This document shows, piece by piece, positions 1-64,000 of a DNA stretch of 64,000 nt. A program made the position numbers and the translations under genes. Origin of the DNA: an uncultured virus (IMG/VR IMGVR_UViG_3300042301_004094). Taxonomy: Duplodnaviria > Heunggongvirae > Uroviricota > Caudoviricetes. The notes under the pieces are model-generated. The model had not been told where the DNA came from. It saw nothing but the letters and a program-made list of their open reading frames with translations, and ran no database searches. Position 1 is the stretch's first letter. Every line of letters begins with the position of its first letter. The stretch is taken from positions 62,001-126,000 of the IMG/VR virus record IMGVR_UViG_3300042301_004094; one strand, 5' to 3'.

Positions 1-123
1 AAGATATATTAAACTTAACTCAGTAAGAGATGGATGGAAATTGTCATTGAATGGGATGAACCGAATGAAACAATCTCCAAATGCGCGAGGCAATTGCGAT
101 GATTTTTCAACAATATAAAACAT
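1..123 (-). CDS. N-terminal fragment of a gene running off the window (MFYIVEKSSQLPRAFGDCFIRFIPFNDNFHPSLTELSLIYL...), possibly a DNA polymerase/exonuclease-related protein
   Basis: Manually translated: ATG at 123-121, open to the window edge. Not in the ORF track. The product guess is from recalled resemblance only. Confidence 0.5.
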   Translation of the reverse strand, partial: MFYIVEKSSQLPRAFGDCFIRFIPFNDNFHPSLTELSLIYL

Positions 124-166
124 AACCTTTTTTTTGTAGACTTAAATGTAATATAAAAACTTTGAC

Positions 167-661
167 TTAAAAAGTTTCTTCTTGAAGATAAAGTTTTATT
201 CCAGGCATTTTTTTATCGGCCTGTTCTACTTCATCTATGTTAAAAGTTCCCCCTTTTCTAAAACCTCCTGTTACATCACAATTTAATACTACTGTTTGGT
301 ATAAAGGATTATTTTTAACAGAATTATAAGTATCAATATTTATTTCTTTTATATAAACAGGAATAGTATGGATGTATTTAATAAAATATCTTAACACAAA
401 CTTTTCATCAGTTGATATATTCCCTTCTTCATCTTCTTCAGGAATGACATCATTTAAATTAAAATAATATCCATTTACTTTATTATTTTTAACTAAACTA
501 GATGCTAATATTAACTGTTTTGATCTTCCTGTATATACTTTTCCAGGATATGCTTTACCCTTCACCTCACAGTAATATCCTGTATAGGGGTTATAATTAG
601 AATCTAAATATTTTTCCCCTGATGTATAATTTACTTTTGCTACATTTTTAGGTACTCTCAT
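167..661 (-). CDS. hypothetical protein, last gene of the baseplate cluster
   Basis: 164 aa ORF whose start overlaps the stop of the upstream hub-amidase gene by 1 nt. Confidence 0.7.
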   Translation of the reverse strand: MRVPKNVAKVNYTSGEKYLDSNYNPYTGYYCEVKGKAYPGKVYTGRSKQLILASSLVKNNKVNGYYFNLNDVIPEEDEEGNISTDEKFVLRYFIKYIHTIPVYIKEINIDTYNSVKNNPLYQTVVLNCDVTGGFRKGGTFNIDEVEQADKKMPGIKLYLQEETF

Positions 662-3600
662 TATAAATTTTTAAGTATATACTGTTTAATTGTTTGTCCT
701 TCAGATGGGGCTTTTGTAGCACGTCCTTTTGAATCTTTTGGAGCAATTTCACCATGTCCAAAGATTTGACTCTTTTTAAATCCTAAAAAGTGTATAAGGC
801 GTGCTGCTGCTATCACCTGAACTGGTAATACATCTGCATCATTTAGTGCTACTACCTCTACTCCTATTGATTTACCATTATAATTTCCAGCATGCCATCC
901 TTTAGCTCCATCTGGCATAAATCTATAAATTCCTCCATCCCTTCCAATTACATATTGTGCTGGTAGGCCCCTATCATAAAAAGTTCTGTATGTGTGTATT
1001 GATCCTTCACGTCCGTCTCTTCCAGTGCTACCCGCAGTGTGGTGAACTACAAATGCTGTTGGGGGTGAGGAAATAGTACCTAAATTAAATCTATTTAATT
1101 TTGTATCATCAATAATTCCCGCTTCTGTTAATAGCGGTATTTTTTGTTTTGATAAATCTATATCTGATGTTCCTTTAATAAATTTGTAATTTGGATAGTA
1201 TTTAGAGAAATTTTGAGTTGATACTGCTTCTCCTACTTTAACTAAAGTCCCTCCTTCTGCATTTTTTACATTTTCTTTCCATGTTCCAGTACCATCTGTG
1301 TAGTTAGAACTTCTTAATCCTCCACCACCATTTCTAACTTTAGCAGTAGCACTAGTAACTCTACTTCCTTGTAAAGTAACATCAAATAAATCTACTTCTT
1401 CACCATCTGGGTCTTCTAGAATAATTGTTTGTCCCTCTAATTTAGTTGTCCAACCACTGTCATTAATTGTATGTCCTATACCTGTTAAAATATATCCTAA
1501 TCTTCTACCAACTTCACCATCAGTTTTATATCCTTTAGGAAGTAAATCTGGGTGGATATTAAACATATGTCCTATAATTAGATTTGATATACCATCTATT
1601 TCTAATGATAGTTTTGTTGGGATAATTGCTTTAAATTTAATTGGATTTGCAGACAATGCTCTAAAAATTGCTATAACATCTCTAAGAGCACCTTCATATT
1701 TAGATGCTTCAGTTACTTCAAAATCTGCTTCAAAATCACCAATCCAGCTTTTACCCATCCAACTAATAAATTCATATATAGGTAATAAATTAGTTAATAA
1801 ATTTTCTAATTGAATAGCAGTGCTATCATCAGCACTCGTTGTATTCATAGCATTTATTTTTTTCTTTAAACGGTCTTTTACACCTTGGTTAAAACCAACC
1901 ATAGTATCATTTTCTAAGCCTAATTGACCACCCCCTGTTTGGGCTCCTATTGCTACGATAGAAGATTGTTCAGAAAATATTTGTGATTCTAATGAATAAT
2001 TTCTTACAGTAGACCACAAACCATTATATTTTCCTGTTGGTTTACCATCTTCTGAATAGAATGTAAATGCATTATTATAAGCATCTGCTTTATTTTGTGT
2101 ATCTACAAAGTTGATGTCTATAATTCTAGCTATATTATCTACAGGATCAACGTGTATATCAAAATTATTTACATTTCCTGTCGCAGTAGATATATCTGCT
2201 AGCATTTTCTTTAGAAAATCATACAGATTAATAGTATTTTTTTCAGTTTTATCTCCTCCTTCTAATCCAGGGTCTTTACTTATTTTTAACAAATAACGTA
2301 AACTAACATATATATTTCCTATTTGACCTAAACCTGCTTTACAAGCGGCATCGGGAGTGCCACTATCATCAGCTACAGAAAATGGTTTTAAATTATCCAT
2401 AAATGCAAGAGCATTTGCGGCACCTTTTTGAGCATCTTTTACTTCTTTTGTTTTTCGCTCTAATTCAATTTGAGCTGTAATTGTTGCTTTTTTAGTTTTA
2501 ATTATACCTAAATCTGTTCCTTTTAAATTCTTTAAACCTAAAGAAATACCTTCTATCTCTGATTCTAGAAAAGATGCATCTAGAAAATCATAAAATTGTT
2601 CAAATTGATAATAACCTTTTCCACCTGTAGATACTTGTGGGGTAATAAACCCATCCTTTTTTTCAACCTTTACTGCTAATTCATATTGTCTTTGCAATTC
2701 ACGAGCAGCCGAATCTACATCAATGCCTGCTTTATTACAAGCATCAAAATATCTTGTAAGAGAATCTGCAATAGTTTTTTCATCACTATTATCCTTCACA
2801 CCCTCAGGTATTACTGTGTTATTTATTACTATACTAGCAGCAACTTCTACTGTAATTTTGGAGCCTAAAAAATCCATAGTTTTACTTGTACCATCACTAT
2901 TCTTAACTTGAGGTCCTGGGTCCCCTACAACAGTTGTAGTTGCTGCTGATCCTGTAGGGGTTGAAGCTAAATCTTCAGGTAATTTAAAAGCTCCCCAAAT
3001 ATCATTTTTAATTAAACATACTGTAGGATTTACAGATATTTGTAAAGGATGGCATAAGCCTAATAAATAAGGGGCTTCTGGTTTTTTTAAATTTCCAGAA
3101 GACATTTTTACTCCATTTTGGTAAGGTCTATCACTTGTTGTTACACCAACAATTGGTTTATTTCCATCTTCTGCTACAATACCTACTGTTATATGGTTAT
3201 TTATTAACTTACATAAAGATTCTAGTGTAATGAATTTTTGACGATCAGTGTCGTCAAATTCTTCATCTTCTTCACCTTCTCCGTGTAATTCAATATCCAT
3301 GGTAAACATATCATATGTAACACCATATTTATCAGTTACTTCATACTTAGCACTTTGGTTTTCTGATTCAACAGAACACCACAATTCGTATATTAATCCT
3401 GAAATAAAGTTTCTAGAATAGAATTTTTTTAGATCTTCTGGTTTTGGAGTCTTTGCTGAGGGTGTTATTTTTAAGTACCCATTAGCTTCTAATGATATTA
3501 ATGATAAATTAGCTGCTGAGTAGTTTATTTTTAATGATTCTATCATTTCACCGATAGAAATCAGAGTTGTTGAGCAATCATATCCTCCATCTGGTCTTGC

Positions 3601-4242
3601 AGACCATTTATAATTTTTTACTATACCTAAGAATCCACCATAATTTCCCTGTGCTCTTTCCTCTTTTTCAAATAATTGTTGAAATACATTTTGATAATCT
3701 TTATCAATGAGGCTGCTATCAAATATATTAAATGGAGTTTCTGGGGTTGTTACTAAATCTCCATTATTATTAATATAAGCAGTCCAACCCCATTCTAATA
3801 ATACAGAATAACCTGGTCTCATGTAGAGTAATTCTAAATCTTCTAATTGAGTTATATCCCAACAATTAAAATTTATTGTTACTTCTCTTAATGAACCATA
3901 AGCACCTTTGGATTTAACCTCAGCACTTGTAATACCAGGCATTGGTCTAATACCATACAAATGTGTTTTACCGCTTGGTGTTTGCAATGAATATGCATTT
4001 TCAGGACCTTTTCCTACACCACTTCTTAATTTATCATTGTGTAAAGCACCACCTAATAAAACATAATTTTTAGCTAAGGCTCCACTATCTCCATTCACAT
4101 CAACAGATGAAGACATTCTTAACCATGCCTTTGCACCGTTGTGGATTGATATGTCTGTTAAATTACGTCTATTAAGAGCCTCTCCTCTTTTTAAGAGTTG
4201 CTGTTTGATATGAGACGGAAATGATTCTTTAAATATAGACAT
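661..4242 (-). CDS. baseplate hub / tail-associated lysin with C-terminal N-acetylmuramoyl-L-alanine amidase (Amidase_2-like) domain
   Basis: C-terminal motifs FVVHHTAG, YVIGRDGGIY, GWHAGNYNGKSIGVEVV and IFGHGEI. The N-terminal RPMPGITS...LRPGYSVLLEWGW-type hub region and the position after tape measure and LysM-like genes support the hub call. Confidence 0.75.
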   Translation of the reverse strand: MSIFKESFPSHIKQQLLKRGEALNRRNLTDISIHNGAKAWLRMSSSVDVNGDSGALAKNYVLLGGALHNDKLRSGVGKGPENAYSLQTPSGKTHLYGIRPMPGITSAEVKSKGAYGSLREVTINFNCWDITQLEDLELLYMRPGYSVLLEWGWTAYINNNGDLVTTPETPFNIFDSSLIDKDYQNVFQQLFEKEERAQGNYGGFLGIVKNYKWSARPDGGYDCSTTLISIGEMIESLKINYSAANLSLISLEANGYLKITPSAKTPKPEDLKKFYSRNFISGLIYELWCSVESENQSAKYEVTDKYGVTYDMFTMDIELHGEGEEDEEFDDTDRQKFITLESLCKLINNHITVGIVAEDGNKPIVGVTTSDRPYQNGVKMSSGNLKKPEAPYLLGLCHPLQISVNPTVCLIKNDIWGAFKLPEDLASTPTGSAATTTVVGDPGPQVKNSDGTSKTMDFLGSKITVEVAASIVINNTVIPEGVKDNSDEKTIADSLTRYFDACNKAGIDVDSAARELQRQYELAVKVEKKDGFITPQVSTGGKGYYQFEQFYDFLDASFLESEIEGISLGLKNLKGTDLGIIKTKKATITAQIELERKTKEVKDAQKGAANALAFMDNLKPFSVADDSGTPDAACKAGLGQIGNIYVSLRYLLKISKDPGLEGGDKTEKNTINLYDFLKKMLADISTATGNVNNFDIHVDPVDNIARIIDINFVDTQNKADAYNNAFTFYSEDGKPTGKYNGLWSTVRNYSLESQIFSEQSSIVAIGAQTGGGQLGLENDTMVGFNQGVKDRLKKKINAMNTTSADDSTAIQLENLLTNLLPIYEFISWMGKSWIGDFEADFEVTEASKYEGALRDVIAIFRALSANPIKFKAIIPTKLSLEIDGISNLIIGHMFNIHPDLLPKGYKTDGEVGRRLGYILTGIGHTINDSGWTTKLEGQTIILEDPDGEEVDLFDVTLQGSRVTSATAKVRNGGGGLRSSNYTDGTGTWKENVKNAEGGTLVKVGEAVSTQNFSKYYPNYKFIKGTSDIDLSKQKIPLLTEAGIIDDTKLNRFNLGTISSPPTAFVVHHTAGSTGRDGREGSIHTYRTFYDRGLPAQYVIGRDGGIYRFMPDGAKGWHAGNYNGKSIGVEVVALNDADVLPVQVIAAARLIHFLGFKKSQIFGHGEIAPKDSKGRATKAPSEGQTIKQYILKNL

Positions 4243-4246
4243 AACA

Positions 4247-4546
4247 TTATTTGTAATTTAAATCGTCAAACATTTTTAATACAGCACCTAAATCTGTTGG
4301 TATTCTTAATTGAGTACCTGGTGTTAAGAACATAGATCCTTTGTTTATATTATTGTTTGCTGATGATATAATCCACCAATATTCTGGGTTTTTGTAGTAT
4401 GAATAGGCTAATAGATCTAATCTATCTCCTATTGTTGTGATAACATAGATATCATCCTCGGTTAAAGGAATGTTTGGGTATTTCTTTAACTTAAGGTATT
4501 TAGTACCTGTTGGTGTTTGTATAATATCTCTTGTTGTGTATCTCAT
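4247..4546 (-). CDS. LysM-like / tail X-like baseplate protein
   Basis: GDRLDLLAYSYYKNPEYWWIISSANN...PGTQLRIP is the typical LysM-like baseplate signature. Confidence 0.8.
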   Translation of the reverse strand: MRYTTRDIIQTPTGTKYLKLKKYPNIPLTEDDIYVITTIGDRLDLLAYSYYKNPEYWWIISSANNNINKGSMFLTPGTQLRIPTDLGAVLKMFDDLNYK

Positions 4547-6837
4547 TATCTAGCTTGTGATCCTGTTAAAAATCCTGTTCCACTCATTGGGTTATCTAAA
4601 TAAGATAAAAATCCACCTTCTTTATATGTAGATAATTCTTTTCCAATAATAGTAAAACTAAATTGTGCATTTATATACATTGCTAATTTTTCATCTATAT
4701 CCCAAGATGAAACATCAGGTATATCAAAAGAAACTGATGTTAATATTCCTGGTTCTGCAACTAAGTAATTCCCTAATGTTACTTTTGTAATTATTCCTCC
4801 TAATCTATTATTACCATCATATTTTCCAGCACCTGCTGATTGTAATTGACTTAATGCTCTATGTTTTTCAAGTAAATGAATTCTATTAAAACATGGGACT
4901 TGTATGTTAAAACTTACATCTCTTTTATGCTCAGTGAAGGTATAAAAACTCTCTGACCTTCCCACATATTTTACTGGGTTCCAAGTTGAGTTTGAATTAT
5001 ATTTAAAACCTGATAAATATGCTGAGAATACTACTGTTCCTAGGTCAGTAGTGTCAAATGGATTTATTGGATCGAAAGTTACTAGCATTATGTTTCGATC
5101 AATTCTATCAAAGTTGGGAATCGTATCTCGTCCACTAAAATATTTAAAAGAAGGTTTACCACTACCCTTAATCTTTGGATCTCTATCTATGGTAATTTCT
5201 TCTGTTTTAAAATTTGTTTGATTTATTTCAGTTTTTGGAGAATCAGCCATTTCTCCATTTTCATATATTGTTTTTAATTTATTTTCTTCAGGAATGTTCT
5301 TTACATTTACAATAGATGCTTTAACTAAATTCTTCTTTGCACGTTTACCACTAGCAACAATAACTTCATCTAATTTACTAGATATATTTTCCCAGTCAGA
5401 TAATTGTTTTTCAGCATCTGCTTGAGATATTTTACTAGTAAATGTTTGAGTGCCTGTAGGATCATCTCCTTTTTCCCCTATAAAAGAATCTCCTGATGTT
5501 CCAACAAAAGTTGTAATCTCTCTACTTCCACCTATATACTCTGTATTTTCTTTAGTATATTTTAATGCAACAAATTTATCAAAAGAGGCAACTGTAAGTG
5601 GATTTATTGAAGGGATAAAATCTGTCGCTTTGACATCTACAAAAATCTTTCCATTCCCAATATCATCTTGTAATTTACTTGTTGAAACTTCTGTACTATA
5701 AAAGAAATCATTTCCTTGTCTTTTTCTACCTAAGGCCTTAAATTGATCAGTTTCTACAACTTTATTTAATGGGAAGAGGGGTGATAATGGAGATGAAATA
5801 GATCCAGTAGTCCAAATTTCTTCAGATGTTTCAAATCTGCTTTGTTCGGTTAATGGATTAACAGATATACTTCCAATTATAGTTTGGAATTGTGATTCAA
5901 CAAGAGCGTCATTTATTTTTCTTTTATCTTCAGTAAAAGTATGTCTATTGATAGTAGTTCTTCCTATACCATATAATGAATTAGGACCTCCATTGTAACT
6001 ATCAATAGTAAATTGACTAAGTAATGCTTTTACATCTAGTTTATTTCTTTTAAAATTAGTACGATCAAAATCAGTACGGATAAATTTTTCTCGAAAAAAA
6101 TCACCACCAAATTCCTTAGAATATTGTCTTAAAAGTTGATTAGTAGCTCTGTTAGCTTGTCTTCCTTCTCTGTTAGTAGCTCTGTTAGCTCGTCTTCCTT
6201 CTCTGTTAGTAGCTCTGTTAGCTCGTCTTCCTTCTCTGTTAGCAATTCTATTTTCTCTTCTTTCTTCTTGTAAATCAAAATCCTCACCAACACCTCCTAT
6301 ATTATCTCCTAAATTGAATTTATCTGTTAAAGCAACTAATCTATTATTATCAGAATTTTTATTATTTTCAGCAACTACCTTAATGTATTTAATACTATCA
6401 TCCGTTACTGGGAAAAGACCATGTCTTGTTAAGTGTCCACCGAATGCCGTAAGAGGGATTTGACGAAGGGTGTTAATACCTAAATTATATAAACGAGTTG
6501 AACCAAGCAACCCACCAAGACTTTTTTTAGTTTCAAGTTTTGGATTAGATAATTGCAATCCAACTTGTTTAGCTAAAAATAAAGGTCCTTTAGGTAAGTC
6601 TTTAAAAAATTTACCTATACGAATCGTATCAACTATTGAGGCATTTAAAGCTCCTATATGTCCCCCTCTAATTAAACCATCATCAAATTTAGTAAGTCTA
6701 AATCTAGTAAGGGGTTTATCTAAATCTTTTAATTCGGTTTTTACATAAGGTTGCCCACTGTTACCCCCGTCTGAAGTATCATTACCGTACTTCAAACTAC
6801 GTAGTTTGGTAGCATTTAACTGTGTTATTATAGGCAT
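4546..6837 (-). CDS. baseplate / tail tube initiator-like protein
   Basis: C-terminal FSAYLSGF...WNPVKYVGRSESFYTF...RDVSFN resembles tube-initiator domains. Lies between tape measure and the LysM-like gene. Confidence 0.6.
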   Translation of the reverse strand: MPIITQLNATKLRSLKYGNDTSDGGNSGQPYVKTELKDLDKPLTRFRLTKFDDGLIRGGHIGALNASIVDTIRIGKFFKDLPKGPLFLAKQVGLQLSNPKLETKKSLGGLLGSTRLYNLGINTLRQIPLTAFGGHLTRHGLFPVTDDSIKYIKVVAENNKNSDNNRLVALTDKFNLGDNIGGVGEDFDLQEERRENRIANREGRRANRATNREGRRANRATNREGRQANRATNQLLRQYSKEFGGDFFREKFIRTDFDRTNFKRNKLDVKALLSQFTIDSYNGGPNSLYGIGRTTINRHTFTEDKRKINDALVESQFQTIIGSISVNPLTEQSRFETSEEIWTTGSISSPLSPLFPLNKVVETDQFKALGRKRQGNDFFYSTEVSTSKLQDDIGNGKIFVDVKATDFIPSINPLTVASFDKFVALKYTKENTEYIGGSREITTFVGTSGDSFIGEKGDDPTGTQTFTSKISQADAEKQLSDWENISSKLDEVIVASGKRAKKNLVKASIVNVKNIPEENKLKTIYENGEMADSPKTEINQTNFKTEEITIDRDPKIKGSGKPSFKYFSGRDTIPNFDRIDRNIMLVTFDPINPFDTTDLGTVVFSAYLSGFKYNSNSTWNPVKYVGRSESFYTFTEHKRDVSFNIQVPCFNRIHLLEKHRALSQLQSAGAGKYDGNNRLGGIITKVTLGNYLVAEPGILTSVSFDIPDVSSWDIDEKLAMYINAQFSFTIIGKELSTYKEGGFLSYLDNPMSGTGFLTGSQAR
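6140..6243. repeat. 33-bp tandem repeat, about 3 copies, encoding NREGR(R/Q)ANRAT
   Basis: Unit ttagtagctctgttagct(c/t)gtcttccttctctg seen three times. Confidence 0.9.
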
Positions 6838-6852
6838 TCCTTGATTTGTTTA

Positions 6853-7149
6853 TTAATAACGACCGTCAGTCGGACCTAAATCGCTATATTTACGACCTGA
6901 TTTTGATTTGTATTGTTTTGCACGTGGGTTGCGTGGTGCCTTAGGATCTAATTCATTTAATGTAGATTCTGGTCTAACTTTAGAAGAACCATTAAAGTCA
7001 ACTAATTTAACTTTAGGATCTGTGTGAATTGAATACTGATTGTGTAATTTATCAGTTGCGGTACCAGCAAAATATCCAAATTTTCTAGCTTCTAATCTAT
7101 TAGCTGTCAAACCCAATTTGCTTTTGTCTTTTTGATTAATGATTGCCAT
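6853..7149 (-). CDS. small basic hypothetical virion-associated protein
   Basis: 98 aa ORF with its own upstream ATATTTATA motif (7175-7183). Confidence 0.7.
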   Translation of the reverse strand: MAIINQKDKSKLGLTANRLEARKFGYFAGTATDKLHNQYSIHTDPKVKLVDFNGSSKVRPESTLNELDPKAPRNPRAKQYKSKSGRKYSDLGPTDGRY

Positions 7150-7187
7150 TTTATTTAATTTAAAATTGTCTATGTATAAATATTAAA

Positions 7188-9845
7188 TTAGGCCGTTTTG
7201 TAACGTCCGTTCATATTTTGTGTTGTACCTACTTTCACACTATCCATCATTACTATACCTTCTTTATTGATTAATTGACCAATAGCCGCTTTAACTTCAT
7301 TAAGAGCTGCTACTACTGGTGATAAATCAATAGATACTCCTCCACCACCACTTTCACCACCTGCTAAATCTGTGCCTACTTTAATTTTACCATCGGCCCC
7401 ATACATTGCTTTATCTTTTGGATCTAATTGTACAGAACCAAACTCTCCAGTCATTACAGGGCCTTTGCTTGGATCAACTATACCATCTTTCATAGCCATA
7501 TAAGTACCTAAAGAAGCCATAACAGCTGCTAAACCTGCTATAATCCATACTGTAGCAGCACCAAATGAAGCGGCTTCTGCCGCTGTAACTGTAGCAGCGG
7601 CTGTTGTAGTAGCTAATGTTGCTTCTGTACCTCTTAATGCTAACATTATTGGGTATTTTGCAATCTGCCCTACTAAAGATAATAATCCTATTCTAGAAAG
7701 GAAGGCTTTACTTCTTTCAACAATTAAATCTTTAAGAGCCCAACCGTATGCTATTGCTTTAGTAACTAATGATTCCTTTTCTAAAGCTGAGTTTAATTGT
7801 CTGAATGATAATTTTCCTCCTTCAGTAGCTAATCCTATTGCTGCTTGAGCGTTACCAAAGGTTGTTGCTACATTTTCTGCTATTTTACTTGTTAAAGAAG
7901 CTGCTTGGTATCCTGCTTTTCTACCCATCAATGATGCAGATAACCCTTCAGTTACTGCTATTGCTTTACCTATTCCATTTATTGCAGCCATTGTTCCATA
8001 GATACCTAAAAATAATCCTCCTATTATTTTGATAGGAGTAGCCATATAATTGATTATATTCAAAGCTCCACTTAATAAATCTAAAAAGGAACCTAAAGGA
8101 CCTGCTAACAAATCTCCTACAATTCTTTGTAATTTCTCCATAGCAGCATTAAACTTATCTTGAACATTTTGTCTTTCAAGAGCTTGTGCTGCTTCTTCTT
8201 CATTTATTTGAGCTAAAGATTTACCAGATTTAACCGCTTCTTCTCTTTTTCTTAATTGTTCAGCTAATTTATCAGATGTAGTTCCTAAAGATTGAGCATA
8301 AGCGTTTTGTGCTAATACATTCATTTTAGAGAACTTAACAGCAGTCATGCCTTGGTTTGCTAATTCTTGAGCCACACCCGCCATATCACCTTGTAAAGCT
8401 AATGCTCTAGCTCTTTCTAAATTTAAAGCTTGACCTGTTAATAATTCAGCTTTTAATTCATTTTCAATTGATGATTCAAAATTTAATAAAGATTCTGCTT
8501 GTGATTTAGTATCTTCTAATGTAGTACCTAAGGCTTTCATAGCTACTACAGCTCTAGCTATACGCTCAGGATTATATCCTAAATTAGCAGCTAATTGACC
8601 TGATACTTTAACAGCCTCAGCTAATGCTGATCTGAAATCAATACCAACTTTAAGTTGGTTTCTTGCTGTTGCTAAACCTCTAACAAATGATCTATATGTT
8701 TCTTCAGATGATTTACCAGACAATGCAGCATATCTTTGAACTTGAGCTGCTTCATCTGCTTGTAATCCAACCTGTTTAGTTAATTTAATTTGAGTTTCAA
8801 GCTGGTCTGTTGTAAATTCATAAGCAAATCCAGTTGCCTTTACTAGTTCACCAAATGCTTGAGTTAATGTGGCTGTGTTTACGTTTAAATTTTCAGATGC
8901 GTTTTGGATATCAACCATCTTTTCTCTAAAAGCATCAGCTCTTTGAGTTCCATATCCTAATTGTTTTCCTAATTCAACTGCTTGTGCATTTGCATTTAGA
9001 GCAGCTTTAAAGAAGAAATTAGCAATCTTTAATAATATAGTTAATTGGGTAACGGGATCTTTTAATGCTTGTCCTATTCCAGAAACAGTTCCTTTTATTC
9101 CTGTCATTAACACATCCCATTTACTTCCTTCTTTAGCAGTATCTCTCATATCTTCTTTTAAATTTTCAAAGAAAGTACTACTAATACCTAATTTACCTAA
9201 AGAACCAACAATCCCATCTACTATTTTTCCAGATATACCTAATTTTTTAATAATTTCCTCTTCATCTTTTAATCTTTTTAAATTTAAGTCTTGAGCTCTA
9301 ACTAAATAATTATTATTTTTATCTAAAAATTTTCCTTCTTCATCAAATAAACCTAATAATTCTCTATATTGAGATATTTCTTCTAATTTTGATTTATTTT
9401 TACTCTCAATTGCTTTTTGTTCTTCAGCGTCTAAGGTTTTTCCTTTATATTTTTGATCTAAAAAAGTTTTACTTTTAGCTAATCTATCAATCTCTATTTG
9501 AAGTTTTTTTCCATTACTTATTAAATCTTGTTTAGATAATCTACTAATATCTTGAGAGTCGTATTTTAATTTATCAGCTAAACCACTGATTTTTCTAAAA
9601 CTTGAATTAATATCTTTAGAAGTAACATTAGTTCTAGATAGATCTCGTACAACATTTTTTAATTGATCGGCAAGATCTGTAAACTCATTATTCATTTCAG
9701 CAAAATGGCGCTGAGCATTAATTAATTCTCTATTAAACTCTGTTGTACTTGCTTTAACCTCATCCATTCGCTTTCTAAGTTCAATAGCGTTTAGACCTGA
9801 GTCTTTTAAGTACTGTTCAATTTGTTTTAATAATTTCTCATCCAT
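7188..9845 (-). CDS. tail tape measure protein
   Basis: 885 aa, helical and Ala/Leu/Gln-rich with hydrophobic C-terminal segments. Follows the tube and chaperone genes. Confidence 0.85.
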   Translation of the reverse strand: MDEKLLKQIEQYLKDSGLNAIELRKRMDEVKASTTEFNRELINAQRHFAEMNNEFTDLADQLKNVVRDLSRTNVTSKDINSSFRKISGLADKLKYDSQDISRLSKQDLISNGKKLQIEIDRLAKSKTFLDQKYKGKTLDAEEQKAIESKNKSKLEEISQYRELLGLFDEEGKFLDKNNNYLVRAQDLNLKRLKDEEEIIKKLGISGKIVDGIVGSLGKLGISSTFFENLKEDMRDTAKEGSKWDVLMTGIKGTVSGIGQALKDPVTQLTILLKIANFFFKAALNANAQAVELGKQLGYGTQRADAFREKMVDIQNASENLNVNTATLTQAFGELVKATGFAYEFTTDQLETQIKLTKQVGLQADEAAQVQRYAALSGKSSEETYRSFVRGLATARNQLKVGIDFRSALAEAVKVSGQLAANLGYNPERIARAVVAMKALGTTLEDTKSQAESLLNFESSIENELKAELLTGQALNLERARALALQGDMAGVAQELANQGMTAVKFSKMNVLAQNAYAQSLGTTSDKLAEQLRKREEAVKSGKSLAQINEEEAAQALERQNVQDKFNAAMEKLQRIVGDLLAGPLGSFLDLLSGALNIINYMATPIKIIGGLFLGIYGTMAAINGIGKAIAVTEGLSASLMGRKAGYQAASLTSKIAENVATTFGNAQAAIGLATEGGKLSFRQLNSALEKESLVTKAIAYGWALKDLIVERSKAFLSRIGLLSLVGQIAKYPIMLALRGTEATLATTTAAATVTAAEAASFGAATVWIIAGLAAVMASLGTYMAMKDGIVDPSKGPVMTGEFGSVQLDPKDKAMYGADGKIKVGTDLAGGESGGGGVSIDLSPVVAALNEVKAAIGQLINKEGIVMMDSVKVGTTQNMNGRYKTA

Positions 9846-9884
9846 GAGTAAACAATAATAGGTAATAGTTACCTGTATAAATAT

Positions 9885-9909
9885 AAAAAGCGCCTATTTC
9901 TTAGGCGCT
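9885..9909 (-). terminator. intrinsic terminator
   Basis: Hairpin agcgccta-tttct-taggcgct followed by TTTT on the minus strand. Confidence 0.6.
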
Positions 9910-10142
9910 CTTGTTGAATATGTGGGTTGTGATACGTTTGGTGTTAATGGTTTAGATGATGTTTGTGTTTTATTTTCAAGCTGTTTATTTTGTTTTTCTA
10001 TAGCTTCATTTTCATCATCGTAAAACTTTTTCATTTTATGGAACGTAAATCGACGCAACCATATCGGCATATTATACACTGTATTCCAATCATATCCACC
10101 TTTTCCATGAAACACTATTTCATGGATTTGGTCAAATATCAT
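9894..10142 (-). CDS. tail assembly chaperone, downstream (T-like) part; probably expressed as a frameshift fusion with 10147..10899
   Basis: Sits between the chaperone and tape measure. Its frame stays open upstream through a T7 run in the preceding gene. Confidence 0.65.
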   Translation of the reverse strand: MIFDQIHEIVFHGKGGYDWNTVYNMPIWLRRFTFHKMKKFYDDENEAIEKQNKQLENKTQTSSKPLTPNVSQPTYSTRAPKK

Positions 10143-10146
10143 AGGT

Positions 10147-10899
10147 CTATCTTCCTGAGTCAGGCCAAAAAAAGTTAATTCCTACTGGAATAGAAATGCC
10201 CTCCTCTGCACCTTCAGGGTAGTGAGTCATATCAATATCTGGTTGGATTTGTGCATAGTACTCGCGTAATGCTCTAGCATCTTTTGCTGTTAAACCATTA
10301 TCAACAAAATCACGAATAGTTGCTAATTCTCTATCACCATTAACTGATGTGATTATATATTTTAAACGAGTTGTGATTTCAAATGAACCTTGTGGGTTAA
10401 TTTTCTTTAAACCTTTAATTTCAGCATCAATTTTTTGTTCATCACCATGTGTTAATAATTTAAATGTTACTGTATTTCCAGATAAAGGCATTTTAAATGT
10501 AAATTCATTATTACCTTCTTCAAATAATGATAAATCAACTTCTTTTTCTTTTAATGCTGATAAATCAACACTTACTATTTCTTCAACACCTGTCTCGTAA
10601 TTATAATTTTTAAATTGATATTCAGCACCATATCCTAAAATACGAGCACCTAACAGTATAGCGTTTTTATCGCACACTAATATATCATTAAAACTAACTG
10701 GTGTTACTATTAATGATTGCATTACTCTGTTGAGTACTGATCCATCTTTAATATAATTAGCATTAGTAAGAATATCTTCTTCTTTAGCTGTCATATATTT
10801 CATTTCAATTTCACCTTTAGAAAGTGGTGAGTCTTTTGGATATAATAATCCTTTTGAAGGCAACGAAACCGTTTCGGTTGGCATTTTAAAATCGCTCAT
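10147..10899 (-). CDS. tail assembly chaperone / T4 gp26-like hub assembly protein
   Basis: LPSKGLLYP...MTAKEEDIL...ARILGYG and C-terminal NFFWP. Lies between tube and tape measure. Confidence 0.7.
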   Translation of the reverse strand: MSDFKMPTETVSLPSKGLLYPKDSPLSKGEIEMKYMTAKEEDILTNANYIKDGSVLNRVMQSLIVTPVSFNDILVCDKNAILLGARILGYGAEYQFKNYNYETGVEEIVSVDLSALKEKEVDLSLFEEGNNEFTFKMPLSGNTVTFKLLTHGDEQKIDAEIKGLKKINPQGSFEITTRLKYIITSVNGDRELATIRDFVDNGLTAKDARALREYYAQIQPDIDMTHYPEGAEEGISIPVGINFFWPDSGR

Positions 10900-10933
10900 A
10901 TAACATTTTTATTTTGTTCGTATATAAATATAT

Positions 10934-10963
10934 AGAAAAAGAAAGCGTCTGCAAAGCAGACGC
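10934..10963 (-). terminator. intrinsic terminator after the tail tube gene
   Basis: gcgtctgc-aaa-gcagacgc hairpin followed by TTTCTTTTTCT on the minus strand. Confidence 0.8.
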
Positions 10964-10989
10964 CTCTAAGAAAAGAAATATGAAGGGAA

Positions 10990-11475
10990 TTAAAAATTCA
11001 ATACACAGTAATCCATAGCAACAGTAAGGGAAATGTTAATTGCTGCCTCACTAGCCCAATCGTATTCACCAAAGTTTGCAGTTTTTACATATGCACCTTT
11101 GATTATCCATTCGCTAACGATGTCACCTACTGGACCTAATACATTCAATACTAAATCTTTTTTATAAAAATCAGAATAACCATCACGGCCTGTTACTGAT
11201 TCGTGAGCCAAACGAGCCCATTCCATTACAGCTTGAGCACCACTTGGAGTAATTGGATCATAAAGTTCTAAGTTCATATCTTGCCACTTAACTTTACCTT
11301 TTACTTTACGGTAAACGTTGATGTGGTCTAATACGATTTCACCTGCATCAAATTGAGGTGACGCTGCCTTCTTAATCAAGTATGCTGGGATACCGTCTAC
11401 ATACATGATGAAACGATTCTGCACCTTTGGTTCGAAAGCGGTGAACATTATTTGGTTTGCGTCTAATACAGCCAT
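10990..11475 (-). CDS. tail tube protein (T4 gp19-like)
   Basis: EPKVQNRF...KWQDMNLELYDPI...WIIKGAYVKTANFGEYDW; directly follows the sheath gene. Confidence 0.9.
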   Translation of the reverse strand: MAVLDANQIMFTAFEPKVQNRFIMYVDGIPAYLIKKAASPQFDAGEIVLDHINVYRKVKGKVKWQDMNLELYDPITPSGAQAVMEWARLAHESVTGRDGYSDFYKKDLVLNVLGPVGDIVSEWIIKGAYVKTANFGEYDWASEAAINISLTVAMDYCVLNF

Positions 11476-11521
11476 TTTATGTTAAATTTTGTCTATTAAT
11501 AAATATTATTGTTTATAACTC

Positions 11522-13234
11522 TTACGCTGGGAATGTTGCCCCAGTTGGTAATACTGTGAAATCTAACACAATGAATTCTGCTGTTTTACTTGGTTGTAAA
11601 TAGATTTGACCAACTAATTGGTTTCTATCGATTACATCAGGTGTGTTATTAGAATCATCCATTACCACTTTATAAGCATATAAACCTTGACGTTGTACTA
11701 CTGATTCTAAGTAAGGGTTTGCAATGCTCATAAATCTGTTTCTTGTAGCTGCTGTATTTTGTTCAAATACTAATGAACGACCTACTTGACCTAAGAAACC
11801 TTTCAAGGTAATCAACAAACGACGAACGTTAATTCTGTCTAATGAAGTTGATTTTTTCTGTAATGTCTTTTGACCAAACGCTACAACACCTTCTCCAGGG
11901 AATGAAGCTAATGGGTTAATGTTTGTATCATATAAAGTATCACGATCTTCTTGAGATAATCTTCTTTCAGCTCTTAATACTGATCCAATTCCACCACGGT
12001 TTAAACCTGCTGGAGCGAACCATTCAGCACCTACTTGGTCGTTGAATGCGAATACACCACCCATTACTACAGATGGAGGACACCATACAGCCTTACCTAA
12101 GTTATTGCTAAACAATTGTACCCATGGATAATATGCAGCACCATAACTTGAACCATTAGCAGCAGCCGCTGTAACAGCAGCAGCTACGTTAGCTCCATAT
12201 GCTGTAGTATCGATAATTGCCATTGAATCACCTCTACCTTCACATACTGCAATTACATCATCTGAGATTGAACTTAAAGCACCAGTACCTAATGTTACAC
12301 CAGGAACTAATAATAAGTTAAAGCTATAATCATCTTTATTTGATAATAAAGTTAAAGCAGATGTGTAATCAGCAGCAGCAAATCCTTGACAGTTTGTAGC
12401 TGCCGTGTCATTTGCTTCAAAAAATACAGCTGTTCTGTTAGTTGCAGCTACACCACCACTAAATGAACCACTACCTGCTGCTGGTAAATAACCACCAAAA
12501 GTTGAAGTTTTATAATTACCTAAGTTATCAATTGAATCGATAGTGTTGTTTACTGTTTTAACACGTACATGTGAAGAACCACCTTGGAAACTACCTGAAA
12601 TTTCTACTAAGCCTTTTGAAGCATTGTAAACAGGTTTTGCATCACCTACTACACGAGAGATGAAGTTTGGTTGAGCTGGGTCTAAAGATAAGTTTGAGAA
12701 TGTTTCTAGAACATTTTTGTTATTTGTGTTGTCATCACCACGACGAACTACTAATGTAAATGTACCTTTTGTACTGTTAACATTAGTTACTTCCCAACGT
12801 ACGTTCTCTATTGAACCAGAAGCTAAAGCACCTGATACTTCAGAACCACTGTTGTTTGCGATATCACCCCACTGAGTAGCTTCTAAAACAAAAGAAGCAG
12901 TTGCGTTTGATGTTGCTGCTGCTGATGAGCTAGCATAAGTGTCATAAGAAGAGCCACTAATAATTTTAGTTACTAACAATGAATTTCCACCATTGTTGAA
13001 ATATTCTTTAGCAGCAAGTGATGTAAAATATTCATAGTAGTTACTTCCACTTTTGAATATATCACCAAAAACTGATAAATATTCACTATAAGAAGTTACA
13101 ACTGTTGGGGCCATTGGGTTACCTTTAACTGTAGGACCAACAATAGCAGCTCCAACCTCTTGAATACCTCTTTGTACTAAACTCTTGTCGTTTTCGCGAG
13201 TAAAAACGCCTGGAGAGATAATTTTTTCTGCCAT
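11522..13234 (-). CDS. tail sheath protein (T4 gp18-like)
   Basis: N-terminal ISPGVFTREND, WFAPAGLNRG, FGQKTLQ...LDRINVRRLL and C-terminal QPSKTAEFIVLDF. Confidence 0.95.
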   Translation of the reverse strand: MAEKIISPGVFTRENDKSLVQRGIQEVGAAIVGPTVKGNPMAPTVVTSYSEYLSVFGDIFKSGSNYYEYFTSLAAKEYFNNGGNSLLVTKIISGSSYDTYASSSAAATSNATASFVLEATQWGDIANNSGSEVSGALASGSIENVRWEVTNVNSTKGTFTLVVRRGDDNTNNKNVLETFSNLSLDPAQPNFISRVVGDAKPVYNASKGLVEISGSFQGGSSHVRVKTVNNTIDSIDNLGNYKTSTFGGYLPAAGSGSFSGGVAATNRTAVFFEANDTAATNCQGFAAADYTSALTLLSNKDDYSFNLLLVPGVTLGTGALSSISDDVIAVCEGRGDSMAIIDTTAYGANVAAAVTAAAANGSSYGAAYYPWVQLFSNNLGKAVWCPPSVVMGGVFAFNDQVGAEWFAPAGLNRGGIGSVLRAERRLSQEDRDTLYDTNINPLASFPGEGVVAFGQKTLQKKSTSLDRINVRRLLITLKGFLGQVGRSLVFEQNTAATRNRFMSIANPYLESVVQRQGLYAYKVVMDDSNNTPDVIDRNQLVGQIYLQPSKTAEFIVLDFTVLPTGATFPA

Positions 13235-13306
13235 AGTATTTTTTAATTAATTTGATTTAAATTATTCTGATAATAAATATTCGGAAAAATACGTAACCGA
13301 TTGGGG

Positions 13307-13567
13307 TTACGGTAAGATCTCACCTGTCTGGATGTCTAGATTTCCTTCTCCATATTTTTCACGGATCTTAGTAAGATAATCATCTTGACGTTGATAGTTA
13401 GATGTTATATCCCCGTATAATCCTGTTAATTCATTATCAATTGTTTTTAATTGATTTTCTAATTCGTGTTTTTCATATTGCAATTGACCAATTTCAAATA
13501 TTGTTTTTGAATATTGATCGCGAAGCTGAGTAAGCTCAGTCATTTCTTGTTCTGTAATTTTCTTCAT
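13307..13567 (-). CDS. small coiled-coil hypothetical protein
   Basis: 86 aa, heptad-rich, ending KYGEGNLDIQTGEILP. Confidence 0.7.
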   Translation of the reverse strand: MKKITEQEMTELTQLRDQYSKTIFEIGQLQYEKHELENQLKTIDNELTGLYGDITSNYQRQDDYLTKIREKYGEGNLDIQTGEILP

Positions 13568-13568
13568 A

Positions 13569-13796
13569 TTATTTTTCCCATTTATTTTTTGGACAACTTT
13601 TTTCTACAGGGCTAAATACCTTTTTATTTAAAGGACACCCACAAGCATTACAATACCAGAAATTCATTACTTCTTGATGGGCTTTATGTTCACAACCATC
13701 ACATATTGATAGTCTATGTTCTGCTATTAATTTTTGTTCAGGGGTTGGATTAGCTGCTGCTATCCATGCTTTTCCTATTTCTACTAGTTTGTTCAT
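13569..13796 (-). CDS. small Cys-rich putative metal-binding protein
   Basis: CDGC...CNACGC...CPKNKW pattern. Confidence 0.7.
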   Translation of the reverse strand: MNKLVEIGKAWIAAANPTPEQKLIAEHRLSICDGCEHKAHQEVMNFWYCNACGCPLNKKVFSPVEKSCPKNKWEK

Positions 13797-13811
13797 ATAA
13801 CTTAATTTAAT

Positions 13812-13837
13812 AAAGAAAAGCCCCTAAATTAGAGGCT
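13812..13837 (-). terminator. probable intrinsic terminator
   Basis: Minus strand agcctctaa-t-ttaggggct (with a G-U pair) followed by TTTCTTT. Confidence 0.55.
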
Positions 13838-13862
13838 ATTTCTTCACTTTATATAGAGGGGA

Positions 13863-14333
13863 TTAGTCTTCAACTTTGATCAATTGGAAGAATGTTTGAT
13901 AATTACCTTCTGTTTCTACATGAGCGAAATCGCTAATATTGAAAGGTTTATATTCTAATTCTCTTTCTTGATTCAACAAATCATTGTATTCCTTTTGGAA
14001 TTCAAAGAAATCTTGGTTTGGTTCTGATTTGAATTTTGGGTTACCTTCTTCGTCGACACCATCTTCTTTTCTGATAGATGGAGATAGTTGGTATCCACCA
14101 CTTTCGTCTGTTGAACCATACTTCATAATCAATTCATCACGAAGTTTGTTAATTGATTCTTTTTCAGAAGTCAATCTTTTATTTAAATCAGTGATCCAAT
14201 ATTTAGTAATCATATTAAGTTTTTCACTTAATAGACCTTTAGAAATTGTTTCACCTGTTTGTTGGTTTACTAAACCATTAATTTCAGCTTCGAGATTTAA
14301 AAACTCGAATAATTTTAGACTAATTTTTTCCAT
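13863..14333 (-). CDS. hypothetical protein
   Basis: 156 aa acidic helical ORF in the gene array. Confidence 0.7.
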   Translation of the reverse strand: MEKISLKLFEFLNLEAEINGLVNQQTGETISKGLLSEKLNMITKYWITDLNKRLTSEKESINKLRDELIMKYGSTDESGGYQLSPSIRKEDGVDEEGNPKFKSEPNQDFFEFQKEYNDLLNQERELEYKPFNISDFAHVETEGNYQTFFQLIKVED

Positions 14334-14348
14334 AACTGTAGTTGTTTC

Positions 14349-14597
14349 TTATTTTGTTTTCTTTGTTGCTTTTGTTTTTGGAGCTGCTTCAGGTTTTGTT
14401 TTAGGAGCTTTAGAAGTTTTAGCTTTAGCTTCTTTTACTACTTCTTTAACTTCTTCAACCACTTCTTTTACTGCTTCAATTTTTGATTCAATTGCATCAG
14501 GAATGTTGTTGTTGTTTGCATCGGCTATTTTACCCTTTCTCATTAGAACAAAGGTAACAGCGGCCACGAGTACTAATACGATAATAAGTGTTAACAT
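14349..14597 (-). CDS. small membrane-anchored protein with a DxNxNxIPD loop and Lys/Ala-rich tail
   Basis: N-terminal hydrophobic helix, DANNNNIPD, and KAKTSKAPKTKP tail. Upstream motif at 14620-14628. Confidence 0.7.
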   Translation of the reverse strand: MLTLIIVLVLVAAVTFVLMRKGKIADANNNNIPDAIESKIEAVKEVVEEVKEVVKEAKAKTSKAPKTKPEAAPKTKATKKTK

Positions 14598-14652
14598 GTT
14601 TTATATTTTTTTGTTCGTATATAAATATATAAGAAGATCCAAAAACGCAATC

Positions 14653-14883
14653 TTATAAAGAAGAAAGACGAGTTTCTATTTCCTGTCTAGCAGCAATGAA
14701 TGCTTCTTCTGTTGATTCTTCAATAACATTATTAGCTAAATCCTCAGCTATTTTATTATAAAAAGAAGCTGGAGCTGTAACACGGATTGAACAGTCATTA
14801 GGTTCGTTCATTAAAACGATAATTTTTTGAGTATCGGTATCTACCGATAAATGCATTTGATTTCTTTTGTAATAATTTATCAT
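14653..14883 (-). CDS. hypothetical protein
   Basis: 76 aa ORF in the tight gene array. Confidence 0.6.
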   Translation of the reverse strand: MINYYKRNQMHLSVDTDTQKIIVLMNEPNDCSIRVTAPASFYNKIAEDLANNVIEESTEEAFIAARQEIETRLSSL

Positions 14884-14896
14884 AAATTTTTATTTA

Positions 14897-15298
14897 TTAA
14901 GGTTGGGGAGGTAAACATGTATTACAACTATAATAATAACATGGATTTGGATATGGATCACAATCATACTCATAACAACTACAATAATAACTACTACCAC
15001 ATCCACAAGAAGCACTATTAGACTCTATAAAAGTACTATAAGTACCACAATTTCCATTAGCATATACATAATATAGATCACAACCACTACAACTAGTATT
15101 GAGAAATGTTCCGTCTGGTTGGCAGCTACTACAAGCTGTTATAGCTGTAATCATACCTGATGAGTTGACTGAATATACGTTAGTTCCATTAGAAACCCAA
15201 CCAGCGCTTACAATAGTTGTTCTTTTCTCATCCGTGTATAAATAACACCCCACTGATAAAGAAGAGCAATAAGTATAAAAATATAAACATTGAGCCAT
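14897..15298 (-). CDS. Cys/Tyr/Ser-rich small protein, probably tail-fibre associated
   Basis: Many Cys residues, e.g. SCGCGSSYYCSCYEYDCDPYPNPCYYYSCNTC. Confidence 0.65.
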   Translation of the reverse strand: MAQCLYFYTYCSSLSVGCYLYTDEKRTTIVSAGWVSNGTNVYSVNSSGMITAITACSSCQPDGTFLNTSCSGCDLYYVYANGNCGTYSTFIESNSASCGCGSSYYCSCYEYDCDPYPNPCYYYSCNTCLPPQP

Positions 15299-15314
15299 AA
15301 TTTAATTTTTTATT

Positions 15315-16124
15315 TTAACAAGTTCCTTCTCCTCCTAAATAACAACACACACAATCACCTGTCCCAGTAGCTGCTAAGGTACAAGCCTCACTAGCTGAAA
15401 CTGAGCTATAGCATTGGAAATTTGGATAAGCTACTAATGAATAAGCTTTAACATAATAATTAGTATTAGCTTGAACAGTAAATGTATAAGATAATGATTG
15501 AAGAGTTGATGATGTATTGTTAAATGGTTTAAATATTTGTTGATTGCTAATTAAAGTTCCATTAGCAGATACTTCTAAAAAACCAAATCCTGGGGCATCC
15601 CACCCATAACTTGGTCCATCAGGATTTATTAGTCCAAAATTTGCTTGAACGTAAACACTATTTCCTACCCTAACGGCAGCACTCATTTGAGGTGAATATT
15701 GTGGGTTTCCAAAGAACATTCCATCTAAATTATTAGCAGGATCTAATCTAAGCGCGGATCCATTAACAAAACCAAATAAATCCACATTTTGATAAGGATT
15801 TGTTTCTTGACTCATCTCAAAAATAAGAGATGAATTACCACCAGAGTCTGATAACCTTGTAGCATTTAAATAATTGTAATTACAAGTAAAGTTTGGGGAA
15901 GGTCCTGTATATAAAGTATTACCAATTTGCCAACTACTATTAGGGATAAATGACCCACCATCAGGTGAATCCCCAGTATAAACATGAACTCTATTGGCTA
16001 CTTCTTGTCGAGTTAAACAACGATTAGTAGCAGGAATAGATTGACCTGCCTTTAAACCAAGTAAATTGGCAGTTACCATTTCTTGTAACTCGTTTCCTGT
16101 TATTTGAAAATTGCCACTTTTCAT
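15315..16124 (-). CDS. putative fibre-tip / adhesin-like protein with Cys-rich C-terminus
   Basis: Translationally coupled to the upstream collagen fibre; beta-rich; ends GDCVCCYLGGEGTC. Confidence 0.55.
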   Translation of the reverse strand: MKSGNFQITGNELQEMVTANLLGLKAGQSIPATNRCLTRQEVANRVHVYTGDSPDGGSFIPNSSWQIGNTLYTGPSPNFTCNYNYLNATRLSDSGGNSSLIFEMSQETNPYQNVDLFGFVNGSALRLDPANNLDGMFFGNPQYSPQMSAAVRVGNSVYVQANFGLINPDGPSYGWDAPGFGFLEVSANGTLISNQQIFKPFNNTSSTLQSLSYTFTVQANTNYYVKAYSLVAYPNFQCYSSVSASEACTLAATGTGDCVCCYLGGEGTC

Positions 16125-18871
16125 TATTTAGATTCTAATTCTTTTATTCTAGCTTCTAATTGTTGAATTGCTTTTATTAACACACCCACTGTTGATGGAA
16201 CATCCATCGTATTTTTCTTTGGAGTAGATAGATCTGATGGAGTATCTTCAGCTATAAAACCAATGTGAGGTCTATTGTCTTTATCATCTTTATAATTAAA
16301 TGACACTACATTAACTTTATTTAATATATCTAAAGCATCACTTTCATAAGGAATAATATTATATTTTAAATAGCGAGAAGAAATTTGGTAGAATCCTTCA
16401 GCTTCAATAGTATTTCCACTTACTCTAATTTGTGAATTAGTTGTGGCTCCAGTTGAGGTACCATTGCTGATTAATAAAGCATTATTTGTTGCTGGTGAAA
16501 TTGCATTAAACCCAGGGCCTGTTGAACCTTGGTCGCCTTTATCACCTTTGAATCCTTGAAAGCCTCTATCACCTTGATCACCTTTAGTTCCTTTATCACC
16601 TTGGTCACCTTTGTTACCTTTATCACCTTGGTCACCTTTGTCACCTTTTAAACCTTTATCTCCTTGGTCGCCTTTATCGCCTTTGTCGCCTTTGAATCCT
16701 TGAAAACCTCTATCGCCTTGATCACCCTTATCACCCTTATCACCTTTTAAACCTTTATCACCTTGGTCTCCCTTATCACCCTTATCTCCTTTAAATCCTT
16801 GATCTCCCTTGTCGCCTTTATCGCCTTTGAATCCTTGGAAGCCTTGGTCTCCTTTGTCGCCCTTGTCACCTTTTAATCCTTGAAATCCTCTGTCGCCTTG
16901 ATCGCCTTTGTCGCCCTTGTCACCTTTTAATCCTTGTAAGCCTTGTAAGCCTTGAAGACCTTGGAAACCTCTGTCGCCTTGATCGCCTTTGAATCCTTGG
17001 AAACCTCTGTCGCCTTGATCGCCTTTGAATCCTTGGAAACCTCTGTCGCCTTGGTCGCCTTTTAAACCTATATCACCTTTTAATCCTTGGAAACCTATAT
17101 CTCCTTTGAATCCTTGAAATCCTCTATCACCTTGGTCGCCTTTGAATCCTTGAAAGCCTTGATCGCCTTTTGATCCTGTTATTCCAATATCTCCTTGATC
17201 GCCTTTTGATCCTGCAGCTCCTTGAAAACCTTGAACTCCATTAGTTCCATTTGTACCCGCAATACCTTGAGGACCTGTTGCTCCTTGTGAACCTGTATCT
17301 CCTCTATCTCCTGTTCTTGCAAATGTAACAATTATATCTAAATTATTTGTAAATGAACTTACTCCTGATAACCATGTAACAGGTACTCCAAAATAATTTG
17401 TGTTGTGGGTGTGAGTTCCAGTTATTGCAAATAAAGCAAAATTTGTTGTACTACCTTTTTCAGTTACAGTAAAGTGTCCTTTAATTGCTGATGTTGAATC
17501 ATCAACTGTTTGTAAATAGTTGTATACAGAAACACTAGCATCGTCTACTTCACTTATATATAATTCCGTGACTGATGATAATGTTAAGTTATTAAATTTT
17601 AATTTTCCATTTCCAGGAATTGTATTTGAGGTGTTTGTGCTGAATGTGTAATCAAAAGCAGCACCACCAAAATTACCTGTTAAACCTTGAGGACCTTGTG
17701 TCCCTTGAGGACCTTGAACTCCTTGAGCTCCAGTTCCTTGACTACCTTGCCTTCCTTGAGTTCCTTGAGTTCCTTGAGTTCCTGCCTCTCCATTATTTAC
17801 ATATCCTATAGTAACTAATGATCCTTCAACACTATTGTTAAGGTTACCGTAACTTGAAATTAATACTAAATTACATGATCTATATGTTTTTCCATCCCCA
17901 AGTGTAATATCATATGCATTGCTAACAGTGTAAAGACCATAACCCCCAGTCTCATGAACATTTGAGATTCTTAAAATTGTTCCAGCAACAATCCCAGCAG
18001 TCCATGATGTTGCATTTCCAATTTCTTGATTCGTTTCGGTATATGATATTTTTGAAGTTCTAGAAATTCCAATGTTTGTTAATGTTGAGTACTGACTAGA
18101 ATTCGTTGCTAGCTGTCCATCACCATACGTTTCGTATTCATAAACTAGCGCATTGCCAGCAGGATTACCCATTGGGCCTTTAATACCTTGATTACCTTGA
18201 TCACCTTTAGCCCCTTGATCACCTTTAAATCCTATACTTCCTTGTGCACCTACAGTGCCTTGATCACCCTTATCACCTTTATCACCTTTAAATCCTTGAA
18301 TACCTTGAATACCAATAGATCCTTGATCTCCGGTGTCACCTTTAGCTCCTTGAAAACCTTGATCACCTTTATCTCCTTTGTCACCTTTTGTTCCTTGTAC
18401 ACCTATGCTTCCTTGTACACCGATTGGACCTTGAATACCTTGGGCTCCTATATCTCCTTGATCACCTTTTGATCCTATACTTCCTTGCGCACCAATACCA
18501 CCTTGTGCACCAACCCCACCTTGAAATCCTACTGGGCCTTGTACGCCTATAGGACCTTGATGACCTTGGTCGCCTTTTGATCCTTGAACTCCATTTGAAC
18601 CTTGTACACCTTGAGCCCCATGATCACCTTGATCACCTTTAAGACCTTGTATACCAATACTACCTTGTACACCAACAGGACCTTGATTACCTTGAGCTCC
18701 TGTTATTCCTTGAGGTCCTTGTGCACCTACAGTTCCTTGAATACCTTGGGCACCTTGAGCACCATTTGATATTGTAATTTGATTTATACTACCACTTAAT
18801 TCGGTCCAGTTATCGTCCATTTCTTGCCACGTAAGTGGACGACCTAGAGATGATCTTAAAGATAAAGCCAT
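16124..18871 (-). CDS. collagen-like tail fibre with C-terminal intramolecular chaperone (peptidase S74-like)
   Basis: Long G-X-Y runs (GAQ/GDQ/GDK/GFQ). C-terminal SSRYLKYNI...HIGFIAED...LIKAIQQLEARIKELE. Confidence 0.85.
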   Translation of the reverse strand: MALSLRSSLGRPLTWQEMDDNWTELSGSINQITISNGAQGAQGIQGTVGAQGPQGITGAQGNQGPVGVQGSIGIQGLKGDQGDHGAQGVQGSNGVQGSKGDQGHQGPIGVQGPVGFQGGVGAQGGIGAQGSIGSKGDQGDIGAQGIQGPIGVQGSIGVQGTKGDKGDKGDQGFQGAKGDTGDQGSIGIQGIQGFKGDKGDKGDQGTVGAQGSIGFKGDQGAKGDQGNQGIKGPMGNPAGNALVYEYETYGDGQLATNSSQYSTLTNIGISRTSKISYTETNQEIGNATSWTAGIVAGTILRISNVHETGGYGLYTVSNAYDITLGDGKTYRSCNLVLISSYGNLNNSVEGSLVTIGYVNNGEAGTQGTQGTQGRQGSQGTGAQGVQGPQGTQGPQGLTGNFGGAAFDYTFSTNTSNTIPGNGKLKFNNLTLSSVTELYISEVDDASVSVYNYLQTVDDSTSAIKGHFTVTEKGSTTNFALFAITGTHTHNTNYFGVPVTWLSGVSSFTNNLDIIVTFARTGDRGDTGSQGATGPQGIAGTNGTNGVQGFQGAAGSKGDQGDIGITGSKGDQGFQGFKGDQGDRGFQGFKGDIGFQGLKGDIGLKGDQGDRGFQGFKGDQGDRGFQGFKGDQGDRGFQGLQGLQGLQGLKGDKGDKGDQGDRGFQGLKGDKGDKGDQGFQGFKGDKGDKGDQGFKGDKGDKGDQGDKGLKGDKGDKGDQGDRGFQGFKGDKGDKGDQGDKGLKGDKGDQGDKGNKGDQGDKGTKGDQGDRGFQGFKGDKGDQGSTGPGFNAISPATNNALLISNGTSTGATTNSQIRVSGNTIEAEGFYQISSRYLKYNIIPYESDALDILNKVNVVSFNYKDDKDNRPHIGFIAEDTPSDLSTPKKNTMDVPSTVGVLIKAIQQLEARIKELESK

Positions 18872-18902
18872 AATTATTTTTTAATTTGTCACGTATAAAT
18901 AT

Positions 18903-18929
18903 GAAAGGGGATGATTGCTCATCCCCTTC
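18903..18929 (-). terminator. hairpin, probable terminator, abutting the next promoter-like motif
   Basis: aaggggatga-ttgc-tcatcccctt inverted repeat with a weak T tract. Confidence 0.55.
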
Positions 18930-18953
18930 TAAAAATATATATTAATATTTTAA

Positions 18954-19418
18954 TTAACAGTCTTCGTAGCTACCAGTACCGAATACTTCAGCAACTTTTT
19001 CTTTTAATTTAGCATAACCAAATTCAAAGATATTTGCTTCTTCTACTTCAGTAAAATCTGGAACCATTACAGTAACGCTTTCAGAAACTGTAGTTTCTAC
19101 GTTAGTAAAAGTAACACTTCCTGATGCATCTACACTTTGAGAAGGTACATTTACTGTTCTGTAAACAACACTTTCAGATGGAACTCTTAAATCAACATAT
19201 AAGTTATCACCAATTTGTTGGTTACGAGCTATTGTTCCCATTCCTCCAGGACCTGGGTACAAATTAGATGCTGATGTTGCTGATTCTGCGTCTAAAAATA
19301 ATTGAGTTTGAAAATTAGCAAATCCACCTTTCTGAATTTGGTAATTTGTAATACGAAGGTATGCTTCGCTTGTGATACCTAAATCAGTACCAATTTGAGT
19401 TGTAATTCTAATTGCCAT
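18954..19418 (-). CDS. hypothetical tail-fibre-associated protein; start revised to MAIRITTQ at 19418
   Basis: The track start (19484) overlaps the previous gene. The ATG at 19418 lies 24 nt below the conserved upstream motif at 19442-19450. Confidence 0.7.
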   Translation of the reverse strand: MAIRITTQIGTDLGITSEAYLRITNYQIQKGGFANFQTQLFLDAESATSASNLYPGPGGMGTIARNQQIGDNLYVDLRVPSESVVYRTVNVPSQSVDASGSVTFTNVETTVSESVTVMVPDFTEVEEANIFEFGYAKLKEKVAEVFGTGSYEDC

Positions 19419-19449
19419 TGTTGTATAGTTGTTTTTACGTGAATAAATA

Positions 19450-20040
19450 TTAGCGATAATGTTCTCCCCCAAGCCATAATACAAAAGATCTACGAGTTCC
19501 TACAGTTACTGGTGAAACGCGGTGCATCATATATGAAGGAAATATAACTACTGTGCCTCTGCCGCGAGGAGCTGTGATATGTCCTTTACCTCCTTGCCAA
19601 ATATCTAAATCTCCACCTTCATAATCATTAGAATCAGATAGTTGGACCGTAATAGACACTTTACGGAGCGATAATATCCCAGGCCCAATGTCTTGATGCC
19701 AGATGTAATGTCCTCCTTCTGAAGCGTAGTATTCAGTGTATTGTATTTGTTCTGGGGCTGAGTGTAAATCAAAATCCCATAGAGATTTGTTAGCTTCAGC
19801 AGCCATATCCATTAATTTACCGTATAACCAATTCCATTTCATATTTTGTGGAATCCATTTAATAGATGATGAGCGAGCTTCTTTATTATCACCACCAATT
19901 GTAGTAGCTTGAACAAAATCAATTTCAGCGACATCATTGTAAATTTTGTCTAGTTCTTCATTATTAAAACCTTTATCAAAATAATAATAATTTTGAAGAT
20001 CAACGTGTTTTTTAGAAAATAAATAGCCTGTTTGTACCAT
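19450..20040 (-). CDS. 2OG-Fe(II) dioxygenase (prolyl-hydroxylase/PKHD-like)
   Basis: YIWHQD (HxD), RKVSITVQLS...YEGGDL, FPSYMMHRVSPVTVGTRRSFVLW (distal His and 2OG-binding Arg). Confidence 0.9.
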   Translation of the reverse strand: MVQTGYLFSKKHVDLQNYYYFDKGFNNEELDKIYNDVAEIDFVQATTIGGDNKEARSSSIKWIPQNMKWNWLYGKLMDMAAEANKSLWDFDLHSAPEQIQYTEYYASEGGHYIWHQDIGPGILSLRKVSITVQLSDSNDYEGGDLDIWQGGKGHITAPRGRGTVVIFPSYMMHRVSPVTVGTRRSFVLWLGGEHYR

Positions 20041-20049
20041 TTTTATATT

Positions 20050-20622
20050 TTATTCTGTTTCGAAAATATTCATTTTACTTGAGTATGGCTCTTCAGCCCA
20101 TAAATTTATAGCAATTGCTCTTCTAGTTCCTGTTAAAACAGTATCAACTCTATGAGGCACTTTTCCAGCATCGAAAATAATTAAACGATTTGGCCTACAC
20201 AATATAATATCAGGAGAGTTAGATTCACCATCAGTATAAACATTTAATGCACCTCCAGTAAATTCTGATCCTATTGGGTAATAAACACACCCAATTGTAG
20301 GTGTCATTCTATCTCCTGTAGCTTTTCTATATGCAACATCATCATCATAATGCATTTCTAGATAATTTCTAAATCTCCCATTAGGATCTGCTTCTTGAAC
20401 ACCTGTCCAATATTCAAATCCATCAATTGTATATAGTTTATTAAGTGGGCAATTATTTCGCCAAATATATTCTATTAACTTCTTTTTAACAGTGTTTACT
20501 TCATCATTCCACCACCCTTTCCAATAATAATACACACCAGGATCTTGAAAGAAAGTGGTATCATTTGCAATCTCATCTAATAATGTTTGATCTGTTATAA
20601 AATCATCAAATACTGTTATCAT
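20050..20622 (-). CDS. 2OG-Fe(II) dioxygenase
   Basis: MHYDDD (HxD), FTGGAL, PNRLIIFD, HRVDTVLTGTRRAIAINLW. Confidence 0.85.
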   Translation of the reverse strand: MITVFDDFITDQTLLDEIANDTTFFQDPGVYYYWKGWWNDEVNTVKKKLIEYIWRNNCPLNKLYTIDGFEYWTGVQEADPNGRFRNYLEMHYDDDVAYRKATGDRMTPTIGCVYYPIGSEFTGGALNVYTDGESNSPDIILCRPNRLIIFDAGKVPHRVDTVLTGTRRAIAINLWAEEPYSSKMNIFETE

Positions 20623-20629
20623 TTTATTA

Positions 20630-22450
20630 TTATTGTGGGTTATAAATATAATTTACATATCCTTCATCTTCACCAAATCTACTTTCAACCCATAGTGGAT
20701 GTGATGGATTTTCTTTGTAAGCCCAATCTTCTTTTCCTAATTCTTCAAAACGTTTAGCTATTCTTTCATTATAATGGTACATGATCGTTCTTACTCTACG
20801 TTGAATATCTGCACGAGATAAATCATGGGTATTTTGACCTGTATGGTTGTTATAGATAAATTGGATGTAACCAATTTTATTTATTTTACAAATTTTGGTG
20901 TGTAAAAATGTTCTAACTATTAATTCATAATCATCAGCAATCGCTAAATCTCTATTATGTCCACCAACAGCAAAATATGTATCTCTTCTCCAAGCACGAA
21001 CGTGGTTTGGAACACCAACAATATGTCTGATTGTTTTAGGATTAATGTTTTGTGTAATTACAACATCCCATTCAAATCCTCTATATTTTTCTTTTCTATA
21101 TTTACCATACCCAAAAGCAAATCCATCATCATATGTTAATGATTCCCAATTTTCATCTATTTCTACACTATCATTAAAGAAGAAACCAGCATCTGGGTGT
21201 GCTTTTGAAGCATTAATTAGATCCATTGTACAATTGTCTGTTAATAAATCATCATGATCTAATTCTGCTAATAAGAATCCTCTTGTTAAACAAGCGGCTC
21301 TGTATTTTGATTCTCCAATAATCCCTCCTGTTTTTTCTCTAAAATCATATACTTTTACTCTTGGATCTCGTTTAGCAATTTCTTCTGCTATTTTAAGTGT
21401 TTTACCACCATCAGATGAATCGTTAACCATTACCCACTCCCAATCTTGATAAGTTTGTTCAAGCAGTGAACGATAAGTATTCCATAATTTATTTCCAGTA
21501 TTATATATTGGAGTAAAATATGACACTAAATGTTCATTTGATGCTGTTAACATTTGATTCATAGCTACATTGTAAGCTATATCTCCATTTTCAGTATCAT
21601 CTTTTTCAACATTCAACCATCTTTTTCTTACTTCTAAAGGTTGATTAGTTAAATTAGCAAATTCTGAAAAATGTTTTCCAACAGTGATAATTGAATCTGG
21701 TTTGAAAGATGTTAATAATTCTTCTATATTATAATCATTTAAAACATTTAATACATCTAAACTTATGTCTTCATACCCCAAATGTTTAGTGCTTTCTAAT
21801 TTTGATGTACCACCTACATAAAGTACTTTAGGTACTCTTGCTTTTTTCTCTTTTGTTAAGTAATTATAGTAACAAAGTTCTGAATGAATAAAATGAAATT
21901 TATCTGAGAATTGTTTGTATAGATTTTCAATAAACACACCATCTCCACAATATCCACCTTCATATCTACCTTGTGTATATAAACTTTGTTTAATAACATA
22001 TTGAGCTGAGTCTATGTGTCTTAATTTCATATGTTCAGGTCCTACTTTTCTAACATCTAGGCCTGTAAAATCTTTCTTATTAACAAATTGCTCATAAATA
22101 AAAGCATCTTTATCAGGATTAGATTCAATTTCTGATTTGATAGTATCATAAAAATCAGGATGAATAATATTATCATCATCTAATATAACAACATAAACAT
22201 CTTTATGTAATTTATCAATAATATCACTTAATTGAGGATACAAATAATCAGATCCATCTCCTTTTATAAAGTGAAATCTAGTATTTGGGCTTTGTAACTC
22301 ATTCAACATTTCAGCATCAATGTCTTTTAATGTTGTTGTATCAAAGATAATATGCCAAACTACATTTATCGGACTTGGAAATACCGATTTTTTTATTGTC
22401 AATAAGTTTTGCTGACGCGTACAACGCGTTAATATATGTAATGTTACCAT
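20630..22450 (-). CDS. two-domain GT-A (family 2-like) glycosyltransferase
   Basis: N-terminal domain with VILDDDN (DxD). C-terminal domain with FTPIYNT...WEWVMVNDSSD...AELDHDD...ADDYEL. Confidence 0.9.
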   Translation of the reverse strand: MVTLHILTRCTRQQNLLTIKKSVFPSPINVVWHIIFDTTTLKDIDAEMLNELQSPNTRFHFIKGDGSDYLYPQLSDIIDKLHKDVYVVILDDDNIIHPDFYDTIKSEIESNPDKDAFIYEQFVNKKDFTGLDVRKVGPEHMKLRHIDSAQYVIKQSLYTQGRYEGGYCGDGVFIENLYKQFSDKFHFIHSELCYYNYLTKEKKARVPKVLYVGGTSKLESTKHLGYEDISLDVLNVLNDYNIEELLTSFKPDSIITVGKHFSEFANLTNQPLEVRKRWLNVEKDDTENGDIAYNVAMNQMLTASNEHLVSYFTPIYNTGNKLWNTYRSLLEQTYQDWEWVMVNDSSDGGKTLKIAEEIAKRDPRVKVYDFREKTGGIIGESKYRAACLTRGFLLAELDHDDLLTDNCTMDLINASKAHPDAGFFFNDSVEIDENWESLTYDDGFAFGYGKYRKEKYRGFEWDVVITQNINPKTIRHIVGVPNHVRAWRRDTYFAVGGHNRDLAIADDYELIVRTFLHTKICKINKIGYIQFIYNNHTGQNTHDLSRADIQRRVRTIMYHYNERIAKRFEELGKEDWAYKENPSHPLWVESRFGEDEGYVNYIYNPQ

Positions 22451-23379
22451 TCTACGTCAAAGAAAAATAGGTGAAAGAATCTTGCATTTTCGATTGCATC
22501 TCCAAAATAACCTGTTGCTGCGTGGATTGTTTTTGAATCAAACATAACCAATCTATTATAAACGTTTGCAACAGTATCTACTACTTCATATGTTGTTGAG
22601 TCATAAAAATTCATATTATTACTCAACCCTTTAAAGGTATTAAAATAATCATCACCTCTTGTTTCATCAAACCTAGTAGCACCTGTTATTTTGCTTTTAT
22701 ATGTAGCTGTACCTGTTTGAAGTGGGGCATCTGGTGTTAAATACACCATTGCTGCATATGTTTGAGAATCAACGTGATAAACGATTGGATCTTGAGAAGT
22801 ACAATATTGAAAAACACCATTTGCGTATGATTCGTAGTTCCAATTTGTAATCTTTTTACCTAAAATTTCTTCAAATTTTTCTTTAGTACCATTTAAGATA
22901 AATCTGTCGTAACTACGTTTTCCTTTATGATAACCTGATTCTTTAAATTCTAGATTGTTCATAGCATAGTTTCTAACCCAATCAGGATCACTGTAGAAAT
23001 TATCTACTACTACAATACCTTTTTTAGATACAGGGTCAAACCCTGAATGGTAAACTACCCATTTTTCAAATATGTCTATGTTATTTACAACAGAGTTGTC
23101 TTGTAAGATAAGACTAACAGGTTTGTTTAATTCCTGTTTTGTAAGAAGGATTTTAAATCCAATTTCTTCTGTTGGAATTTGAGGATAAAATTCCTTCACA
23201 TCTGGTCTTGATTCAAATCCAGGAGAAATAATTTCCTCACCAATTAGAAATGCTTTAATAGGTTGTATTGGGTGAGACACCCACCCACTAATGGTACAAA
23301 CATCGTTATTAATGATAACTTTATCAATGTACCACAATACACCACCAACGTTGGTTAAATGATTAATATGATCGGCCAT
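22444..23379 (-). CDS. 2OG-Fe(II) dioxygenase-like protein (DUF6445-like C-terminal domain) with an N-terminal beta-sandwich-like domain
   Basis: VVVDNFYSDPD...YHVDS (HxD)...MVYLTPDAP..GT...NVYNRLVMFD..IHAA...R. Confidence 0.75.
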   Translation of the reverse strand: MADHINHLTNVGGVLWYIDKVIINNDVCTISGWVSHPIQPIKAFLIGEEIISPGFESRPDVKEFYPQIPTEEIGFKILLTKQELNKPVSLILQDNSVVNNIDIFEKWVVYHSGFDPVSKKGIVVVDNFYSDPDWVRNYAMNNLEFKESGYHKGKRSYDRFILNGTKEKFEEILGKKITNWNYESYANGVFQYCTSQDPIVYHVDSQTYAAMVYLTPDAPLQTGTATYKSKITGATRFDETRGDDYFNTFKGLSNNMNFYDSTTYEVVDTVANVYNRLVMFDSKTIHAATGYFGDAIENARFFHLFFFDVEW

Positions 23380-23396
23380 AAAAGTAATTATTTTAT

Positions 23397-23428
23397 GGAA
23401 TGTACGATGAAACTATTTGATATCCAAA
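23397..23428 (-). promoter_or_regulatory. candidate Bacteroidota-type housekeeping promoter for the oxygenase/GT cassette
   Basis: Minus strand TTTG-N20-TACATTCC, resembling -33 TTTG / -7 TAnnTTTG. No ATATTTAT motif here. Confidence 0.4.
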
Positions 23429-23429
23429 C

Positions 23430-26400
23430 TTATTTGTTATCTACTAGATAATTTATTTGATTTTTTAGATCTTCGATTTGTTGTTGTTGTTCTTTCATAC
23501 CCTCTACTAACAAAGCTACAAGTTTTTCATACTTAATAGTCTTGTATGTTTCAGACATTTCTGGTATAAAATCTTTAGCTTCATCTGGGTCATTACTCGG
23601 AGTATTTAATTGTGATTGATACTCAGTAATAAATAAAGGTTCTACAGCTTCAACTTCTTGTGCAATAAGACCAATATCTTTAGTACCTGCTCTTTCTTTT
23701 ACAATGTTTACTTTTTCATCATTCCATGTATAAGTAACACCTCTAAGTTGTTTAATTTTATTTATTGCATTATCAATTGTAATAATATCTTTCTTAAGTC
23801 TAGCATCTGAGTAATAGGCAATAACATCACCTGTTGCATATAAAGTACCTGTTATAACTACACCATCACTAGCTGTTCTAAATTTTTCATTACCGTTATT
23901 GTATAGGTATTGAGCAGCATCTACATATGTAAGTATTGACCAGTTATTTAACCAAAATCCTGTAGGCCCAGACGCACCATTTGTATGCATCATTAGACAC
24001 ATACCACCATCTACTCTCCAACCAGAATATCCATTATTACTACCACCCATATACCAAGCGGTATATGAGCTTGTATTTCTATGTAAGTATTTAGCATTAT
24101 CATTATAATCATAAAATGTTCCAGCATACATTCCATTAGCTGTTAACCAGTTACCAGAATCATCACACCAGGATCCCCAACTACTTGATTGATTTAAGAA
24201 ACCAATTCGATTTGAGTTACAATGAAGTTCTCTAGTACCTTCATCACTATCAGTCATATAAATTGAGGACGCATTTGTACCTAATCCTACAGTTAGATTA
24301 CCGTACATGTATGAATGTCTAGATGAATCTAATCTAATACCCCAAGAACCAGCATTATTTAATATCCCAACGTTGTTACCTGTATCTGCATAAAAGCATC
24401 CTCTAACAGCACTACCAAAACCACCAGGTCTCATATTAAGTTGTATCCAAGAATTATTAGATGTAGCAAAATTCCATTCTCCGGTAGTTGATCCATAAAT
24501 GTGAGTATCAAGGGCTGTGTTATATAAACCTGTATTAGAATTCTGATTTCTAAACCAACCATTATTATATACGTTTGCAAATGTTGGGCCACTATCAGTT
24601 CTGACATCTTGGTTCATATTTGCAGCATTTGGATCTGACGCTGTGTTTAATAATCTTCTCCAAGAAGTCCATGAAGTTCTACCATGGTTTGCTTCAGACC
24701 TAACCCAAAGATTTGTTCCAGTTCCACCATCATAATGTCCACCAAGTTGATACATATTATAACCATTGTAACCAGACCATGTAATAACATGATTCCAACC
24801 ACCACTACCTGTATAACTAGGGTGCATAAAATCAACTCTTAATCCTCCACCTGCTAAACCTTGATCTACTAAATTAACAGGAGTTTCAGAAGTTAAATAA
24901 CTACCATATTCATAATAAGCTCTAAGATATTGACCGCTTGTGTCTTTTCTTGAAAAAGAAGATGCGTGTAAACTATCTACTGTATCTGCATTTGATACAG
25001 ATTGAGATCCTATATTGCCAGAGTCAATTACATCATGCCAAGTACCAGAACCTCTATATTGCTTAAATCTACCTTCTGCCCAAAAGTTACCACCACCATT
25101 AGCATAGTAATCACCGTTTGTAATAATGCGGTAGTTAGTATTAATAGCCTGACCAACACTTAAATAATCAGCATGTATGTGGTATACTCTAGAAGTACTA
25201 TTTGGGTCTACATAATATCCTGTATCTTGTTGATCATAAAATATATTAGCACGAATATCACTTGTGTTAATCTGGCTTCCACCATTAACTGTTAATTGAG
25301 CATTAAAATAAAAATTTGATCTATCAGTGTATATATGAGCATGACCGCTATTAGCTGGTCCAAACCAAATATAACCGGAGTCCGTATAAAATCTTACACC
25401 CCATGTACCGTCTCCAGTAAATCTTCCACTGTTTGTTGAAGTGCCAAATCTAACTGTATGTAATACAGATGTGCCATTAGGATCTGCATAATATCCTGTG
25501 TCTTGAGAATCATAAAAAATAGGAGCACGTAATGAACCTGCGGCTTCTAAGTAAACATCAGTATAAATTCGTCCATCTTCTATAAGCATTTTTCTATTTC
25601 CAGCATACATCATACTTACACTATGGCTAGTGTAACTACCTATGTATACTGAACTAGGAGTATGCACATACATACCTGCTTCTATACCAGGTGTTCTAGC
25701 ATGTAATACAAATTTAACGTGAGGACCATTACTAAATCTAATTTGTGTTCCCCATCCTCCTGGATCTGACCAATCATCACCACTATCTCCAACATAAAGG
25801 TTTCTTAAACGAGAACCTCCTGCTGGGTTTAAGTAATATGCTCTATCATTGTTGTCATAGAATATTGTTCCATATACAGCCCCTCCAGATTCTAAATAAG
25901 AGGATGCATACAAATAATCAAAGCTTCTTTGTGAAGTTGTAACGGCATTACCACTAATATTTGTTTGATCTCCTGTATTAGTTCCTGATAAGTTAGAACC
26001 ACTAACTGTTCCACTTACAGATAAATTACCATCCCTTGTTAATGTAAATCTATCTGCTGCACCATCTGCATGGAATCCCATATTAAAATTGGTGTCCATA
26101 AACCACCACCACCCATATCCAGAGTTAATGCTATTAGAAGTATTTCTTACTTGCAATTGATATCTCTGATTAGAAGATACAGCAAGAGGATAAGCTGCAC
26201 CTCCATTTATTGTAACAGCACCCGTTACTATACCACCAGAAAGAGGCAATGCGTATGATGAATAGTTACCTGCGTGTAATACTATATTACCATTATATGT
26301 CATATTCCCAGTATTGGGAATAATAAAATCTGTACCACCTGTAGTAGTAATACGCATTCTGTTACCAGATTGCATTCTAAACCAAGTATCAGTACCATCA

Positions 26401-27800
26401 AAATCTATTAATGCACGACCTATTGTAGCACTTGTACTAAATGTAACAGCTGTAGATGTACTAGCCCCTCTAGCAGTAACAGTAGCTAATGTATCAACAT
26501 AAACATTTGGACCTGCTGCACCTTGTGCACCAGTATTACCTTGAGGACCTGCTACTGATGAAGCAGCACCAGTACTACCTTGTGCACCAGTAGCGCCTTG
26601 TGCACCCGTTGCACCTTGGGCTCCATTTGAACCATTAGTTCCGTTTGTACCAGCTGTGCCTTGTAAGCCTGTCGCTCCTTGAGCTCCATTAGTACCATTA
26701 GTTCCGTTTGTACCAGCTGTGCCTTGGTCGCCTTTAAAGCCTTGGAAACCTCTGTCACCTTGGTCTCCTTTGAATCCTCTGTCGCCTTGATCGCCTTTGA
26801 AGCCTTGAAAGCCTCTATCGCCTTGAAAACCTTGAGATCCTTTATCACCTTGAGAACCTTGACGTCCTTGATCGCCTTGAGCGCCTTGTCTTCCTTGATC
26901 ACCTTGGAAACCTTGGAAACCCCTAACTCCCTGATCGCCTTGAAAGCCTCTAGGGCCTTGATCGCCTTGATTTCCTTGAGAACCAGTTGCACCTTGTGCA
27001 CCAGTACTACCTTGAGCACCTGTAGAACCTTGGATACCTTGAACAGACATATCTGTTGTAAATGACCAAGTTCCTCCACTACGTAAATACAATTTACCAT
27101 AGTCAGGATCTGATTGTGAAAGTGAGCCTCCTACTAATCCGAATTGACCTTCGGGGCAAGTATTGTCTGCTAATAATGCAGCTACTGAGTTGTATGTTTG
27201 ATAGATTGTGAATCCTTGGCCTGTTATGCCTTGATAACCTTGGTCGCCTTTAGCACCTTGAGGTCCTGTAGAACCTTGTGCACCGACTGTGCCTTGAATG
27301 CCTTGTGGGCCTTGATTTCCTTGATCACCTTTAGCACCTTGGAAACCTTGATCGCCTTGGTCACCCTTAGCGCCCTGAATGCCTTGATCGCCTTGATATC
27401 CCTGATCGCCTTGGAAGCCTTGTATTCCTTGGTCACCTTGGGCTCCTTGAATGCCTTGGTCGCCTTGGAAACCTTGGTCGCCTTGAAAGCCTTGATCACC
27501 TTTAGTACCCTGAATGCCTTGAAATCCTTGGTCACCCTTAGTGCCTTGACGTCCCTGATCACCTTGAGCTCCATCAGCTCCAACATAACCATCTTGTCCT
27601 TGAAAACCTTGGATGCCTTGTGGGCCTTGTGGACCTTGGTTACCCTGTGATCCTCTTGAAGTATAGTATATCTCCTTAGTACTTTCATTAAGTACTAAAT
27701 ATTTGTCTAATGAACCTGATGTGTCTTGGGGAACTACAGGTAGTCTAAAACTACCTGATACTTCTAATGAACCTGTAACTGACGCGTTGTGTATTCTCAT
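23430..27800 (-). CDS. long collagen-like tail fibre with C-terminal S74 chaperone
   Basis: G-X-Y runs, repeated IFYDxxDxxYYxDP modules, YYSDARLKKDI...DIGLIAQEVE...YEKLVALLVEGMKEQQ. Confidence 0.9.
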   Translation of the reverse strand: MRIHNASVTGSLEVSGSFRLPVVPQDTSGSLDKYLVLNESTKEIYYTSRGSQGNQGPQGPQGIQGFQGQDGYVGADGAQGDQGRQGTKGDQGFQGIQGTKGDQGFQGDQGFQGDQGIQGAQGDQGIQGFQGDQGYQGDQGIQGAKGDQGDQGFQGAKGDQGNQGPQGIQGTVGAQGSTGPQGAKGDQGYQGITGQGFTIYQTYNSVAALLADNTCPEGQFGLVGGSLSQSDPDYGKLYLRSGGTWSFTTDMSVQGIQGSTGAQGSTGAQGATGSQGNQGDQGPRGFQGDQGVRGFQGFQGDQGRQGAQGDQGRQGSQGDKGSQGFQGDRGFQGFKGDQGDRGFKGDQGDRGFQGFKGDQGTAGTNGTNGTNGAQGATGLQGTAGTNGTNGSNGAQGATGAQGATGAQGSTGAASSVAGPQGNTGAQGAAGPNVYVDTLATVTARGASTSTAVTFSTSATIGRALIDFDGTDTWFRMQSGNRMRITTTGGTDFIIPNTGNMTYNGNIVLHAGNYSSYALPLSGGIVTGAVTINGGAAYPLAVSSNQRYQLQVRNTSNSINSGYGWWWFMDTNFNMGFHADGAADRFTLTRDGNLSVSGTVSGSNLSGTNTGDQTNISGNAVTTSQRSFDYLYASSYLESGGAVYGTIFYDNNDRAYYLNPAGGSRLRNLYVGDSGDDWSDPGGWGTQIRFSNGPHVKFVLHARTPGIEAGMYVHTPSSVYIGSYTSHSVSMMYAGNRKMLIEDGRIYTDVYLEAAGSLRAPIFYDSQDTGYYADPNGTSVLHTVRFGTSTNSGRFTGDGTWGVRFYTDSGYIWFGPANSGHAHIYTDRSNFYFNAQLTVNGGSQINTSDIRANIFYDQQDTGYYVDPNSTSRVYHIHADYLSVGQAINTNYRIITNGDYYANGGGNFWAEGRFKQYRGSGTWHDVIDSGNIGSQSVSNADTVDSLHASSFSRKDTSGQYLRAYYEYGSYLTSETPVNLVDQGLAGGGLRVDFMHPSYTGSGGWNHVITWSGYNGYNMYQLGGHYDGGTGTNLWVRSEANHGRTSWTSWRRLLNTASDPNAANMNQDVRTDSGPTFANVYNNGWFRNQNSNTGLYNTALDTHIYGSTTGEWNFATSNNSWIQLNMRPGGFGSAVRGCFYADTGNNVGILNNAGSWGIRLDSSRHSYMYGNLTVGLGTNASSIYMTDSDEGTRELHCNSNRIGFLNQSSSWGSWCDDSGNWLTANGMYAGTFYDYNDNAKYLHRNTSSYTAWYMGGSNNGYSGWRVDGGMCLMMHTNGASGPTGFWLNNWSILTYVDAAQYLYNNGNEKFRTASDGVVITGTLYATGDVIAYYSDARLKKDIITIDNAINKIKQLRGVTYTWNDEKVNIVKERAGTKDIGLIAQEVEAVEPLFITEYQSQLNTPSNDPDEAKDFIPEMSETYKTIKYEKLVALLVEGMKEQQQQIEDLKNQINYLVDNK

Positions 27801-27879
27801 TATATTATATCGGGGTTATTCTGATATAAATATTGAGATATACTTGCTCTTAAATGTTAGTTAACAAATAATATTATTT

Positions 27880-28260
27880 TTAACAGATGTATGAACAATA
27901 CCCAACAACACTTCCTGGGGTTCCGTTACTAAAGGAAACAATTTCTGCATTAAGATTAAATGTTCCATTAAGTGGGGTAGAACCAATACTATTACCTCTT
28001 AACCATCTACCTGTAGTTGTTTGGTAAACAGTTATAACCTCATTACAACCACAATACCAATCACCAAATGATTGATATGAATCTAATGCTGTAGCTGTTA
28101 CACCATTCATAGATTCTGATGAATATCCATAAAATTCACTCATAGCATCTGGTGTTGAAAAACCAGCAGCCGCGCTTAGTGTTCTAAGACTGTTTGAACT
28201 AGATCCTAATTCGGCTTTGATTTGTGATATGCTTATTGCTCCTGATGATTGTAATGGCAT
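27880..28260 (-). CDS. small tail-fibre-associated protein
   Basis: MPLQSSGAISISQIKAELG...DAMSEFYG N-terminus, of a type commonly found after phage fibre genes. Cys-containing C-terminus. Confidence 0.7.
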   Translation of the reverse strand: MPLQSSGAISISQIKAELGSSSNSLRTLSAAAGFSTPDAMSEFYGYSSESMNGVTATALDSYQSFGDWYCGCNEVITVYQTTTGRWLRGNSIGSTPLNGTFNLNAEIVSFSNGTPGSVVGYCSYIC

Positions 28261-28289
28261 GATTATAAATATTAAGATATAATTTTAAT

Positions 28290-30704
28290 TTATTCTAATC
28301 TTAAGAAATAAATATTACCATATGCTGTATTTCCACTATTGTAATATGATGTACATCTTACTAATAATCTATGTGTTCCATTACCTAGATTATCATATGT
28401 AAATTCAAATCCTCCAGTATTCCAACCATTATCTTGATAACTAACATTTCCAAAATTTGATACACCATAAGCTGGAGAAGTCATTGACATAAAATAGTTA
28501 GCAGTATCTTTTGAAGCGGCATCACCTAAAGTTACCCAAAAATAAGCTTTAGTATCATTAAGATTAGTAAGGATTGATCTCCAGTTATTATCACATGGTG
28601 TAGCAATGGCTATCATACTATATCCATAAGGAATAGTAGCACCACTAGGAGAACCTGCTGTTATACTTGCCCAAGGTTCTGGTTTGACATTTCTAGCAAA
28701 TAAAGTATCTGTAGAATAGATATTACCAGAAACGTATAATCTATTTGAATTTGAACTATTTGTTCCTATGCTTACATTACCATCTGAAAATAAACTCAAT
28801 GCATTTACTGAATCTTGCCATTCAAAACTTAATCTTTGATTATTACTGCTTGGTTGAATATCCCAAAAACCTTGAGCTCCAGAACCTAAACGAACAGCAG
28901 GTCCAACACCATCAGAAGAAGCGTATGATAAATGTAAAGGTGTTGCTTCACCAGCAACAATCGCCTTTGTTGAGAATAAACTTTGAGTTGTAGTAATTGA
29001 ACCTGATGCATTTATAGTATTAGAGAATGTAGTAGCTCCATTATTAGATATTGTAATAGCAGATAACAAATTACCAGCATTAGCTACTTGTAAAATCATT
29101 CTACCACTATGAGCTCCATTTGTATTAGCTTGTATATCAGCATATATTCCTGCATAATTTACTGCAGCATCTACAGAATTGTTAAATTTCATATAGAAGT
29201 TTTGACCTACACCCACACCATTACTTTGTCTATGTTGTGAAATAAGTCCATGTGCGGCATAACTTACAGTTAATGGTTCAACTGGAGTATTTGTTCCTAT
29301 TGCTACACGTCCTTGATAATTTATAACAAGAGATGGAGTAAGAGTTCCACCTGGGGTTGGGGTAGTTTCAAACCATAATCCCCCTCCAAAATTATTAGGA
29401 GCACCATCATCATAAATAACACTTCTTATTCTTGAACTTTCAACTAATCCACTTACATAACTTCTATTTTTAAATAAAATAGCACCACCAAAAGGCCCAT
29501 AAGGAGCATTTCCTTGTTCTGCTGTAAGTGTTAATATGTTATGTGGTAAAGTTCTATCAGCATCAGCTGCTCTACTGAGTATTTCTACTTTTGTATTTGG
29601 GGGAGTTGTTGTCCCAATACCAACACTACCATCAACAAGTAATCCCATTGTGTTATTGGCGGATGTACTTGTACCATTAGTATTTTGTAAATGGAAATAG
29701 GTATTAACAATACCTGAACCAGGACCAGTTCTTGGAGTTAAATAAACTCTTGGAGATGCACTATTATAACCTGTGTAATATAGTTTAACATTATCATAAG
29801 AAGAATTATCCCCAACATTACCAAGTCTTAAACCTTCAGATCCTCCACCTATACTAAGCCATGAACTAAATGTAACGGCTCCGGTACCAACAATTCCTCT
29901 ACTATCAAGTGTAATCTGACCACCACCATCACCATTAATTACAAACTGTCCACCATTTGTTGAATGTGTTTGGATATATCCATATCTTGTTGCACCATTA
30001 TTACTATAAAAACCAAATGCTCCATAGTTATCAGATGATCTTCCTTTTAAAATATACCCAAATAATCCTGTTGCAGAAACACTACTTGTAAATACAGCAC
30101 TAGTTCCATTTAATTGACCAGTCATTGTATCTCCAGTTCTAGCTACTGCATCTAATGAACCCGCTGTACCTTGAGCTCCAGTTGTACCTTGAAATCCTTG
30201 AGCTCCAGTTGCTCCTTGAACTCCAGTTGCACCTTGAAGACCTGTAGGGCCTTGATTGCCTTGAGTACCTGTAAAACCTTGAAAGCCTCTATCGCCTTGA
30301 GCTCCAGTCGTTCCTTGAGGACCTATAGGGCCTTGATTGCCTTGAGGGCCTATAGAACCTTGTATACCAGTTGCACCCTGAAATCCAGTAGAGCCTTGAA
30401 CACCAGTCGCACCTTGAGAACCAGTTGCACCTTGAGGACCAATAGCAGCCACACCATTTACCAAAATTGAACCTGATACATTTAATGAACCAGTAAATTG
30501 GTGTGTATCATCAGCACTATCACCAAACTTTGTTGAGCCTGATGTATATAGTATTGATGATGATACTATTTCTGAATGGTATTCTTGTGCAGTTAATCTA
30601 CCTTGTACGGTTAAATCTCCTGTTAATGAACCTGATCCTGAAACTGCAATGTCACCAGCTGCAGTTAATAGAGATGCAAGGATTGTATTTTTACTTTTGG
30701 CCAT
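28290..30704 (-). CDS. collagen-like tail fibre without an S74 chaperone
   Basis: SGSTKFGDSADDTHQFTGS N-terminal domain, a G-X-Y run, repeated G(N/S)VGIGT-like beta motifs and a different C-terminal domain. Confidence 0.85.
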   Translation of the reverse strand: MAKSKNTILASLLTAAGDIAVSGSGSLTGDLTVQGRLTAQEYHSEIVSSSILYTSGSTKFGDSADDTHQFTGSLNVSGSILVNGVAAIGPQGATGSQGATGVQGSTGFQGATGIQGSIGPQGNQGPIGPQGTTGAQGDRGFQGFTGTQGNQGPTGLQGATGVQGATGAQGFQGTTGAQGTAGSLDAVARTGDTMTGQLNGTSAVFTSSVSATGLFGYILKGRSSDNYGAFGFYSNNGATRYGYIQTHSTNGGQFVINGDGGGQITLDSRGIVGTGAVTFSSWLSIGGGSEGLRLGNVGDNSSYDNVKLYYTGYNSASPRVYLTPRTGPGSGIVNTYFHLQNTNGTSTSANNTMGLLVDGSVGIGTTTPPNTKVEILSRAADADRTLPHNILTLTAEQGNAPYGPFGGAILFKNRSYVSGLVESSRIRSVIYDDGAPNNFGGGLWFETTPTPGGTLTPSLVINYQGRVAIGTNTPVEPLTVSYAAHGLISQHRQSNGVGVGQNFYMKFNNSVDAAVNYAGIYADIQANTNGAHSGRMILQVANAGNLLSAITISNNGATTFSNTINASGSITTTQSLFSTKAIVAGEATPLHLSYASSDGVGPAVRLGSGAQGFWDIQPSSNNQRLSFEWQDSVNALSLFSDGNVSIGTNSSNSNRLYVSGNIYSTDTLFARNVKPEPWASITAGSPSGATIPYGYSMIAIATPCDNNWRSILTNLNDTKAYFWVTLGDAASKDTANYFMSMTSPAYGVSNFGNVSYQDNGWNTGGFEFTYDNLGNGTHRLLVRCTSYYNSGNTAYGNIYFLRLE

Positions 30705-30760
30705 TATGTTGTTACCTATTTAATATAAATATTGAAGTTGATGTATTTTAATCTATCCTA

Positions 30761-33700
30761 TTATCTATTTATAAGTTGTTTTACTAAATCTTTAAGTTCT
30801 TCTATTTCTGTCTTTTGAGATTCGATTTGGGTTTGTTGTTCTTTGATTGCTTCGATGAATAGACCTGCCATGTTACCATACTTTACACCATATTCATCAG
30901 TATCATTTGCATAAGATACAGCTTCTGGTAGAATTTCTAAGACCTCTTGTGCTATTACACCTAGATTTCTTTGTTTAGAATCATCGTCTATTCTATTATA
31001 AAACACACCACGCAATCCTAAAACTTTATTAAGAGCTTGATCTATAGTTGTAATATTTTCTTTCTTACGTTTATCTGAATATGCTGTAATGTCTGATGTT
31101 GCATATATTTGACCAGTTACGTATAATTTATAAGATGTACTAAAAGATGTACTACCTATAGAGCAAGTTCCTGCTTCATGGTTAATATATACATGACTTG
31201 TATTAGGGCAAGCAAGGGCATTGTAACCACCAGAGTGTATTGTTACAGAATAAGGAGAACCAGCTTGTGAATAAATATATTCTCCTGTGCTAGCGTTACC
31301 AGTATCAGTCCAAGCTATCTTAGTACCTCTTGCAAGAATAACACCGTAGTTGGTACTACCATCTGCAACACCATATCCTCTAATATTTAATCCTCCATCA
31401 TTAGAATCAAAATTACCTATTGATAGTTTTGCAGGAATAAGCACATTATTATTTGCAGAAAGAACAATCCCGTCATCACGATATCCTGTTCCTATTCTAA
31501 AAAAATTACCATTACTACTATAACCATGACCAATTGAAAAGTTTGTAGGTCCTTGAAATCCTATAGCTCCATAGTATTGACCTCCACCATAATCATTGTA
31601 ACCAAAGCGTATTCTATCTACACCACTTGGTGTTGTGACATAAGAATATACAGATTGTGCATTAAATAATCCATCTGTAGTATAAGAACCAAATCCACAA
31701 CTAAAATTAAGTACTCCAACAGATGTACGATTACCATTAATAGCTCCTGTAGTTAAACTTGCACTACTAAGAGCTCCTGTAACTTGAGCTGTACCTCTAA
31801 AATAATGGGTAGCACTTGTTCCGTTAGAATTTCCTAATATTTCATAATAAGAATTACCACCGTTAGCACCAATTGCAAAACCCTCACTGCTATAATGAGC
31901 ATTAATATTAAGAGAAGGTCCTGTTATTATTGCTCTTGCAAAGTCAGGAGTTCCGTTTGTTCTATATATCTTCCAGTTACTATCAGAAAGACCATTAAAT
32001 AATAAACCAAAAGTATTATTAACTCCTATATTACTTGCAAAAAGAACCGTCTGATTGGTGTTTATTGTTTGAGCAGTTGAGCCATTAGTTTTAAACTGTA
32101 TAGCATTAGCAGAATTTGTCTCCATGGTAATAAACCCTGTACCATAACTAAGAGCACCAATTCCACTATTCCAGTTTATTGTAGTTCCTGCATATACATT
32201 ACCATTAAAATTTGCTTGATTATTGGTTATAGTTAACCTTGTACCATTTCCTGTTCTAAAATTCATTTGGTCAGGAGAGCCTGCACCTGAACCAAAAATA
32301 TTGATAGAGTTTCTATCATTTTCTGAACCTGCTGCATTTAAGCGTAGCCAACCATTTGGGCCTGCTCCATTTAAATAAACAGCGTTTGAAGCACTATAAT
32401 ATGCTAAGGCTCCGTTTTGCTCATATAAAGTAGATTCAACAGAACTTATTTTTAATCCATCACGTATTGTTGTTCTACCTGATGTTTCTATTTGTAAAGC
32501 AGATATATCATCTGTTGCATTGTATATTACAAACCTATTACTATTTGCGTTTGTCTGATTTATTAAATCCCAACTTTTGCTTCCTGCTTGAGTATTTGAA
32601 AGTCTTATATATCTGTTATCAGCACTTGCGTCTTTAATAATATTAAGACCAGGGGATGCACTTGTTGAAATTGTAACTCCTCCTGAAAATGTAGATATTC
32701 CGCTATTTCCGTCAATTCTAAATCTCTCGGTAGTAAAAGCAGTAGAACCATTCCATTGTGTTGTAGACAATGTAAACACACTTGAGGCGGCACCACCTGT
32801 TGAATTATATGTATTCCTTAATATAACAGGATATTGTACTCCATTCCAAACTTGAGTTAGGTTTAATTGAGATGATGTAGATGAACTTGATGATCCAAGA
32901 ATATTTAGTACAGTAGCACCTGCATCATTTCCTGTTCTGTTATTACCAAAAATACCATCTGTTGAAGCAGTAAAATTTGTATAAACAAGAGTATTATTTC
33001 TTAAAAAATCAGCAGTTGTCGTTCTTCCTGAAGAACCCCCACCATTACTTACTTGAAATCTAAATCCACTTCCACCTGCTGCAGAAGATACAGCAGTCTG
33101 TATTGCATTTTGTTCTGCATTATTTGAATTAAATCTTGCTACAAAAGCATCTGCAAACGTTCCATCAACACCTCCATTAGTAGCAAAAACAGTACCTGTA
33201 GAAATTAAATTACCAAAAATATTAACTCCTGAAGTTGTTGTCTGTAGTCTTAATACGTTTGAAGCATAAAGAGATACAGTATGGTCATTTAAATCATCTG
33301 AACTATTTGTAACTATAATACAATTAAAAGCACCTGATAAACCCCCTCTTATTTGAATACCTCTATAAGTGTTCCATTTTATTCCATCAAAACTACTTGG
33401 GTTTGCTGTTCTAGAACCAGGACCCCCATAGTAATCGTTCCACAATATGTGATTAGCATCTGTTCCTGAGTTAAACCAAATACCATTGTTTGTTTGAGTT
33501 CTCTGTAATCCAATTCCTCCAGCACCAACAATTAATTGACCAGTCATTGTATCTCCAGCTCTAGCTACTGCATCTAGTGATCCTGCTGTACCTTGAGCAC
33601 CTTGTGCTCCTGTACCTACAGCACCTTGTATACCTTGGAAGCCTTGGAAGCCTCGGTCGCCTTGATCACCCTTGTCGCCTTTAAATCCTTGAAATCCTCG

Positions 33701-35704
33701 GTCGCCTTGATCACCTTTATCTCCCTTATCACCTTTAAACCCTTGAAAGCCTCTGTCACCTTGGTCGCCTTTATCGCCTTTATCACCTTTAAAGCCTTGA
33801 AAGCCTCTATCACCTTGGTCGCCTTTAAAGCCTTGAAAACCTCTGTCGCCTTGATCACCTTTAAAACCTCTGTCGCCTTGGTCGCCTTTATCTCCCTTAT
33901 CGCCTTTTAGTCCTTGAAAACCTTGGAAACCTCTATCACCTTGAGAACCTTGACGTCCTTGATCACCTTGGAAGCCTCTAGCACCTTGGTCACCTTGGTT
34001 ACCTTGATCTCCTTTAAAACCTTGTTGGCCTGTAGAGCCTTGAGCGCCTGTTGAACCTTGAATCCCTTGTACAGACATATCTGTAGTAAAGGACCAAACC
34101 CCACCGCTTCTTAAATATAATTTTCCATAATCTGGATCTGATTGAGATAAACTACCACCAACCAAACCAAATTGTCCATCGGGACATGTATTATCTGCTA
34201 ATAATGCAGCTACTGAGTTATATGTTTGGTAAATTATGAATCCTTGTCCTGTAATACCTTGGTATCCTTGATCGCCCTTAGCGCCTTGAACACCAGTAGC
34301 ACCTTGTGTACCTACTGTACCTTGTATTCCTTGATCACCTTGGAAACCTCTATCGCCTTGGTCACCCTTATCGCCTTTAATACCTTGAGGACCTATAGGA
34401 CCTTGGTTGCCTTGATCACCCTTAGCTCCTTGAAATCCTTGGTCGCCTTGGTCGCCCTTAGTTCCTTGGATACCTTGGTCGCCTTGGAAACCTTGGATAC
34501 CTTGAAATCCTTGATCTCCTTTAGCACCTTGTAAACCTGTTGGTCCTTGGTTACCTTGAAATCCAGTTTCACCTTGAGGACCTACACTTCCTTGAGCTCC
34601 AACAGAACCTTGAGATCCAGTAGGGCCTTGAGCGCCAATAGCACCTTGATTACCTGTTGCTCCTTGAGCACCAACAGAACCTTGTGCACCTGTTGCACCT
34701 TGATTACCTTGAGAACCAATTTCTCCTAAGTAATTATTTATTTCTATAGTATCGCCTGCAGCAGCACCGTTAGCTAAAACAACGGTTGTACCATTTGATG
34801 CTGTATAATCTACTCCTACTGTTTGTTTAACACCGTTCCAGAATACATCTACTAACCCAATATTATAACCACCAGGCACTGTAAATGTTGTTTGATTTAA
34901 TGTTGTTGTAAATACAGTTACATTTCTTGCTGATGCACTTATTGCTCCTTGAGCTCCAGTTTCACCTTGACTACCTTGAAATCCTATAGGACCTTGAAAA
35001 CCTTGAGCACCTGTTACTCCTTGATCTCCTTTTACTCCTTGAAAACCTTGAAAGCCTCTATCACCTTGAGCACCTTGTGCTCCGTCAGCTCCAACATATC
35101 CTGCTTGGCCTTGGAAACCTTGGAAACCTTGATAACCCCTCATACCACCAACAGTAGCAACTGCAGTACCTGCTACAGGAACTGCAAAAGTAATTGTTAT
35201 TGTATTAGAGTTTGTTGCTACAGTAGGAGCAACTAAAATTTGATCATCAACCCCATATAATTCTACTACAGGATATTTTTCATTTAAATTATGTGTAAAC
35301 ACCCATGTTGTTGAGGCAGCAAATGTTTGTTTGGCTGTTCTTCCATCTCCAGAACTAGCAGCTGTATTATCAATCCATACAGCTCCGTTTTCAGTTATTT
35401 GTAGAACTTGTCCTACAGATCCTGTACTATTAGTATAGTCACGAACTGTATTTGGTAGTTTTAAACTACCACTTAATTCTAAAGCTCCTGTGATGTTGTG
35501 AGATGAACCTGAGATTGAAAGTGATCCTGTGTTTTGGGCGTTTGTTGTAAGTATTTCTTCAATACTTTCGCCTGCGGATCCACTTTTCTCAAAATAAATT
35601 TTACCGTCGTAGGTATTCATTGCCAACTCACCTAACTCCAACTGCTCTGTAGTTGGTTTGTTGCCAGTGGTTGCACTCCTACGTAACTTAACAATTTGCG
35701 CCAT
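30761..35704 (-). CDS. long collagen-like tail fibre with C-terminal S74 chaperone
   Basis: N-terminal KLRRS...[19 protein letters not shown] runs, YSDKRKKENI...GVIAQEV...[16 protein letters not shown]. Confidence 0.9.
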   Translation of the reverse strand: MAQIVKLRRSATTGNKPTTEQLELGELAMNTYDGKIYFEKSGSAGESIEEILTTNAQNTGSLSISGSSHNITGALELSGSLKLPNTVRDYTNSTGSVGQVLQITENGAVWIDNTAASSGDGRTAKQTFAASTTWVFTHNLNEKYPVVELYGVDDQILVAPTVATNSNTITITFAVPVAGTAVATVGGMRGYQGFQGFQGQAGYVGADGAQGAQGDRGFQGFQGVKGDQGVTGAQGFQGPIGFQGSQGETGAQGAISASARNVTVFTTTLNQTTFTVPGGYNIGLVDVFWNGVKQTVGVDYTASNGTTVVLANGAAAGDTIEINNYLGEIGSQGNQGATGAQGSVGAQGATGNQGAIGAQGPTGSQGSVGAQGSVGPQGETGFQGNQGPTGLQGAKGDQGFQGIQGFQGDQGIQGTKGDQGDQGFQGAKGDQGNQGPIGPQGIKGDKGDQGDRGFQGDQGIQGTVGTQGATGVQGAKGDQGYQGITGQGFIIYQTYNSVAALLADNTCPDGQFGLVGGSLSQSDPDYGKLYLRSGGVWSFTTDMSVQGIQGSTGAQGSTGQQGFKGDQGNQGDQGARGFQGDQGRQGSQGDRGFQGFQGLKGDKGDKGDQGDRGFKGDQGDRGFQGFKGDQGDRGFQGFKGDKGDKGDQGDRGFQGFKGDKGDKGDQGDRGFQGFKGDKGDQGDRGFQGFQGIQGAVGTGAQGAQGTAGSLDAVARAGDTMTGQLIVGAGGIGLQRTQTNNGIWFNSGTDANHILWNDYYGGPGSRTANPSSFDGIKWNTYRGIQIRGGLSGAFNCIIVTNSSDDLNDHTVSLYASNVLRLQTTTSGVNIFGNLISTGTVFATNGGVDGTFADAFVARFNSNNAEQNAIQTAVSSAAGGSGFRFQVSNGGGSSGRTTTADFLRNNTLVYTNFTASTDGIFGNNRTGNDAGATVLNILGSSSSSTSSQLNLTQVWNGVQYPVILRNTYNSTGGAASSVFTLSTTQWNGSTAFTTERFRIDGNSGISTFSGGVTISTSASPGLNIIKDASADNRYIRLSNTQAGSKSWDLINQTNANSNRFVIYNATDDISALQIETSGRTTIRDGLKISSVESTLYEQNGALAYYSASNAVYLNGAGPNGWLRLNAAGSENDRNSINIFGSGAGSPDQMNFRTGNGTRLTITNNQANFNGNVYAGTTINWNSGIGALSYGTGFITMETNSANAIQFKTNGSTAQTINTNQTVLFASNIGVNNTFGLLFNGLSDSNWKIYRTNGTPDFARAIITGPSLNINAHYSSEGFAIGANGGNSYYEILGNSNGTSATHYFRGTAQVTGALSSASLTTGAINGNRTSVGVLNFSCGFGSYTTDGLFNAQSVYSYVTTPSGVDRIRFGYNDYGGGQYYGAIGFQGPTNFSIGHGYSSNGNFFRIGTGYRDDGIVLSANNNVLIPAKLSIGNFDSNDGGLNIRGYGVADGSTNYGVILARGTKIAWTDTGNASTGEYIYSQAGSPYSVTIHSGGYNALACPNTSHVYINHEAGTCSIGSTSFSTSYKLYVTGQIYATSDITAYSDKRKKENITTIDQALNKVLGLRGVFYNRIDDDSKQRNLGVIAQEVLEILPEAVSYANDTDEYGVKYGNMAGLFIEAIKEQQTQIESQKTEIEELKDLVKQLINR

Positions 35705-35774
35705 ATCTATGGTCTGTTTTTAATTTAGTATGTACTAATATGTCTTATGATCTATATAGATCGTGTATAAATAT

Positions 35775-38700
35775 TTACTTAGAAGCTAACTGCGATTCTA
35801 GGTATGCTATTTTTGCATTTAATTCTTTGATTGCCTCAATAAATAAACCAGCAAAGTTACCATAAGCAACACCATATTCATCTACATCTGCAGCATATGT
35901 AACAACTTCAGGTAATACTTCATTTATTTCTTGTGCAATAACCCCTGTTTGTCTTCCTTTTTCAATATCATCTATTCTGGTGTAGTAAACTCCTCTTAAT
36001 TGTAATACTTTATTTAAGGCGTTATCTATAGTAGCAATATCTGTTTTTTTACGGACATCTGAATACGCCACAACATCTCCTTCAGCATATAAAGAACCAC
36101 CAATGTAAGCTCTGTAAGAAGAGGATGTTGATGAGGTTGATATACCAGTACAGTTATTTCCTAAATGGTGATACCAATACCATCTTCCATTATCTTCTCT
36201 ATATACTCCCCCATTACCTCCACTATCATACATCATTCCATTTACACGGCTGTATGAACACCATATACCATCATATCCGTTCTTGTTACCATTAATTCTA
36301 AACTGAGTATAAGTTGAACCGTCGTTTGGATAAAAATGTCCTCCATAATTGTTAGGCCAATACAAACCGTATCCACCATTAAATTGCATCCATGTATTTG
36401 TCTGGTAGTAAGATGTTCCTGATTTATTTGGAGCATCCATATTTCCTGTATGGTAAACAGCATTACCTGTAGATATTCCTCCACTAGTACCATTAACATA
36501 AAGCATACCTCTAATCTTAGTATTACCAGATGTATCTACTATTAATCTACCATGATGAGCATCATTACCAGACCAACCGTCACCAACACCATAGTGACCA
36601 TTACCATCTTGTTGGTCACTATAACCTATACTAAAAATACCTGGGTTTAAGTTAGCTATACCCATTGTCCAAAGTCTATAACCACCACTTATGTTACCAC
36701 TCATTACAATATAAGCTCCATGAGTGCTATTATTCCCAGCATAAGCATTAAGATGTAATCCAGGATAATACTCTGCATTAATAACTAATGCTTTTCTTGC
36801 ATTATCATTAATAAGTCTAGATGTATTAGTAGAACCTACAAGTAAAGCTGCTCCTGAAACTGCATTATTTACTATAAGTCTACTTAAATTAGAAGTATCA
36901 TTAGGATCTAAATAATATCCTGTATCAGCATCGTCATAATATATTGTAGCTCTATGAGAAGAAGTACTACGCATAGAACCATTAGCATTAAACTCATGTC
37001 CTGCTCCATTACCTGGTGCATTACCTATGTATGTAAACCCATAGATCCAGTTAGTTCCACCTGCTGTACTAATACCATTAGGAAAAAATGCAGAGTTTGC
37101 AGTACCCCATGGATTACCATTACTTACATATCCTGAAGGAGCATTAACACTTGAAGCAGTAACATTACTAAATCTAATTGATGGAGTAACCGAGTCTGCA
37201 ACTGTATCAAATGATGTTACAAATGTTATATTCCAGTTGTTTGAAACAGTAGCAACATCGCTTCTTACATATCCCCCTTGAAAATCCATAACAGAAACTT
37301 GAGGATAAGACCAAGAGGTACCAGTCTCACCAATCCACACACAATCATAAGTACCATCGTTACCAAATCTCACTGTTTGAGGTATAGCACTAACACCCCC
37401 CATAAAATGAGCTGCTCTATGATAAGCACCCGCAGCATATGAATAGTTACCTATTGTATATTCTGAAACAGCATCGTTAGTATAATTATAGATTCTAACC
37501 TTCATAGACCACATACAGTCATTTCCTCTAAAAGGTAATCTAATTTTAATAGCGGCTGTAATTCCCCCTCCATTAAAACCATTAGATGCACCTTGTGGAG
37601 CAAATGTTCTTGATAATGTAGCTTGTGAAGAACTTGATACAGAATTTGTTCCAAAAGCACCTGTTTGTAATCGTATTGTTCCAGCTAAATTTGCAGAAGT
37701 GCCACCAGCATTGGGATCTAAGAAATAAGCTGTATCATTTGAGTCGTAGAAGATAGGAGCACGCATAGAAGCATTTGCTTGCCACACACCATTATTTAAT
37801 ATCCACCCTGCAGTATATGCTGCTCCAAAATCAGTACCACCAACACCTCTTCTAAACACCCAACCCCTACCATCTGTATCCATAGTAAGATAAGTATTGT
37901 ACCCATCTCCAAATCCTGTTGGGTTGGAAAAATATCCTCCATTTGCTTTAAATCCTATTGCAGATGTAGTTGTGTTACCACCACCCCAGAAAAATATTTG
38001 ATTATCAGATCCTGTACTATTATTATCACCTCTAATAGCAACACCATACATTCTACTTATACCTCTACCTTGGAAGTAATATCCATTATCATAGTAGTCA
38101 TAGAAGATATTTGCATACATACCTGCAGATGTAATAATATTATTACCCGTAGTATTACCTCTTCCTGTAACACTATTAAGTGTATCTGTTTCTGTATATG
38201 AAGTTATATAACCAGGACCATTAGTTAACTGATTTAAATTAGTAAGATTACCACTATGCCACATTGTTACCCAACCACCCCATGTACCAGCATCTGCTGA
38301 TCTCATGTATAATCTATTTCCTCCAGTATCAAAAAATAATTGTTGGTGGTAATTACCAGGGTGAGTATCTATTTGTAATAAGGCACCACCATTATGTACA
38401 ACAGTTGGTCTATTACTCCAATCGCCAGTTGAACCTCTATATAAACCTGTACCATTAAATGCATTTACATTAACACCAGACTGAGCTGCTTGATACATTG
38501 GAGTATAACCAAGAGCAGTTGTTACATTTCCTGATGTTATACCTGTAATATAACCCGGGCCGTTAGTTAATTGATTCAGGTTGGTAAGATTACCACTATG
38601 CCAGTTTGTACTACCAGCAATTGATATATTATGTTCAAAATACCAACCATTGTAGGGGGAGTTATGAGCAAATACTCTACTAGTAAGACCTAAGTCATTA

Positions 38701-41700
38701 CGTACTAAAGCAAGATGCCAAGGAGAACCATTAGCAGTTGTTAAAGTAAGAGGTTGACTACCACCTCCATTAATAGTTATGGGACTAGATGTTGTAGCTC
38801 CTCTACCTGTAACTGTAGCTAATGTATCAGATTCTCCTGTTATATAGCCAGGACCGTTTGTTAGCTGATTTAAGTTGGTTAAATTACTTGTATTCCATAC
38901 AGTAGAATAACTAGATAAAGTTCCTATTCTTACTGCTCCACCACCTCCCCAAGCTCCAGGTCTTAAGTAAATATTTCCTGCTGCTTCAAAAGCCATATGG
39001 TCTCCTACTGAGCCATCTCCATCGTTTTGTGTTCCTAATCTTAAAACAGAAGTTTCACCTCCTGCTGTACCATATGTTGAGTTATTATTATCAAAAGTTA
39101 CGTAACCATAATCTGTTCCTCCTGTATCACTTCCTCCAAATGCTTCTTCTCTACCAAAGAATATAGTTCGACCTGCATCTAAACCTATATCAGCTTGTAC
39201 TCTTAAATTTCCGGTAAATGTACCTCCACCAAATGGATTACCTGTTGCTCCTTGAGGTCCAGTATTACCTTGAGGTCCTGCTACTGTTGAAGCAGCACCA
39301 GTATTACCTTGAGCGCCAGTATTACCTTGAGCACCTGTAGCCCCTTGAGCACCTGTTGCACCTTGAACACCGTTTGTACCTGCTGTTCCTTGTAAACCAG
39401 TAGGACCTATATTTCCTTGATCTCCTTTAGTACCTTGTAAACCAGTAGGACCTATTGGACCCTGGGTTCCTTGATGACCTTGTTGACCTGTAAATCCTTG
39501 ATCGCCTTTATCACCTTTTGCTCCTTGAACACCAACAGCCCCCTGAAGACCAGTTGGTCCTGTAGCACCTTGTAAACCTGTAGGACCTGTTGGGCCTTGG
39601 ATACCTTGAAGACCAGTTGCACCAGTTGCTCCAATAGTTCCTTGTAAACCAGTAGGGCCTATAGGACCTTGAGCACCAATTGAGCCTTGAGTACCCGTTG
39701 TTCCTTGAAGACCAGTTGGACCTTGACTTCCTGTAGTTCCTTGCAATCCAGTAGGGCCTGTTGCTCCTTGAAGACCAATTGGACCTATAGATCCAGTAGT
39801 TCCTTGTAAACCAGTAGGACCTATTTCACCTTGAAATCCAAATCCTTGGTAGCCTTGGAAGCCCATGTCACCCTGAGAGCCTTGAAATCCTTTATCACCT
39901 GTTGGGCCTTGAAAGCCTTGGTATCCGTCTCCTTGATAACCTTGGAATCCCATATCACCCTGAGAGCCTTGGAAACCTTGATCCCCATCAGCACCTTGAG
40001 AGCCTTGATATCCAAAACCTTGATAACCTTGGAAGCCCATATCGCCTTGAGGACCTTGAAAACCTTGATCACCTATAGAACCTTGGGATCCAGTAGCACC
40101 CTGTGCTCCATCAGCACCAATATAGCCATCTGCTCCTTGAAAACCTTGATCGCCTTTAGCACCTTGAGGACCAACTACTGTTGAATTTGCTCCTTGAAAA
40201 CCTTGGTCGCCTTTTATTCCTGTAGTCCCTTGATTACCTTGTGGACCTTGAGATCCAATTACAGCACCTACACTAGTTAATACATAAGAGTAACTTGAAG
40301 AACCTTCTGTATACCAAGTTATATCATGAGAGCCACTAGATTCTTCTACAACATAGATTTTAACAATCATTCTGTTTGTTGGATCTATTACTGTAGATGG
40401 TAAAACTATATCAGCAAGTGCTTCAACAGTTGTAGATGAATTTATCCAACCTATATCAACAATACCAGAAGTAATTATAGGACCTATTGGGGTGCCTGTT
40501 GAGGTTGCTAATTGTATTGTAACATAAGCATCAATATTATTTCCTTGAGAATCTTTTAAAAAATGTAAATGAAATCTTTGAACACCTGCTGGGATTATAG
40601 CAAATCCTAATTCAGGAGTTAAAAATTGACTTACTAAAATGGGAGTTGTTCCTGTTGTAGTAACTGTTACTGTTTGTTCTACAGTTGCTGTTGGGTCTTT
40701 TGATAATACCTTATAAGGAGATACATCAGAAGATTGAGATTGGTTAAAGTAATATACTTGTCCTGCACTTATACCCCCACTACCTTGATAACCTTGATTA
40801 CCTTGGTCGCCTTTAATTCCTTGAATGCCTTGGAAACCTTGGTCGCCTTTAATTCCTTGAATGCCTTGGAAACCTTGAATGCCTTGAAAACCTTGGTCGC
40901 CTTTAACCCCCTGTGCACCTATTTCACCTAAATAATTATCTATTTCTATTGTATCACCAATACTAGCAGGGTTTGTTAATACTACTGTTGTACCATTTGA
41001 TGCTGTATAATCTACTCCTTCAGTTTGCTTAACACCATTCCAAAACACATCAACCATAGTTAATGTATAACCACCAGGTACTGTAAATGTTGTTTGCCCA
41101 GCAGTTGCAGTAAATATAGTTATATCTCTAGCAGATGAACCAACTGCCCCTTGAGCACCTGTTGCACCTTGACTACCTTGAAATCCTAAAGAACCTTGAA
41201 AACCTTGAGCACCATCTGCTCCAAGAAATCCATTAGATCCTTGGAAACCTTGGAATCCCATAACCCCTTGAGCACCAATCGTACCATTAAAGCCTTGGTC
41301 ACCTTTGTCGCCTTTATCTCCTTGAAAACCTTGGTCGCCTTTTGTTCCTTGAATACCTTGAGGCCCAGCTATACCTTGAAAACCTTGATCGCCTTTTATA
41401 CCTTGAAAGCCTTGGTTGCCTTGAAATCCTTGAACACCAACTGGTCCTTGATTACCTTGAGGACCTTCTATACCTTGTGGACCTGGAGTACCTATTGATC
41501 CTTGTGGACCTAATGGACCAGGGCCTCCTGAAGGGCCTGTTGCTCCTTGGGCACCTTGGGCTCCTGTTCCTCCTGTTTCACCAAGAGTTACAATAGTTTC
41601 AACACCGTTAACATTCTTTTTAAGATAAACCTTACCATCGTAAGTATTCATAGCTAACTCACCTAACTGTAAGTCAGCAATTGTAGGAATCTTTCCAGGC

Positions 41701-41735
41701 GTAGCTGTTCTACGCAGAGTAATAAGACGAGACAT
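35775..41735 (-). CDS. longest collagen-like tail fibre (1986 aa) with C-terminal S74 chaperone
   Basis: N-terminal LRRT...[19 protein letters not shown] runs, [10 protein letters not shown]...GVIAQEI...[15 protein letters not shown]. Confidence 0.9.
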
Positions 41736-41804
41736 AAGCGCTCAATATTTTTAAGTATATACTTGCACCTTGCGGTGACCTATCTATCAGGCATATATAA
41801 ATAT

Positions 41805-41828
41805 AAAAGGGCTCCGAATTGGAGCCCT
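41805..41828 (-). terminator. intrinsic terminator
   Basis: gggctcc-gaatt-ggagccc hairpin followed by TTTT on the minus strand. Confidence 0.75.
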
Positions 41829-41855
41829 AATTAATTATATATTTAAATTATTATT

Positions 41856-43346
41856 TTAGAATGTACCGCCGTCTATAACATTAGTCATTGTCCAAGCGCT
41901 ACCATCCCACTTAGCATACTGATCAGCAGCTGAAGGAGCGGTCATTGAAATTATTTCACTTGAAGCATTACCATATATTAAAGCATTTGTTGTTAAAGAA
42001 GCTGCATTTTGAACTGCAATTCTTTTTTCTGATCCTAATGGACCTGCTATCCAGTAATCGTTTGTTGTATCCCAAAGTAATGAACCAGATACTGTGTTTG
42101 GAGAGGTTGGATCTTTAACAACCAAACCGGCATTTGCAACACCAGTACCATTTAACGAAATAATATTATCGCCAATTTCAACTGTTGTTGAATTTACAAT
42201 TGTTGAAGTACCATTTACTGTTAAGTTACCTGCAATAGTAACACTTCCTGAGAAATTAGCTTCACTACCTGAGTGGTATAAATTTCCATTAATGAAAGTA
42301 CCGTCAGGAGCAGTTATATCTATTCTTTCATTAGCACCCCCCGATGTATCAACTTTTATATAAGTTGTATCATCACCCAAATAAAGCCATCCAGAACTTG
42401 CTGTAATATGAGTATCGGTAGGAGATGTGTTATATATTTCTAAATATCTAGCATCGTTTGTATCTGGTTTTAATTTGATACTTCCGCTACCTATTACTAC
42501 TGACGTATAAGCCGAACCAGTAACATATAAATCAGTTTGTACTGTTAATGATTGACTAACTGTTACATCATTAGGTAAACCAATTTGTACTGTATATCCG
42601 TCTGATCCACTATTTAGAGCTAATGTAGTTTCGATCTCATTAGCAGTTCCTAATACTTTTAAATTTTGATTTAATAAGTTAATTGAACCACTTAATCCAC
42701 CATCACCATATACTAATAAACTTGTAGCTAATCCTGTTAATCCAGCACCATCACCCACAAATGAACCACTGAATGAACCACTAGCTGATGTAAATACACC
42801 TTGTTGAGCATAAATTGTTCTCCATTCTTTACCACTAGCACCTAAATCAAAATTATTTGCTGAATCTGGTATAATAGATGAACTAATATCTGCACCAAAA
42901 GTTACAAAATCTGTATCGGAATTACCAACTGTGATATTACCACCTAAAGTAATGTTACCATCAATTGTTGCGTTACCACTTAAATATAAGTTAGAACCTG
43001 TAATTACACCTGTAGTAATACTTGAAGGAGTAATTGCACTTCCACTTACAGCACCTGCTAAGTCTAAACGAACATTACCAGCTGTTTTTAAAATGTAAAG
43101 ATTTTTACTACCAGTTTCATAGAAAGAAACACCTTCTAATTGGCTATAGCTAGAAATATCTGGTGCAGAAGAACCATAATATAATTGAGGGACTGCTTTA
43201 TAAGAGCTTGAATCTCCAACGAACAATACAGGGCCTACTAGGTTACCTATGGAGCCTGTACCTAATATAATTTCACCAGCATTTATTGGTGTTATATTAC
43301 CGACATTGGCTATCGAACCGCGACGGTGTTTAATTATTTGGGCCAT
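41856..43346 (-). CDS. tail fibre / proximal fibre structural protein (non-collagen)
   Basis: N-terminal MAQIIKHRRG...GEI related to the fibre N-termini, GNLTVNGTSTIVNSTTVEIGDNII motif, C-terminal IDGGTF. Confidence 0.75.
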   Translation of the reverse strand: MAQIIKHRRGSIANVGNITPINAGEIILGTGSIGNLVGPVLFVGDSSSYKAVPQLYYGSSAPDISSYSQLEGVSFYETGSKNLYILKTAGNVRLDLAGAVSGSAITPSSITTGVITGSNLYLSGNATIDGNITLGGNITVGNSDTDFVTFGADISSSIIPDSANNFDLGASGKEWRTIYAQQGVFTSASGSFSGSFVGDGAGLTGLATSLLVYGDGGLSGSINLLNQNLKVLGTANEIETTLALNSGSDGYTVQIGLPNDVTVSQSLTVQTDLYVTGSAYTSVVIGSGSIKLKPDTNDARYLEIYNTSPTDTHITASSGWLYLGDDTTYIKVDTSGGANERIDITAPDGTFINGNLYHSGSEANFSGSVTIAGNLTVNGTSTIVNSTTVEIGDNIISLNGTGVANAGLVVKDPTSPNTVSGSLLWDTTNDYWIAGPLGSEKRIAVQNAASLTTNALIYGNASSEIISMTAPSAADQYAKWDGSAWTMTNVIDGGTF

Positions 43347-43395
43347 ACTTTTTATTTATAATTTAATGGAATTATGTCTATTAATAAATATTAGA

Positions 43396-43656
43396 TTAGA
43401 ACGTACCCAAGTCAACTGATTGAGGGGTTGTTTCGTCTCCTAAAGTATCTATATTATCTATTGTTAAAGATGCAGAAGATATTCCAGGTTGATCATGTAT
43501 TACAGCATCTCCATATATGGTTATTGCAGGGATTGATGATGTTTGTTGGTAAAAAGTTGCCGAACCGCTAGTTACGATTAAATCACCTTCTATTATTAAT
43601 GAATCTCCTGATAGACTTAATGGGGATAATATTTGCTCTAATCTAATTCGTGCCAT
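43396..43656 (-). CDS. small structural protein ending in VDLGTF
   Basis: 86 aa, beta-rich; the C-terminus resembles that of the neighbour (IDGGTF). Confidence 0.65.
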   Translation of the reverse strand: MARIRLEQILSPLSLSGDSLIIEGDLIVTSGSATFYQQTSSIPAITIYGDAVIHDQPGISSASLTIDNIDTLGDETTPQSVDLGTF

Positions 43657-43658
43657 TT

Positions 43659-44891
43659 TTATACTATTTTACCTATTACTATTATTTGATCTGCAGGTAC
43701 AAATTCATATTCTAACAATGTAGGATTTATTGTTAATATTGAATTTGATCCTACAGTTTGGAATGATATAATTGCTGATAAAGGTATATAAAGACCATTA
43801 GCAGTAAATGTAAAGTTTGATAATGTAGGAAGTGGAACTAATGAACCTTGTGGTGGGTTTAATATACTAACTCCAGCAAATACTGCTTGATTCGATGTTA
43901 CAGTTGTAGCTACTCTTGTATTATTTGTTTGTAAGTATTCAAGATCACTAGCTGCTACACTTACAAGAGTAACATTAGTTGATCCTTCAACAAATGATGT
44001 ACCACCACCTATATTTGGTCTAATTCCAATTGTTTGTACTTCTTCAGCATCACCTGTTGTAGTTTCTAAACCGAATACTACTTGGGATTTAGAATAAAAC
44101 ATATCACTATTAGCTAATTCTTTATTAATAGAATCAGGAATTATATATCCATTTAATGTAATACTAAATGTTGTTTTTGCAATTCTATCATTATCTGATT
44201 CTACTGCTACTGTTGTAGCAAATGAATCGATTTTAGATCTAAATTGAAAACGTTTTGGATCACCCCAATATGAATCAGAAGCAAATTCTACTGCTTCAAC
44301 AATTTTATTATTTTGTTCTACATAGTTTGTAAATATAATACATTCATATGTTACAGTAACGTAATCAGGTACTACAGATACATAAAACTGAGATGATGGA
44401 ACTTTATTTGTTAATATTGAAAATTTATCATAATGGTTTTTAGCATTATATTTTGTTTCAAATACTTGAAATAAATGAGCTTTATTACCATCTATTTTAT
44501 TACCTAAAGTTCTATTTTTTTCAACATTATTACGTCTGAATACTATAATAGGAACTCTAACTTTATTGTTAGAATCCCTTAAGAATCCATCCTGTTGTAT
44601 TGATTTCCATCTTTCAGGAGAACCATATATTATAGGAACATTAATCATTTCCCCATCTTGAAAGACTTGAGGTTTGATTGTGTTGTTAAAATAATATATA
44701 ATAGCTCCATCTAAGTCTTGTAAACCAATGGAAAAATCTTTTATTTTATCGTTTTTACGAGAAATTTCTTTAGCACGATTTTGAGTAAAAGAAGTAGTAG
44801 AAACTGGCTTGCCTATTGATTTATCATAGGCTGTTATTTGTGACTGTGCAGCCTCAAATGGTTTTGTTGTTTCTATGGATCTTTTTCTCAT
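43659..44891 (-). CDS. tail terminator / sheath stabiliser (T4 gp15-like) with C-terminal extension
   Basis: VPIIYGSPERW...P...PDYVTVTYECIIFT...QNNKIVE...FSITLNGYIIP; located after the neck genes. Confidence 0.7.
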   Translation of the reverse strand: MRKRSIETTKPFEAAQSQITAYDKSIGKPVSTTSFTQNRAKEISRKNDKIKDFSIGLQDLDGAIIYYFNNTIKPQVFQDGEMINVPIIYGSPERWKSIQQDGFLRDSNNKVRVPIIVFRRNNVEKNRTLGNKIDGNKAHLFQVFETKYNAKNHYDKFSILTNKVPSSQFYVSVVPDYVTVTYECIIFTNYVEQNNKIVEAVEFASDSYWGDPKRFQFRSKIDSFATTVAVESDNDRIAKTTFSITLNGYIIPDSINKELANSDMFYSKSQVVFGLETTTGDAEEVQTIGIRPNIGGGTSFVEGSTNVTLVSVAASDLEYLQTNNTRVATTVTSNQAVFAGVSILNPPQGSLVPLPTLSNFTFTANGLYIPLSAIISFQTVGSNSILTINPTLLEYEFVPADQIIVIGKIV

Positions 44892-45244
44892 TATATTCTA
44901 CCTTGCTTTTCTAAAGCCATTAATTTATCTAAAGCATTCATCGCTCTAAATAATTGATTGTATAATTTACTAATTTCTTTCGCTGTAGCAGCAATATCCT
45001 GATTTGTAGAGAATGTAAATACATCAAATTCTCTTTTATTTTGAATGATATTTCTTTTAATACCATCAATTTTAGGTAGATTAATTACTTGAGAAGCAGA
45101 CATTTCAGGACGATTTGGATCCTGAGGTAATGGAACTAAAAGTCTTCCTGTTTTGTATAATTCTCTTTTTTGATCGGGAGTTAAGTCTGAAATAGTTACT
45201 TCAGGACTTCCCATAATTTCGTCTAATATATCTGTTAATTTCAT
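44891..45244 (-). CDS. hypothetical protein with MKLTDILDE leader
   Basis: 117 aa ORF, coupled to the downstream gene. Confidence 0.7.
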   Translation of the reverse strand: MKLTDILDEIMGSPEVTISDLTPDQKRELYKTGRLLVPLPQDPNRPEMSASQVINLPKIDGIKRNIIQNKREFDVFTFSTNQDIAATAKEISKLYNQLFRAMNALDKLMALEKQGRI

Positions 45245-45246
45245 AA

Positions 45247-45585
45247 TTAATATTGTCCTACTTTTTCAATTGTTTGTAATCTAGGTAAAAATTGCAATAA
45301 ACCATCTACTTTGTGAGTAGTGGATGATGCAATTTTAATTTTTTGAATATCTTCTTCTGGTGTTGATGATACAATATATTTTAATTTTAATAAAGCAAAT
45401 TCAGCTACGTTAGTTGCTTTATTGTCTAAAAAATCACTTTGTTGTACAGTTACAACTACAACTCCAGGAAGAGCTCTAACCTCATTATAAATCAATACTT
45501 GATTATAATTTGAATTAGTTTTTATCAATACTTCTATTCTGTATATAGATAAAATTTCGTTTAATATATTTTCTAGTTTTATCAT
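45247..45585 (-). CDS. hypothetical protein with MIKLENILNE leader; start revised to 45585
   Basis: The ATG at 45585 forms an ATGA overlap with the stop of 45582..46175. Confidence 0.7.
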   Translation of the reverse strand: MIKLENILNEILSIYRIEVLIKTNSNYNQVLIYNEVRALPGVVVVTVQQSDFLDNKATNVAEFALLKLKYIVSSTPEEDIQKIKIASSTTHKVDGLLQFLPRLQTIEKVGQY

Positions 45586-46175
45586 GATTCTAATATATTT
45601 AATCTTGTCATTCTTGTTAAAGAACAATTCAAGATATATATAATAAGGTTGCCAGATGCATTTGCTGATTGAGCTGATACAGGTGATCCTGCAGCTGTAT
45701 AAAACTGAGCATCTGTTGATGTTACTTCGTAATATCTATCTCTATCAACTACTATATCTCCCACTTCTGGAGTAAAGTTAAATTGTTCAACTGTTAATTT
45801 TGGTATGCTTATTGTAATATTTTGAGTAGGGTCGGAACCATAATCAGCATCTACATAAGATAAAGCAGTTCTTTCAATTAAACACTTTATTTCCATTGGA
45901 GGATAATACCATTTCTCCATTGACTCACCATACATATTAGCTACTGTATTGTCTAAGTCACATTTAAAATATCCTACCTTCATGCCAGCAAAATTAATTG
46001 CTTGTTGAACAGTAGCTGCTGCTTGACCACCAGGTCCTGGAGCAGGAGATGGTGGAGCCGGGGGAGGAGTTGGACCTGAAGGAGCAGGGGATCCTACTCC
46101 ACCTCCTTTTGGTGGTGATGGTATAAATGGAGCCTGTGAAACTGTTCCTCCTTCTTTTATAATTCCTTTAGCCAT
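45582..46175 (-). CDS. head completion / neck protein (T4 gp14-like) with Pro-rich N-terminus
   Basis: NMYGESMEKWYYPPMEIKCLI...PEVGDIV...YYEV; follows the neck protein. Confidence 0.65.
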   Translation of the reverse strand: MAKGIIKEGGTVSQAPFIPSPPKGGGVGSPAPSGPTPPPAPPSPAPGPGGQAAATVQQAINFAGMKVGYFKCDLDNTVANMYGESMEKWYYPPMEIKCLIERTALSYVDADYGSDPTQNITISIPKLTVEQFNFTPEVGDIVVDRDRYYEVTSTDAQFYTAAGSPVSAQSANASGNLIIYILNCSLTRMTRLNILES

Positions 46176-48172
46176 TATTTAATATAAATTGGTAATGGAA
46201 TTGATGCTAAAGTATCTTTTAAGAATCCAGCTTCTTGTTGTTTTCTTTCAAGTTGACTCTTACGAGAAACTTCATTTAACATTTCTTTTAATTCCAAAAT
46301 TAAATCTTCTTTTTCTTTTCTAGCATCTGTAATCAATTCAGAACCATTTATTGGTCCTATACCTTGAATACTTGTACTAGAATATTGAATACGAATATGT
46401 GCTTCAACTTCCCTAGCTAATGCTAAAGTATATTTAAATATCCACATTCTACCAACAGTATTAATGTTCATGTATACAGGATTTCTGTAAGGAACATTCA
46501 TTACATCAGTAACAACATTTTTTCTTCTATCTCTTAATATATTATTTTTATTGCTTTTTTTAACATATTCAAAGAATAAATTTAGATCAATAGAAGGTCT
46601 TGGGAATATTCTTAATTGGTTATTTTGTAATTCAAATGAATAACTAGCACGTCTAATAGTATCGTTTAATTCAATTGATTGTATTTTTTGTAAATCAAAA
46701 TTCATAGGCATTAACAAGAAGTTAATACCAGGAGAAAACTGACCAAATCCAAATGTTTCAAGTAATGATTGAACACCAGTACCTGTACCAGCATATGGAT
46801 CGAAATATCTTGCGATTGCTGGAGGTTGTTCATAATATACTCTTCTAACTTCAATTGTATCTCCAGGTTCTAATGATTCAGAAACAGCAGCCCAGGCATT
46901 TAAATCATAATCCTGTTCACCAGGAATTAATTTTAATGAACCCTTTTTAATATCATAACCACCACCCACATTAGCTTCAGCACCATAACCATCAGCAATA
47001 ACTGATGTTATAGTTGTTAAGTTGTTGCTTAATACTTTATCATTAAATGTTTCTAAAGTAGTTTGGATATAAACAGTTGGAATTTCACCATTTGAACCTG
47101 TAAATCTTGCACCATTACCCGCAATATTAGGAGTAGTAGTAAAGAAATAGATATGAGAAAATCCTTCAGGAATTTCATAATTAGATCCTGATGTTACTCC
47201 TGTAAATTGTGCTGATGTTCCGTTAATTCTAAAATTAGTAATATTAGAATATGATAATGAAGAAGAAATATTTAAAGTTGTTGCAGTAGATCCTGTAGTA
47301 AATACCATATTAGTGCCAAATGAAGCAGAAGATACTGCTGTTAATTTAGCTGCTATGTTTGCTGCGGTTGCTGCAGGTGTACTTCCAGTTACAATATAAA
47401 AATTTGTACTAGTGTCAGGTAAACTACCAGAACCAATATTAAAAGTTGTAATAGTATTATTACTACCTGTTACAACAAATGATGTTGAACCTGAGGTAAT
47501 ACTAACGCTAGTTGCATCCCATGATGAAGTAGCAGCATTGTAAAATGGTGTAACAACTGTTGCACCACCAGTTCTGTTAAATTGATTATATACAAATTGG
47601 CTCAAATCCATTACAAGATTGCCCGGTCCTGTATATGTTGGATCAACAAACCCAGATCCTAAAGTAAATGAGTTAATATAATTAAAATCAGGCGCGATAA
47701 AATCGTTTATAGAGGCGGAAATAACCCAGATCTCATTATCTACGATAGACGCTGAATAAGACTGATTAAAGTTTACTTCAGCAAAATTCGCTGGTCTTGG
47801 AGCAGACCAAGATACTGGAGAACCAATATCATCACTTAATATATGTGTGTATCCTATATTTGAAAATGGAGAGGTTTCTGAGCCTTCCATGTTAATATAG
47901 TTGTCTCTGATTTTGTATTGGTAAACTAAATTACCATATGTAGTAACGGCTTCTTCAAATGCAGCATATACGGTTAAATCACTAATGTTCAATGTTGATA
48001 AACCTATACCTGTACCTAAACGTTGAGCAATATATTTAGCAGCACTCTTAGCGTCACGTAAGAATTCAGGATCATCAGTATAATATTCAAAAGGACAATT
48101 GCCTTTTACATTAGAAAGGTATGATACATCACCACCGTAATTATCATATAGTTGCATTAAGTTAATCGCCAT
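46175..48172 (-). CDS. neck / head-tail adaptor protein (T4 gp13-like) with a large internal insertion
   Basis: YIAQRLG...AAFEEAVTTY N-terminal part and WIFKYTLALARE...INGSELITDA...PLPIYI C-terminal part. Confidence 0.7.
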   Translation of the reverse strand: MAINLMQLYDNYGGDVSYLSNVKGNCPFEYYTDDPEFLRDAKSAAKYIAQRLGTGIGLSTLNISDLTVYAAFEEAVTTYGNLVYQYKIRDNYINMEGSETSPFSNIGYTHILSDDIGSPVSWSAPRPANFAEVNFNQSYSASIVDNEIWVISASINDFIAPDFNYINSFTLGSGFVDPTYTGPGNLVMDLSQFVYNQFNRTGGATVVTPFYNAATSSWDATSVSITSGSTSFVVTGSNNTITTFNIGSGSLPDTSTNFYIVTGSTPAATAANIAAKLTAVSSASFGTNMVFTTGSTATTLNISSSLSYSNITNFRINGTSAQFTGVTSGSNYEIPEGFSHIYFFTTTPNIAGNGARFTGSNGEIPTVYIQTTLETFNDKVLSNNLTTITSVIADGYGAEANVGGGYDIKKGSLKLIPGEQDYDLNAWAAVSESLEPGDTIEVRRVYYEQPPAIARYFDPYAGTGTGVQSLLETFGFGQFSPGINFLLMPMNFDLQKIQSIELNDTIRRASYSFELQNNQLRIFPRPSIDLNLFFEYVKKSNKNNILRDRRKNVVTDVMNVPYRNPVYMNINTVGRMWIFKYTLALAREVEAHIRIQYSSTSIQGIGPINGSELITDARKEKEDLILELKEMLNEVSRKSQLERKQQEAGFLKDTLASIPLPIYIK

Positions 48173-48210
48173 TATTCACTAGTATTTGTCATGTATAAAT
48201 ATTGAATATA

Positions 48211-48879
48211 TTACTTCCCATATTCATAATCCAATATCTTACCAACTAGGTCCGATCTATGGTTTGTTGCTAATTTAATCCACTGAATTTCTTCAATTTT
48301 TTTAGATAATTCAATAGCATATGATAATCCATTTAATTCACCTGTTGGGTTTTTAATATCAGTTTGTTCATTATCCCCATTAATCACTATTTTACCGTTT
48401 TTACCCAAACGTGTTAATATAGCTAACATCTCACCTTTAGTTAGGTTTTGAGCTTCTTCAACAATTAAAATATCATCAATTGTTTTACCACGAATAAACT
48501 GGACAGGCAATGCTTTAATTTTTTCGTCCTGTACCAATTTTGCAACCTCATTTTTATCAGAACAACATTTAGATAAATTTTCTAATAGAGCTTCCATATA
48601 TGGATCAAACTTTTCACTTAATGCTCCTGGTAAAAATCCCAAACTTTTACCTACCTCAACAGCAGCACGTGTATTGTATATGCAATCTATTTGTTTTCTT
48701 TTAAGAAAATCTAATGCTGCTTGAGCACATACTAATGATTTTCCGCTCCCTGCTCTACCTGTTATTATAACAATTTGGTTTTCTACTATTAATCGTTTTG
48801 CTTCTTTTTGTTCTTCATTTAATTGAACTGCGTTAATTGATTTAATTTCACTTTTGCGTTCGCGATTAGGTTCTCTCAT
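48211..48879 (-). CDS. phoH: PhoH-family ATPase; start revised to MREPNR at 48879
   Basis: GRAGSGKS Walker A, RAAVE...LGFLPG, FIRGKT, EEAQN, LTRLG, GDNEQTD, HRS. Confidence 0.95.
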   Translation of the reverse strand: MREPNRERKSEIKSINAVQLNEEQKEAKRLIVENQIVIITGRAGSGKSLVCAQAALDFLKRKQIDCIYNTRAAVEVGKSLGFLPGALSEKFDPYMEALLENLSKCCSDKNEVAKLVQDEKIKALPVQFIRGKTIDDILIVEEAQNLTKGEMLAILTRLGKNGKIVINGDNEQTDIKNPTGELNGLSYAIELSKKIEEIQWIKLATNHRSDLVGKILDYEYGK

Positions 48880-48914
48880 ATGTAACGGTTGTTTAATTTC
48901 CAATAAATATTAAT

Positions 48915-48944
48915 AAAAGAAGCCCGACCTTACGGGGTCGGGCT
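48915..48944 (-). terminator. intrinsic terminator after the major capsid gene
   Basis: agcccgacc-ttacgg-ggtcgggct hairpin followed by TCTTTT on the minus strand. Confidence 0.85.
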
Positions 48945-48992
48945 CTTTATAACTATAATACTGAGACTATAGCGGGGTATTGTTTAATTAAA

Positions 48993-50582
48993 TTAAACAG
49001 TTTCTAAACCGTGAACGATCACTTTACCATAGAATTCAGGACGAACCATTTTCTTAGCGTAACGAGTCATCAAACCTTTACGTGGAGTGAAAGTTGTTGG
49101 ATCGTATACTAATGGAGTCATCATTACAGGGATATAAGGAGCAAATACAGCACCAGTTTCTAAGAACTGAGCACCTTTGTAACCCATCAAGATGATGTTT
49201 TCAGTGAAGTAAGGATTTTTGTAAACTTTGTAACGGCTGTTTAAAGAACCGATCTTTTGGATACCGAAGTTGAATTCAGCTTTATCACCATCACCATCAG
49301 AAGCAAATCCTGGGATTGATTCTAAGATAGTTGCAACAGTTGGAGATACTACTAAGAAGTTAGCACCACCACGTAATGTTAATTGGTGAATTTTGTTAGA
49401 TACTTTTTGTAATTTAGTACCTAAAGTTTGGAACCAACCACCTTGAGTGTTGAAGAAAGTGTTTGTTAAAGAAGCGAAAGCGCTACCGTTCCAAGCCACG
49501 TTATTCTGAGCTGACCAATATTCAGTAGTTGAAGTTGGTACGTTCTTAATCAACATTTCTAAGATTTCTAAATCGATTTCCATAGAGATGTATTGGCTCA
49601 TTAAGCTAGTTAATTCAGCTTCAGCGTCGATTGAATGGTAAGCATTCAAATCTTGAGCGAATTCTGGAGTCCATTGTGCTTTTAACTTACGAGTTTTAGC
49701 AACAACTGCTTCAGACTTCATGTTAACGTCTAATGAAGGGATAACGATTTGAGAAGCGCTGTTAGCGTTAGGTACGCTGTAGTCAGCTCTATCTTCGAAA
49801 TCACCACGAGCGTTATCACGGTTAGCTTTATTGTAGAATAAAGTTACAGTACCGTGAGCTGGAGAACCAGTTGCGATGAAAATTAAATCATTACCAGATA
49901 CTTTAGTGTATTGAGGTAAGATTGTAGTTTCGTCGAAGTTAGAACCACTAACGAAACAAGCTCTTGCAGCTTCTAAATCTTGGTCAGTTTGAGCAGCACC
50001 GTTAGTTACAGTGATTTTCTTTAAAGAACCTGTAGCTACAGTTGAATCGAAGTTAACGTCAGCTAACAATACAGATGAAGTTGCAGCAGTTAAAGATGCA
50101 GAGAATTGGTTAATTGAATAACCGAATTTACCAACACCATATAAACCTTTAGTGATGTCAGTTGACTTTAAGTCAGAAGAAGCACCATATAAAGATCCAG
50201 CAAATGCTTTCTTATCAGTACCATACTTGAAATCAAGATAGAAGATAAGACCTGAAGGTAAGCTCATTGATTGAACTGAAACGAATTCTTTTGCGCTAAT
50301 ATCACCGAATACACGACGAACTAACGGTAAAGCAACTCCAGCCCAGTTTTCACCGAAACCAGCAGTGAAAGTAGCAGCACCACCACCTAAACCAGTTTGG
50401 TTGCTTTCTACTACTAATTGCTTAGCTTGGTTTTCTAATAAGATAGCCATGTTGTTTTTCTCAACTTCGCCTTTAAGACCTTCTAAAAGGCCAGACTTAG
50501 TCCACTTAGAGACTAAAGTGTTAGCTGTATCCATTACGCGAGCGTATGGGTTAGCTGATTCTAATAATTGTTGAATTTCCAT
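48993..50582 (-). CDS. major capsid protein (T4 gp23-like)
   Basis: LPLVRRVF...VQSMSLPSGLIFYL, KTRKLKAQWTPEFAQDLNAYHSIDAEAEL, FAPYIP, PRKGLMTRYA. Confidence 0.97.
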   Translation of the reverse strand: MEIQQLLESANPYARVMDTANTLVSKWTKSGLLEGLKGEVEKNNMAILLENQAKQLVVESNQTGLGGGAATFTAGFGENWAGVALPLVRRVFGDISAKEFVSVQSMSLPSGLIFYLDFKYGTDKKAFAGSLYGASSDLKSTDITKGLYGVGKFGYSINQFSASLTAATSSVLLADVNFDSTVATGSLKKITVTNGAAQTDQDLEAARACFVSGSNFDETTILPQYTKVSGNDLIFIATGSPAHGTVTLFYNKANRDNARGDFEDRADYSVPNANSASQIVIPSLDVNMKSEAVVAKTRKLKAQWTPEFAQDLNAYHSIDAEAELTSLMSQYISMEIDLEILEMLIKNVPTSTTEYWSAQNNVAWNGSAFASLTNTFFNTQGGWFQTLGTKLQKVSNKIHQLTLRGGANFLVVSPTVATILESIPGFASDGDGDKAEFNFGIQKIGSLNSRYKVYKNPYFTENIILMGYKGAQFLETGAVFAPYIPVMMTPLVYDPTTFTPRKGLMTRYAKKMVRPEFYGKVIVHGLETV

Positions 50583-50605
50583 TTTTAAATGAATTTGTTT
50601 TGTTT

Positions 50606-51931
50606 TTAATATTTTGTTATACCTGCTAACTTTTGGAATCTAGAAATTTGTTCGTTTGTTTCAACGATTTGTTTGCTAGGTGCATTGCCAGCTGGTTTTG
50701 AAGCGAATCCTTTAATGATTCCTTCTTTTACCATACCTTTAGAAGATTCTTTAGCTTCTAGAGACTCGTTAAGAGCTTCGAATACTAATTTAGCTTCGTT
50801 TGGTGTTGATGCTTTATCAAAGGCGTTAATTACTTTGATTTTGTTGTCTTCTGATAAGTTTTTAGCTTTGAAGATCTTGTTAACATATAATAACTTAGCG
50901 TTTAATAAGTTAACTTCGTTTAATTCGTTACGTAAAGTTTCGATTGTAGCAATTGCTTCGTCTAATTCTTTTTCGTCTTTTTTAGCTTTCTTAGCTTCAT
51001 CTACTACATCTTCAGTTGCTTCGTTTTCGTCTAAAGCATCTAATTCAGCTAATAGTTCTTCTAAGTTGATTTCATCTTCTGATTCTTCTGATTCTTCTTC
51101 AGTACCATCTAATTCAACAGCATCATCATCCATCATTTCTTCTTCATCTTCAGCACCTTCTTCAGCACCTAATTCAGAATCAACAATGTCTTTGATAATG
51201 TCTTTTAAATCTTCGATAGATAAATCAGCTACTGACATTTCTTCTTCAGATGTTTCATCTTCCATTTCTTCTTCAGTTTCTTCTTTACCTTCTTTCATAC
51301 CAGCAGCAGCACCAGCTCCTAACTTTTCTAACTCAGCATATGCTTTCTTAGCAAGTGGTCCACCTTTTTTAATTAAGGCTTTAATACTATTGATAAGATT
51401 TTCTAAACCAGCACCAGCTGCATTAGATGGGTCGTACCCACTACTTGCTCCTGTCATTTCGTCGATTTCTTCCATACCTTCTCTCATACCAGAAGCGGCT
51501 GCGGCTCCTATTTTTTCTAATTCAGCATATGCTTTCTTAGCCATAGGTCCACCCTTCTTAATAAGAGATTTAATACCGTTAATGATGTTTTCTAAACCAG
51601 CACCTGCTGCATTAGATGGATCATATCCACCGCTTGCTCCAGTTACTTCGTCGATTTCTTCATCAGAACCTTCTTCAAGTTCTAATTCGGCTAAAAACTC
51701 GTCTAAATTTAACTCTTCTTCCATGTTTTCTTCATGGAAAGTTTCTACTTCTTCGATTTCTTCTTTGATCTCATCTTCATCTTTTGCCATTTCTTCTAAT
51801 TTAGAAGCTAACATAGATTGTAAATGAGGAGTCAAAGTTTCTTCAAGAGCAGCTTTTGCATTAACTAACGCAGCTTCGCGGATAGTTTTTGCTTCAGCAA
51901 TTGCTTGCTTAAATAATTCTTTGTTTGTCAT
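50606..51931 (-). CDS. prohead scaffold / core protein
   Basis: Highly acidic coiled coil directly upstream of the MCP gene, with LNEVNLLNAKLLY and C-terminal RFQKLAGI. Confidence 0.85.
   Translation of the reverse strand: MTNKELFKQAIAEAKTIREAALVNAKAALEETLTPHLQSMLASKLEEMAKDEDEIKEEIEEVETFHEENMEEELNLDEFLAELELEEGSDEEIDEVTGASGGYDPSNAAGAGLENIINGIKSLIKKGGPMAKKAYAELEKIGAAAASGMREGMEEIDEMTGASSGYDPSNAAGAGLENLINSIKALIKKGGPLAKKAYAELEKLGAGAAAGMKEGKEETEEEMEDETSEEEMSVADLSIEDLKDIIKDIVDSELGAEEGAEDEEEMMDDDAVELDGTEEESEESEDEINLEELLAELDALDENEATEDVVDEAKKAKKDEKELDEAIATIETLRNELNEVNLLNAKLLYVNKIFKAKNLSEDNKIKVINAFDKASTPNEAKLVFEALNESLEAKESSKGMVKEGIIKGFASKPAGNAPSKQIVETNEQISRFQKLAGITKY
51288..51660. repeat. two diverged tandem copies (period 189 bp, 63 aa) inside the scaffold gene
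   Basis: EEIDE(V/M)TGAS(G/S)GYDPSNAAGAGLEN...AKKAYAELEK...GM(R/K)EG occurs twice. Confidence 0.9.
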
Positions 51932-52010
51932 TTTGTCCTTAAATTTTTTTCGGAAATAAGCTTATTAGAGGGGAAGCTTAATAGGGATTTGTATAATACC
52001 TGAACTACAA

Positions 52011-52043
52011 TAAAAAATGGGTAGTCCATTTTAGGCTACCCAT
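52011..52043 (-). terminator. terminator-like hairpin overlapping the scaffold upstream motif
   Basis: Minus strand atgggtagcc-taaaat-ggactacccat followed by TTTTT. Confidence 0.65.
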
Positions 52044-52077
52044 AAATATATGTAGATACGAAAAACCATGAAAAGTT

Positions 52078-53589
52078 TTAAGCAGCTACTATTTTTTGTG
52101 CTAGTTGTATAACTTCTGCTGTTTTAAATGCTGCTGCTCCTCCTTCTAATCCTTTTATAACTAAATTAACGGCATTAGCAGCTTCAAATCCTGAGGCTAC
52201 AGCAGCTGCGGTTAATATAGCGGCATAAACTCCATGAGCGGCATCATATAACGGTGATGTTTGATCAAATGGGTCTTGATTACCAAATTTTTTAGGATAT
52301 GCTTTCTTTAACACATAAGAAATTGCTTCAATATATTTGTGTTCTAAGTCATGCCCCTTTTTTTGCAACCATTGTCCTACTTGTGTTTGTCCTACAGCTC
52401 CATAAGAAAAATAATTAGCAGCTCCATCAACAGCTTTACCAAGTAAATTTATTAAACCTGGAGCACCTGCAGTTAGCGCAAATAATGTAAGTGGTCCTAG
52501 TTCATTTATTTGTCCATCTTTAGGAGATGGTTTTATTGTTGATGCTGCAGATTTAAGATCTCCTAGTATATCTAGTAATCCTTTTTCAACTCCTTGCCCA
52601 ACATTAGCTTCTACTTCAGTAATAATACCAGCTAATTGCTGCATTCTTGTAATTTCATTGATATTAGATTTCATTTCTTGAATTTTAATTTTTGTAGTAG
52701 AAATACTATTTACTTTTTCTTCTATAGATTTTATAGTTTTATATAGATCTTTTAAAAATTCTTTATAACCTTCGGGGTTATGTTGTTTTATTTTAGATAA
52801 ATATGTTAAATATTCTGACAGAGCATAATCTGAGTCGGAAGGTGTTCTTATTATTTGGCTTACAAAGTTAAATATTTTTTGGAAAAATTTTCTACTACCT
52901 GTTCCATCTATAAATTCTTTTGTTTCAGTACTAATAATTTTAGTTTTACCTGCAAAATATTGTAATATATTTGACAGTGCTTTTTCAATCCTTTTAATAT
53001 CTCCGGGATTATTTGTAGTATTTAATACTCTATCAGTTCCTGTTATTAAGGATTCAAAAAATTGACCAGTAAATGTTTGAAATTCAGCCCATGATTTGTA
53101 ATAAATAGCTTCATCATTAGGATCATAAGCTTGTTTTAAATAATGGTGGTTTAAGGCAGGATCTTTAGCATGTATTAACTCATGTTTAAGGGTCTGTCTT
53201 AACCTTTCAATACCTGTATTTTCATTTCCAGTAACAGTTTTATAAAGTCTTTGATCAAAGTCTTGAAAACTATTAGGTCCCGGAAAAAATTGTTTAAAAT
53301 ATATTTGATTTATAAAAATCCAATTATCTGTTCTATTATTTTTATCATACGTAGAAAATTGACCTTTAGCATTTTTGTCAATAGCACCAACACCAATTTC
53401 TACTTCTCCTTTTTCACCATCAGAATAGATGTATGATATTTTACCAGCAGACCAAACCTCTCCACTACTAGGAATATTTTTGGTTTTAATAATCTCAATT
53501 ATTTCTGGGATTATTGTTTCTAGTTGTTGTCTTTCTTCAGGGGTAAGAGTTAAAGTTCCTTCTTCAATTATGTCTAGTAACTTTATCAT
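52078..53589 (-). CDS. head-region protein with an HExxH zinc-metallopeptidase-like motif
   Basis: LKHELIHAKD with downstream WAEFQ; MIKLLDIIEE leader; internal RMQQLAGII. Confidence 0.6.
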   Translation of the reverse strand: MIKLLDIIEEGTLTLTPEERQQLETIIPEIIEIIKTKNIPSSGEVWSAGKISYIYSDGEKGEVEIGVGAIDKNAKGQFSTYDKNNRTDNWIFINQIYFKQFFPGPNSFQDFDQRLYKTVTGNENTGIERLRQTLKHELIHAKDPALNHHYLKQAYDPNDEAIYYKSWAEFQTFTGQFFESLITGTDRVLNTTNNPGDIKRIEKALSNILQYFAGKTKIISTETKEFIDGTGSRKFFQKIFNFVSQIIRTPSDSDYALSEYLTYLSKIKQHNPEGYKEFLKDLYKTIKSIEEKVNSISTTKIKIQEMKSNINEITRMQQLAGIITEVEANVGQGVEKGLLDILGDLKSAASTIKPSPKDGQINELGPLTLFALTAGAPGLINLLGKAVDGAANYFSYGAVGQTQVGQWLQKKGHDLEHKYIEAISYVLKKAYPKKFGNQDPFDQTSPLYDAAHGVYAAILTAAAVASGFEAANAVNLVIKGLEGGAAAFKTAEVIQLAQKIVAA

Positions 53590-53593
53590 AATA

Positions 53594-54202
53594 TTAGCAT
53601 AAAGGACAAACTCCTGTTGCGTTACAAATAATTTCTGTAATTAATCCGTTTACTTTGCTATAGTCTTTACTAGATTGTACTTTTTTACCTTCAGATAATG
53701 ACATATAAGCACCCGGAGTTGATGGTACTGATACTAGATCCCAACATAATAATTCAAAATCGTCTTGTACCTCTACTGTTTCACCCAATTGCTTAACACT
53801 ACCCATACCACGAGATGAAATACCTAATGGAATGCCTGCTAGTACAATTTCTTGTGCAATTTTACCTGATGGTGTGTTTAATAATTCTAATTCACCCATT
53901 ACATCATTACCTTCCCACCAAACCTTAGTGATTATATGAGAAACGTTATTTAAATTAATAATTGATGATTCTGGGTGGTCTAATTCACCTGTTGCTGTTC
54001 TAGTAGCTACAGGTCCTTTAGTATACATTTCTACTTGTTTTCTAAGAATATTCATAGGATAAACACGACCATTACCGTTTTTAACTTCGGCTTCTTGTAA
54101 TTTACCTTTGATACGCATTCTAGTACCAGTTCCTTCTTTACCTTCAGATAAAGTAAGTTTAGCTACGTGGAATGGTGTATGATCTACTAATAGTTGTTTC
54201 AT
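53594..54202 (-). CDS. prohead core protein protease (T4 gp21-like)
   Basis: KNGNGRVYP, GELDHP, VSHII, LNTPSGKI, GISSRGMGS, WDLVSVPSTPGA. Confidence 0.95.
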   Translation of the reverse strand: MKQLLVDHTPFHVAKLTLSEGKEGTGTRMRIKGKLQEAEVKNGNGRVYPMNILRKQVEMYTKGPVATRTATGELDHPESSIINLNNVSHIITKVWWEGNDVMGELELLNTPSGKIAQEIVLAGIPLGISSRGMGSVKQLGETVEVQDDFELLCWDLVSVPSTPGAYMSLSEGKKVQSSKDYSKVNGLITEIICNATGVCPLC

Positions 54203-54204
54203 GT

Positions 54205-55305
54205 TTATTTACTATTTTCTTCTGCTAGTACTTCACGTACAATATTTTCTAATGTTGCTTTAAATTTATCAAAAGCAGCACCTACATCTACTTTACCAAT
54301 TGGTCTTAATGGGGTTAAAATATATGCGGTTGTTGGTAATCTATCATCATGTTCTTCTACATCTTCTTCAACATTAAATTGTAATTTGAATTTTTCTAAA
54401 AGAGTTGATGGTAATTTTTCCCAATAACCATATCTTAATACGGCTCTATCACTATGTCTACCAATATTTTGTAAAATAAATTTATTTGAGTATGGATTTA
54501 GAGTATTATTCATCTCAATAAATTTTGCTGCTTGTTTAACAGTGTCATTTGGTTCTTCACCAGGAAACATATTTAATTTAGTTTCTTGAAGATTTTTTAC
54601 AAATTCTTTACCTACATAATAGCTATCACCTTTTACTCTAATATAACCACCTTGAATGATTGGATTTTTTTCAATTCTTGCAGTTCCATATTCTTTTTCA
54701 CGTGGGGTTCTTGAACCAGCACCACTTTGTCTATATCTAGAATTAGGAATAATCACATAATCAATTTCAAAATATTCAGGAGTGTTGTCAATTACTTTAA
54801 ATTCAATTGAAGATCCAGTATCACCCATATTTTGTCCAGTACCACCATATACTTTGTTAGCCCAGTCTAAATTTTCTTTAACAACCTTCATACCATTTTC
54901 TTTATCAACTAATTCACCTTTCTTTGGTGCTTTAGGAGATTTAGATTTAGCTTTTGCTTTTGGTCTTTCTTGATGAGAATCAATACCAGATAATTTTAAT
55001 TGGCTATAATATGATGGATTTTCTTTTAAATGATCCATAGCAATTTTTTCTGCTTTTTTAGGATCATCTGTATGTTCCATTTCAACTTTAATACCCATTG
55101 CTAATTCAACAGGATTACATTGATATTCTTCTTTAGCTTCAGATAAAAGACCTTTGTTTTTTAAAATTTTAACTGAATCAGTAAATGATGTTACATTAGT
55201 AATGTATTGGGGAAATGTCATACGAACAGCTCTCATAAAGTTAGCCTGAGATAAATTTCCTTCTACTAATTGGTTGTATTGATTTTGTATACTTTTCATA
55301 TTCAT
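54205..55305 (-). CDS. head-region composite protein containing a DUF5661-like domain
   Basis: ELAMGIKVEMEHTDDPKKAEKIAMDHLKENPSYYSQL. The start may be 55299 (MKSIQ). Confidence 0.65.
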   Translation of the reverse strand: MNMKSIQNQYNQLVEGNLSQANFMRAVRMTFPQYITNVTSFTDSVKILKNKGLLSEAKEEYQCNPVELAMGIKVEMEHTDDPKKAEKIAMDHLKENPSYYSQLKLSGIDSHQERPKAKAKSKSPKAPKKGELVDKENGMKVVKENLDWANKVYGGTGQNMGDTGSSIEFKVIDNTPEYFEIDYVIIPNSRYRQSGAGSRTPREKEYGTARIEKNPIIQGGYIRVKGDSYYVGKEFVKNLQETKLNMFPGEEPNDTVKQAAKFIEMNNTLNPYSNKFILQNIGRHSDRAVLRYGYWEKLPSTLLEKFKLQFNVEEDVEEHDDRLPTTAYILTPLRPIGKVDVGAAFDKFKATLENIVREVLAEENSK

Positions 55306-55312
55306 TTATATT

Positions 55313-55441
55313 TTATCGGCCTTGTCCTCTATATTTTTTAGGTTTTTGTTCTGTTGGGCCATAAGATTTTTTTGCTTTTCCGCTTATCTTTTTACCAAAT
55401 GAAACCTTTTGAGAAGAAGATGATGATTTTGTTTTTGCCAT
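55313..55441 (-). CDS. unannotated 42-aa very basic protein MAKTKSSSSSQKVSFGKKISGKAKKSYGPTEQKPKKYRGQGR
   Basis: Manually translated. Fills the gap between 54205..55305 and 55441..56400; its start overlaps the upstream stop (TAATG). Confidence 0.8.
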   Translation of the reverse strand: MAKTKSSSSSQKVSFGKKISGKAKKSYGPTEQKPKKYRGQGR

Positions 55442-56400
55442 TATTGGTTCAAGTTTTTAATTTTATTATTAAGTTGATTAACCATTTCTGAAATATTAGC
55501 AACATTCTTTTGGGTTGCTTTCCAATATCTAATTCCATCTTCTCCTTCACTTAATTCTTGTTTCATACGAGATGTATATTCAACAATACGATCAATTTCT
55601 TGTAATTTACGCTTTACTTCACGAATTGCTTTATGCAATTGTTCAGATTTAGTTCTGTATGTTACTTCTTTTTTGAATTTACCATAGGATACTTCATTAA
55701 GTACTCCTTGTTCAATCATATCGTTTAATTTCATTTCGTATATTTTTTTATAATCAAACATTTTTGAGTTTTTTGGTAGTGTTAAATCGGCTACTGTCCA
55801 ACCCATTTTCTTTAAAAATTTTACTGCTCTATTATCACCTTTTTTCTTTCCAAAAGCATAAGGAGTAGCATAATTTTCACCATACCCGGCATTAAAAGTA
55901 GCGCCACTACCTGTTACATTTTCTTCGCTCATCATTATTTCACGAGCGTATGCTTTAACAGCAGATTTTAATGCTGCTTTTTTTTCTTCAGATATTCCTG
56001 ATACTGTTCTACCTCTATAAGTATTTTTTAAATAATCAACCATTTCTGCATTCATATTAAAATCTTGCTCTAATGGTTGGTTGTCTGGTTTTGATTCTAT
56101 TGTTTTAGACATCATTTGCATGAATCCATTTTCAACAGTATCATCTACTATAGCAGACATTGCATCATCAATATCTAATTTATCTAACCAAGTATTTGTT
56201 TTTTTAGTATCAGGTTTAGATATAGCTGCTCTTATAAACTCAAATGTTGTTTTAGCATTTGAAGCACCAGGTATTAATCCTAATAATTGATCTAAAACAA
56301 ATGATTTACCTTGAGATACTATAGCTTGTCCTTTTTGTTTAAGAGCAATAGCTTTAATAGCTTTTTTTAAATCACCATATGTGTTTAATTCTAATGCCAT
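55441..56400 (-). CDS. head-region composite protein
   Basis: 319 aa. Segments are separated by Glu-terminated linkers (ISEE, MSEE, IYE, LNE); contains ENYATPYAFGKK. Confidence 0.7.
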   Translation of the reverse strand: MALELNTYGDLKKAIKAIALKQKGQAIVSQGKSFVLDQLLGLIPGASNAKTTFEFIRAAISKPDTKKTNTWLDKLDIDDAMSAIVDDTVENGFMQMMSKTIESKPDNQPLEQDFNMNAEMVDYLKNTYRGRTVSGISEEKKAALKSAVKAYAREIMMSEENVTGSGATFNAGYGENYATPYAFGKKKGDNRAVKFLKKMGWTVADLTLPKNSKMFDYKKIYEMKLNDMIEQGVLNEVSYGKFKKEVTYRTKSEQLHKAIREVKRKLQEIDRIVEYTSRMKQELSEGEDGIRYWKATQKNVANISEMVNQLNNKIKNLNQ

Positions 56401-57077
56401 TATTTATAGCCTAACTTAGTTAATACTTGTTCAACTTGGCTTCTAACAGCAGATTTACTAATTTTACCTGGTTCAAATCCTAAAGTTTGGAACCAAACTT
56501 CAAAAGCTCCTGGAAATTCTTGAATACTGTTAATATTTTTAGATTTGCTAGCTACAGTAGTTGCTGATGCTTGAGCTCTACCTAAAGCAGCAACATCACT
56601 AGGTGTATTGGTTACTGGGGCTTCATTTAAGTTTTTCTCTAACTCATCAACTAGTTGATATACTATTGATTGTTGAGCTACAAGATATCCTGCGTTAGCT
56701 TCAACTTCTTTACCATATCCTCTATAAACACTTCCTTCTTGTCTAGCTATAATACATTTTAATCCATCAGGTTTTATGCTTATAGTACTTTGTGTAAAAT
56801 TATCATCCTTTGTATTTACTCCTTTTGATAATCCACTATTTCTGTTACCAGCAAATTCTTTAGCTAATTTATGTAATTCTTTTGCTTCTTCAACTGATAT
56901 AGTTAATTGATTGTCTTTAAAACCCCCACCTAATACACTTAAAGTAATTTGTGTGTTTCCTTCTTTACTGGTGTCTTTTTGTATATCTAAAGTATCTACA
57001 GCTTCTTCTAACTGCGATTCATTAAGTAATCCAGCCAATTGCTGCATTCTTTTAATTTCGTTAAGTTGGTTTTTCAT
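56400..57077 (-). CDS. head-region protein with N-terminal LNEIKRMQQLAGLLNE tag
   Basis: 225 aa, coupled to the neighbouring genes. Confidence 0.7.
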   Translation of the reverse strand: MKNQLNEIKRMQQLAGLLNESQLEEAVDTLDIQKDTSKEGNTQITLSVLGGGFKDNQLTISVEEAKELHKLAKEFAGNRNSGLSKGVNTKDDNFTQSTISIKPDGLKCIIARQEGSVYRGYGKEVEANAGYLVAQQSIVYQLVDELEKNLNEAPVTNTPSDVAALGRAQASATTVASKSKNINSIQEFPGAFEVWFQTLGFEPGKISKSAVRSQVEQVLTKLGYK

Positions 57078-57078
57078 A

Positions 57079-57933
57079 TTATTTAACAGATTTTAATTCG
57101 GCTACTAATTGATGATAAGTCAATAATGTAATTATATCATCATCTTTAACACTTTGGTTTTTATCTAGAGGTTTAATTAGATTAACTACTTCATTAATTT
57201 TAATTTTAATAGTATTATCTTCAACTTTTTCAACTAATTTAATTAATTGTTTTTTAATACCATCTATATTGTTGTTAACAAAATCTTTTAATTTTGTAGT
57301 ACTAGATACGTTATTAATAAACTCTTTTAATACTAATTTTTGATCTAAAGTTAAATCACCATACTTTTCATTGAATTTTTCAATAAGCATTTTGTAAGCT
57401 AAAATACGAGTGCCTTTATCCATTTCACTGTATTCTTCCATTACGCGGTCTTTAACTTCTTCTTTATTTACTTCTTTACGAGTAATATGTTCAAGTAAAG
57501 TTACTTTATTATCAATAACATTAGCTGGGTCTACAAATTCTAATGTAGAATAAGCTTCCATTAGTGTATAAACAGCAGCGTGTTGTTTGTAATTGTTTAC
57601 TTTAGCTTTAAAGAACTCTTCTAAATTATAATGTGACTTAATCTCTTTGATTAAGTTATACTTTTCTTTGCGAAGAGCAGTGCGATTTAGACGTGAATGA
57701 ATTTCTAAAGTAGTATTAATTAATGACTCAGCTTTACCTTCAGAAATTGTTTTATTAGCAATTAATGTTTGGTATAATTTATATTCCTTAGCTAATTCAG
57801 ATTTGCTAAAATACTTTTTAATTAAAGGTAAAGATGCAGAATCTTTACCAGAAATAGTATCGGATGTTACTTGTCTCAATAAGAGTTCAAATAAAATTCC
57901 AGTATTTTTGTATTTGTTATGTTTTATTTTCAT
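57079..57933 (-). CDS. conserved-looking helical prohead-associated protein
   Basis: MKIKHNKYKNTGILFELL...; directly follows the portal gene. Confidence 0.65.
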   Translation of the reverse strand: MKIKHNKYKNTGILFELLLRQVTSDTISGKDSASLPLIKKYFSKSELAKEYKLYQTLIANKTISEGKAESLINTTLEIHSRLNRTALRKEKYNLIKEIKSHYNLEEFFKAKVNNYKQHAAVYTLMEAYSTLEFVDPANVIDNKVTLLEHITRKEVNKEEVKDRVMEEYSEMDKGTRILAYKMLIEKFNEKYGDLTLDQKLVLKEFINNVSSTTKLKDFVNNNIDGIKKQLIKLVEKVEDNTIKIKINEVVNLIKPLDKNQSVKDDDIITLLTYHQLVAELKSVK

Positions 57934-57964
57934 AAAAAGTATGTAATCACTGCGTATAAATATG

Positions 57965-59827
57965 TTATTTTTCTATACCCTTGATGTTATCTTCATTTAA
58001 TAAATTAGATTCTACAGGTTTTGTACTTTCGTATAATGTTACTGTCTTTTGTTCAGCGGCTTCTTTAGCTTTTTGTAATTCCTTTAATGCTAGTGGTGAA
58101 CCGCCTTTATATGCTTGTTGCATTGGGTTTTTATCTTGGGTAGCAGTCATGTTGTATTCCTTACTACCAATTGGATCTTTACCAAATGAGCTTTTCTGAG
58201 TGCCAAATATAGATGCTTTTTGTGTTGGTCTACCAACTGGATCTTTTTCATCATATCCTACTGGTACTGCTCCGTTACCGCTTCTACCTTTACCATATAG
58301 TGAAGCTAAATCATGTGGTGTACCAAATGATCTACCTGTTTTAGCTGGATCATTACCTTCATTTTCAACTTGTTGAAGTCTAAATGCACGTTTTTTATCC
58401 TCTAATACTAAATCACGATATTCATCTACTTGATCATCACTGAATTGGAATATTCTATCGTATATAAAATCTGATGGGATAATACCTGTATCAATAGCAT
58501 CTTTAGCTAATGATACTTTTTCTTTCCACAATGCGATTTGTTCTTGTTGATATATAATAGATGGTGGTGTTAAAGATAATTCAAAGCTTGTTAATGAATC
58601 ACCATCAAACCCTTGTGTATATAAATGTACTAATGCAATTTTATATAATTCAGATACAAGTACCTTTTGTATACGTTCAATTGTGCGAGCAAATCTAATA
58701 TCTTCAGCAGCTAATGTTGCTTTACCAGTTAAGTCTTTTTCAAATCCGAAGAATGCTTTAGGTACCTTAAGGGCAGCTAACATTTCATCACGTAAGAAGT
58801 TTACATCCTCAATACCATTGTATTCTAAACCTTTTAAGGTATCAATTTTGGTATTTTGGTTTGCACCTCTAACAGGAATAATAAAGTCTTCTAATGAGTT
58901 TTGAATATTAAAACGTAAGTTGTATTCACCTGTTTGAGCATCCATAAATGGAGTCTTCTTCATTTTATTGGTGATACGCTCCATGTAGTTATCAACTTCG
59001 TGTGCTGGTATTCCACCAACGTCTACATAGAAGATACGTTTTTCAGGCGATCTCATAATACGATGAATTAACATCGCATCTTTCATCAATGTGTATTGCT
59101 TATAAACCTTACGAGCTGGTTCAATAAATGAACGTCCATAAGGTAAATAGTTAGCATCAGCATATAATCTAAAATGTGCTACTTCATAATTCTCAAAACG
59201 CTTTTTCATGTTACTCTTATCCATATGGATAGTACTTGCTAATGCGTTTGGATCGTATTCGTAATAAACCTCAAATGGGTTTTCAGGATTTAAACCTTCT
59301 CTTCTAGCTAATTCATATGAAGATAAAGGCATAACATTGTATACACCTACCTCACTATTAATTTCTAAGAATAAATAAAAATCTCCGTACTTACACATCT
59401 GACGTGTCCAAGGCCAAAGATTAAATTCTATGTTTAAGATATCGTAAAATAAATTGTAAAGTACTCTTTGTACTTTTTCATCTGAAGAACGAATTTGTAA
59501 TACTTCTCCAGCTTCATTCTTTAATGTAGTTTCATCAGCAACAATGTCAAGAGCAGAAGCAATAATTGATTCTGAATCCATTGCTTCGTAATCATTATAT
59601 AATTGTGTTCTTAATGTCTGATAGTTAATAGCAGGATTGAACATAGCAGACATGCTAGTTCTGTGTAGACGTGTAAAACGGTCTACCAAGCTATTTGTTT
59701 GTGCACTTCCATAAGCTTGAGTGCGGTCGGTATCAACCACTTTTAATTGGCTTCCACCAACGTTTCTTACGATAACGTCAGTTGAAAACAATCTTCTCAG
59801 CCTTGAAAATAAATCTGTATTAGCCAT
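57965..59827 (-). CDS. portal protein (T4 gp20-like)
   Basis: YGRSFIEPARK...DAMLIHRIMRSPEKRIFYVDVG...EDFIIPVRG...IDTLKG...ALKVPK. Confidence 0.95.
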   Translation of the reverse strand: MANTDLFSRLRRLFSTDVIVRNVGGSQLKVVDTDRTQAYGSAQTNSLVDRFTRLHRTSMSAMFNPAINYQTLRTQLYNDYEAMDSESIIASALDIVADETTLKNEAGEVLQIRSSDEKVQRVLYNLFYDILNIEFNLWPWTRQMCKYGDFYLFLEINSEVGVYNVMPLSSYELARREGLNPENPFEVYYEYDPNALASTIHMDKSNMKKRFENYEVAHFRLYADANYLPYGRSFIEPARKVYKQYTLMKDAMLIHRIMRSPEKRIFYVDVGGIPAHEVDNYMERITNKMKKTPFMDAQTGEYNLRFNIQNSLEDFIIPVRGANQNTKIDTLKGLEYNGIEDVNFLRDEMLAALKVPKAFFGFEKDLTGKATLAAEDIRFARTIERIQKVLVSELYKIALVHLYTQGFDGDSLTSFELSLTPPSIIYQQEQIALWKEKVSLAKDAIDTGIIPSDFIYDRIFQFSDDQVDEYRDLVLEDKKRAFRLQQVENEGNDPAKTGRSFGTPHDLASLYGKGRSGNGAVPVGYDEKDPVGRPTQKASIFGTQKSSFGKDPIGSKEYNMTATQDKNPMQQAYKGGSPLALKELQKAKEAAEQKTVTLYESTKPVESNLLNEDNIKGIEK

Positions 59828-59860
59828 TTTTTTATTTTAGTATGTATAACAATAAATATT

Positions 59861-61438
59861 CTAACCCAATAACCATCGTATATCTTCTGCATTTCCGTGG
59901 GCATCATCTATTTTGTATGGATTACCTCCAGGTATCCATTGCCCACCCCCATACTGCTGATCTCCAGTTTTCCTAAAGTTTAATAAACTTGCAGTTGCTA
60001 GATCACGACCTATTTGCGCAAATCTGGATGCTGTATCTCTAATAAAGAGACCCATTGATAATGACAATACTAAGTCATCATTATATCCGTTTTGTGCTTG
60101 CCCCTTACCATGCATCCAAATAAACACTCTTAATTCCTCAAGTAAGCGCTTTGAATGAAAGGTAAATGACTTATCTCGAAGGTACGACTCCATCTTTGAG
60201 ATAACAAGTGGTCTTGTCTTTGCTGATGTAGTAAATCCAGGAACTGTTTGCCCTGAGTCTAATTTTGATAGATATTTGTCAGCACTTAATTCACCATATG
60301 AGCGAGGTGAATAGTATAAATTTGCGTACTCGCGGTCTATAATAGTATTTACGACATCCCAACCGATATTAGCATTTTCCACTACTAAAAGCGCATTATT
60401 ATATTCAGTAGCCACCGATACTAACATATTTCCGTACTCACGTGTGCCTATTTGGGATTTAAACTCAGCTACTTGCTGACATGCTTCTAAATCAATGACT
60501 TGGAATGCAGAATAGTCACTTCCATCTCCACGGGCAACGTCGGCTGATACAATGTAGTTTTTATTATAATCAGGATATTGCCAAATCCAAAAATCACCTC
60601 CCATGAAACGACGTTCAACAGGATCCATTATAAACCCTTCATAATATTCTAATGTTTCTGGGTCAATTACTGTTGCTCCTGAGCCTAAGAAGTCACAATC
60701 ATATTCCTGCGCAAAATCTCTTGCAGTCATATTTTCTTTTTCATTCTTGACCCAAGCACTATCTCTATCAGGGTGAACATCCCATTTTAATTGGATAGGA
60801 ACAAAACTATTTTTACTTAATTCTGCTTCAACCCAGGTTTTGTGGAACCAATTACCTACACCATTTGGTGAAGATAATGCTACGCAACCACCACCTGTTG
60901 AGATTGTAGGTTTGATTGCGGTATATATTTTATCAATACCCTCAATAAACGCAGCCTCATCCATAATCAACCAAGATACTGCAAATGAACGACCAGCATC
61001 ACTAGAAGCAGAGGTCGCTTTAATAAACGAACCATTTGATAGTTTTAATGATGTTTGGTTTGATGCTACTGGTTTAGAACCCTTTAACCATGAAGGTAAG
61101 TTATTGTACATGAATTGAACTTTTTCAACCATGTTTTGTGCTGTTAATTGCTTAGTTGCAATACACAATATTGCTTTATCTTTATGAAATAACATTAACC
61201 ATAAAGCATAACCAGCACACAAGGTAGAAATACCTAACTGACGAGATTTATTGATAATATTATAGTCGTTTGCTCGAAATGATTTTAATACATCTTCCTG
61301 GAAAGGATATAAATGAAATAAAATTCTACCTTTAATTGGGTGGGTGATAAAACAATATTTTCTAAAGAAATGGACAGGATCAGAAGCACATTTAATGTAT
61401 TCCTGTTTAATTATGTCCTTTATATTTTGATCGCTCAT
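59861..61438 (-). CDS. terL: terminase large subunit (T4 gp17-like)
   Basis: KSRQLGIST (Walker A), LIMDEAAF (Walker B), SSPNG, QEYDCDF, ADVARGDGSDYS nuclease motif, NDDLV. Confidence 0.97.
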   Translation of the reverse strand: MSDQNIKDIIKQEYIKCASDPVHFFRKYCFITHPIKGRILFHLYPFQEDVLKSFRANDYNIINKSRQLGISTLCAGYALWLMLFHKDKAILCIATKQLTAQNMVEKVQFMYNNLPSWLKGSKPVASNQTSLKLSNGSFIKATSASSDAGRSFAVSWLIMDEAAFIEGIDKIYTAIKPTISTGGGCVALSSPNGVGNWFHKTWVEAELSKNSFVPIQLKWDVHPDRDSAWVKNEKENMTARDFAQEYDCDFLGSGATVIDPETLEYYEGFIMDPVERRFMGGDFWIWQYPDYNKNYIVSADVARGDGSDYSAFQVIDLEACQQVAEFKSQIGTREYGNMLVSVATEYNNALLVVENANIGWDVVNTIIDREYANLYYSPRSYGELSADKYLSKLDSGQTVPGFTTSAKTRPLVISKMESYLRDKSFTFHSKRLLEELRVFIWMHGKGQAQNGYNDDLVLSLSMGLFIRDTASRFAQIGRDLATASLLNFRKTGDQQYGGGQWIPGGNPYKIDDAHGNAEDIRWLLG

Positions 61439-61464
61439 ATACTAATTGTTGTATATAAATATAT

Positions 61465-61491
61465 AAAAGAAACCCCAACTTACGTTGGGGT
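61465..61491 (-). terminator. intrinsic terminator upstream of terL
   Basis: accccaac-ttac-gttggggt hairpin followed by TTCTTTT on the minus strand. Confidence 0.8.
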
Positions 61492-61522
61492 CGGTCCTAC
61501 AATGCTATTATAGGAGGGGCAT

Positions 61523-62272
61523 TTATTTAACTAACATCAAGTAACCTAAACCTCCGATTACTATGTAACTTCCTATACGTTGGAATTTTGATTTTGCTTT
61601 TAATTTCTTTAATTGCAAGTCTATTTGGTTATATTGATCTTCCCAACCTGCAATTTCCTTATCTTTATTTGTTAAAATCAACTTATATTTACTTTCTTTA
61701 TTTTCAAATCCAGTAATAATATTGTCTTTAACAGTTATTTTTGCTTCCAATGTAGTAATAGTACTATCTTTTAATACGATAATTTGTTTAGTACCATCTA
61801 ATTCTACTAAATCTTTAGCAGCAGCAACTAATACTGGTTGTGCTAAAGGTAATGGATTAGTTACTGTGTCTTTAGGGTAACGAGTATTAAATGAACTGAT
61901 TAATTCATGTTCTGTAAAAGTATCAACTTTGCTTTTTTCTACTTCAATAGTTTCAACAATCCTAATTACTTTTGCTTTTTGGTGTTCTACCTTATATGTT
62001 AACTCTTCACTAACATAATTTAATGAGTCAATAATAGCATCATCTTTTTTAATTTCAGCAAATAATGAATCATTTACTTTATGTAAACTATCCATTTCAA
62101 CTAAAAATGCTTTATGATTAGCATTACTACTACATTTTTCAAACAATACACTACCTATTGCTATAATAGCTACTACTATAACAATTTTTGGCAACCATTT
62201 TTTAACTAATAACATCATATTTTTATTTTTTGATACCTGCATAATACTGCATTCTGTGTTTAATACCTTCAT
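61523..62272 (-). CDS. membrane-anchored coiled-coil protein (spanin-like); real start probably near 62218 (MMLLVKKW)
   Basis: N-terminal hydrophobic helix, long coiled coil, C-terminal hydrophobic segment. The track start overlaps the previous gene. Confidence 0.5.
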   Translation of the reverse strand: MKVLNTECSIMQVSKNKNMMLLVKKWLPKIVIVVAIIAIGSVLFEKCSSNANHKAFLVEMDSLHKVNDSLFAEIKKDDAIIDSLNYVSEELTYKVEHQKAKVIRIVETIEVEKSKVDTFTEHELISSFNTRYPKDTVTNPLPLAQPVLVAAAKDLVELDGTKQIIVLKDSTITTLEAKITVKDNIITGFENKESKYKLILTNKDKEIAGWEDQYNQIDLQLKKLKAKSKFQRIGSYIVIGGLGYLMLVK

Positions 62273-63368
62273 TCAAATCATCCATTTCATCTTCGTCCTC
62301 AAGTGGATTTTCGATTGGTGGTAGAGGAATATATTCTTTGCCTGCTTTTTTAGCAATATCTTTTTGTAAATATTCTGATTTAGCAACTAAAGCATCAATT
62401 CTTTGTTCTAGGCTTGCTTTTAAATCTGTTAAACCTTTAATTTCTCTAGCAGTGCTACCTACGTCATTAATATCACCAGGTGTACTTCTATATCTCTTAG
62501 TTTTTAATAGATTTGATTTAACACTTCTTAAACGATCAGATAATTTTGAATATTCCATCCAATCTTGATAATCTTCATCTGAAATAGTAACTGCTGATTT
62601 TGATCTGCTACCACCTGTCATTTCAGGTTCTGGTTCTTCTCCTGAAGCTTTAGCTGCTGCAAATGCTGCTTCTACTTCATCATCTGACATTTCTTCTTGA
62701 CCTGATATTCCTAATGAATCTAATTCACGTGATGTAAACATACTACCAGCTCCTGCTCTTCTACCTCTTGGATTGTAATACAATTCTTCATCACCAGTCG
62801 CTGTTGTGGATGCTGATGGAGTAGGCCTTGGATTTGTTAATCTTGGTGCTGCTTGTTCTGATGAAGAAACAATAATACCTGCATCAACCAATTCCATAAA
62901 ATCTTTATTGATTGGATTTTGTTTATCATAACCCATTTCACCAGCTACGTTCATTTTTGATACTGCTGATCCTGCTGCTTGAATAGCTGCTAAAATTTTA
63001 GCTTTTTTACCAGAAAATCCTGCAATTTGTGCATCAGTAACATCATCTGCTAATTGATATCTAACACCAACATTTGCCATTTCGTCCAATTCTGTTGAAG
63101 ACATACCTGGTTTTGATAGTTTAGTAAGTTTTAATTGTGCTGCTTGTATATTTTTATTAACAGCATTTATTTCAGCATCTTTTCCTGGTTTATCTACTGG
63201 AGCTACTTGTTGAGAAGTTAATTCTTGTTTTTTCTTATTAAGTGCTGCTATTTTAGCTCTTTCGGCAGCTAATGCTGCATTTTGTGCTTGTTTATCCTCA
63301 GCAGGACCTTCTTCAATTACTTCAAGTAATGCTTCACGGATAATATCTTGCAGTTCAGATTTTTTCAT
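62223..63368 (-). CDS. head-associated protein with MKKSELQDIIRE leader and C-terminal RMQYYAGIKK
   Basis: Coiled-coil and acidic. The ATG at 63368 lies 27 nt below the upstream motif at 63395-63403; the alternative start is 63383. Confidence 0.65.
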   Translation of the reverse strand: MKKSELQDIIREALLEVIEEGPAEDKQAQNAALAAERAKIAALNKKKQELTSQQVAPVDKPGKDAEINAVNKNIQAAQLKLTKLSKPGMSSTELDEMANVGVRYQLADDVTDAQIAGFSGKKAKILAAIQAAGSAVSKMNVAGEMGYDKQNPINKDFMELVDAGIIVSSSEQAAPRLTNPRPTPSASTTATGDEELYYNPRGRRAGAGSMFTSRELDSLGISGQEEMSDDEVEAAFAAAKASGEEPEPEMTGGSRSKSAVTISDEDYQDWMEYSKLSDRLRSVKSNLLKTKRYRSTPGDINDVGSTAREIKGLTDLKASLEQRIDALVAKSEYLQKDIAKKAGKEYIPLPPIENPLEDEDEMDDLNEGIKHRMQYYAGIKK

Positions 63369-63402
63369 AGTATCGTTATTCATAATTTTATATGTATAAA
63401 TA

Positions 63403-63921
63403 TTAAAGACTTTGCAAAATTGCAGCGATACGTTCTTCAGTTGTACCTTCGACTTTAATTAATTTATTAGGTTTAAACTCATCTAATGATAATTGTATAG
63501 CTACATCTATTTTTCTGCGATATTCTAAATCAGTTTCACGTACACCATTATCTTCCATTTCAACACCATTTGGCGATACATAAATAACTAAATCATAATA
63601 ACTACGAAGATGCATAGCTGATTCAACAAATGAGCGTTTTTCCCAATCTTTTATAGTTTTTGATGATAAAGTAAATGAACATACATCCCATACTGTACGA
63701 TCTGTAATGATTTTAGGTTGTAATAATTCACTAGCACGTTCTGCTAAAAATATAAATTGACCTGGTAATGTTGAATCTGTATTTAATGGAATACCTAGCC
63801 CACTAAGATATCTACTACGTTCAGTTTGTACAACATGATCTTTAAATTGATCAGTTTCACCTAACGCTTTTGCTAATGTAGTTTTACCTACACTCATTGT
63901 TCCTGCTAATCCTATTCTCAT
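63403..63921 (-). CDS. P-loop nucleotide kinase-like protein (AAA_28 / NadR-type)
   Basis: GTMSVGKTT Walker A, IITDRT, YDLVIYV...EDNGVR. Confidence 0.85.
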   Translation of the reverse strand: MRIGLAGTMSVGKTTLAKALGETDQFKDHVVQTERSRYLSGLGIPLNTDSTLPGQFIFLAERASELLQPKIITDRTVWDVCSFTLSSKTIKDWEKRSFVESAMHLRSYYDLVIYVSPNGVEMEDNGVRETDLEYRRKIDVAIQLSLDEFKPNKLIKVEGTTEERIAAILQSL

Positions 63922-64000
63922 TTATTTCTATTATTTATTTTTTTCATTTGACGTGCTACTTTCTTCTGCTGTAAAGCTTCTTTAACTTGTTGCTTCAAAC
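63918..64000 (-). CDS. C-terminal fragment of an upstream gene (...LKQQVKEALQQKKVARQMKKINNRNK)
   Basis: Manually translated; its TGA overlaps the kinase ATG (ATGA). Confidence 0.5.
   Translation of the reverse strand, partial: LKQQVKEALQQKKVARQMKKINNRNK

Follow-up and report, generated by a model that had tools for sequence, protein, structure and literature searches.

A probable modification system for collagen-like proteins within the tail fibre genes of a T4-like myovirus

What would be the substrate of three putative 2OG-Fe(II) oxygenases and a glycosyltransferase (GT) encoded in the midst of phage tail fibre genes? The window analysed here (the whole stretch of 64,000 nucleotides, taken from a 133-kb record of a T4-like myovirus) contains a four-gene cassette at 19450–23379 that, as the original prediction held, lies amid collagen-like fibre genes: it is enclosed by five such genes, F1–F5, and all the fibre and cassette genes are on the minus strand. 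On the evidence of comparative genomics, the cassette very probably serves to modify collagen-like proteins. That its products are soluble cytoplasmic enzymes acting post-translationally on the collagen-like tail fibres of the phage itself is given a probability of about 0.6, collagen being assigned as the substrate by genomic linkage. The linkage of the core pair of cassette genes to collagen-like genes points to an undescribed route of decorating microbial collagens.

All five fibre proteins match the Pfam Collagen family (PF01391, E-values from 8e-15 to 3e-78), with a total of 614 Gly-X-Y triplets: 170 in F1 (16124–18871, 915 aa), 107 in F2 (23430–27800, 1456 aa), 32 in F3 (28290–30704, 804 aa), 128 in F4 (30761–35704, 1647 aa) and 177 in F5 (35775–41735, 1986 aa). 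Four of the five (F1, F2, F4 and F5, not F3) carry at the C-terminal end Peptidase_S74, an intramolecular chaperone of fibres. A 126-aa minus-strand ORF conserved between fibre genes (27880–28260) has no assigned function. The residue preferences originally reported are borne out by the triplet counts: Pro is mostly in the X position (53 X vs 4 Y), and Lys is found in Y only (92 Y vs 0 X), reaching 29% of the Y positions in F1; Gln (319 in Y), Thr (68 in Y) and Asp (140 in X) are also counted in the triplets. The Lys-dense stretches are where they had been placed, in F1 (nt 16532–16891, 6–7 Lys per 30 aa) and in F4 (nt 33635–33904, 3–5 Lys per 30 aa).

The cassette is located in the late structural region and, judging from sequence signals, appears to be expressed as part of a late fibre operon. 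A minus-strand promoter-like motif, TATTTATA on the coding strand (27825–27832), lies 25 nt upstream of F2, and F2 itself is directly upstream of the first oxygenase gene, Ox3, with a gap of 50 nt and no promoter-like motif in between; F2 is probably the first gene of the cassette-carrying unit. Further minus-strand matches to the motif are found at 18894, 20641 (before Ox2), 28264, 30724, 35766 and 41796. Sixteen of the 19 matches are in the orientation of the minus-strand genes and, as read from the coordinates, 13 of these 16 are 12–62 nt upstream of a minus-strand start codon. The GT start and the Ox3 stop overlap by 7 nt. Between Ox1 and F1 there is a conserved minus-strand ORF (18954–19484; the ATG at 19418 probably starts a 154-aa protein) that has no match in Pfam or PHROG; its homologues in relatives are 152–176 aa long, and the one in locus L074 sits between a collagen fibre gene and Ox3. 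This ORF is followed by a minus-strand terminator-like hairpin (18904–18929, 11 pairs), which precedes the promoter-like motif of F1.

The prediction of three dioxygenases with the HxD...H...R motif is confirmed for all three proteins. Ox1 (19450–20040, 196 aa; PF13640, E 5.9e-13; phrog_61; PKHD/PiuC-like; H115-x-D117, H173, R183/184) is an accessory enzyme whose position varies among relatives, and Ox2 (20050–20622, 190 aa; PF13640, E 1.4e-6; H91-x-D93, H157, R167/168) is a lineage-specific accessory one. The conserved core of the cassette consists of Ox3 and the GT. Ox3 (22444–23379, 311 aa) belongs to DUF6445 (PF20043, E 1e-12) and combines an N-terminal beta-sandwich (about 1–110) with a double-stranded beta-helix (115–311) in which H202-x-D204, H286 and R300 are invariant in 28 homologues. 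Its AlphaFold2 (AF2) model (pLDDT 88.5) is matched best by protein prolyl hydroxylases (VIA-align Z 12.2–14.2 for the group), including OGFOD1 (14.2), Trichoplax PHD (14.0), PHD2 (13.5) and the Dictyostelium discoideum PHD (6t8m, 13.0). The proposed parallel with lysyl hydroxylases (LH) is not supported by these comparisons, in which mimivirus LH (6ax6) scores 11.3 and human LH3 (8zgc) 10.5; none of the three oxygenases has a Pfam match to an LH family, PF00535, PF13640 and PF20043 being the only Pfam families found in the cassette.

The claim of two GT domains in one enzyme holds, with a reservation. In the 606-aa GT (20630–22450), Pfam detects only the C-terminal GT2 domain (PF00535 at residues 312–440, E 4.9e-20), with D398-H-D-D401 invariant among the aligned homologues; a second, N-terminal GT-A domain is predicted from the AF2 model (pLDDT 83.2), its alignment with K4CP and the invariant DDD at 91–93. 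The chondroitin polymerase K4CP aligns with residues 1–591 of the model, across both domains (Z 24.0, 430 aligned, rmsd 19.6; Foldseek E 3.7e-22), at 14–19% sequence identity to K4CP and PmHS2. The best structural matches (K4CP, PmHS2, WrtF and TarP) are polysaccharide and teichoic-acid enzymes, and protein O-GalNAc transferases match less well (Z about 18). The analogy with animal collagen GTs is not supported at the family level, with PF00535 alone found in the GT and no Pfam match to GT25.

How tightly is the core pair tied to collagen genes? A pattern search of IMG/VR gave 269 stretches, in at least 237 of which a GT relative is encoded; 80 loci were fetched, and dereplication at 95% GT identity left 48, of which 25 have at least 5 kb upstream. 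The co-occurrence expected for related phages holds in 20 of these 25 dereplicated loci, where a collagen ORF (at least 20 triplets) is found in the 10-kb flanks (within 1.5 kb of the Ox3–GT block in 15), and fails in five, where none is found within 10 kb. Such adjacency counts among phages are inflated by shared ancestry. Of the 38 loci that extend 2 kb or more upstream, 29 contain Ox3, and collagen genes are present in all seven GT-bearing genomes that are at least 74% complete. Among the major-capsid relatives (80 fetched, 17 with contigs of at least 40 kb kept), 16 of 17 lack both GT and Ox3, and 12 of those 16, including a complete 162-kb genome, have no collagen candidate; collagen, PF13640 and GT are also missing from Flavobacterium phage immuto and from LR756508.

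The phage distribution of the Ox3–GT module appears patchy. The GT is 55–69% identical in lineages with capsid proteins only 57–58%, 29% or 25% identical, and the module is missing in lineages with capsids 58–67% identical. In phages of 234–236 kb, five unrelated genes (ClpP, ThyA and others) come between Ox3 and GT, with the collagen genes about 27 kb away from the module. Collagen fibres also occur without the module, in G008, G010, Mel-JY01 and S-CRM01, so that the module is dispensable for making a fibre. Where the present phage has Ox1 and Ox2, relatives have various other add-ons (extra GT2, GT17 and GT1/GT9 enzymes, sulfotransferases with APS kinase, methyltransferases, ATP-grasp). In the cultured Synechococcus phage DSL-LC02, the order is collagen-like protein, mannosyltransferase, FkbM methyltransferase, a DUF6445 homologue (44.9% identity) and a 1787-aa tail fibre; in S-SCSM2R, the homologue forms part of a fused 621-aa ORF close to nrdAB.

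The linkage extends to bacteria. Collagen repeats lie within 6.5 kb of an Ox3 homologue in nine of 23 bacterial genome loci, all nine among the 11 best Ox3 matches (six Thiothrix/Thiolinea, one Vampirovibrionaceae, one Vicinamibacterales and one 7.7-kb MAG contig), and the collagen-linked genomes contain only about 2–3 strong collagen loci per 3.7–7.9 Mb. The adjacent GT2s of Thiolinea and Vicinamibacterales show specific homology to the C-domain of the phage GT (31–32% identity, E 3e-30 and 3e-27), sharing with it the motifs ELDHDDLL and PNHVR..W.R. In addition, a Foldseek match to the Ox3 model (E 1.5e-15, 31% identity across 223 columns) lies in a 585-aa Satyrvirus protein annotated as 'Glycosyltransferase 2-like domain-containing protein', which suggests an oxygenase–GT2 fusion. 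More distant DUF6445 homologues adjoin Asn-synthase-like and transglutaminase-like genes, a lasso-peptide-like set that fits a family tailoring peptides or proteins. Overall, the collagen linkage of the core pair covers divergent phage lineages, four bacterial lineages and a cultured cyanophage, plus the apparent giant-virus fusion. The recurrence of the pair beside collagen genes, together with its absence from collagen-free relatives, makes a collagen-directed modification system well supported.

Which residue might be the target? In the original prediction, the phage might modify its own collagens in parallel with eukaryotes and giant viruses, and only the general part of this proposal is supported, by the linkage across phages and bacteria. 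The specific version, in which at least one oxygenase is a collagen Y-Lys hydroxylase and the GT glycosylates the hydroxylysine as in animals and mimivirus L230, is quite unlikely. It agrees with the exclusive Y placement of repeat-region Lys in the present phage (92/92) and in Thiolinea (4/4), with the 0–1% Y-Lys in the four module-less collagen lineages sampled, and with the pattern in close relatives, where Ox2 accompanies Lys-rich fibres (16–30% Y-Lys; L002/3, L004/7, L042) and a small GT2 takes the Ox2 position at 1–7% Y-Lys (L005, L006, L013–15). However, Y-Lys is 0% (rounded) in 14 of the 45 collagen ORFs of module-bearing phage loci and missing from the repeats of L178 and DSL-LC02; the bacterial and DSL-LC02 partner collagens have 0–4 Lys and 0–1 Pro in the repeats; the Lys-rich lineages L038, L053, L068, L074 and L083 are without Ox2; and the fold and family comparisons of the oxygenases run counter to it as well. 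No classical hydroxylation target is common to all linked collagens in the phage, bacterial and DSL-LC02 repeats compared, and these sequences argue against Lys or Pro as a conserved target. In the present phage, the accessory enzymes Ox1 and Ox2 are possible candidates for a Lys hydroxylase.

The enzymes might also cooperate away from the collagen repeats, glycosylating other virion proteins or domains (capsid, sheath, non-collagen fibre domains) or, in the case of the oxygenases, tailoring a glycan. Phage-encoded GTs glycosylate capsid and tail proteins in mycobacteriophages, the sugar-acting 2OG oxygenases AviO1, EvdO1/O2 and HygX are among the Ox3 fold matches (Z 10–11.6), and the module is sometimes far from collagen genes; nevertheless, the collagen repeat is the only feature common to the neighbours in phages, Thiotrichaceae, Vicinamibacterales, Vampirovibrionaceae and DSL-LC02, and protein prolyl hydroxylases head the fold matches of Ox3. 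This reading is fairly unlikely. Remodelling of the host surface is unlikely: the enzymes would alter O-antigen, capsule or cell-wall glycans, for example blocking superinfection, and would lie near fibre genes only because the region is a hypervariable island. For pelagimyophages and cyanomyophages, the published discussion interprets the GTs of the hypervariable tail-fibre region as modifiers of the host O-antigen (PMC7029224), and the capsule and teichoic-acid matches of the GT, the LPS-type genes (GT9-like enzymes, sulfotransferases) in the islands of relatives and the S-SSM7 homologue (30% identity), which is clustered with sugar-metabolism and GT genes a long way from fibres, point the same way. 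What host remodelling leaves unexplained is why bacterial chromosomes from three phyla have the same oxygenase–GT2 pair next to collagen-like genes and why the pair is absent from collagen-free relatives; moreover, the cassette has no flippase or lipid-carrier enzyme, no membrane segment in any of its proteins (maximum 19-residue hydropathy <1.0), and apparently the expression of a late fibre operon. A role in nucleic-acid or small-molecule metabolism, such as DNA base hypermodification or auxiliary metabolic 2OG oxygenation, is highly improbable: PF13640 oxygenases are common in cyanophages away from fibre genes, and a pelagimyophage 2OGFeDO protein has been read as a nucleic-acid modifier in the published discussion (PMC7029224), but TET and AlkB-type folds match Ox3 less well than prolyl hydroxylases do, the cassette is in the late structural region, and the collagen linkage holds across domains of life.

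Under the favoured reading, modification of the fibres themselves, Ox3 would act on fibre chains that are still unfolded or being assembled, oxidising a side chain within or adjacent to their Gly-X-Y repeats. The GT would then, in the presumed order, add sugars to the fibre, whether two different sugars one after the other or an alternating disaccharide chain. Ox1 and Ox2 would be lineage-specific add-ons that diversify the decoration. The benefit may lie in stabilising the helix of Pro-poor repeats, in shielding from proteases or in adhesion to the host.

Several known systems resemble the one predicted here. In the Skp1 pathway of Dictyostelium and Toxoplasma, a cytoplasmic PHD-type hydroxylase makes the acceptor and soluble GT-A enzymes, one of them two-domain, extend it; genes and models of the cassette suggest the same combination, but the Skp1 substrate is a single Pro and not a collagen repeat, and several of the linked collagens have no Pro. 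K4CP and the heparosan synthase PmHS2 likewise combine two GT-A domains in one soluble chain; unlike them, the phage GT is without capsule export genes, and its acceptor is probably a protein. Mimivirus L230 combines lysyl hydroxylase and glycosyltransferase activities in one bifunctional enzyme for viral collagen (Luther et al. 2011, cited in PMC8968730). Here too a 2OG-Fe(II) oxygenase and a glycosyltransferase are encoded by a virus with collagen-like proteins of its own, and a fused form of the Ox3/GT family seems present in a giant virus; in contrast to L230, Ox3 is a DUF6445 protein with a prolyl-hydroxylase-like fold (Z 14.2 for OGFOD1 vs 11.3 for 6ax6), the GT is a GT2 enzyme with two predicted GT-A domains, the linked collagens do not conserve Lys, and the host is bacterial, with the enzymes predicted to be cytoplasmic. 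Animal LH3/ColGalT1, in the account of PMC8968730, performs a hydroxylation and two sugar transfers on Gly-X-Y chains before triple-helix formation, a logic that the predicted activities share, but in the ER rather than in a bacterial cytoplasm, without a sequence-family match and with an LH3 fold score of only 10.5. Among prokaryotic collagen-like proteins, the exosporium proteins BclA of Bacillus and BclA1 of C. difficile carry O-glycans in the repeat region, and collagen peptides can be hydroxylated by the prolyl 4-hydroxylase of B. anthracis (PMC8968730); no dedicated oxygenase–GT pair adjoining the collagen gene is described for these systems, and they involve no phage. The same genomic setting is found in the hypervariable tail-fibre islands of pelagimyophages and cyanomyophages, T4-like aquatic myoviruses in which GTs and other 'LPS-like' genes alternate with fibre genes, some of them containing collagen repeats (PMC7029224). 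In that paper the GTs are taken to be host O-chain modifiers, without a link to collagen repeats or oxygenases, whereas the present analysis points to the fibres themselves as the GT target.

The gene cluster nested within the tail-fibre array of this phage is most economically explained as a predicted cytoplasmic system that would modify collagen-like proteins, an explanation drawn from sequence, predicted structure and gene neighbourhood. The core of the system would consist of a DUF6445 hydroxylase and a GT2-type transferase, to which this phage would add a second GT-A domain and two more oxygenases.

The source virus record, of which the window covers bases 62001-126000, comprises 133,024 bases and is estimated to be 78% complete. 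The window has a G+C content of about 30-43%, all its long ORFs lie on the - strand, and a search for tRNA genes found none. PHROG and Pfam scans of the window delineate a T4-like myovirus structural region, with genes for terminase, portal, prohead protease, major head protein, PhoH, a baseplate-wedge-like protein, sheath, tube and baseplate hub. The major head protein shares 57.5% identity with that of Flavobacterium phage vB_FspM_immuto and 49% with that of Microcystis phage Mel-JY01; its gene is directly adjoined, within the structural module, by the PhoH-like gene (48211-48903). The 1193-aa protein encoded at 661-4242 contains a C-terminal endolysin/amidase-like domain (residues ~1043-1178) and is probably a tail-associated lysin.

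Flanked by the baseplate-wedge-like gene and the sheath gene are five ORFs with collagen repeats (F1-F5, - strand; F1 at 16124-18871, with its collagen domain at residues ~521-787; F5 ending at 41735), all of which exceed the cut-off of Pfam PF01391 (E 8e-15 to 3e-78), with uninterrupted Gly-X-Y runs of up to 89 triplets. F1, F2, F4 and F5 carry a C-terminal Peptidase_S74 chaperone domain and can be classed as phage tail fibres with a C-terminal intramolecular chaperone; F3 lacks S74. A scripted count of Gly-X-Y triplets, restricted to runs of at least five, yields 614 triplets in the five proteins together, with Pro in 53 X and 4 Y positions, Lys in 0 X and 92 Y positions, Gln in 319 and Thr in 68 Y positions, and Asp in 140 X positions. 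These counts bear out the original prediction that Pro is almost always in X and Lys repeatedly in Y, and the Lys-dense tracts lie where they had been placed. Two ORFs without a family match, one encoding a Cys- and Tyr-rich protein of 133 aa (14897-15298) and the other a protein of 269 aa (15315-16124), always follow an F1-type collagen fibre in relatives and may represent a fibre tip or an assembly factor; the counterpart of the 133-aa ORF in two relatives (L004 and L007) is 470 aa long.

The cassette between F1 and F2, also on the - strand, encodes three oxygenases, Ox1 (19450-20040, 196 aa), Ox2 (20050-20622, 190 aa) and Ox3 (22444-23379, 311 aa), along with a glycosyltransferase, GT (20630-22450, 606 aa). 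Ox1 and Ox2 match PF13640 (50.0 and 29.5 bits, respectively; cut-off 27), and Ox3 matches DUF6445 (PF20043; 48.9 bits, cut-off 24). The hallmark of the 2OG-Fe(II) superfamily is an HxD/E...H iron triad accompanied by a basic residue, some 10-14 positions after the distal His, that binds the C5 carboxylate of 2OG. HxD, the distal His and an Arg 10-14 residues further on were located in all three proteins, each of which thus belongs to the superfamily by both motif and family HMM, and the block 19450-23379 indeed encodes three dioxygenases with HxD...H...R, as originally predicted; in Ox3, the catalytic residues are invariant among 28 sequences. No lysyl hydroxylase family is found among the Pfam matches of the cassette, and none of its proteins contains a stretch hydrophobic enough to be a membrane helix. 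Ox1 matches phrog_61 (E 2.6e-33) and, in a sequence comparison with the PDB, PKHD-type hydroxylases such as PiuC (E 5e-6), for which no substrate was found in the literature searched. Ox2 and Ox3 have no relatives among the PDB sequences, and a profile search with Ox3 likewise gave no significant match.

The AlphaFold model of Ox3, built from 28 homologues (pLDDT 88.5), combines an N-terminal beta-sandwich with a double-stranded beta-helix, and Foldseek ranks PHD2/EGLN1 at the top (E 7e-5). In a full VIA-align scan of 48,161 chains, many 2OG oxygenases align with the model at Z >10, among them OGFOD1 (14.2), Trichoplax PHD (14.0), PHD2 (13.5), Pseudomonas PPHD (13.3) and Dictyostelium PHD (13.0), followed by PiuC (12.8), C-P4H-II (12.4) and the PBCV-1 collagen prolyl hydroxylase vCPH (12.3); the lysyl hydroxylases of mimivirus (6ax6, 11.3) and LH3 (8zgc, 10.5) score below the prolyl hydroxylases (12.2-14.2), as does AspH (10.4). 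Prolyl hydroxylases fill 10 of the top 14 rows, a measure of resemblance only; in the same sense, the predicted catalytic fold is prolyl-hydroxylase-like (P4Hc), and the P4Hc substrate, Y-Pro, is limited to the 4 among 614 triplets of F1-F5.

In GT, PF00535 covers residues 312-440 (72.6 bits, cut-off 23.3), and this C-terminal domain is a GT2 enzyme of the GT-A fold by family match, DxD motif and fold match; its D398-H-D-D401 motif and the DDD at 91-93 of the N-terminal domain are invariant across 23 homologues. The AlphaFold model (pLDDT 83.2) matches the chondroitin polymerase K4CP over both domains (Foldseek E 3.7e-22; VIA Z 24.0 over model residues 1-591), and all other fold matches cover only residues ~304-596, including PmHS2 (Z 22.9, rmsd 3.0 over 222 residues), WrtF, SpsA, TarP/TarS, RmlT and polypeptide GalNAc-transferases (Z ~18). 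The N-terminal domain (residues ~1-200) has no Pfam match, and K4CP alone aligns across it. The claim of a two-GT-domain enzyme holds for the C-terminal domain and is tentative for the N-terminal one, where it relies on the DDD motif and the K4CP alignment. A split version of GT, in the form of 126-aa and 434-aa ORFs, occurs in one relative (L006:4636-6349) and reflects either a frameshift or an assembly error.

The genes are tightly packed, with gaps of 50 nt between F2 and Ox3, -7 nt between Ox3 and GT, and then 7 and 9 nt, and Ox1 overlaps the next ORF downstream, which is followed by a terminator-like hairpin (18929-18904). The window contains 16 copies of an 8-base motif that read TATTTATA on the coding strand, at positions including 7175, 9876, 10923, 14620, 18894, 20641, 27825, 28264, 30724, 35766, 41796, 48194, 57955, 61454 and 63395 (coding - strand). 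By coordinate reading, 13 of the 16 motifs lie 12-62 nt upstream of a start codon, and F1-F5, Ox2 and the terminase gene are among the genes behind them, the motif preceding most of the late structural genes. Overall, it shows no excess over shuffles (19 against a mean of 14.6), so it is by placement rather than number that the motif is a candidate late promoter, a reverse-complement reading of the T4 TATAAATA box. There is no such motif between F2 and Ox3. We infer a single late unit, F2-Ox3-GT-Ox2-Ox1-ORF, in which transcription may also start internally, ahead of Ox2.

At the nucleotide level, the only blastn match of the cassette in phage records is 144 bp long, in two megaphage records. 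The GT protein has many full-length relatives in metagenomes (55-94% identity among the best 120 matches, on contigs of up to 235 kb), none of these 120 with an informative name, and a GT relative is encoded in 237 of 269 pattern-matched IMG/VR stretches. Gene maps were built from 80 of these 237 loci; many of the contigs are fragments. The recurrent core is Ox3 followed by GT. Ox1 is frequent and variable in position; Ox2 is rare, with a small GT2 in its place in five loci (L005, L006, L013-15). Orthology of Ox2 with a 205-aa oxygenase of the L038 group was undetectable and was dropped. Around the pair, relatives encode further GT2, GT17 and GT1/GT9 (TibC-like) enzymes, more 2OG oxygenases, sulfotransferases with APS kinase, methyltransferases and ATP-grasp proteins, a repertoire that hints at sulfated or otherwise elaborate decorations. 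Examples of fibre islands with APS kinase, sulfotransferases, GT1/GT9 with a TibC-like domain and GT17 are L029:5104-5532, L025:680-1540, L082:1988-4081 and L018:9172-9990. Another recurrent neighbour of Ox3/GT, absent from the window, is a protein of ~290-350 aa (for example, L067:1721-2773) represented by 21 ORFs across loci including L005, L006, L014, L024, L025, L029 and L035; it has no Pfam match, and the possibility that it is Ox3-like was rejected (hhalign probability 0.7%).

Dereplication at 95% GT identity left 48 of 81 loci, 25 of them with at least 5 kb upstream. The predicted co-occurrence of the cassette with collagen fibres is seen in 20 of these 25 loci, which carry a flanking collagen ORF of 20 or more triplets (no further than 1.5 kb from the block in 15), and in all 7 GT-bearing genomes that are at least 74% complete; it does not extend to the other 5 loci, which have no collagen in the flanks. 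In the 234-236-kb phages, five unrelated genes separate Ox3 from GT, and the distance to the collagen genes is ~27 kb. A capsid-protein search gave at least 601 matches, from which 80 loci were taken and those on contigs of 40 kb or more (17) were used; GT and Ox3 are found in a single one of these, the L004 contig. Among the 16 without GT and Ox3, 12 have no collagen candidate, including a complete 162-kb genome, two fragments (G008 and G010) contain strong collagen genes, and 2 others were left unclassed; five doubtful records were re-searched for collagen at E 1e-9, and one (G019) has 30 weak candidates, none at 1e-9 or better. Of five more distant phages, Mel-JY01, LR756501 and S-CRM01 encode both collagen and a PF13640 protein, immuto and LR756508 neither, and a distant GT relative is present in LR756501 and S-CRM01 only. 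In a 25-record capsid search, capsid identity to the window's protein includes values of 99%, 90%, 57-58%, 29% and 25% in the 19 GT-bearing genomes and is 58-67% in the 6 GT-less ones. Therefore, the module is patchily distributed and tracks collagen fibres rather than capsid phylogeny, the counts being uncorrected for shared descent.

The main rivals to the collagen-modifying explanation place the substrate elsewhere: GT and the oxygenases would remodel host glycans, which is the published view for such tail-fibre islands (PMC7029224), or would have other virion proteins, or the glycan itself, as substrate. Ox3 catalytic-domain homologues are found in 33 phage records, all cyanophages or marine viruses. 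In S-SSM7, the homologue belongs to a GT and sugar-gene cluster away from the fibres; in S-SCSM2R, it forms part of a larger, fused ORF; in the cultured Synechococcus phage DSL-LC02, it (44.9% identity) adjoins a mannosyltransferase and an FkbM methyltransferase, in the interval between the gene for the collagen-like protein WJZ48255 and that for a 1787-aa tail fibre. The DSL-LC02 homologue is annotated 'FkbM family methyltransferase' and DUF6445-type oxygenases of other cyanophages (NC_015287, NC_031935, NC_008296; phrog_1644) 'minor coat protein', names that look like annotation carry-over. In BFVD, the Ox3 model has a match (E 1.5e-15) in the 585-aa Satyrvirus protein A0A3G5AE29, named 'Glycosyltransferase 2-like domain-containing protein', which suggests a fused oxygenase-GT2 form.

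Prokaryotic genomes contain 23 loci with an Ox3 homologue, and 9 of these have collagen repeats within 6.5 kb, all 9 among the 11 best matches. In six Thiothrix/Thiolinea genomes, Thiothrix eikelboomii ATCC 49788 included, a block located between dnaE and rnhB/lpxB has the order DUF6445, GT2 (442 aa), a 165-aa ORF and a collagen-like protein, the latter with 524 aa and 135 triplets in L171; in the other five of these assemblies (L168-L173), the contig breaks inside the collagen repeat, and the broken genes are truncated and missed by standard ORF calling. The small accessory ORFs at the phage loci and at the bacterial ones show no homology and were rejected as homologues. In a Vicinamibacterales MAG, the end of the DUF6445 ORF coincides with the start of an 805-aa collagen gene, with a GT2-methyltransferase next; in a Vampirovibrionaceae MAG, DUF6445 comes after a collagen gene and before a methyltransferase and two GT2 genes; and in a 7.7-kb contig of a Methylococcus MAG, 52 collagen triplets lie ~6 kb upstream of the DUF6445 ORF, in the company of a glycine-rich protein, a 2OG-FeII_Oxy_5 oxygenase and an FkbM methyltransferase-radical SAM protein. 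Between the GT2s of Thiolinea and Vicinamibacterales, identity is 36%, and with the phage GT C-terminal domain it is 31-32% (E 3e-30 and 3e-27); the three have common motifs beyond the generic GT2 ones. Because these genomes contain only ~2-3 strong collagen loci per 3.7-7.9 Mb, chance adjacency of collagen and DUF6445 genes can be estimated roughly, by our own reckoning, at 1% per lineage. DUF6445 homologues of lower identity adjoin Asn-synthase-like and transglutaminase-like genes (L180:8599-10808, L187:8516-10770) in a lasso-peptide-like arrangement, which suggests that the family includes peptide-tailoring hydroxylases.

The residue that would be modified was surveyed in 45 distinct collagen ORFs (40 triplets or more each) from module-linked phage loci. 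Y-Lys accounts for 0-32% and is at 0% in 14 of the 45; the corresponding spans are 0-52% for X-Pro, 2-65% for Y-Thr and 21-88% for Y-Gln. In the partner collagens, Thiolinea has Ala/Ser/Thr in X and Gln/Thr/Asn in Y, with no Pro and 4 Lys in the repeats; Vicinamibacterales (L178) has Ala/Ser in X and Gln/Thr in Y, with one Pro and no repeat Lys; and DSL-LC02 has Thr/Ala in X and Thr/Gln in Y, with one Pro and no Lys. Given these compositions, neither Lys nor Pro can be the conserved target, and the originally proposed hydroxylation of Y-Lys finds no support as a conserved activity, X-Lys-Gly being missing from several of the collagens linked to the enzyme. A tie between Ox2 and Lys-rich fibres proved too weak (3 lineages with both, none with Ox2 alone, 5 Lys-rich without Ox2). 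Only Gln and Thr recur in every linked collagen. Gln, at 21% or more of Y positions in 45/45, was dropped as the target because the collagens of G010 and S-CRM01, where the module is missing, match them in Gln content, so that no residue can be assigned.

DUF6445 and the partner GT2 might constitute a hitherto unrecognised, cross-domain collagen maturation system, a tentative joint reading to which we assign a probability of about one in six. The hydroxylase would target a residue other than Pro or Lys, such as Gln, Thr, Asn, Ser or Ala, within the G-X-Q/T/N repeats of triple helices that lack Pro, and the two-domain GT would build on the fibre a disaccharide or a glycosaminoglycan-like alternating chain, sulfated or methylated in relatives, resulting in proteoglycan-like fibres and bacterial surface collagens. 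To our knowledge, enzymatic hydroxylation and subsequent glycosylation of collagen count as an animal trait, of which one giant virus supplies the single further example. The literature searched yielded no mention of 'DUF6445' and nothing that joins phages, collagen-like proteins and 2OG-Fe enzymes; titles and abstract openings combining bacteriophage, collagen, lysyl hydroxylase and glycosyltransferase describe no phage system. In the literature searched, no phage or bacterial oxygenase-GT pair for collagen was found, and the works on related subjects comprise only the mimivirus case, reviews and genome descriptions. Prokaryotic collagens are described as mostly unmodified, with the exceptions of BclA glycosylation and the B. 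anthracis P4H (PMC8968730). A dedicated oxygenase-GT pair that accompanies collagen-like genes in abundant aquatic myoviruses and several bacterial phyla would change this picture of prokaryotic and phage collagens as unmodified or glycosylated only now and then; DUF6445 would gain a function; the 'LPS modification' reading of GTs in phage tail-fibre islands (PMC7029224) would have an alternative; and there would be consequences for how hosts are recognised, for virion stability and for attempts to engineer recombinant bacterial collagens.

Compared with prolyl hydroxylases, the collagen lysyl hydroxylases (PLOD/LH3 and mimivirus L230) are the weaker fold matches to Ox3, a ranking that is not decisive alone. 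GT lies outside the sequence families of the collagen glycosyltransferases (GT25 ColGalT1 and the GT domain of LH3), its Pfam scan giving PF00535 only, and with the glycosaminoglycan polymerases K4CP and PmHS2 it shares architecture only.
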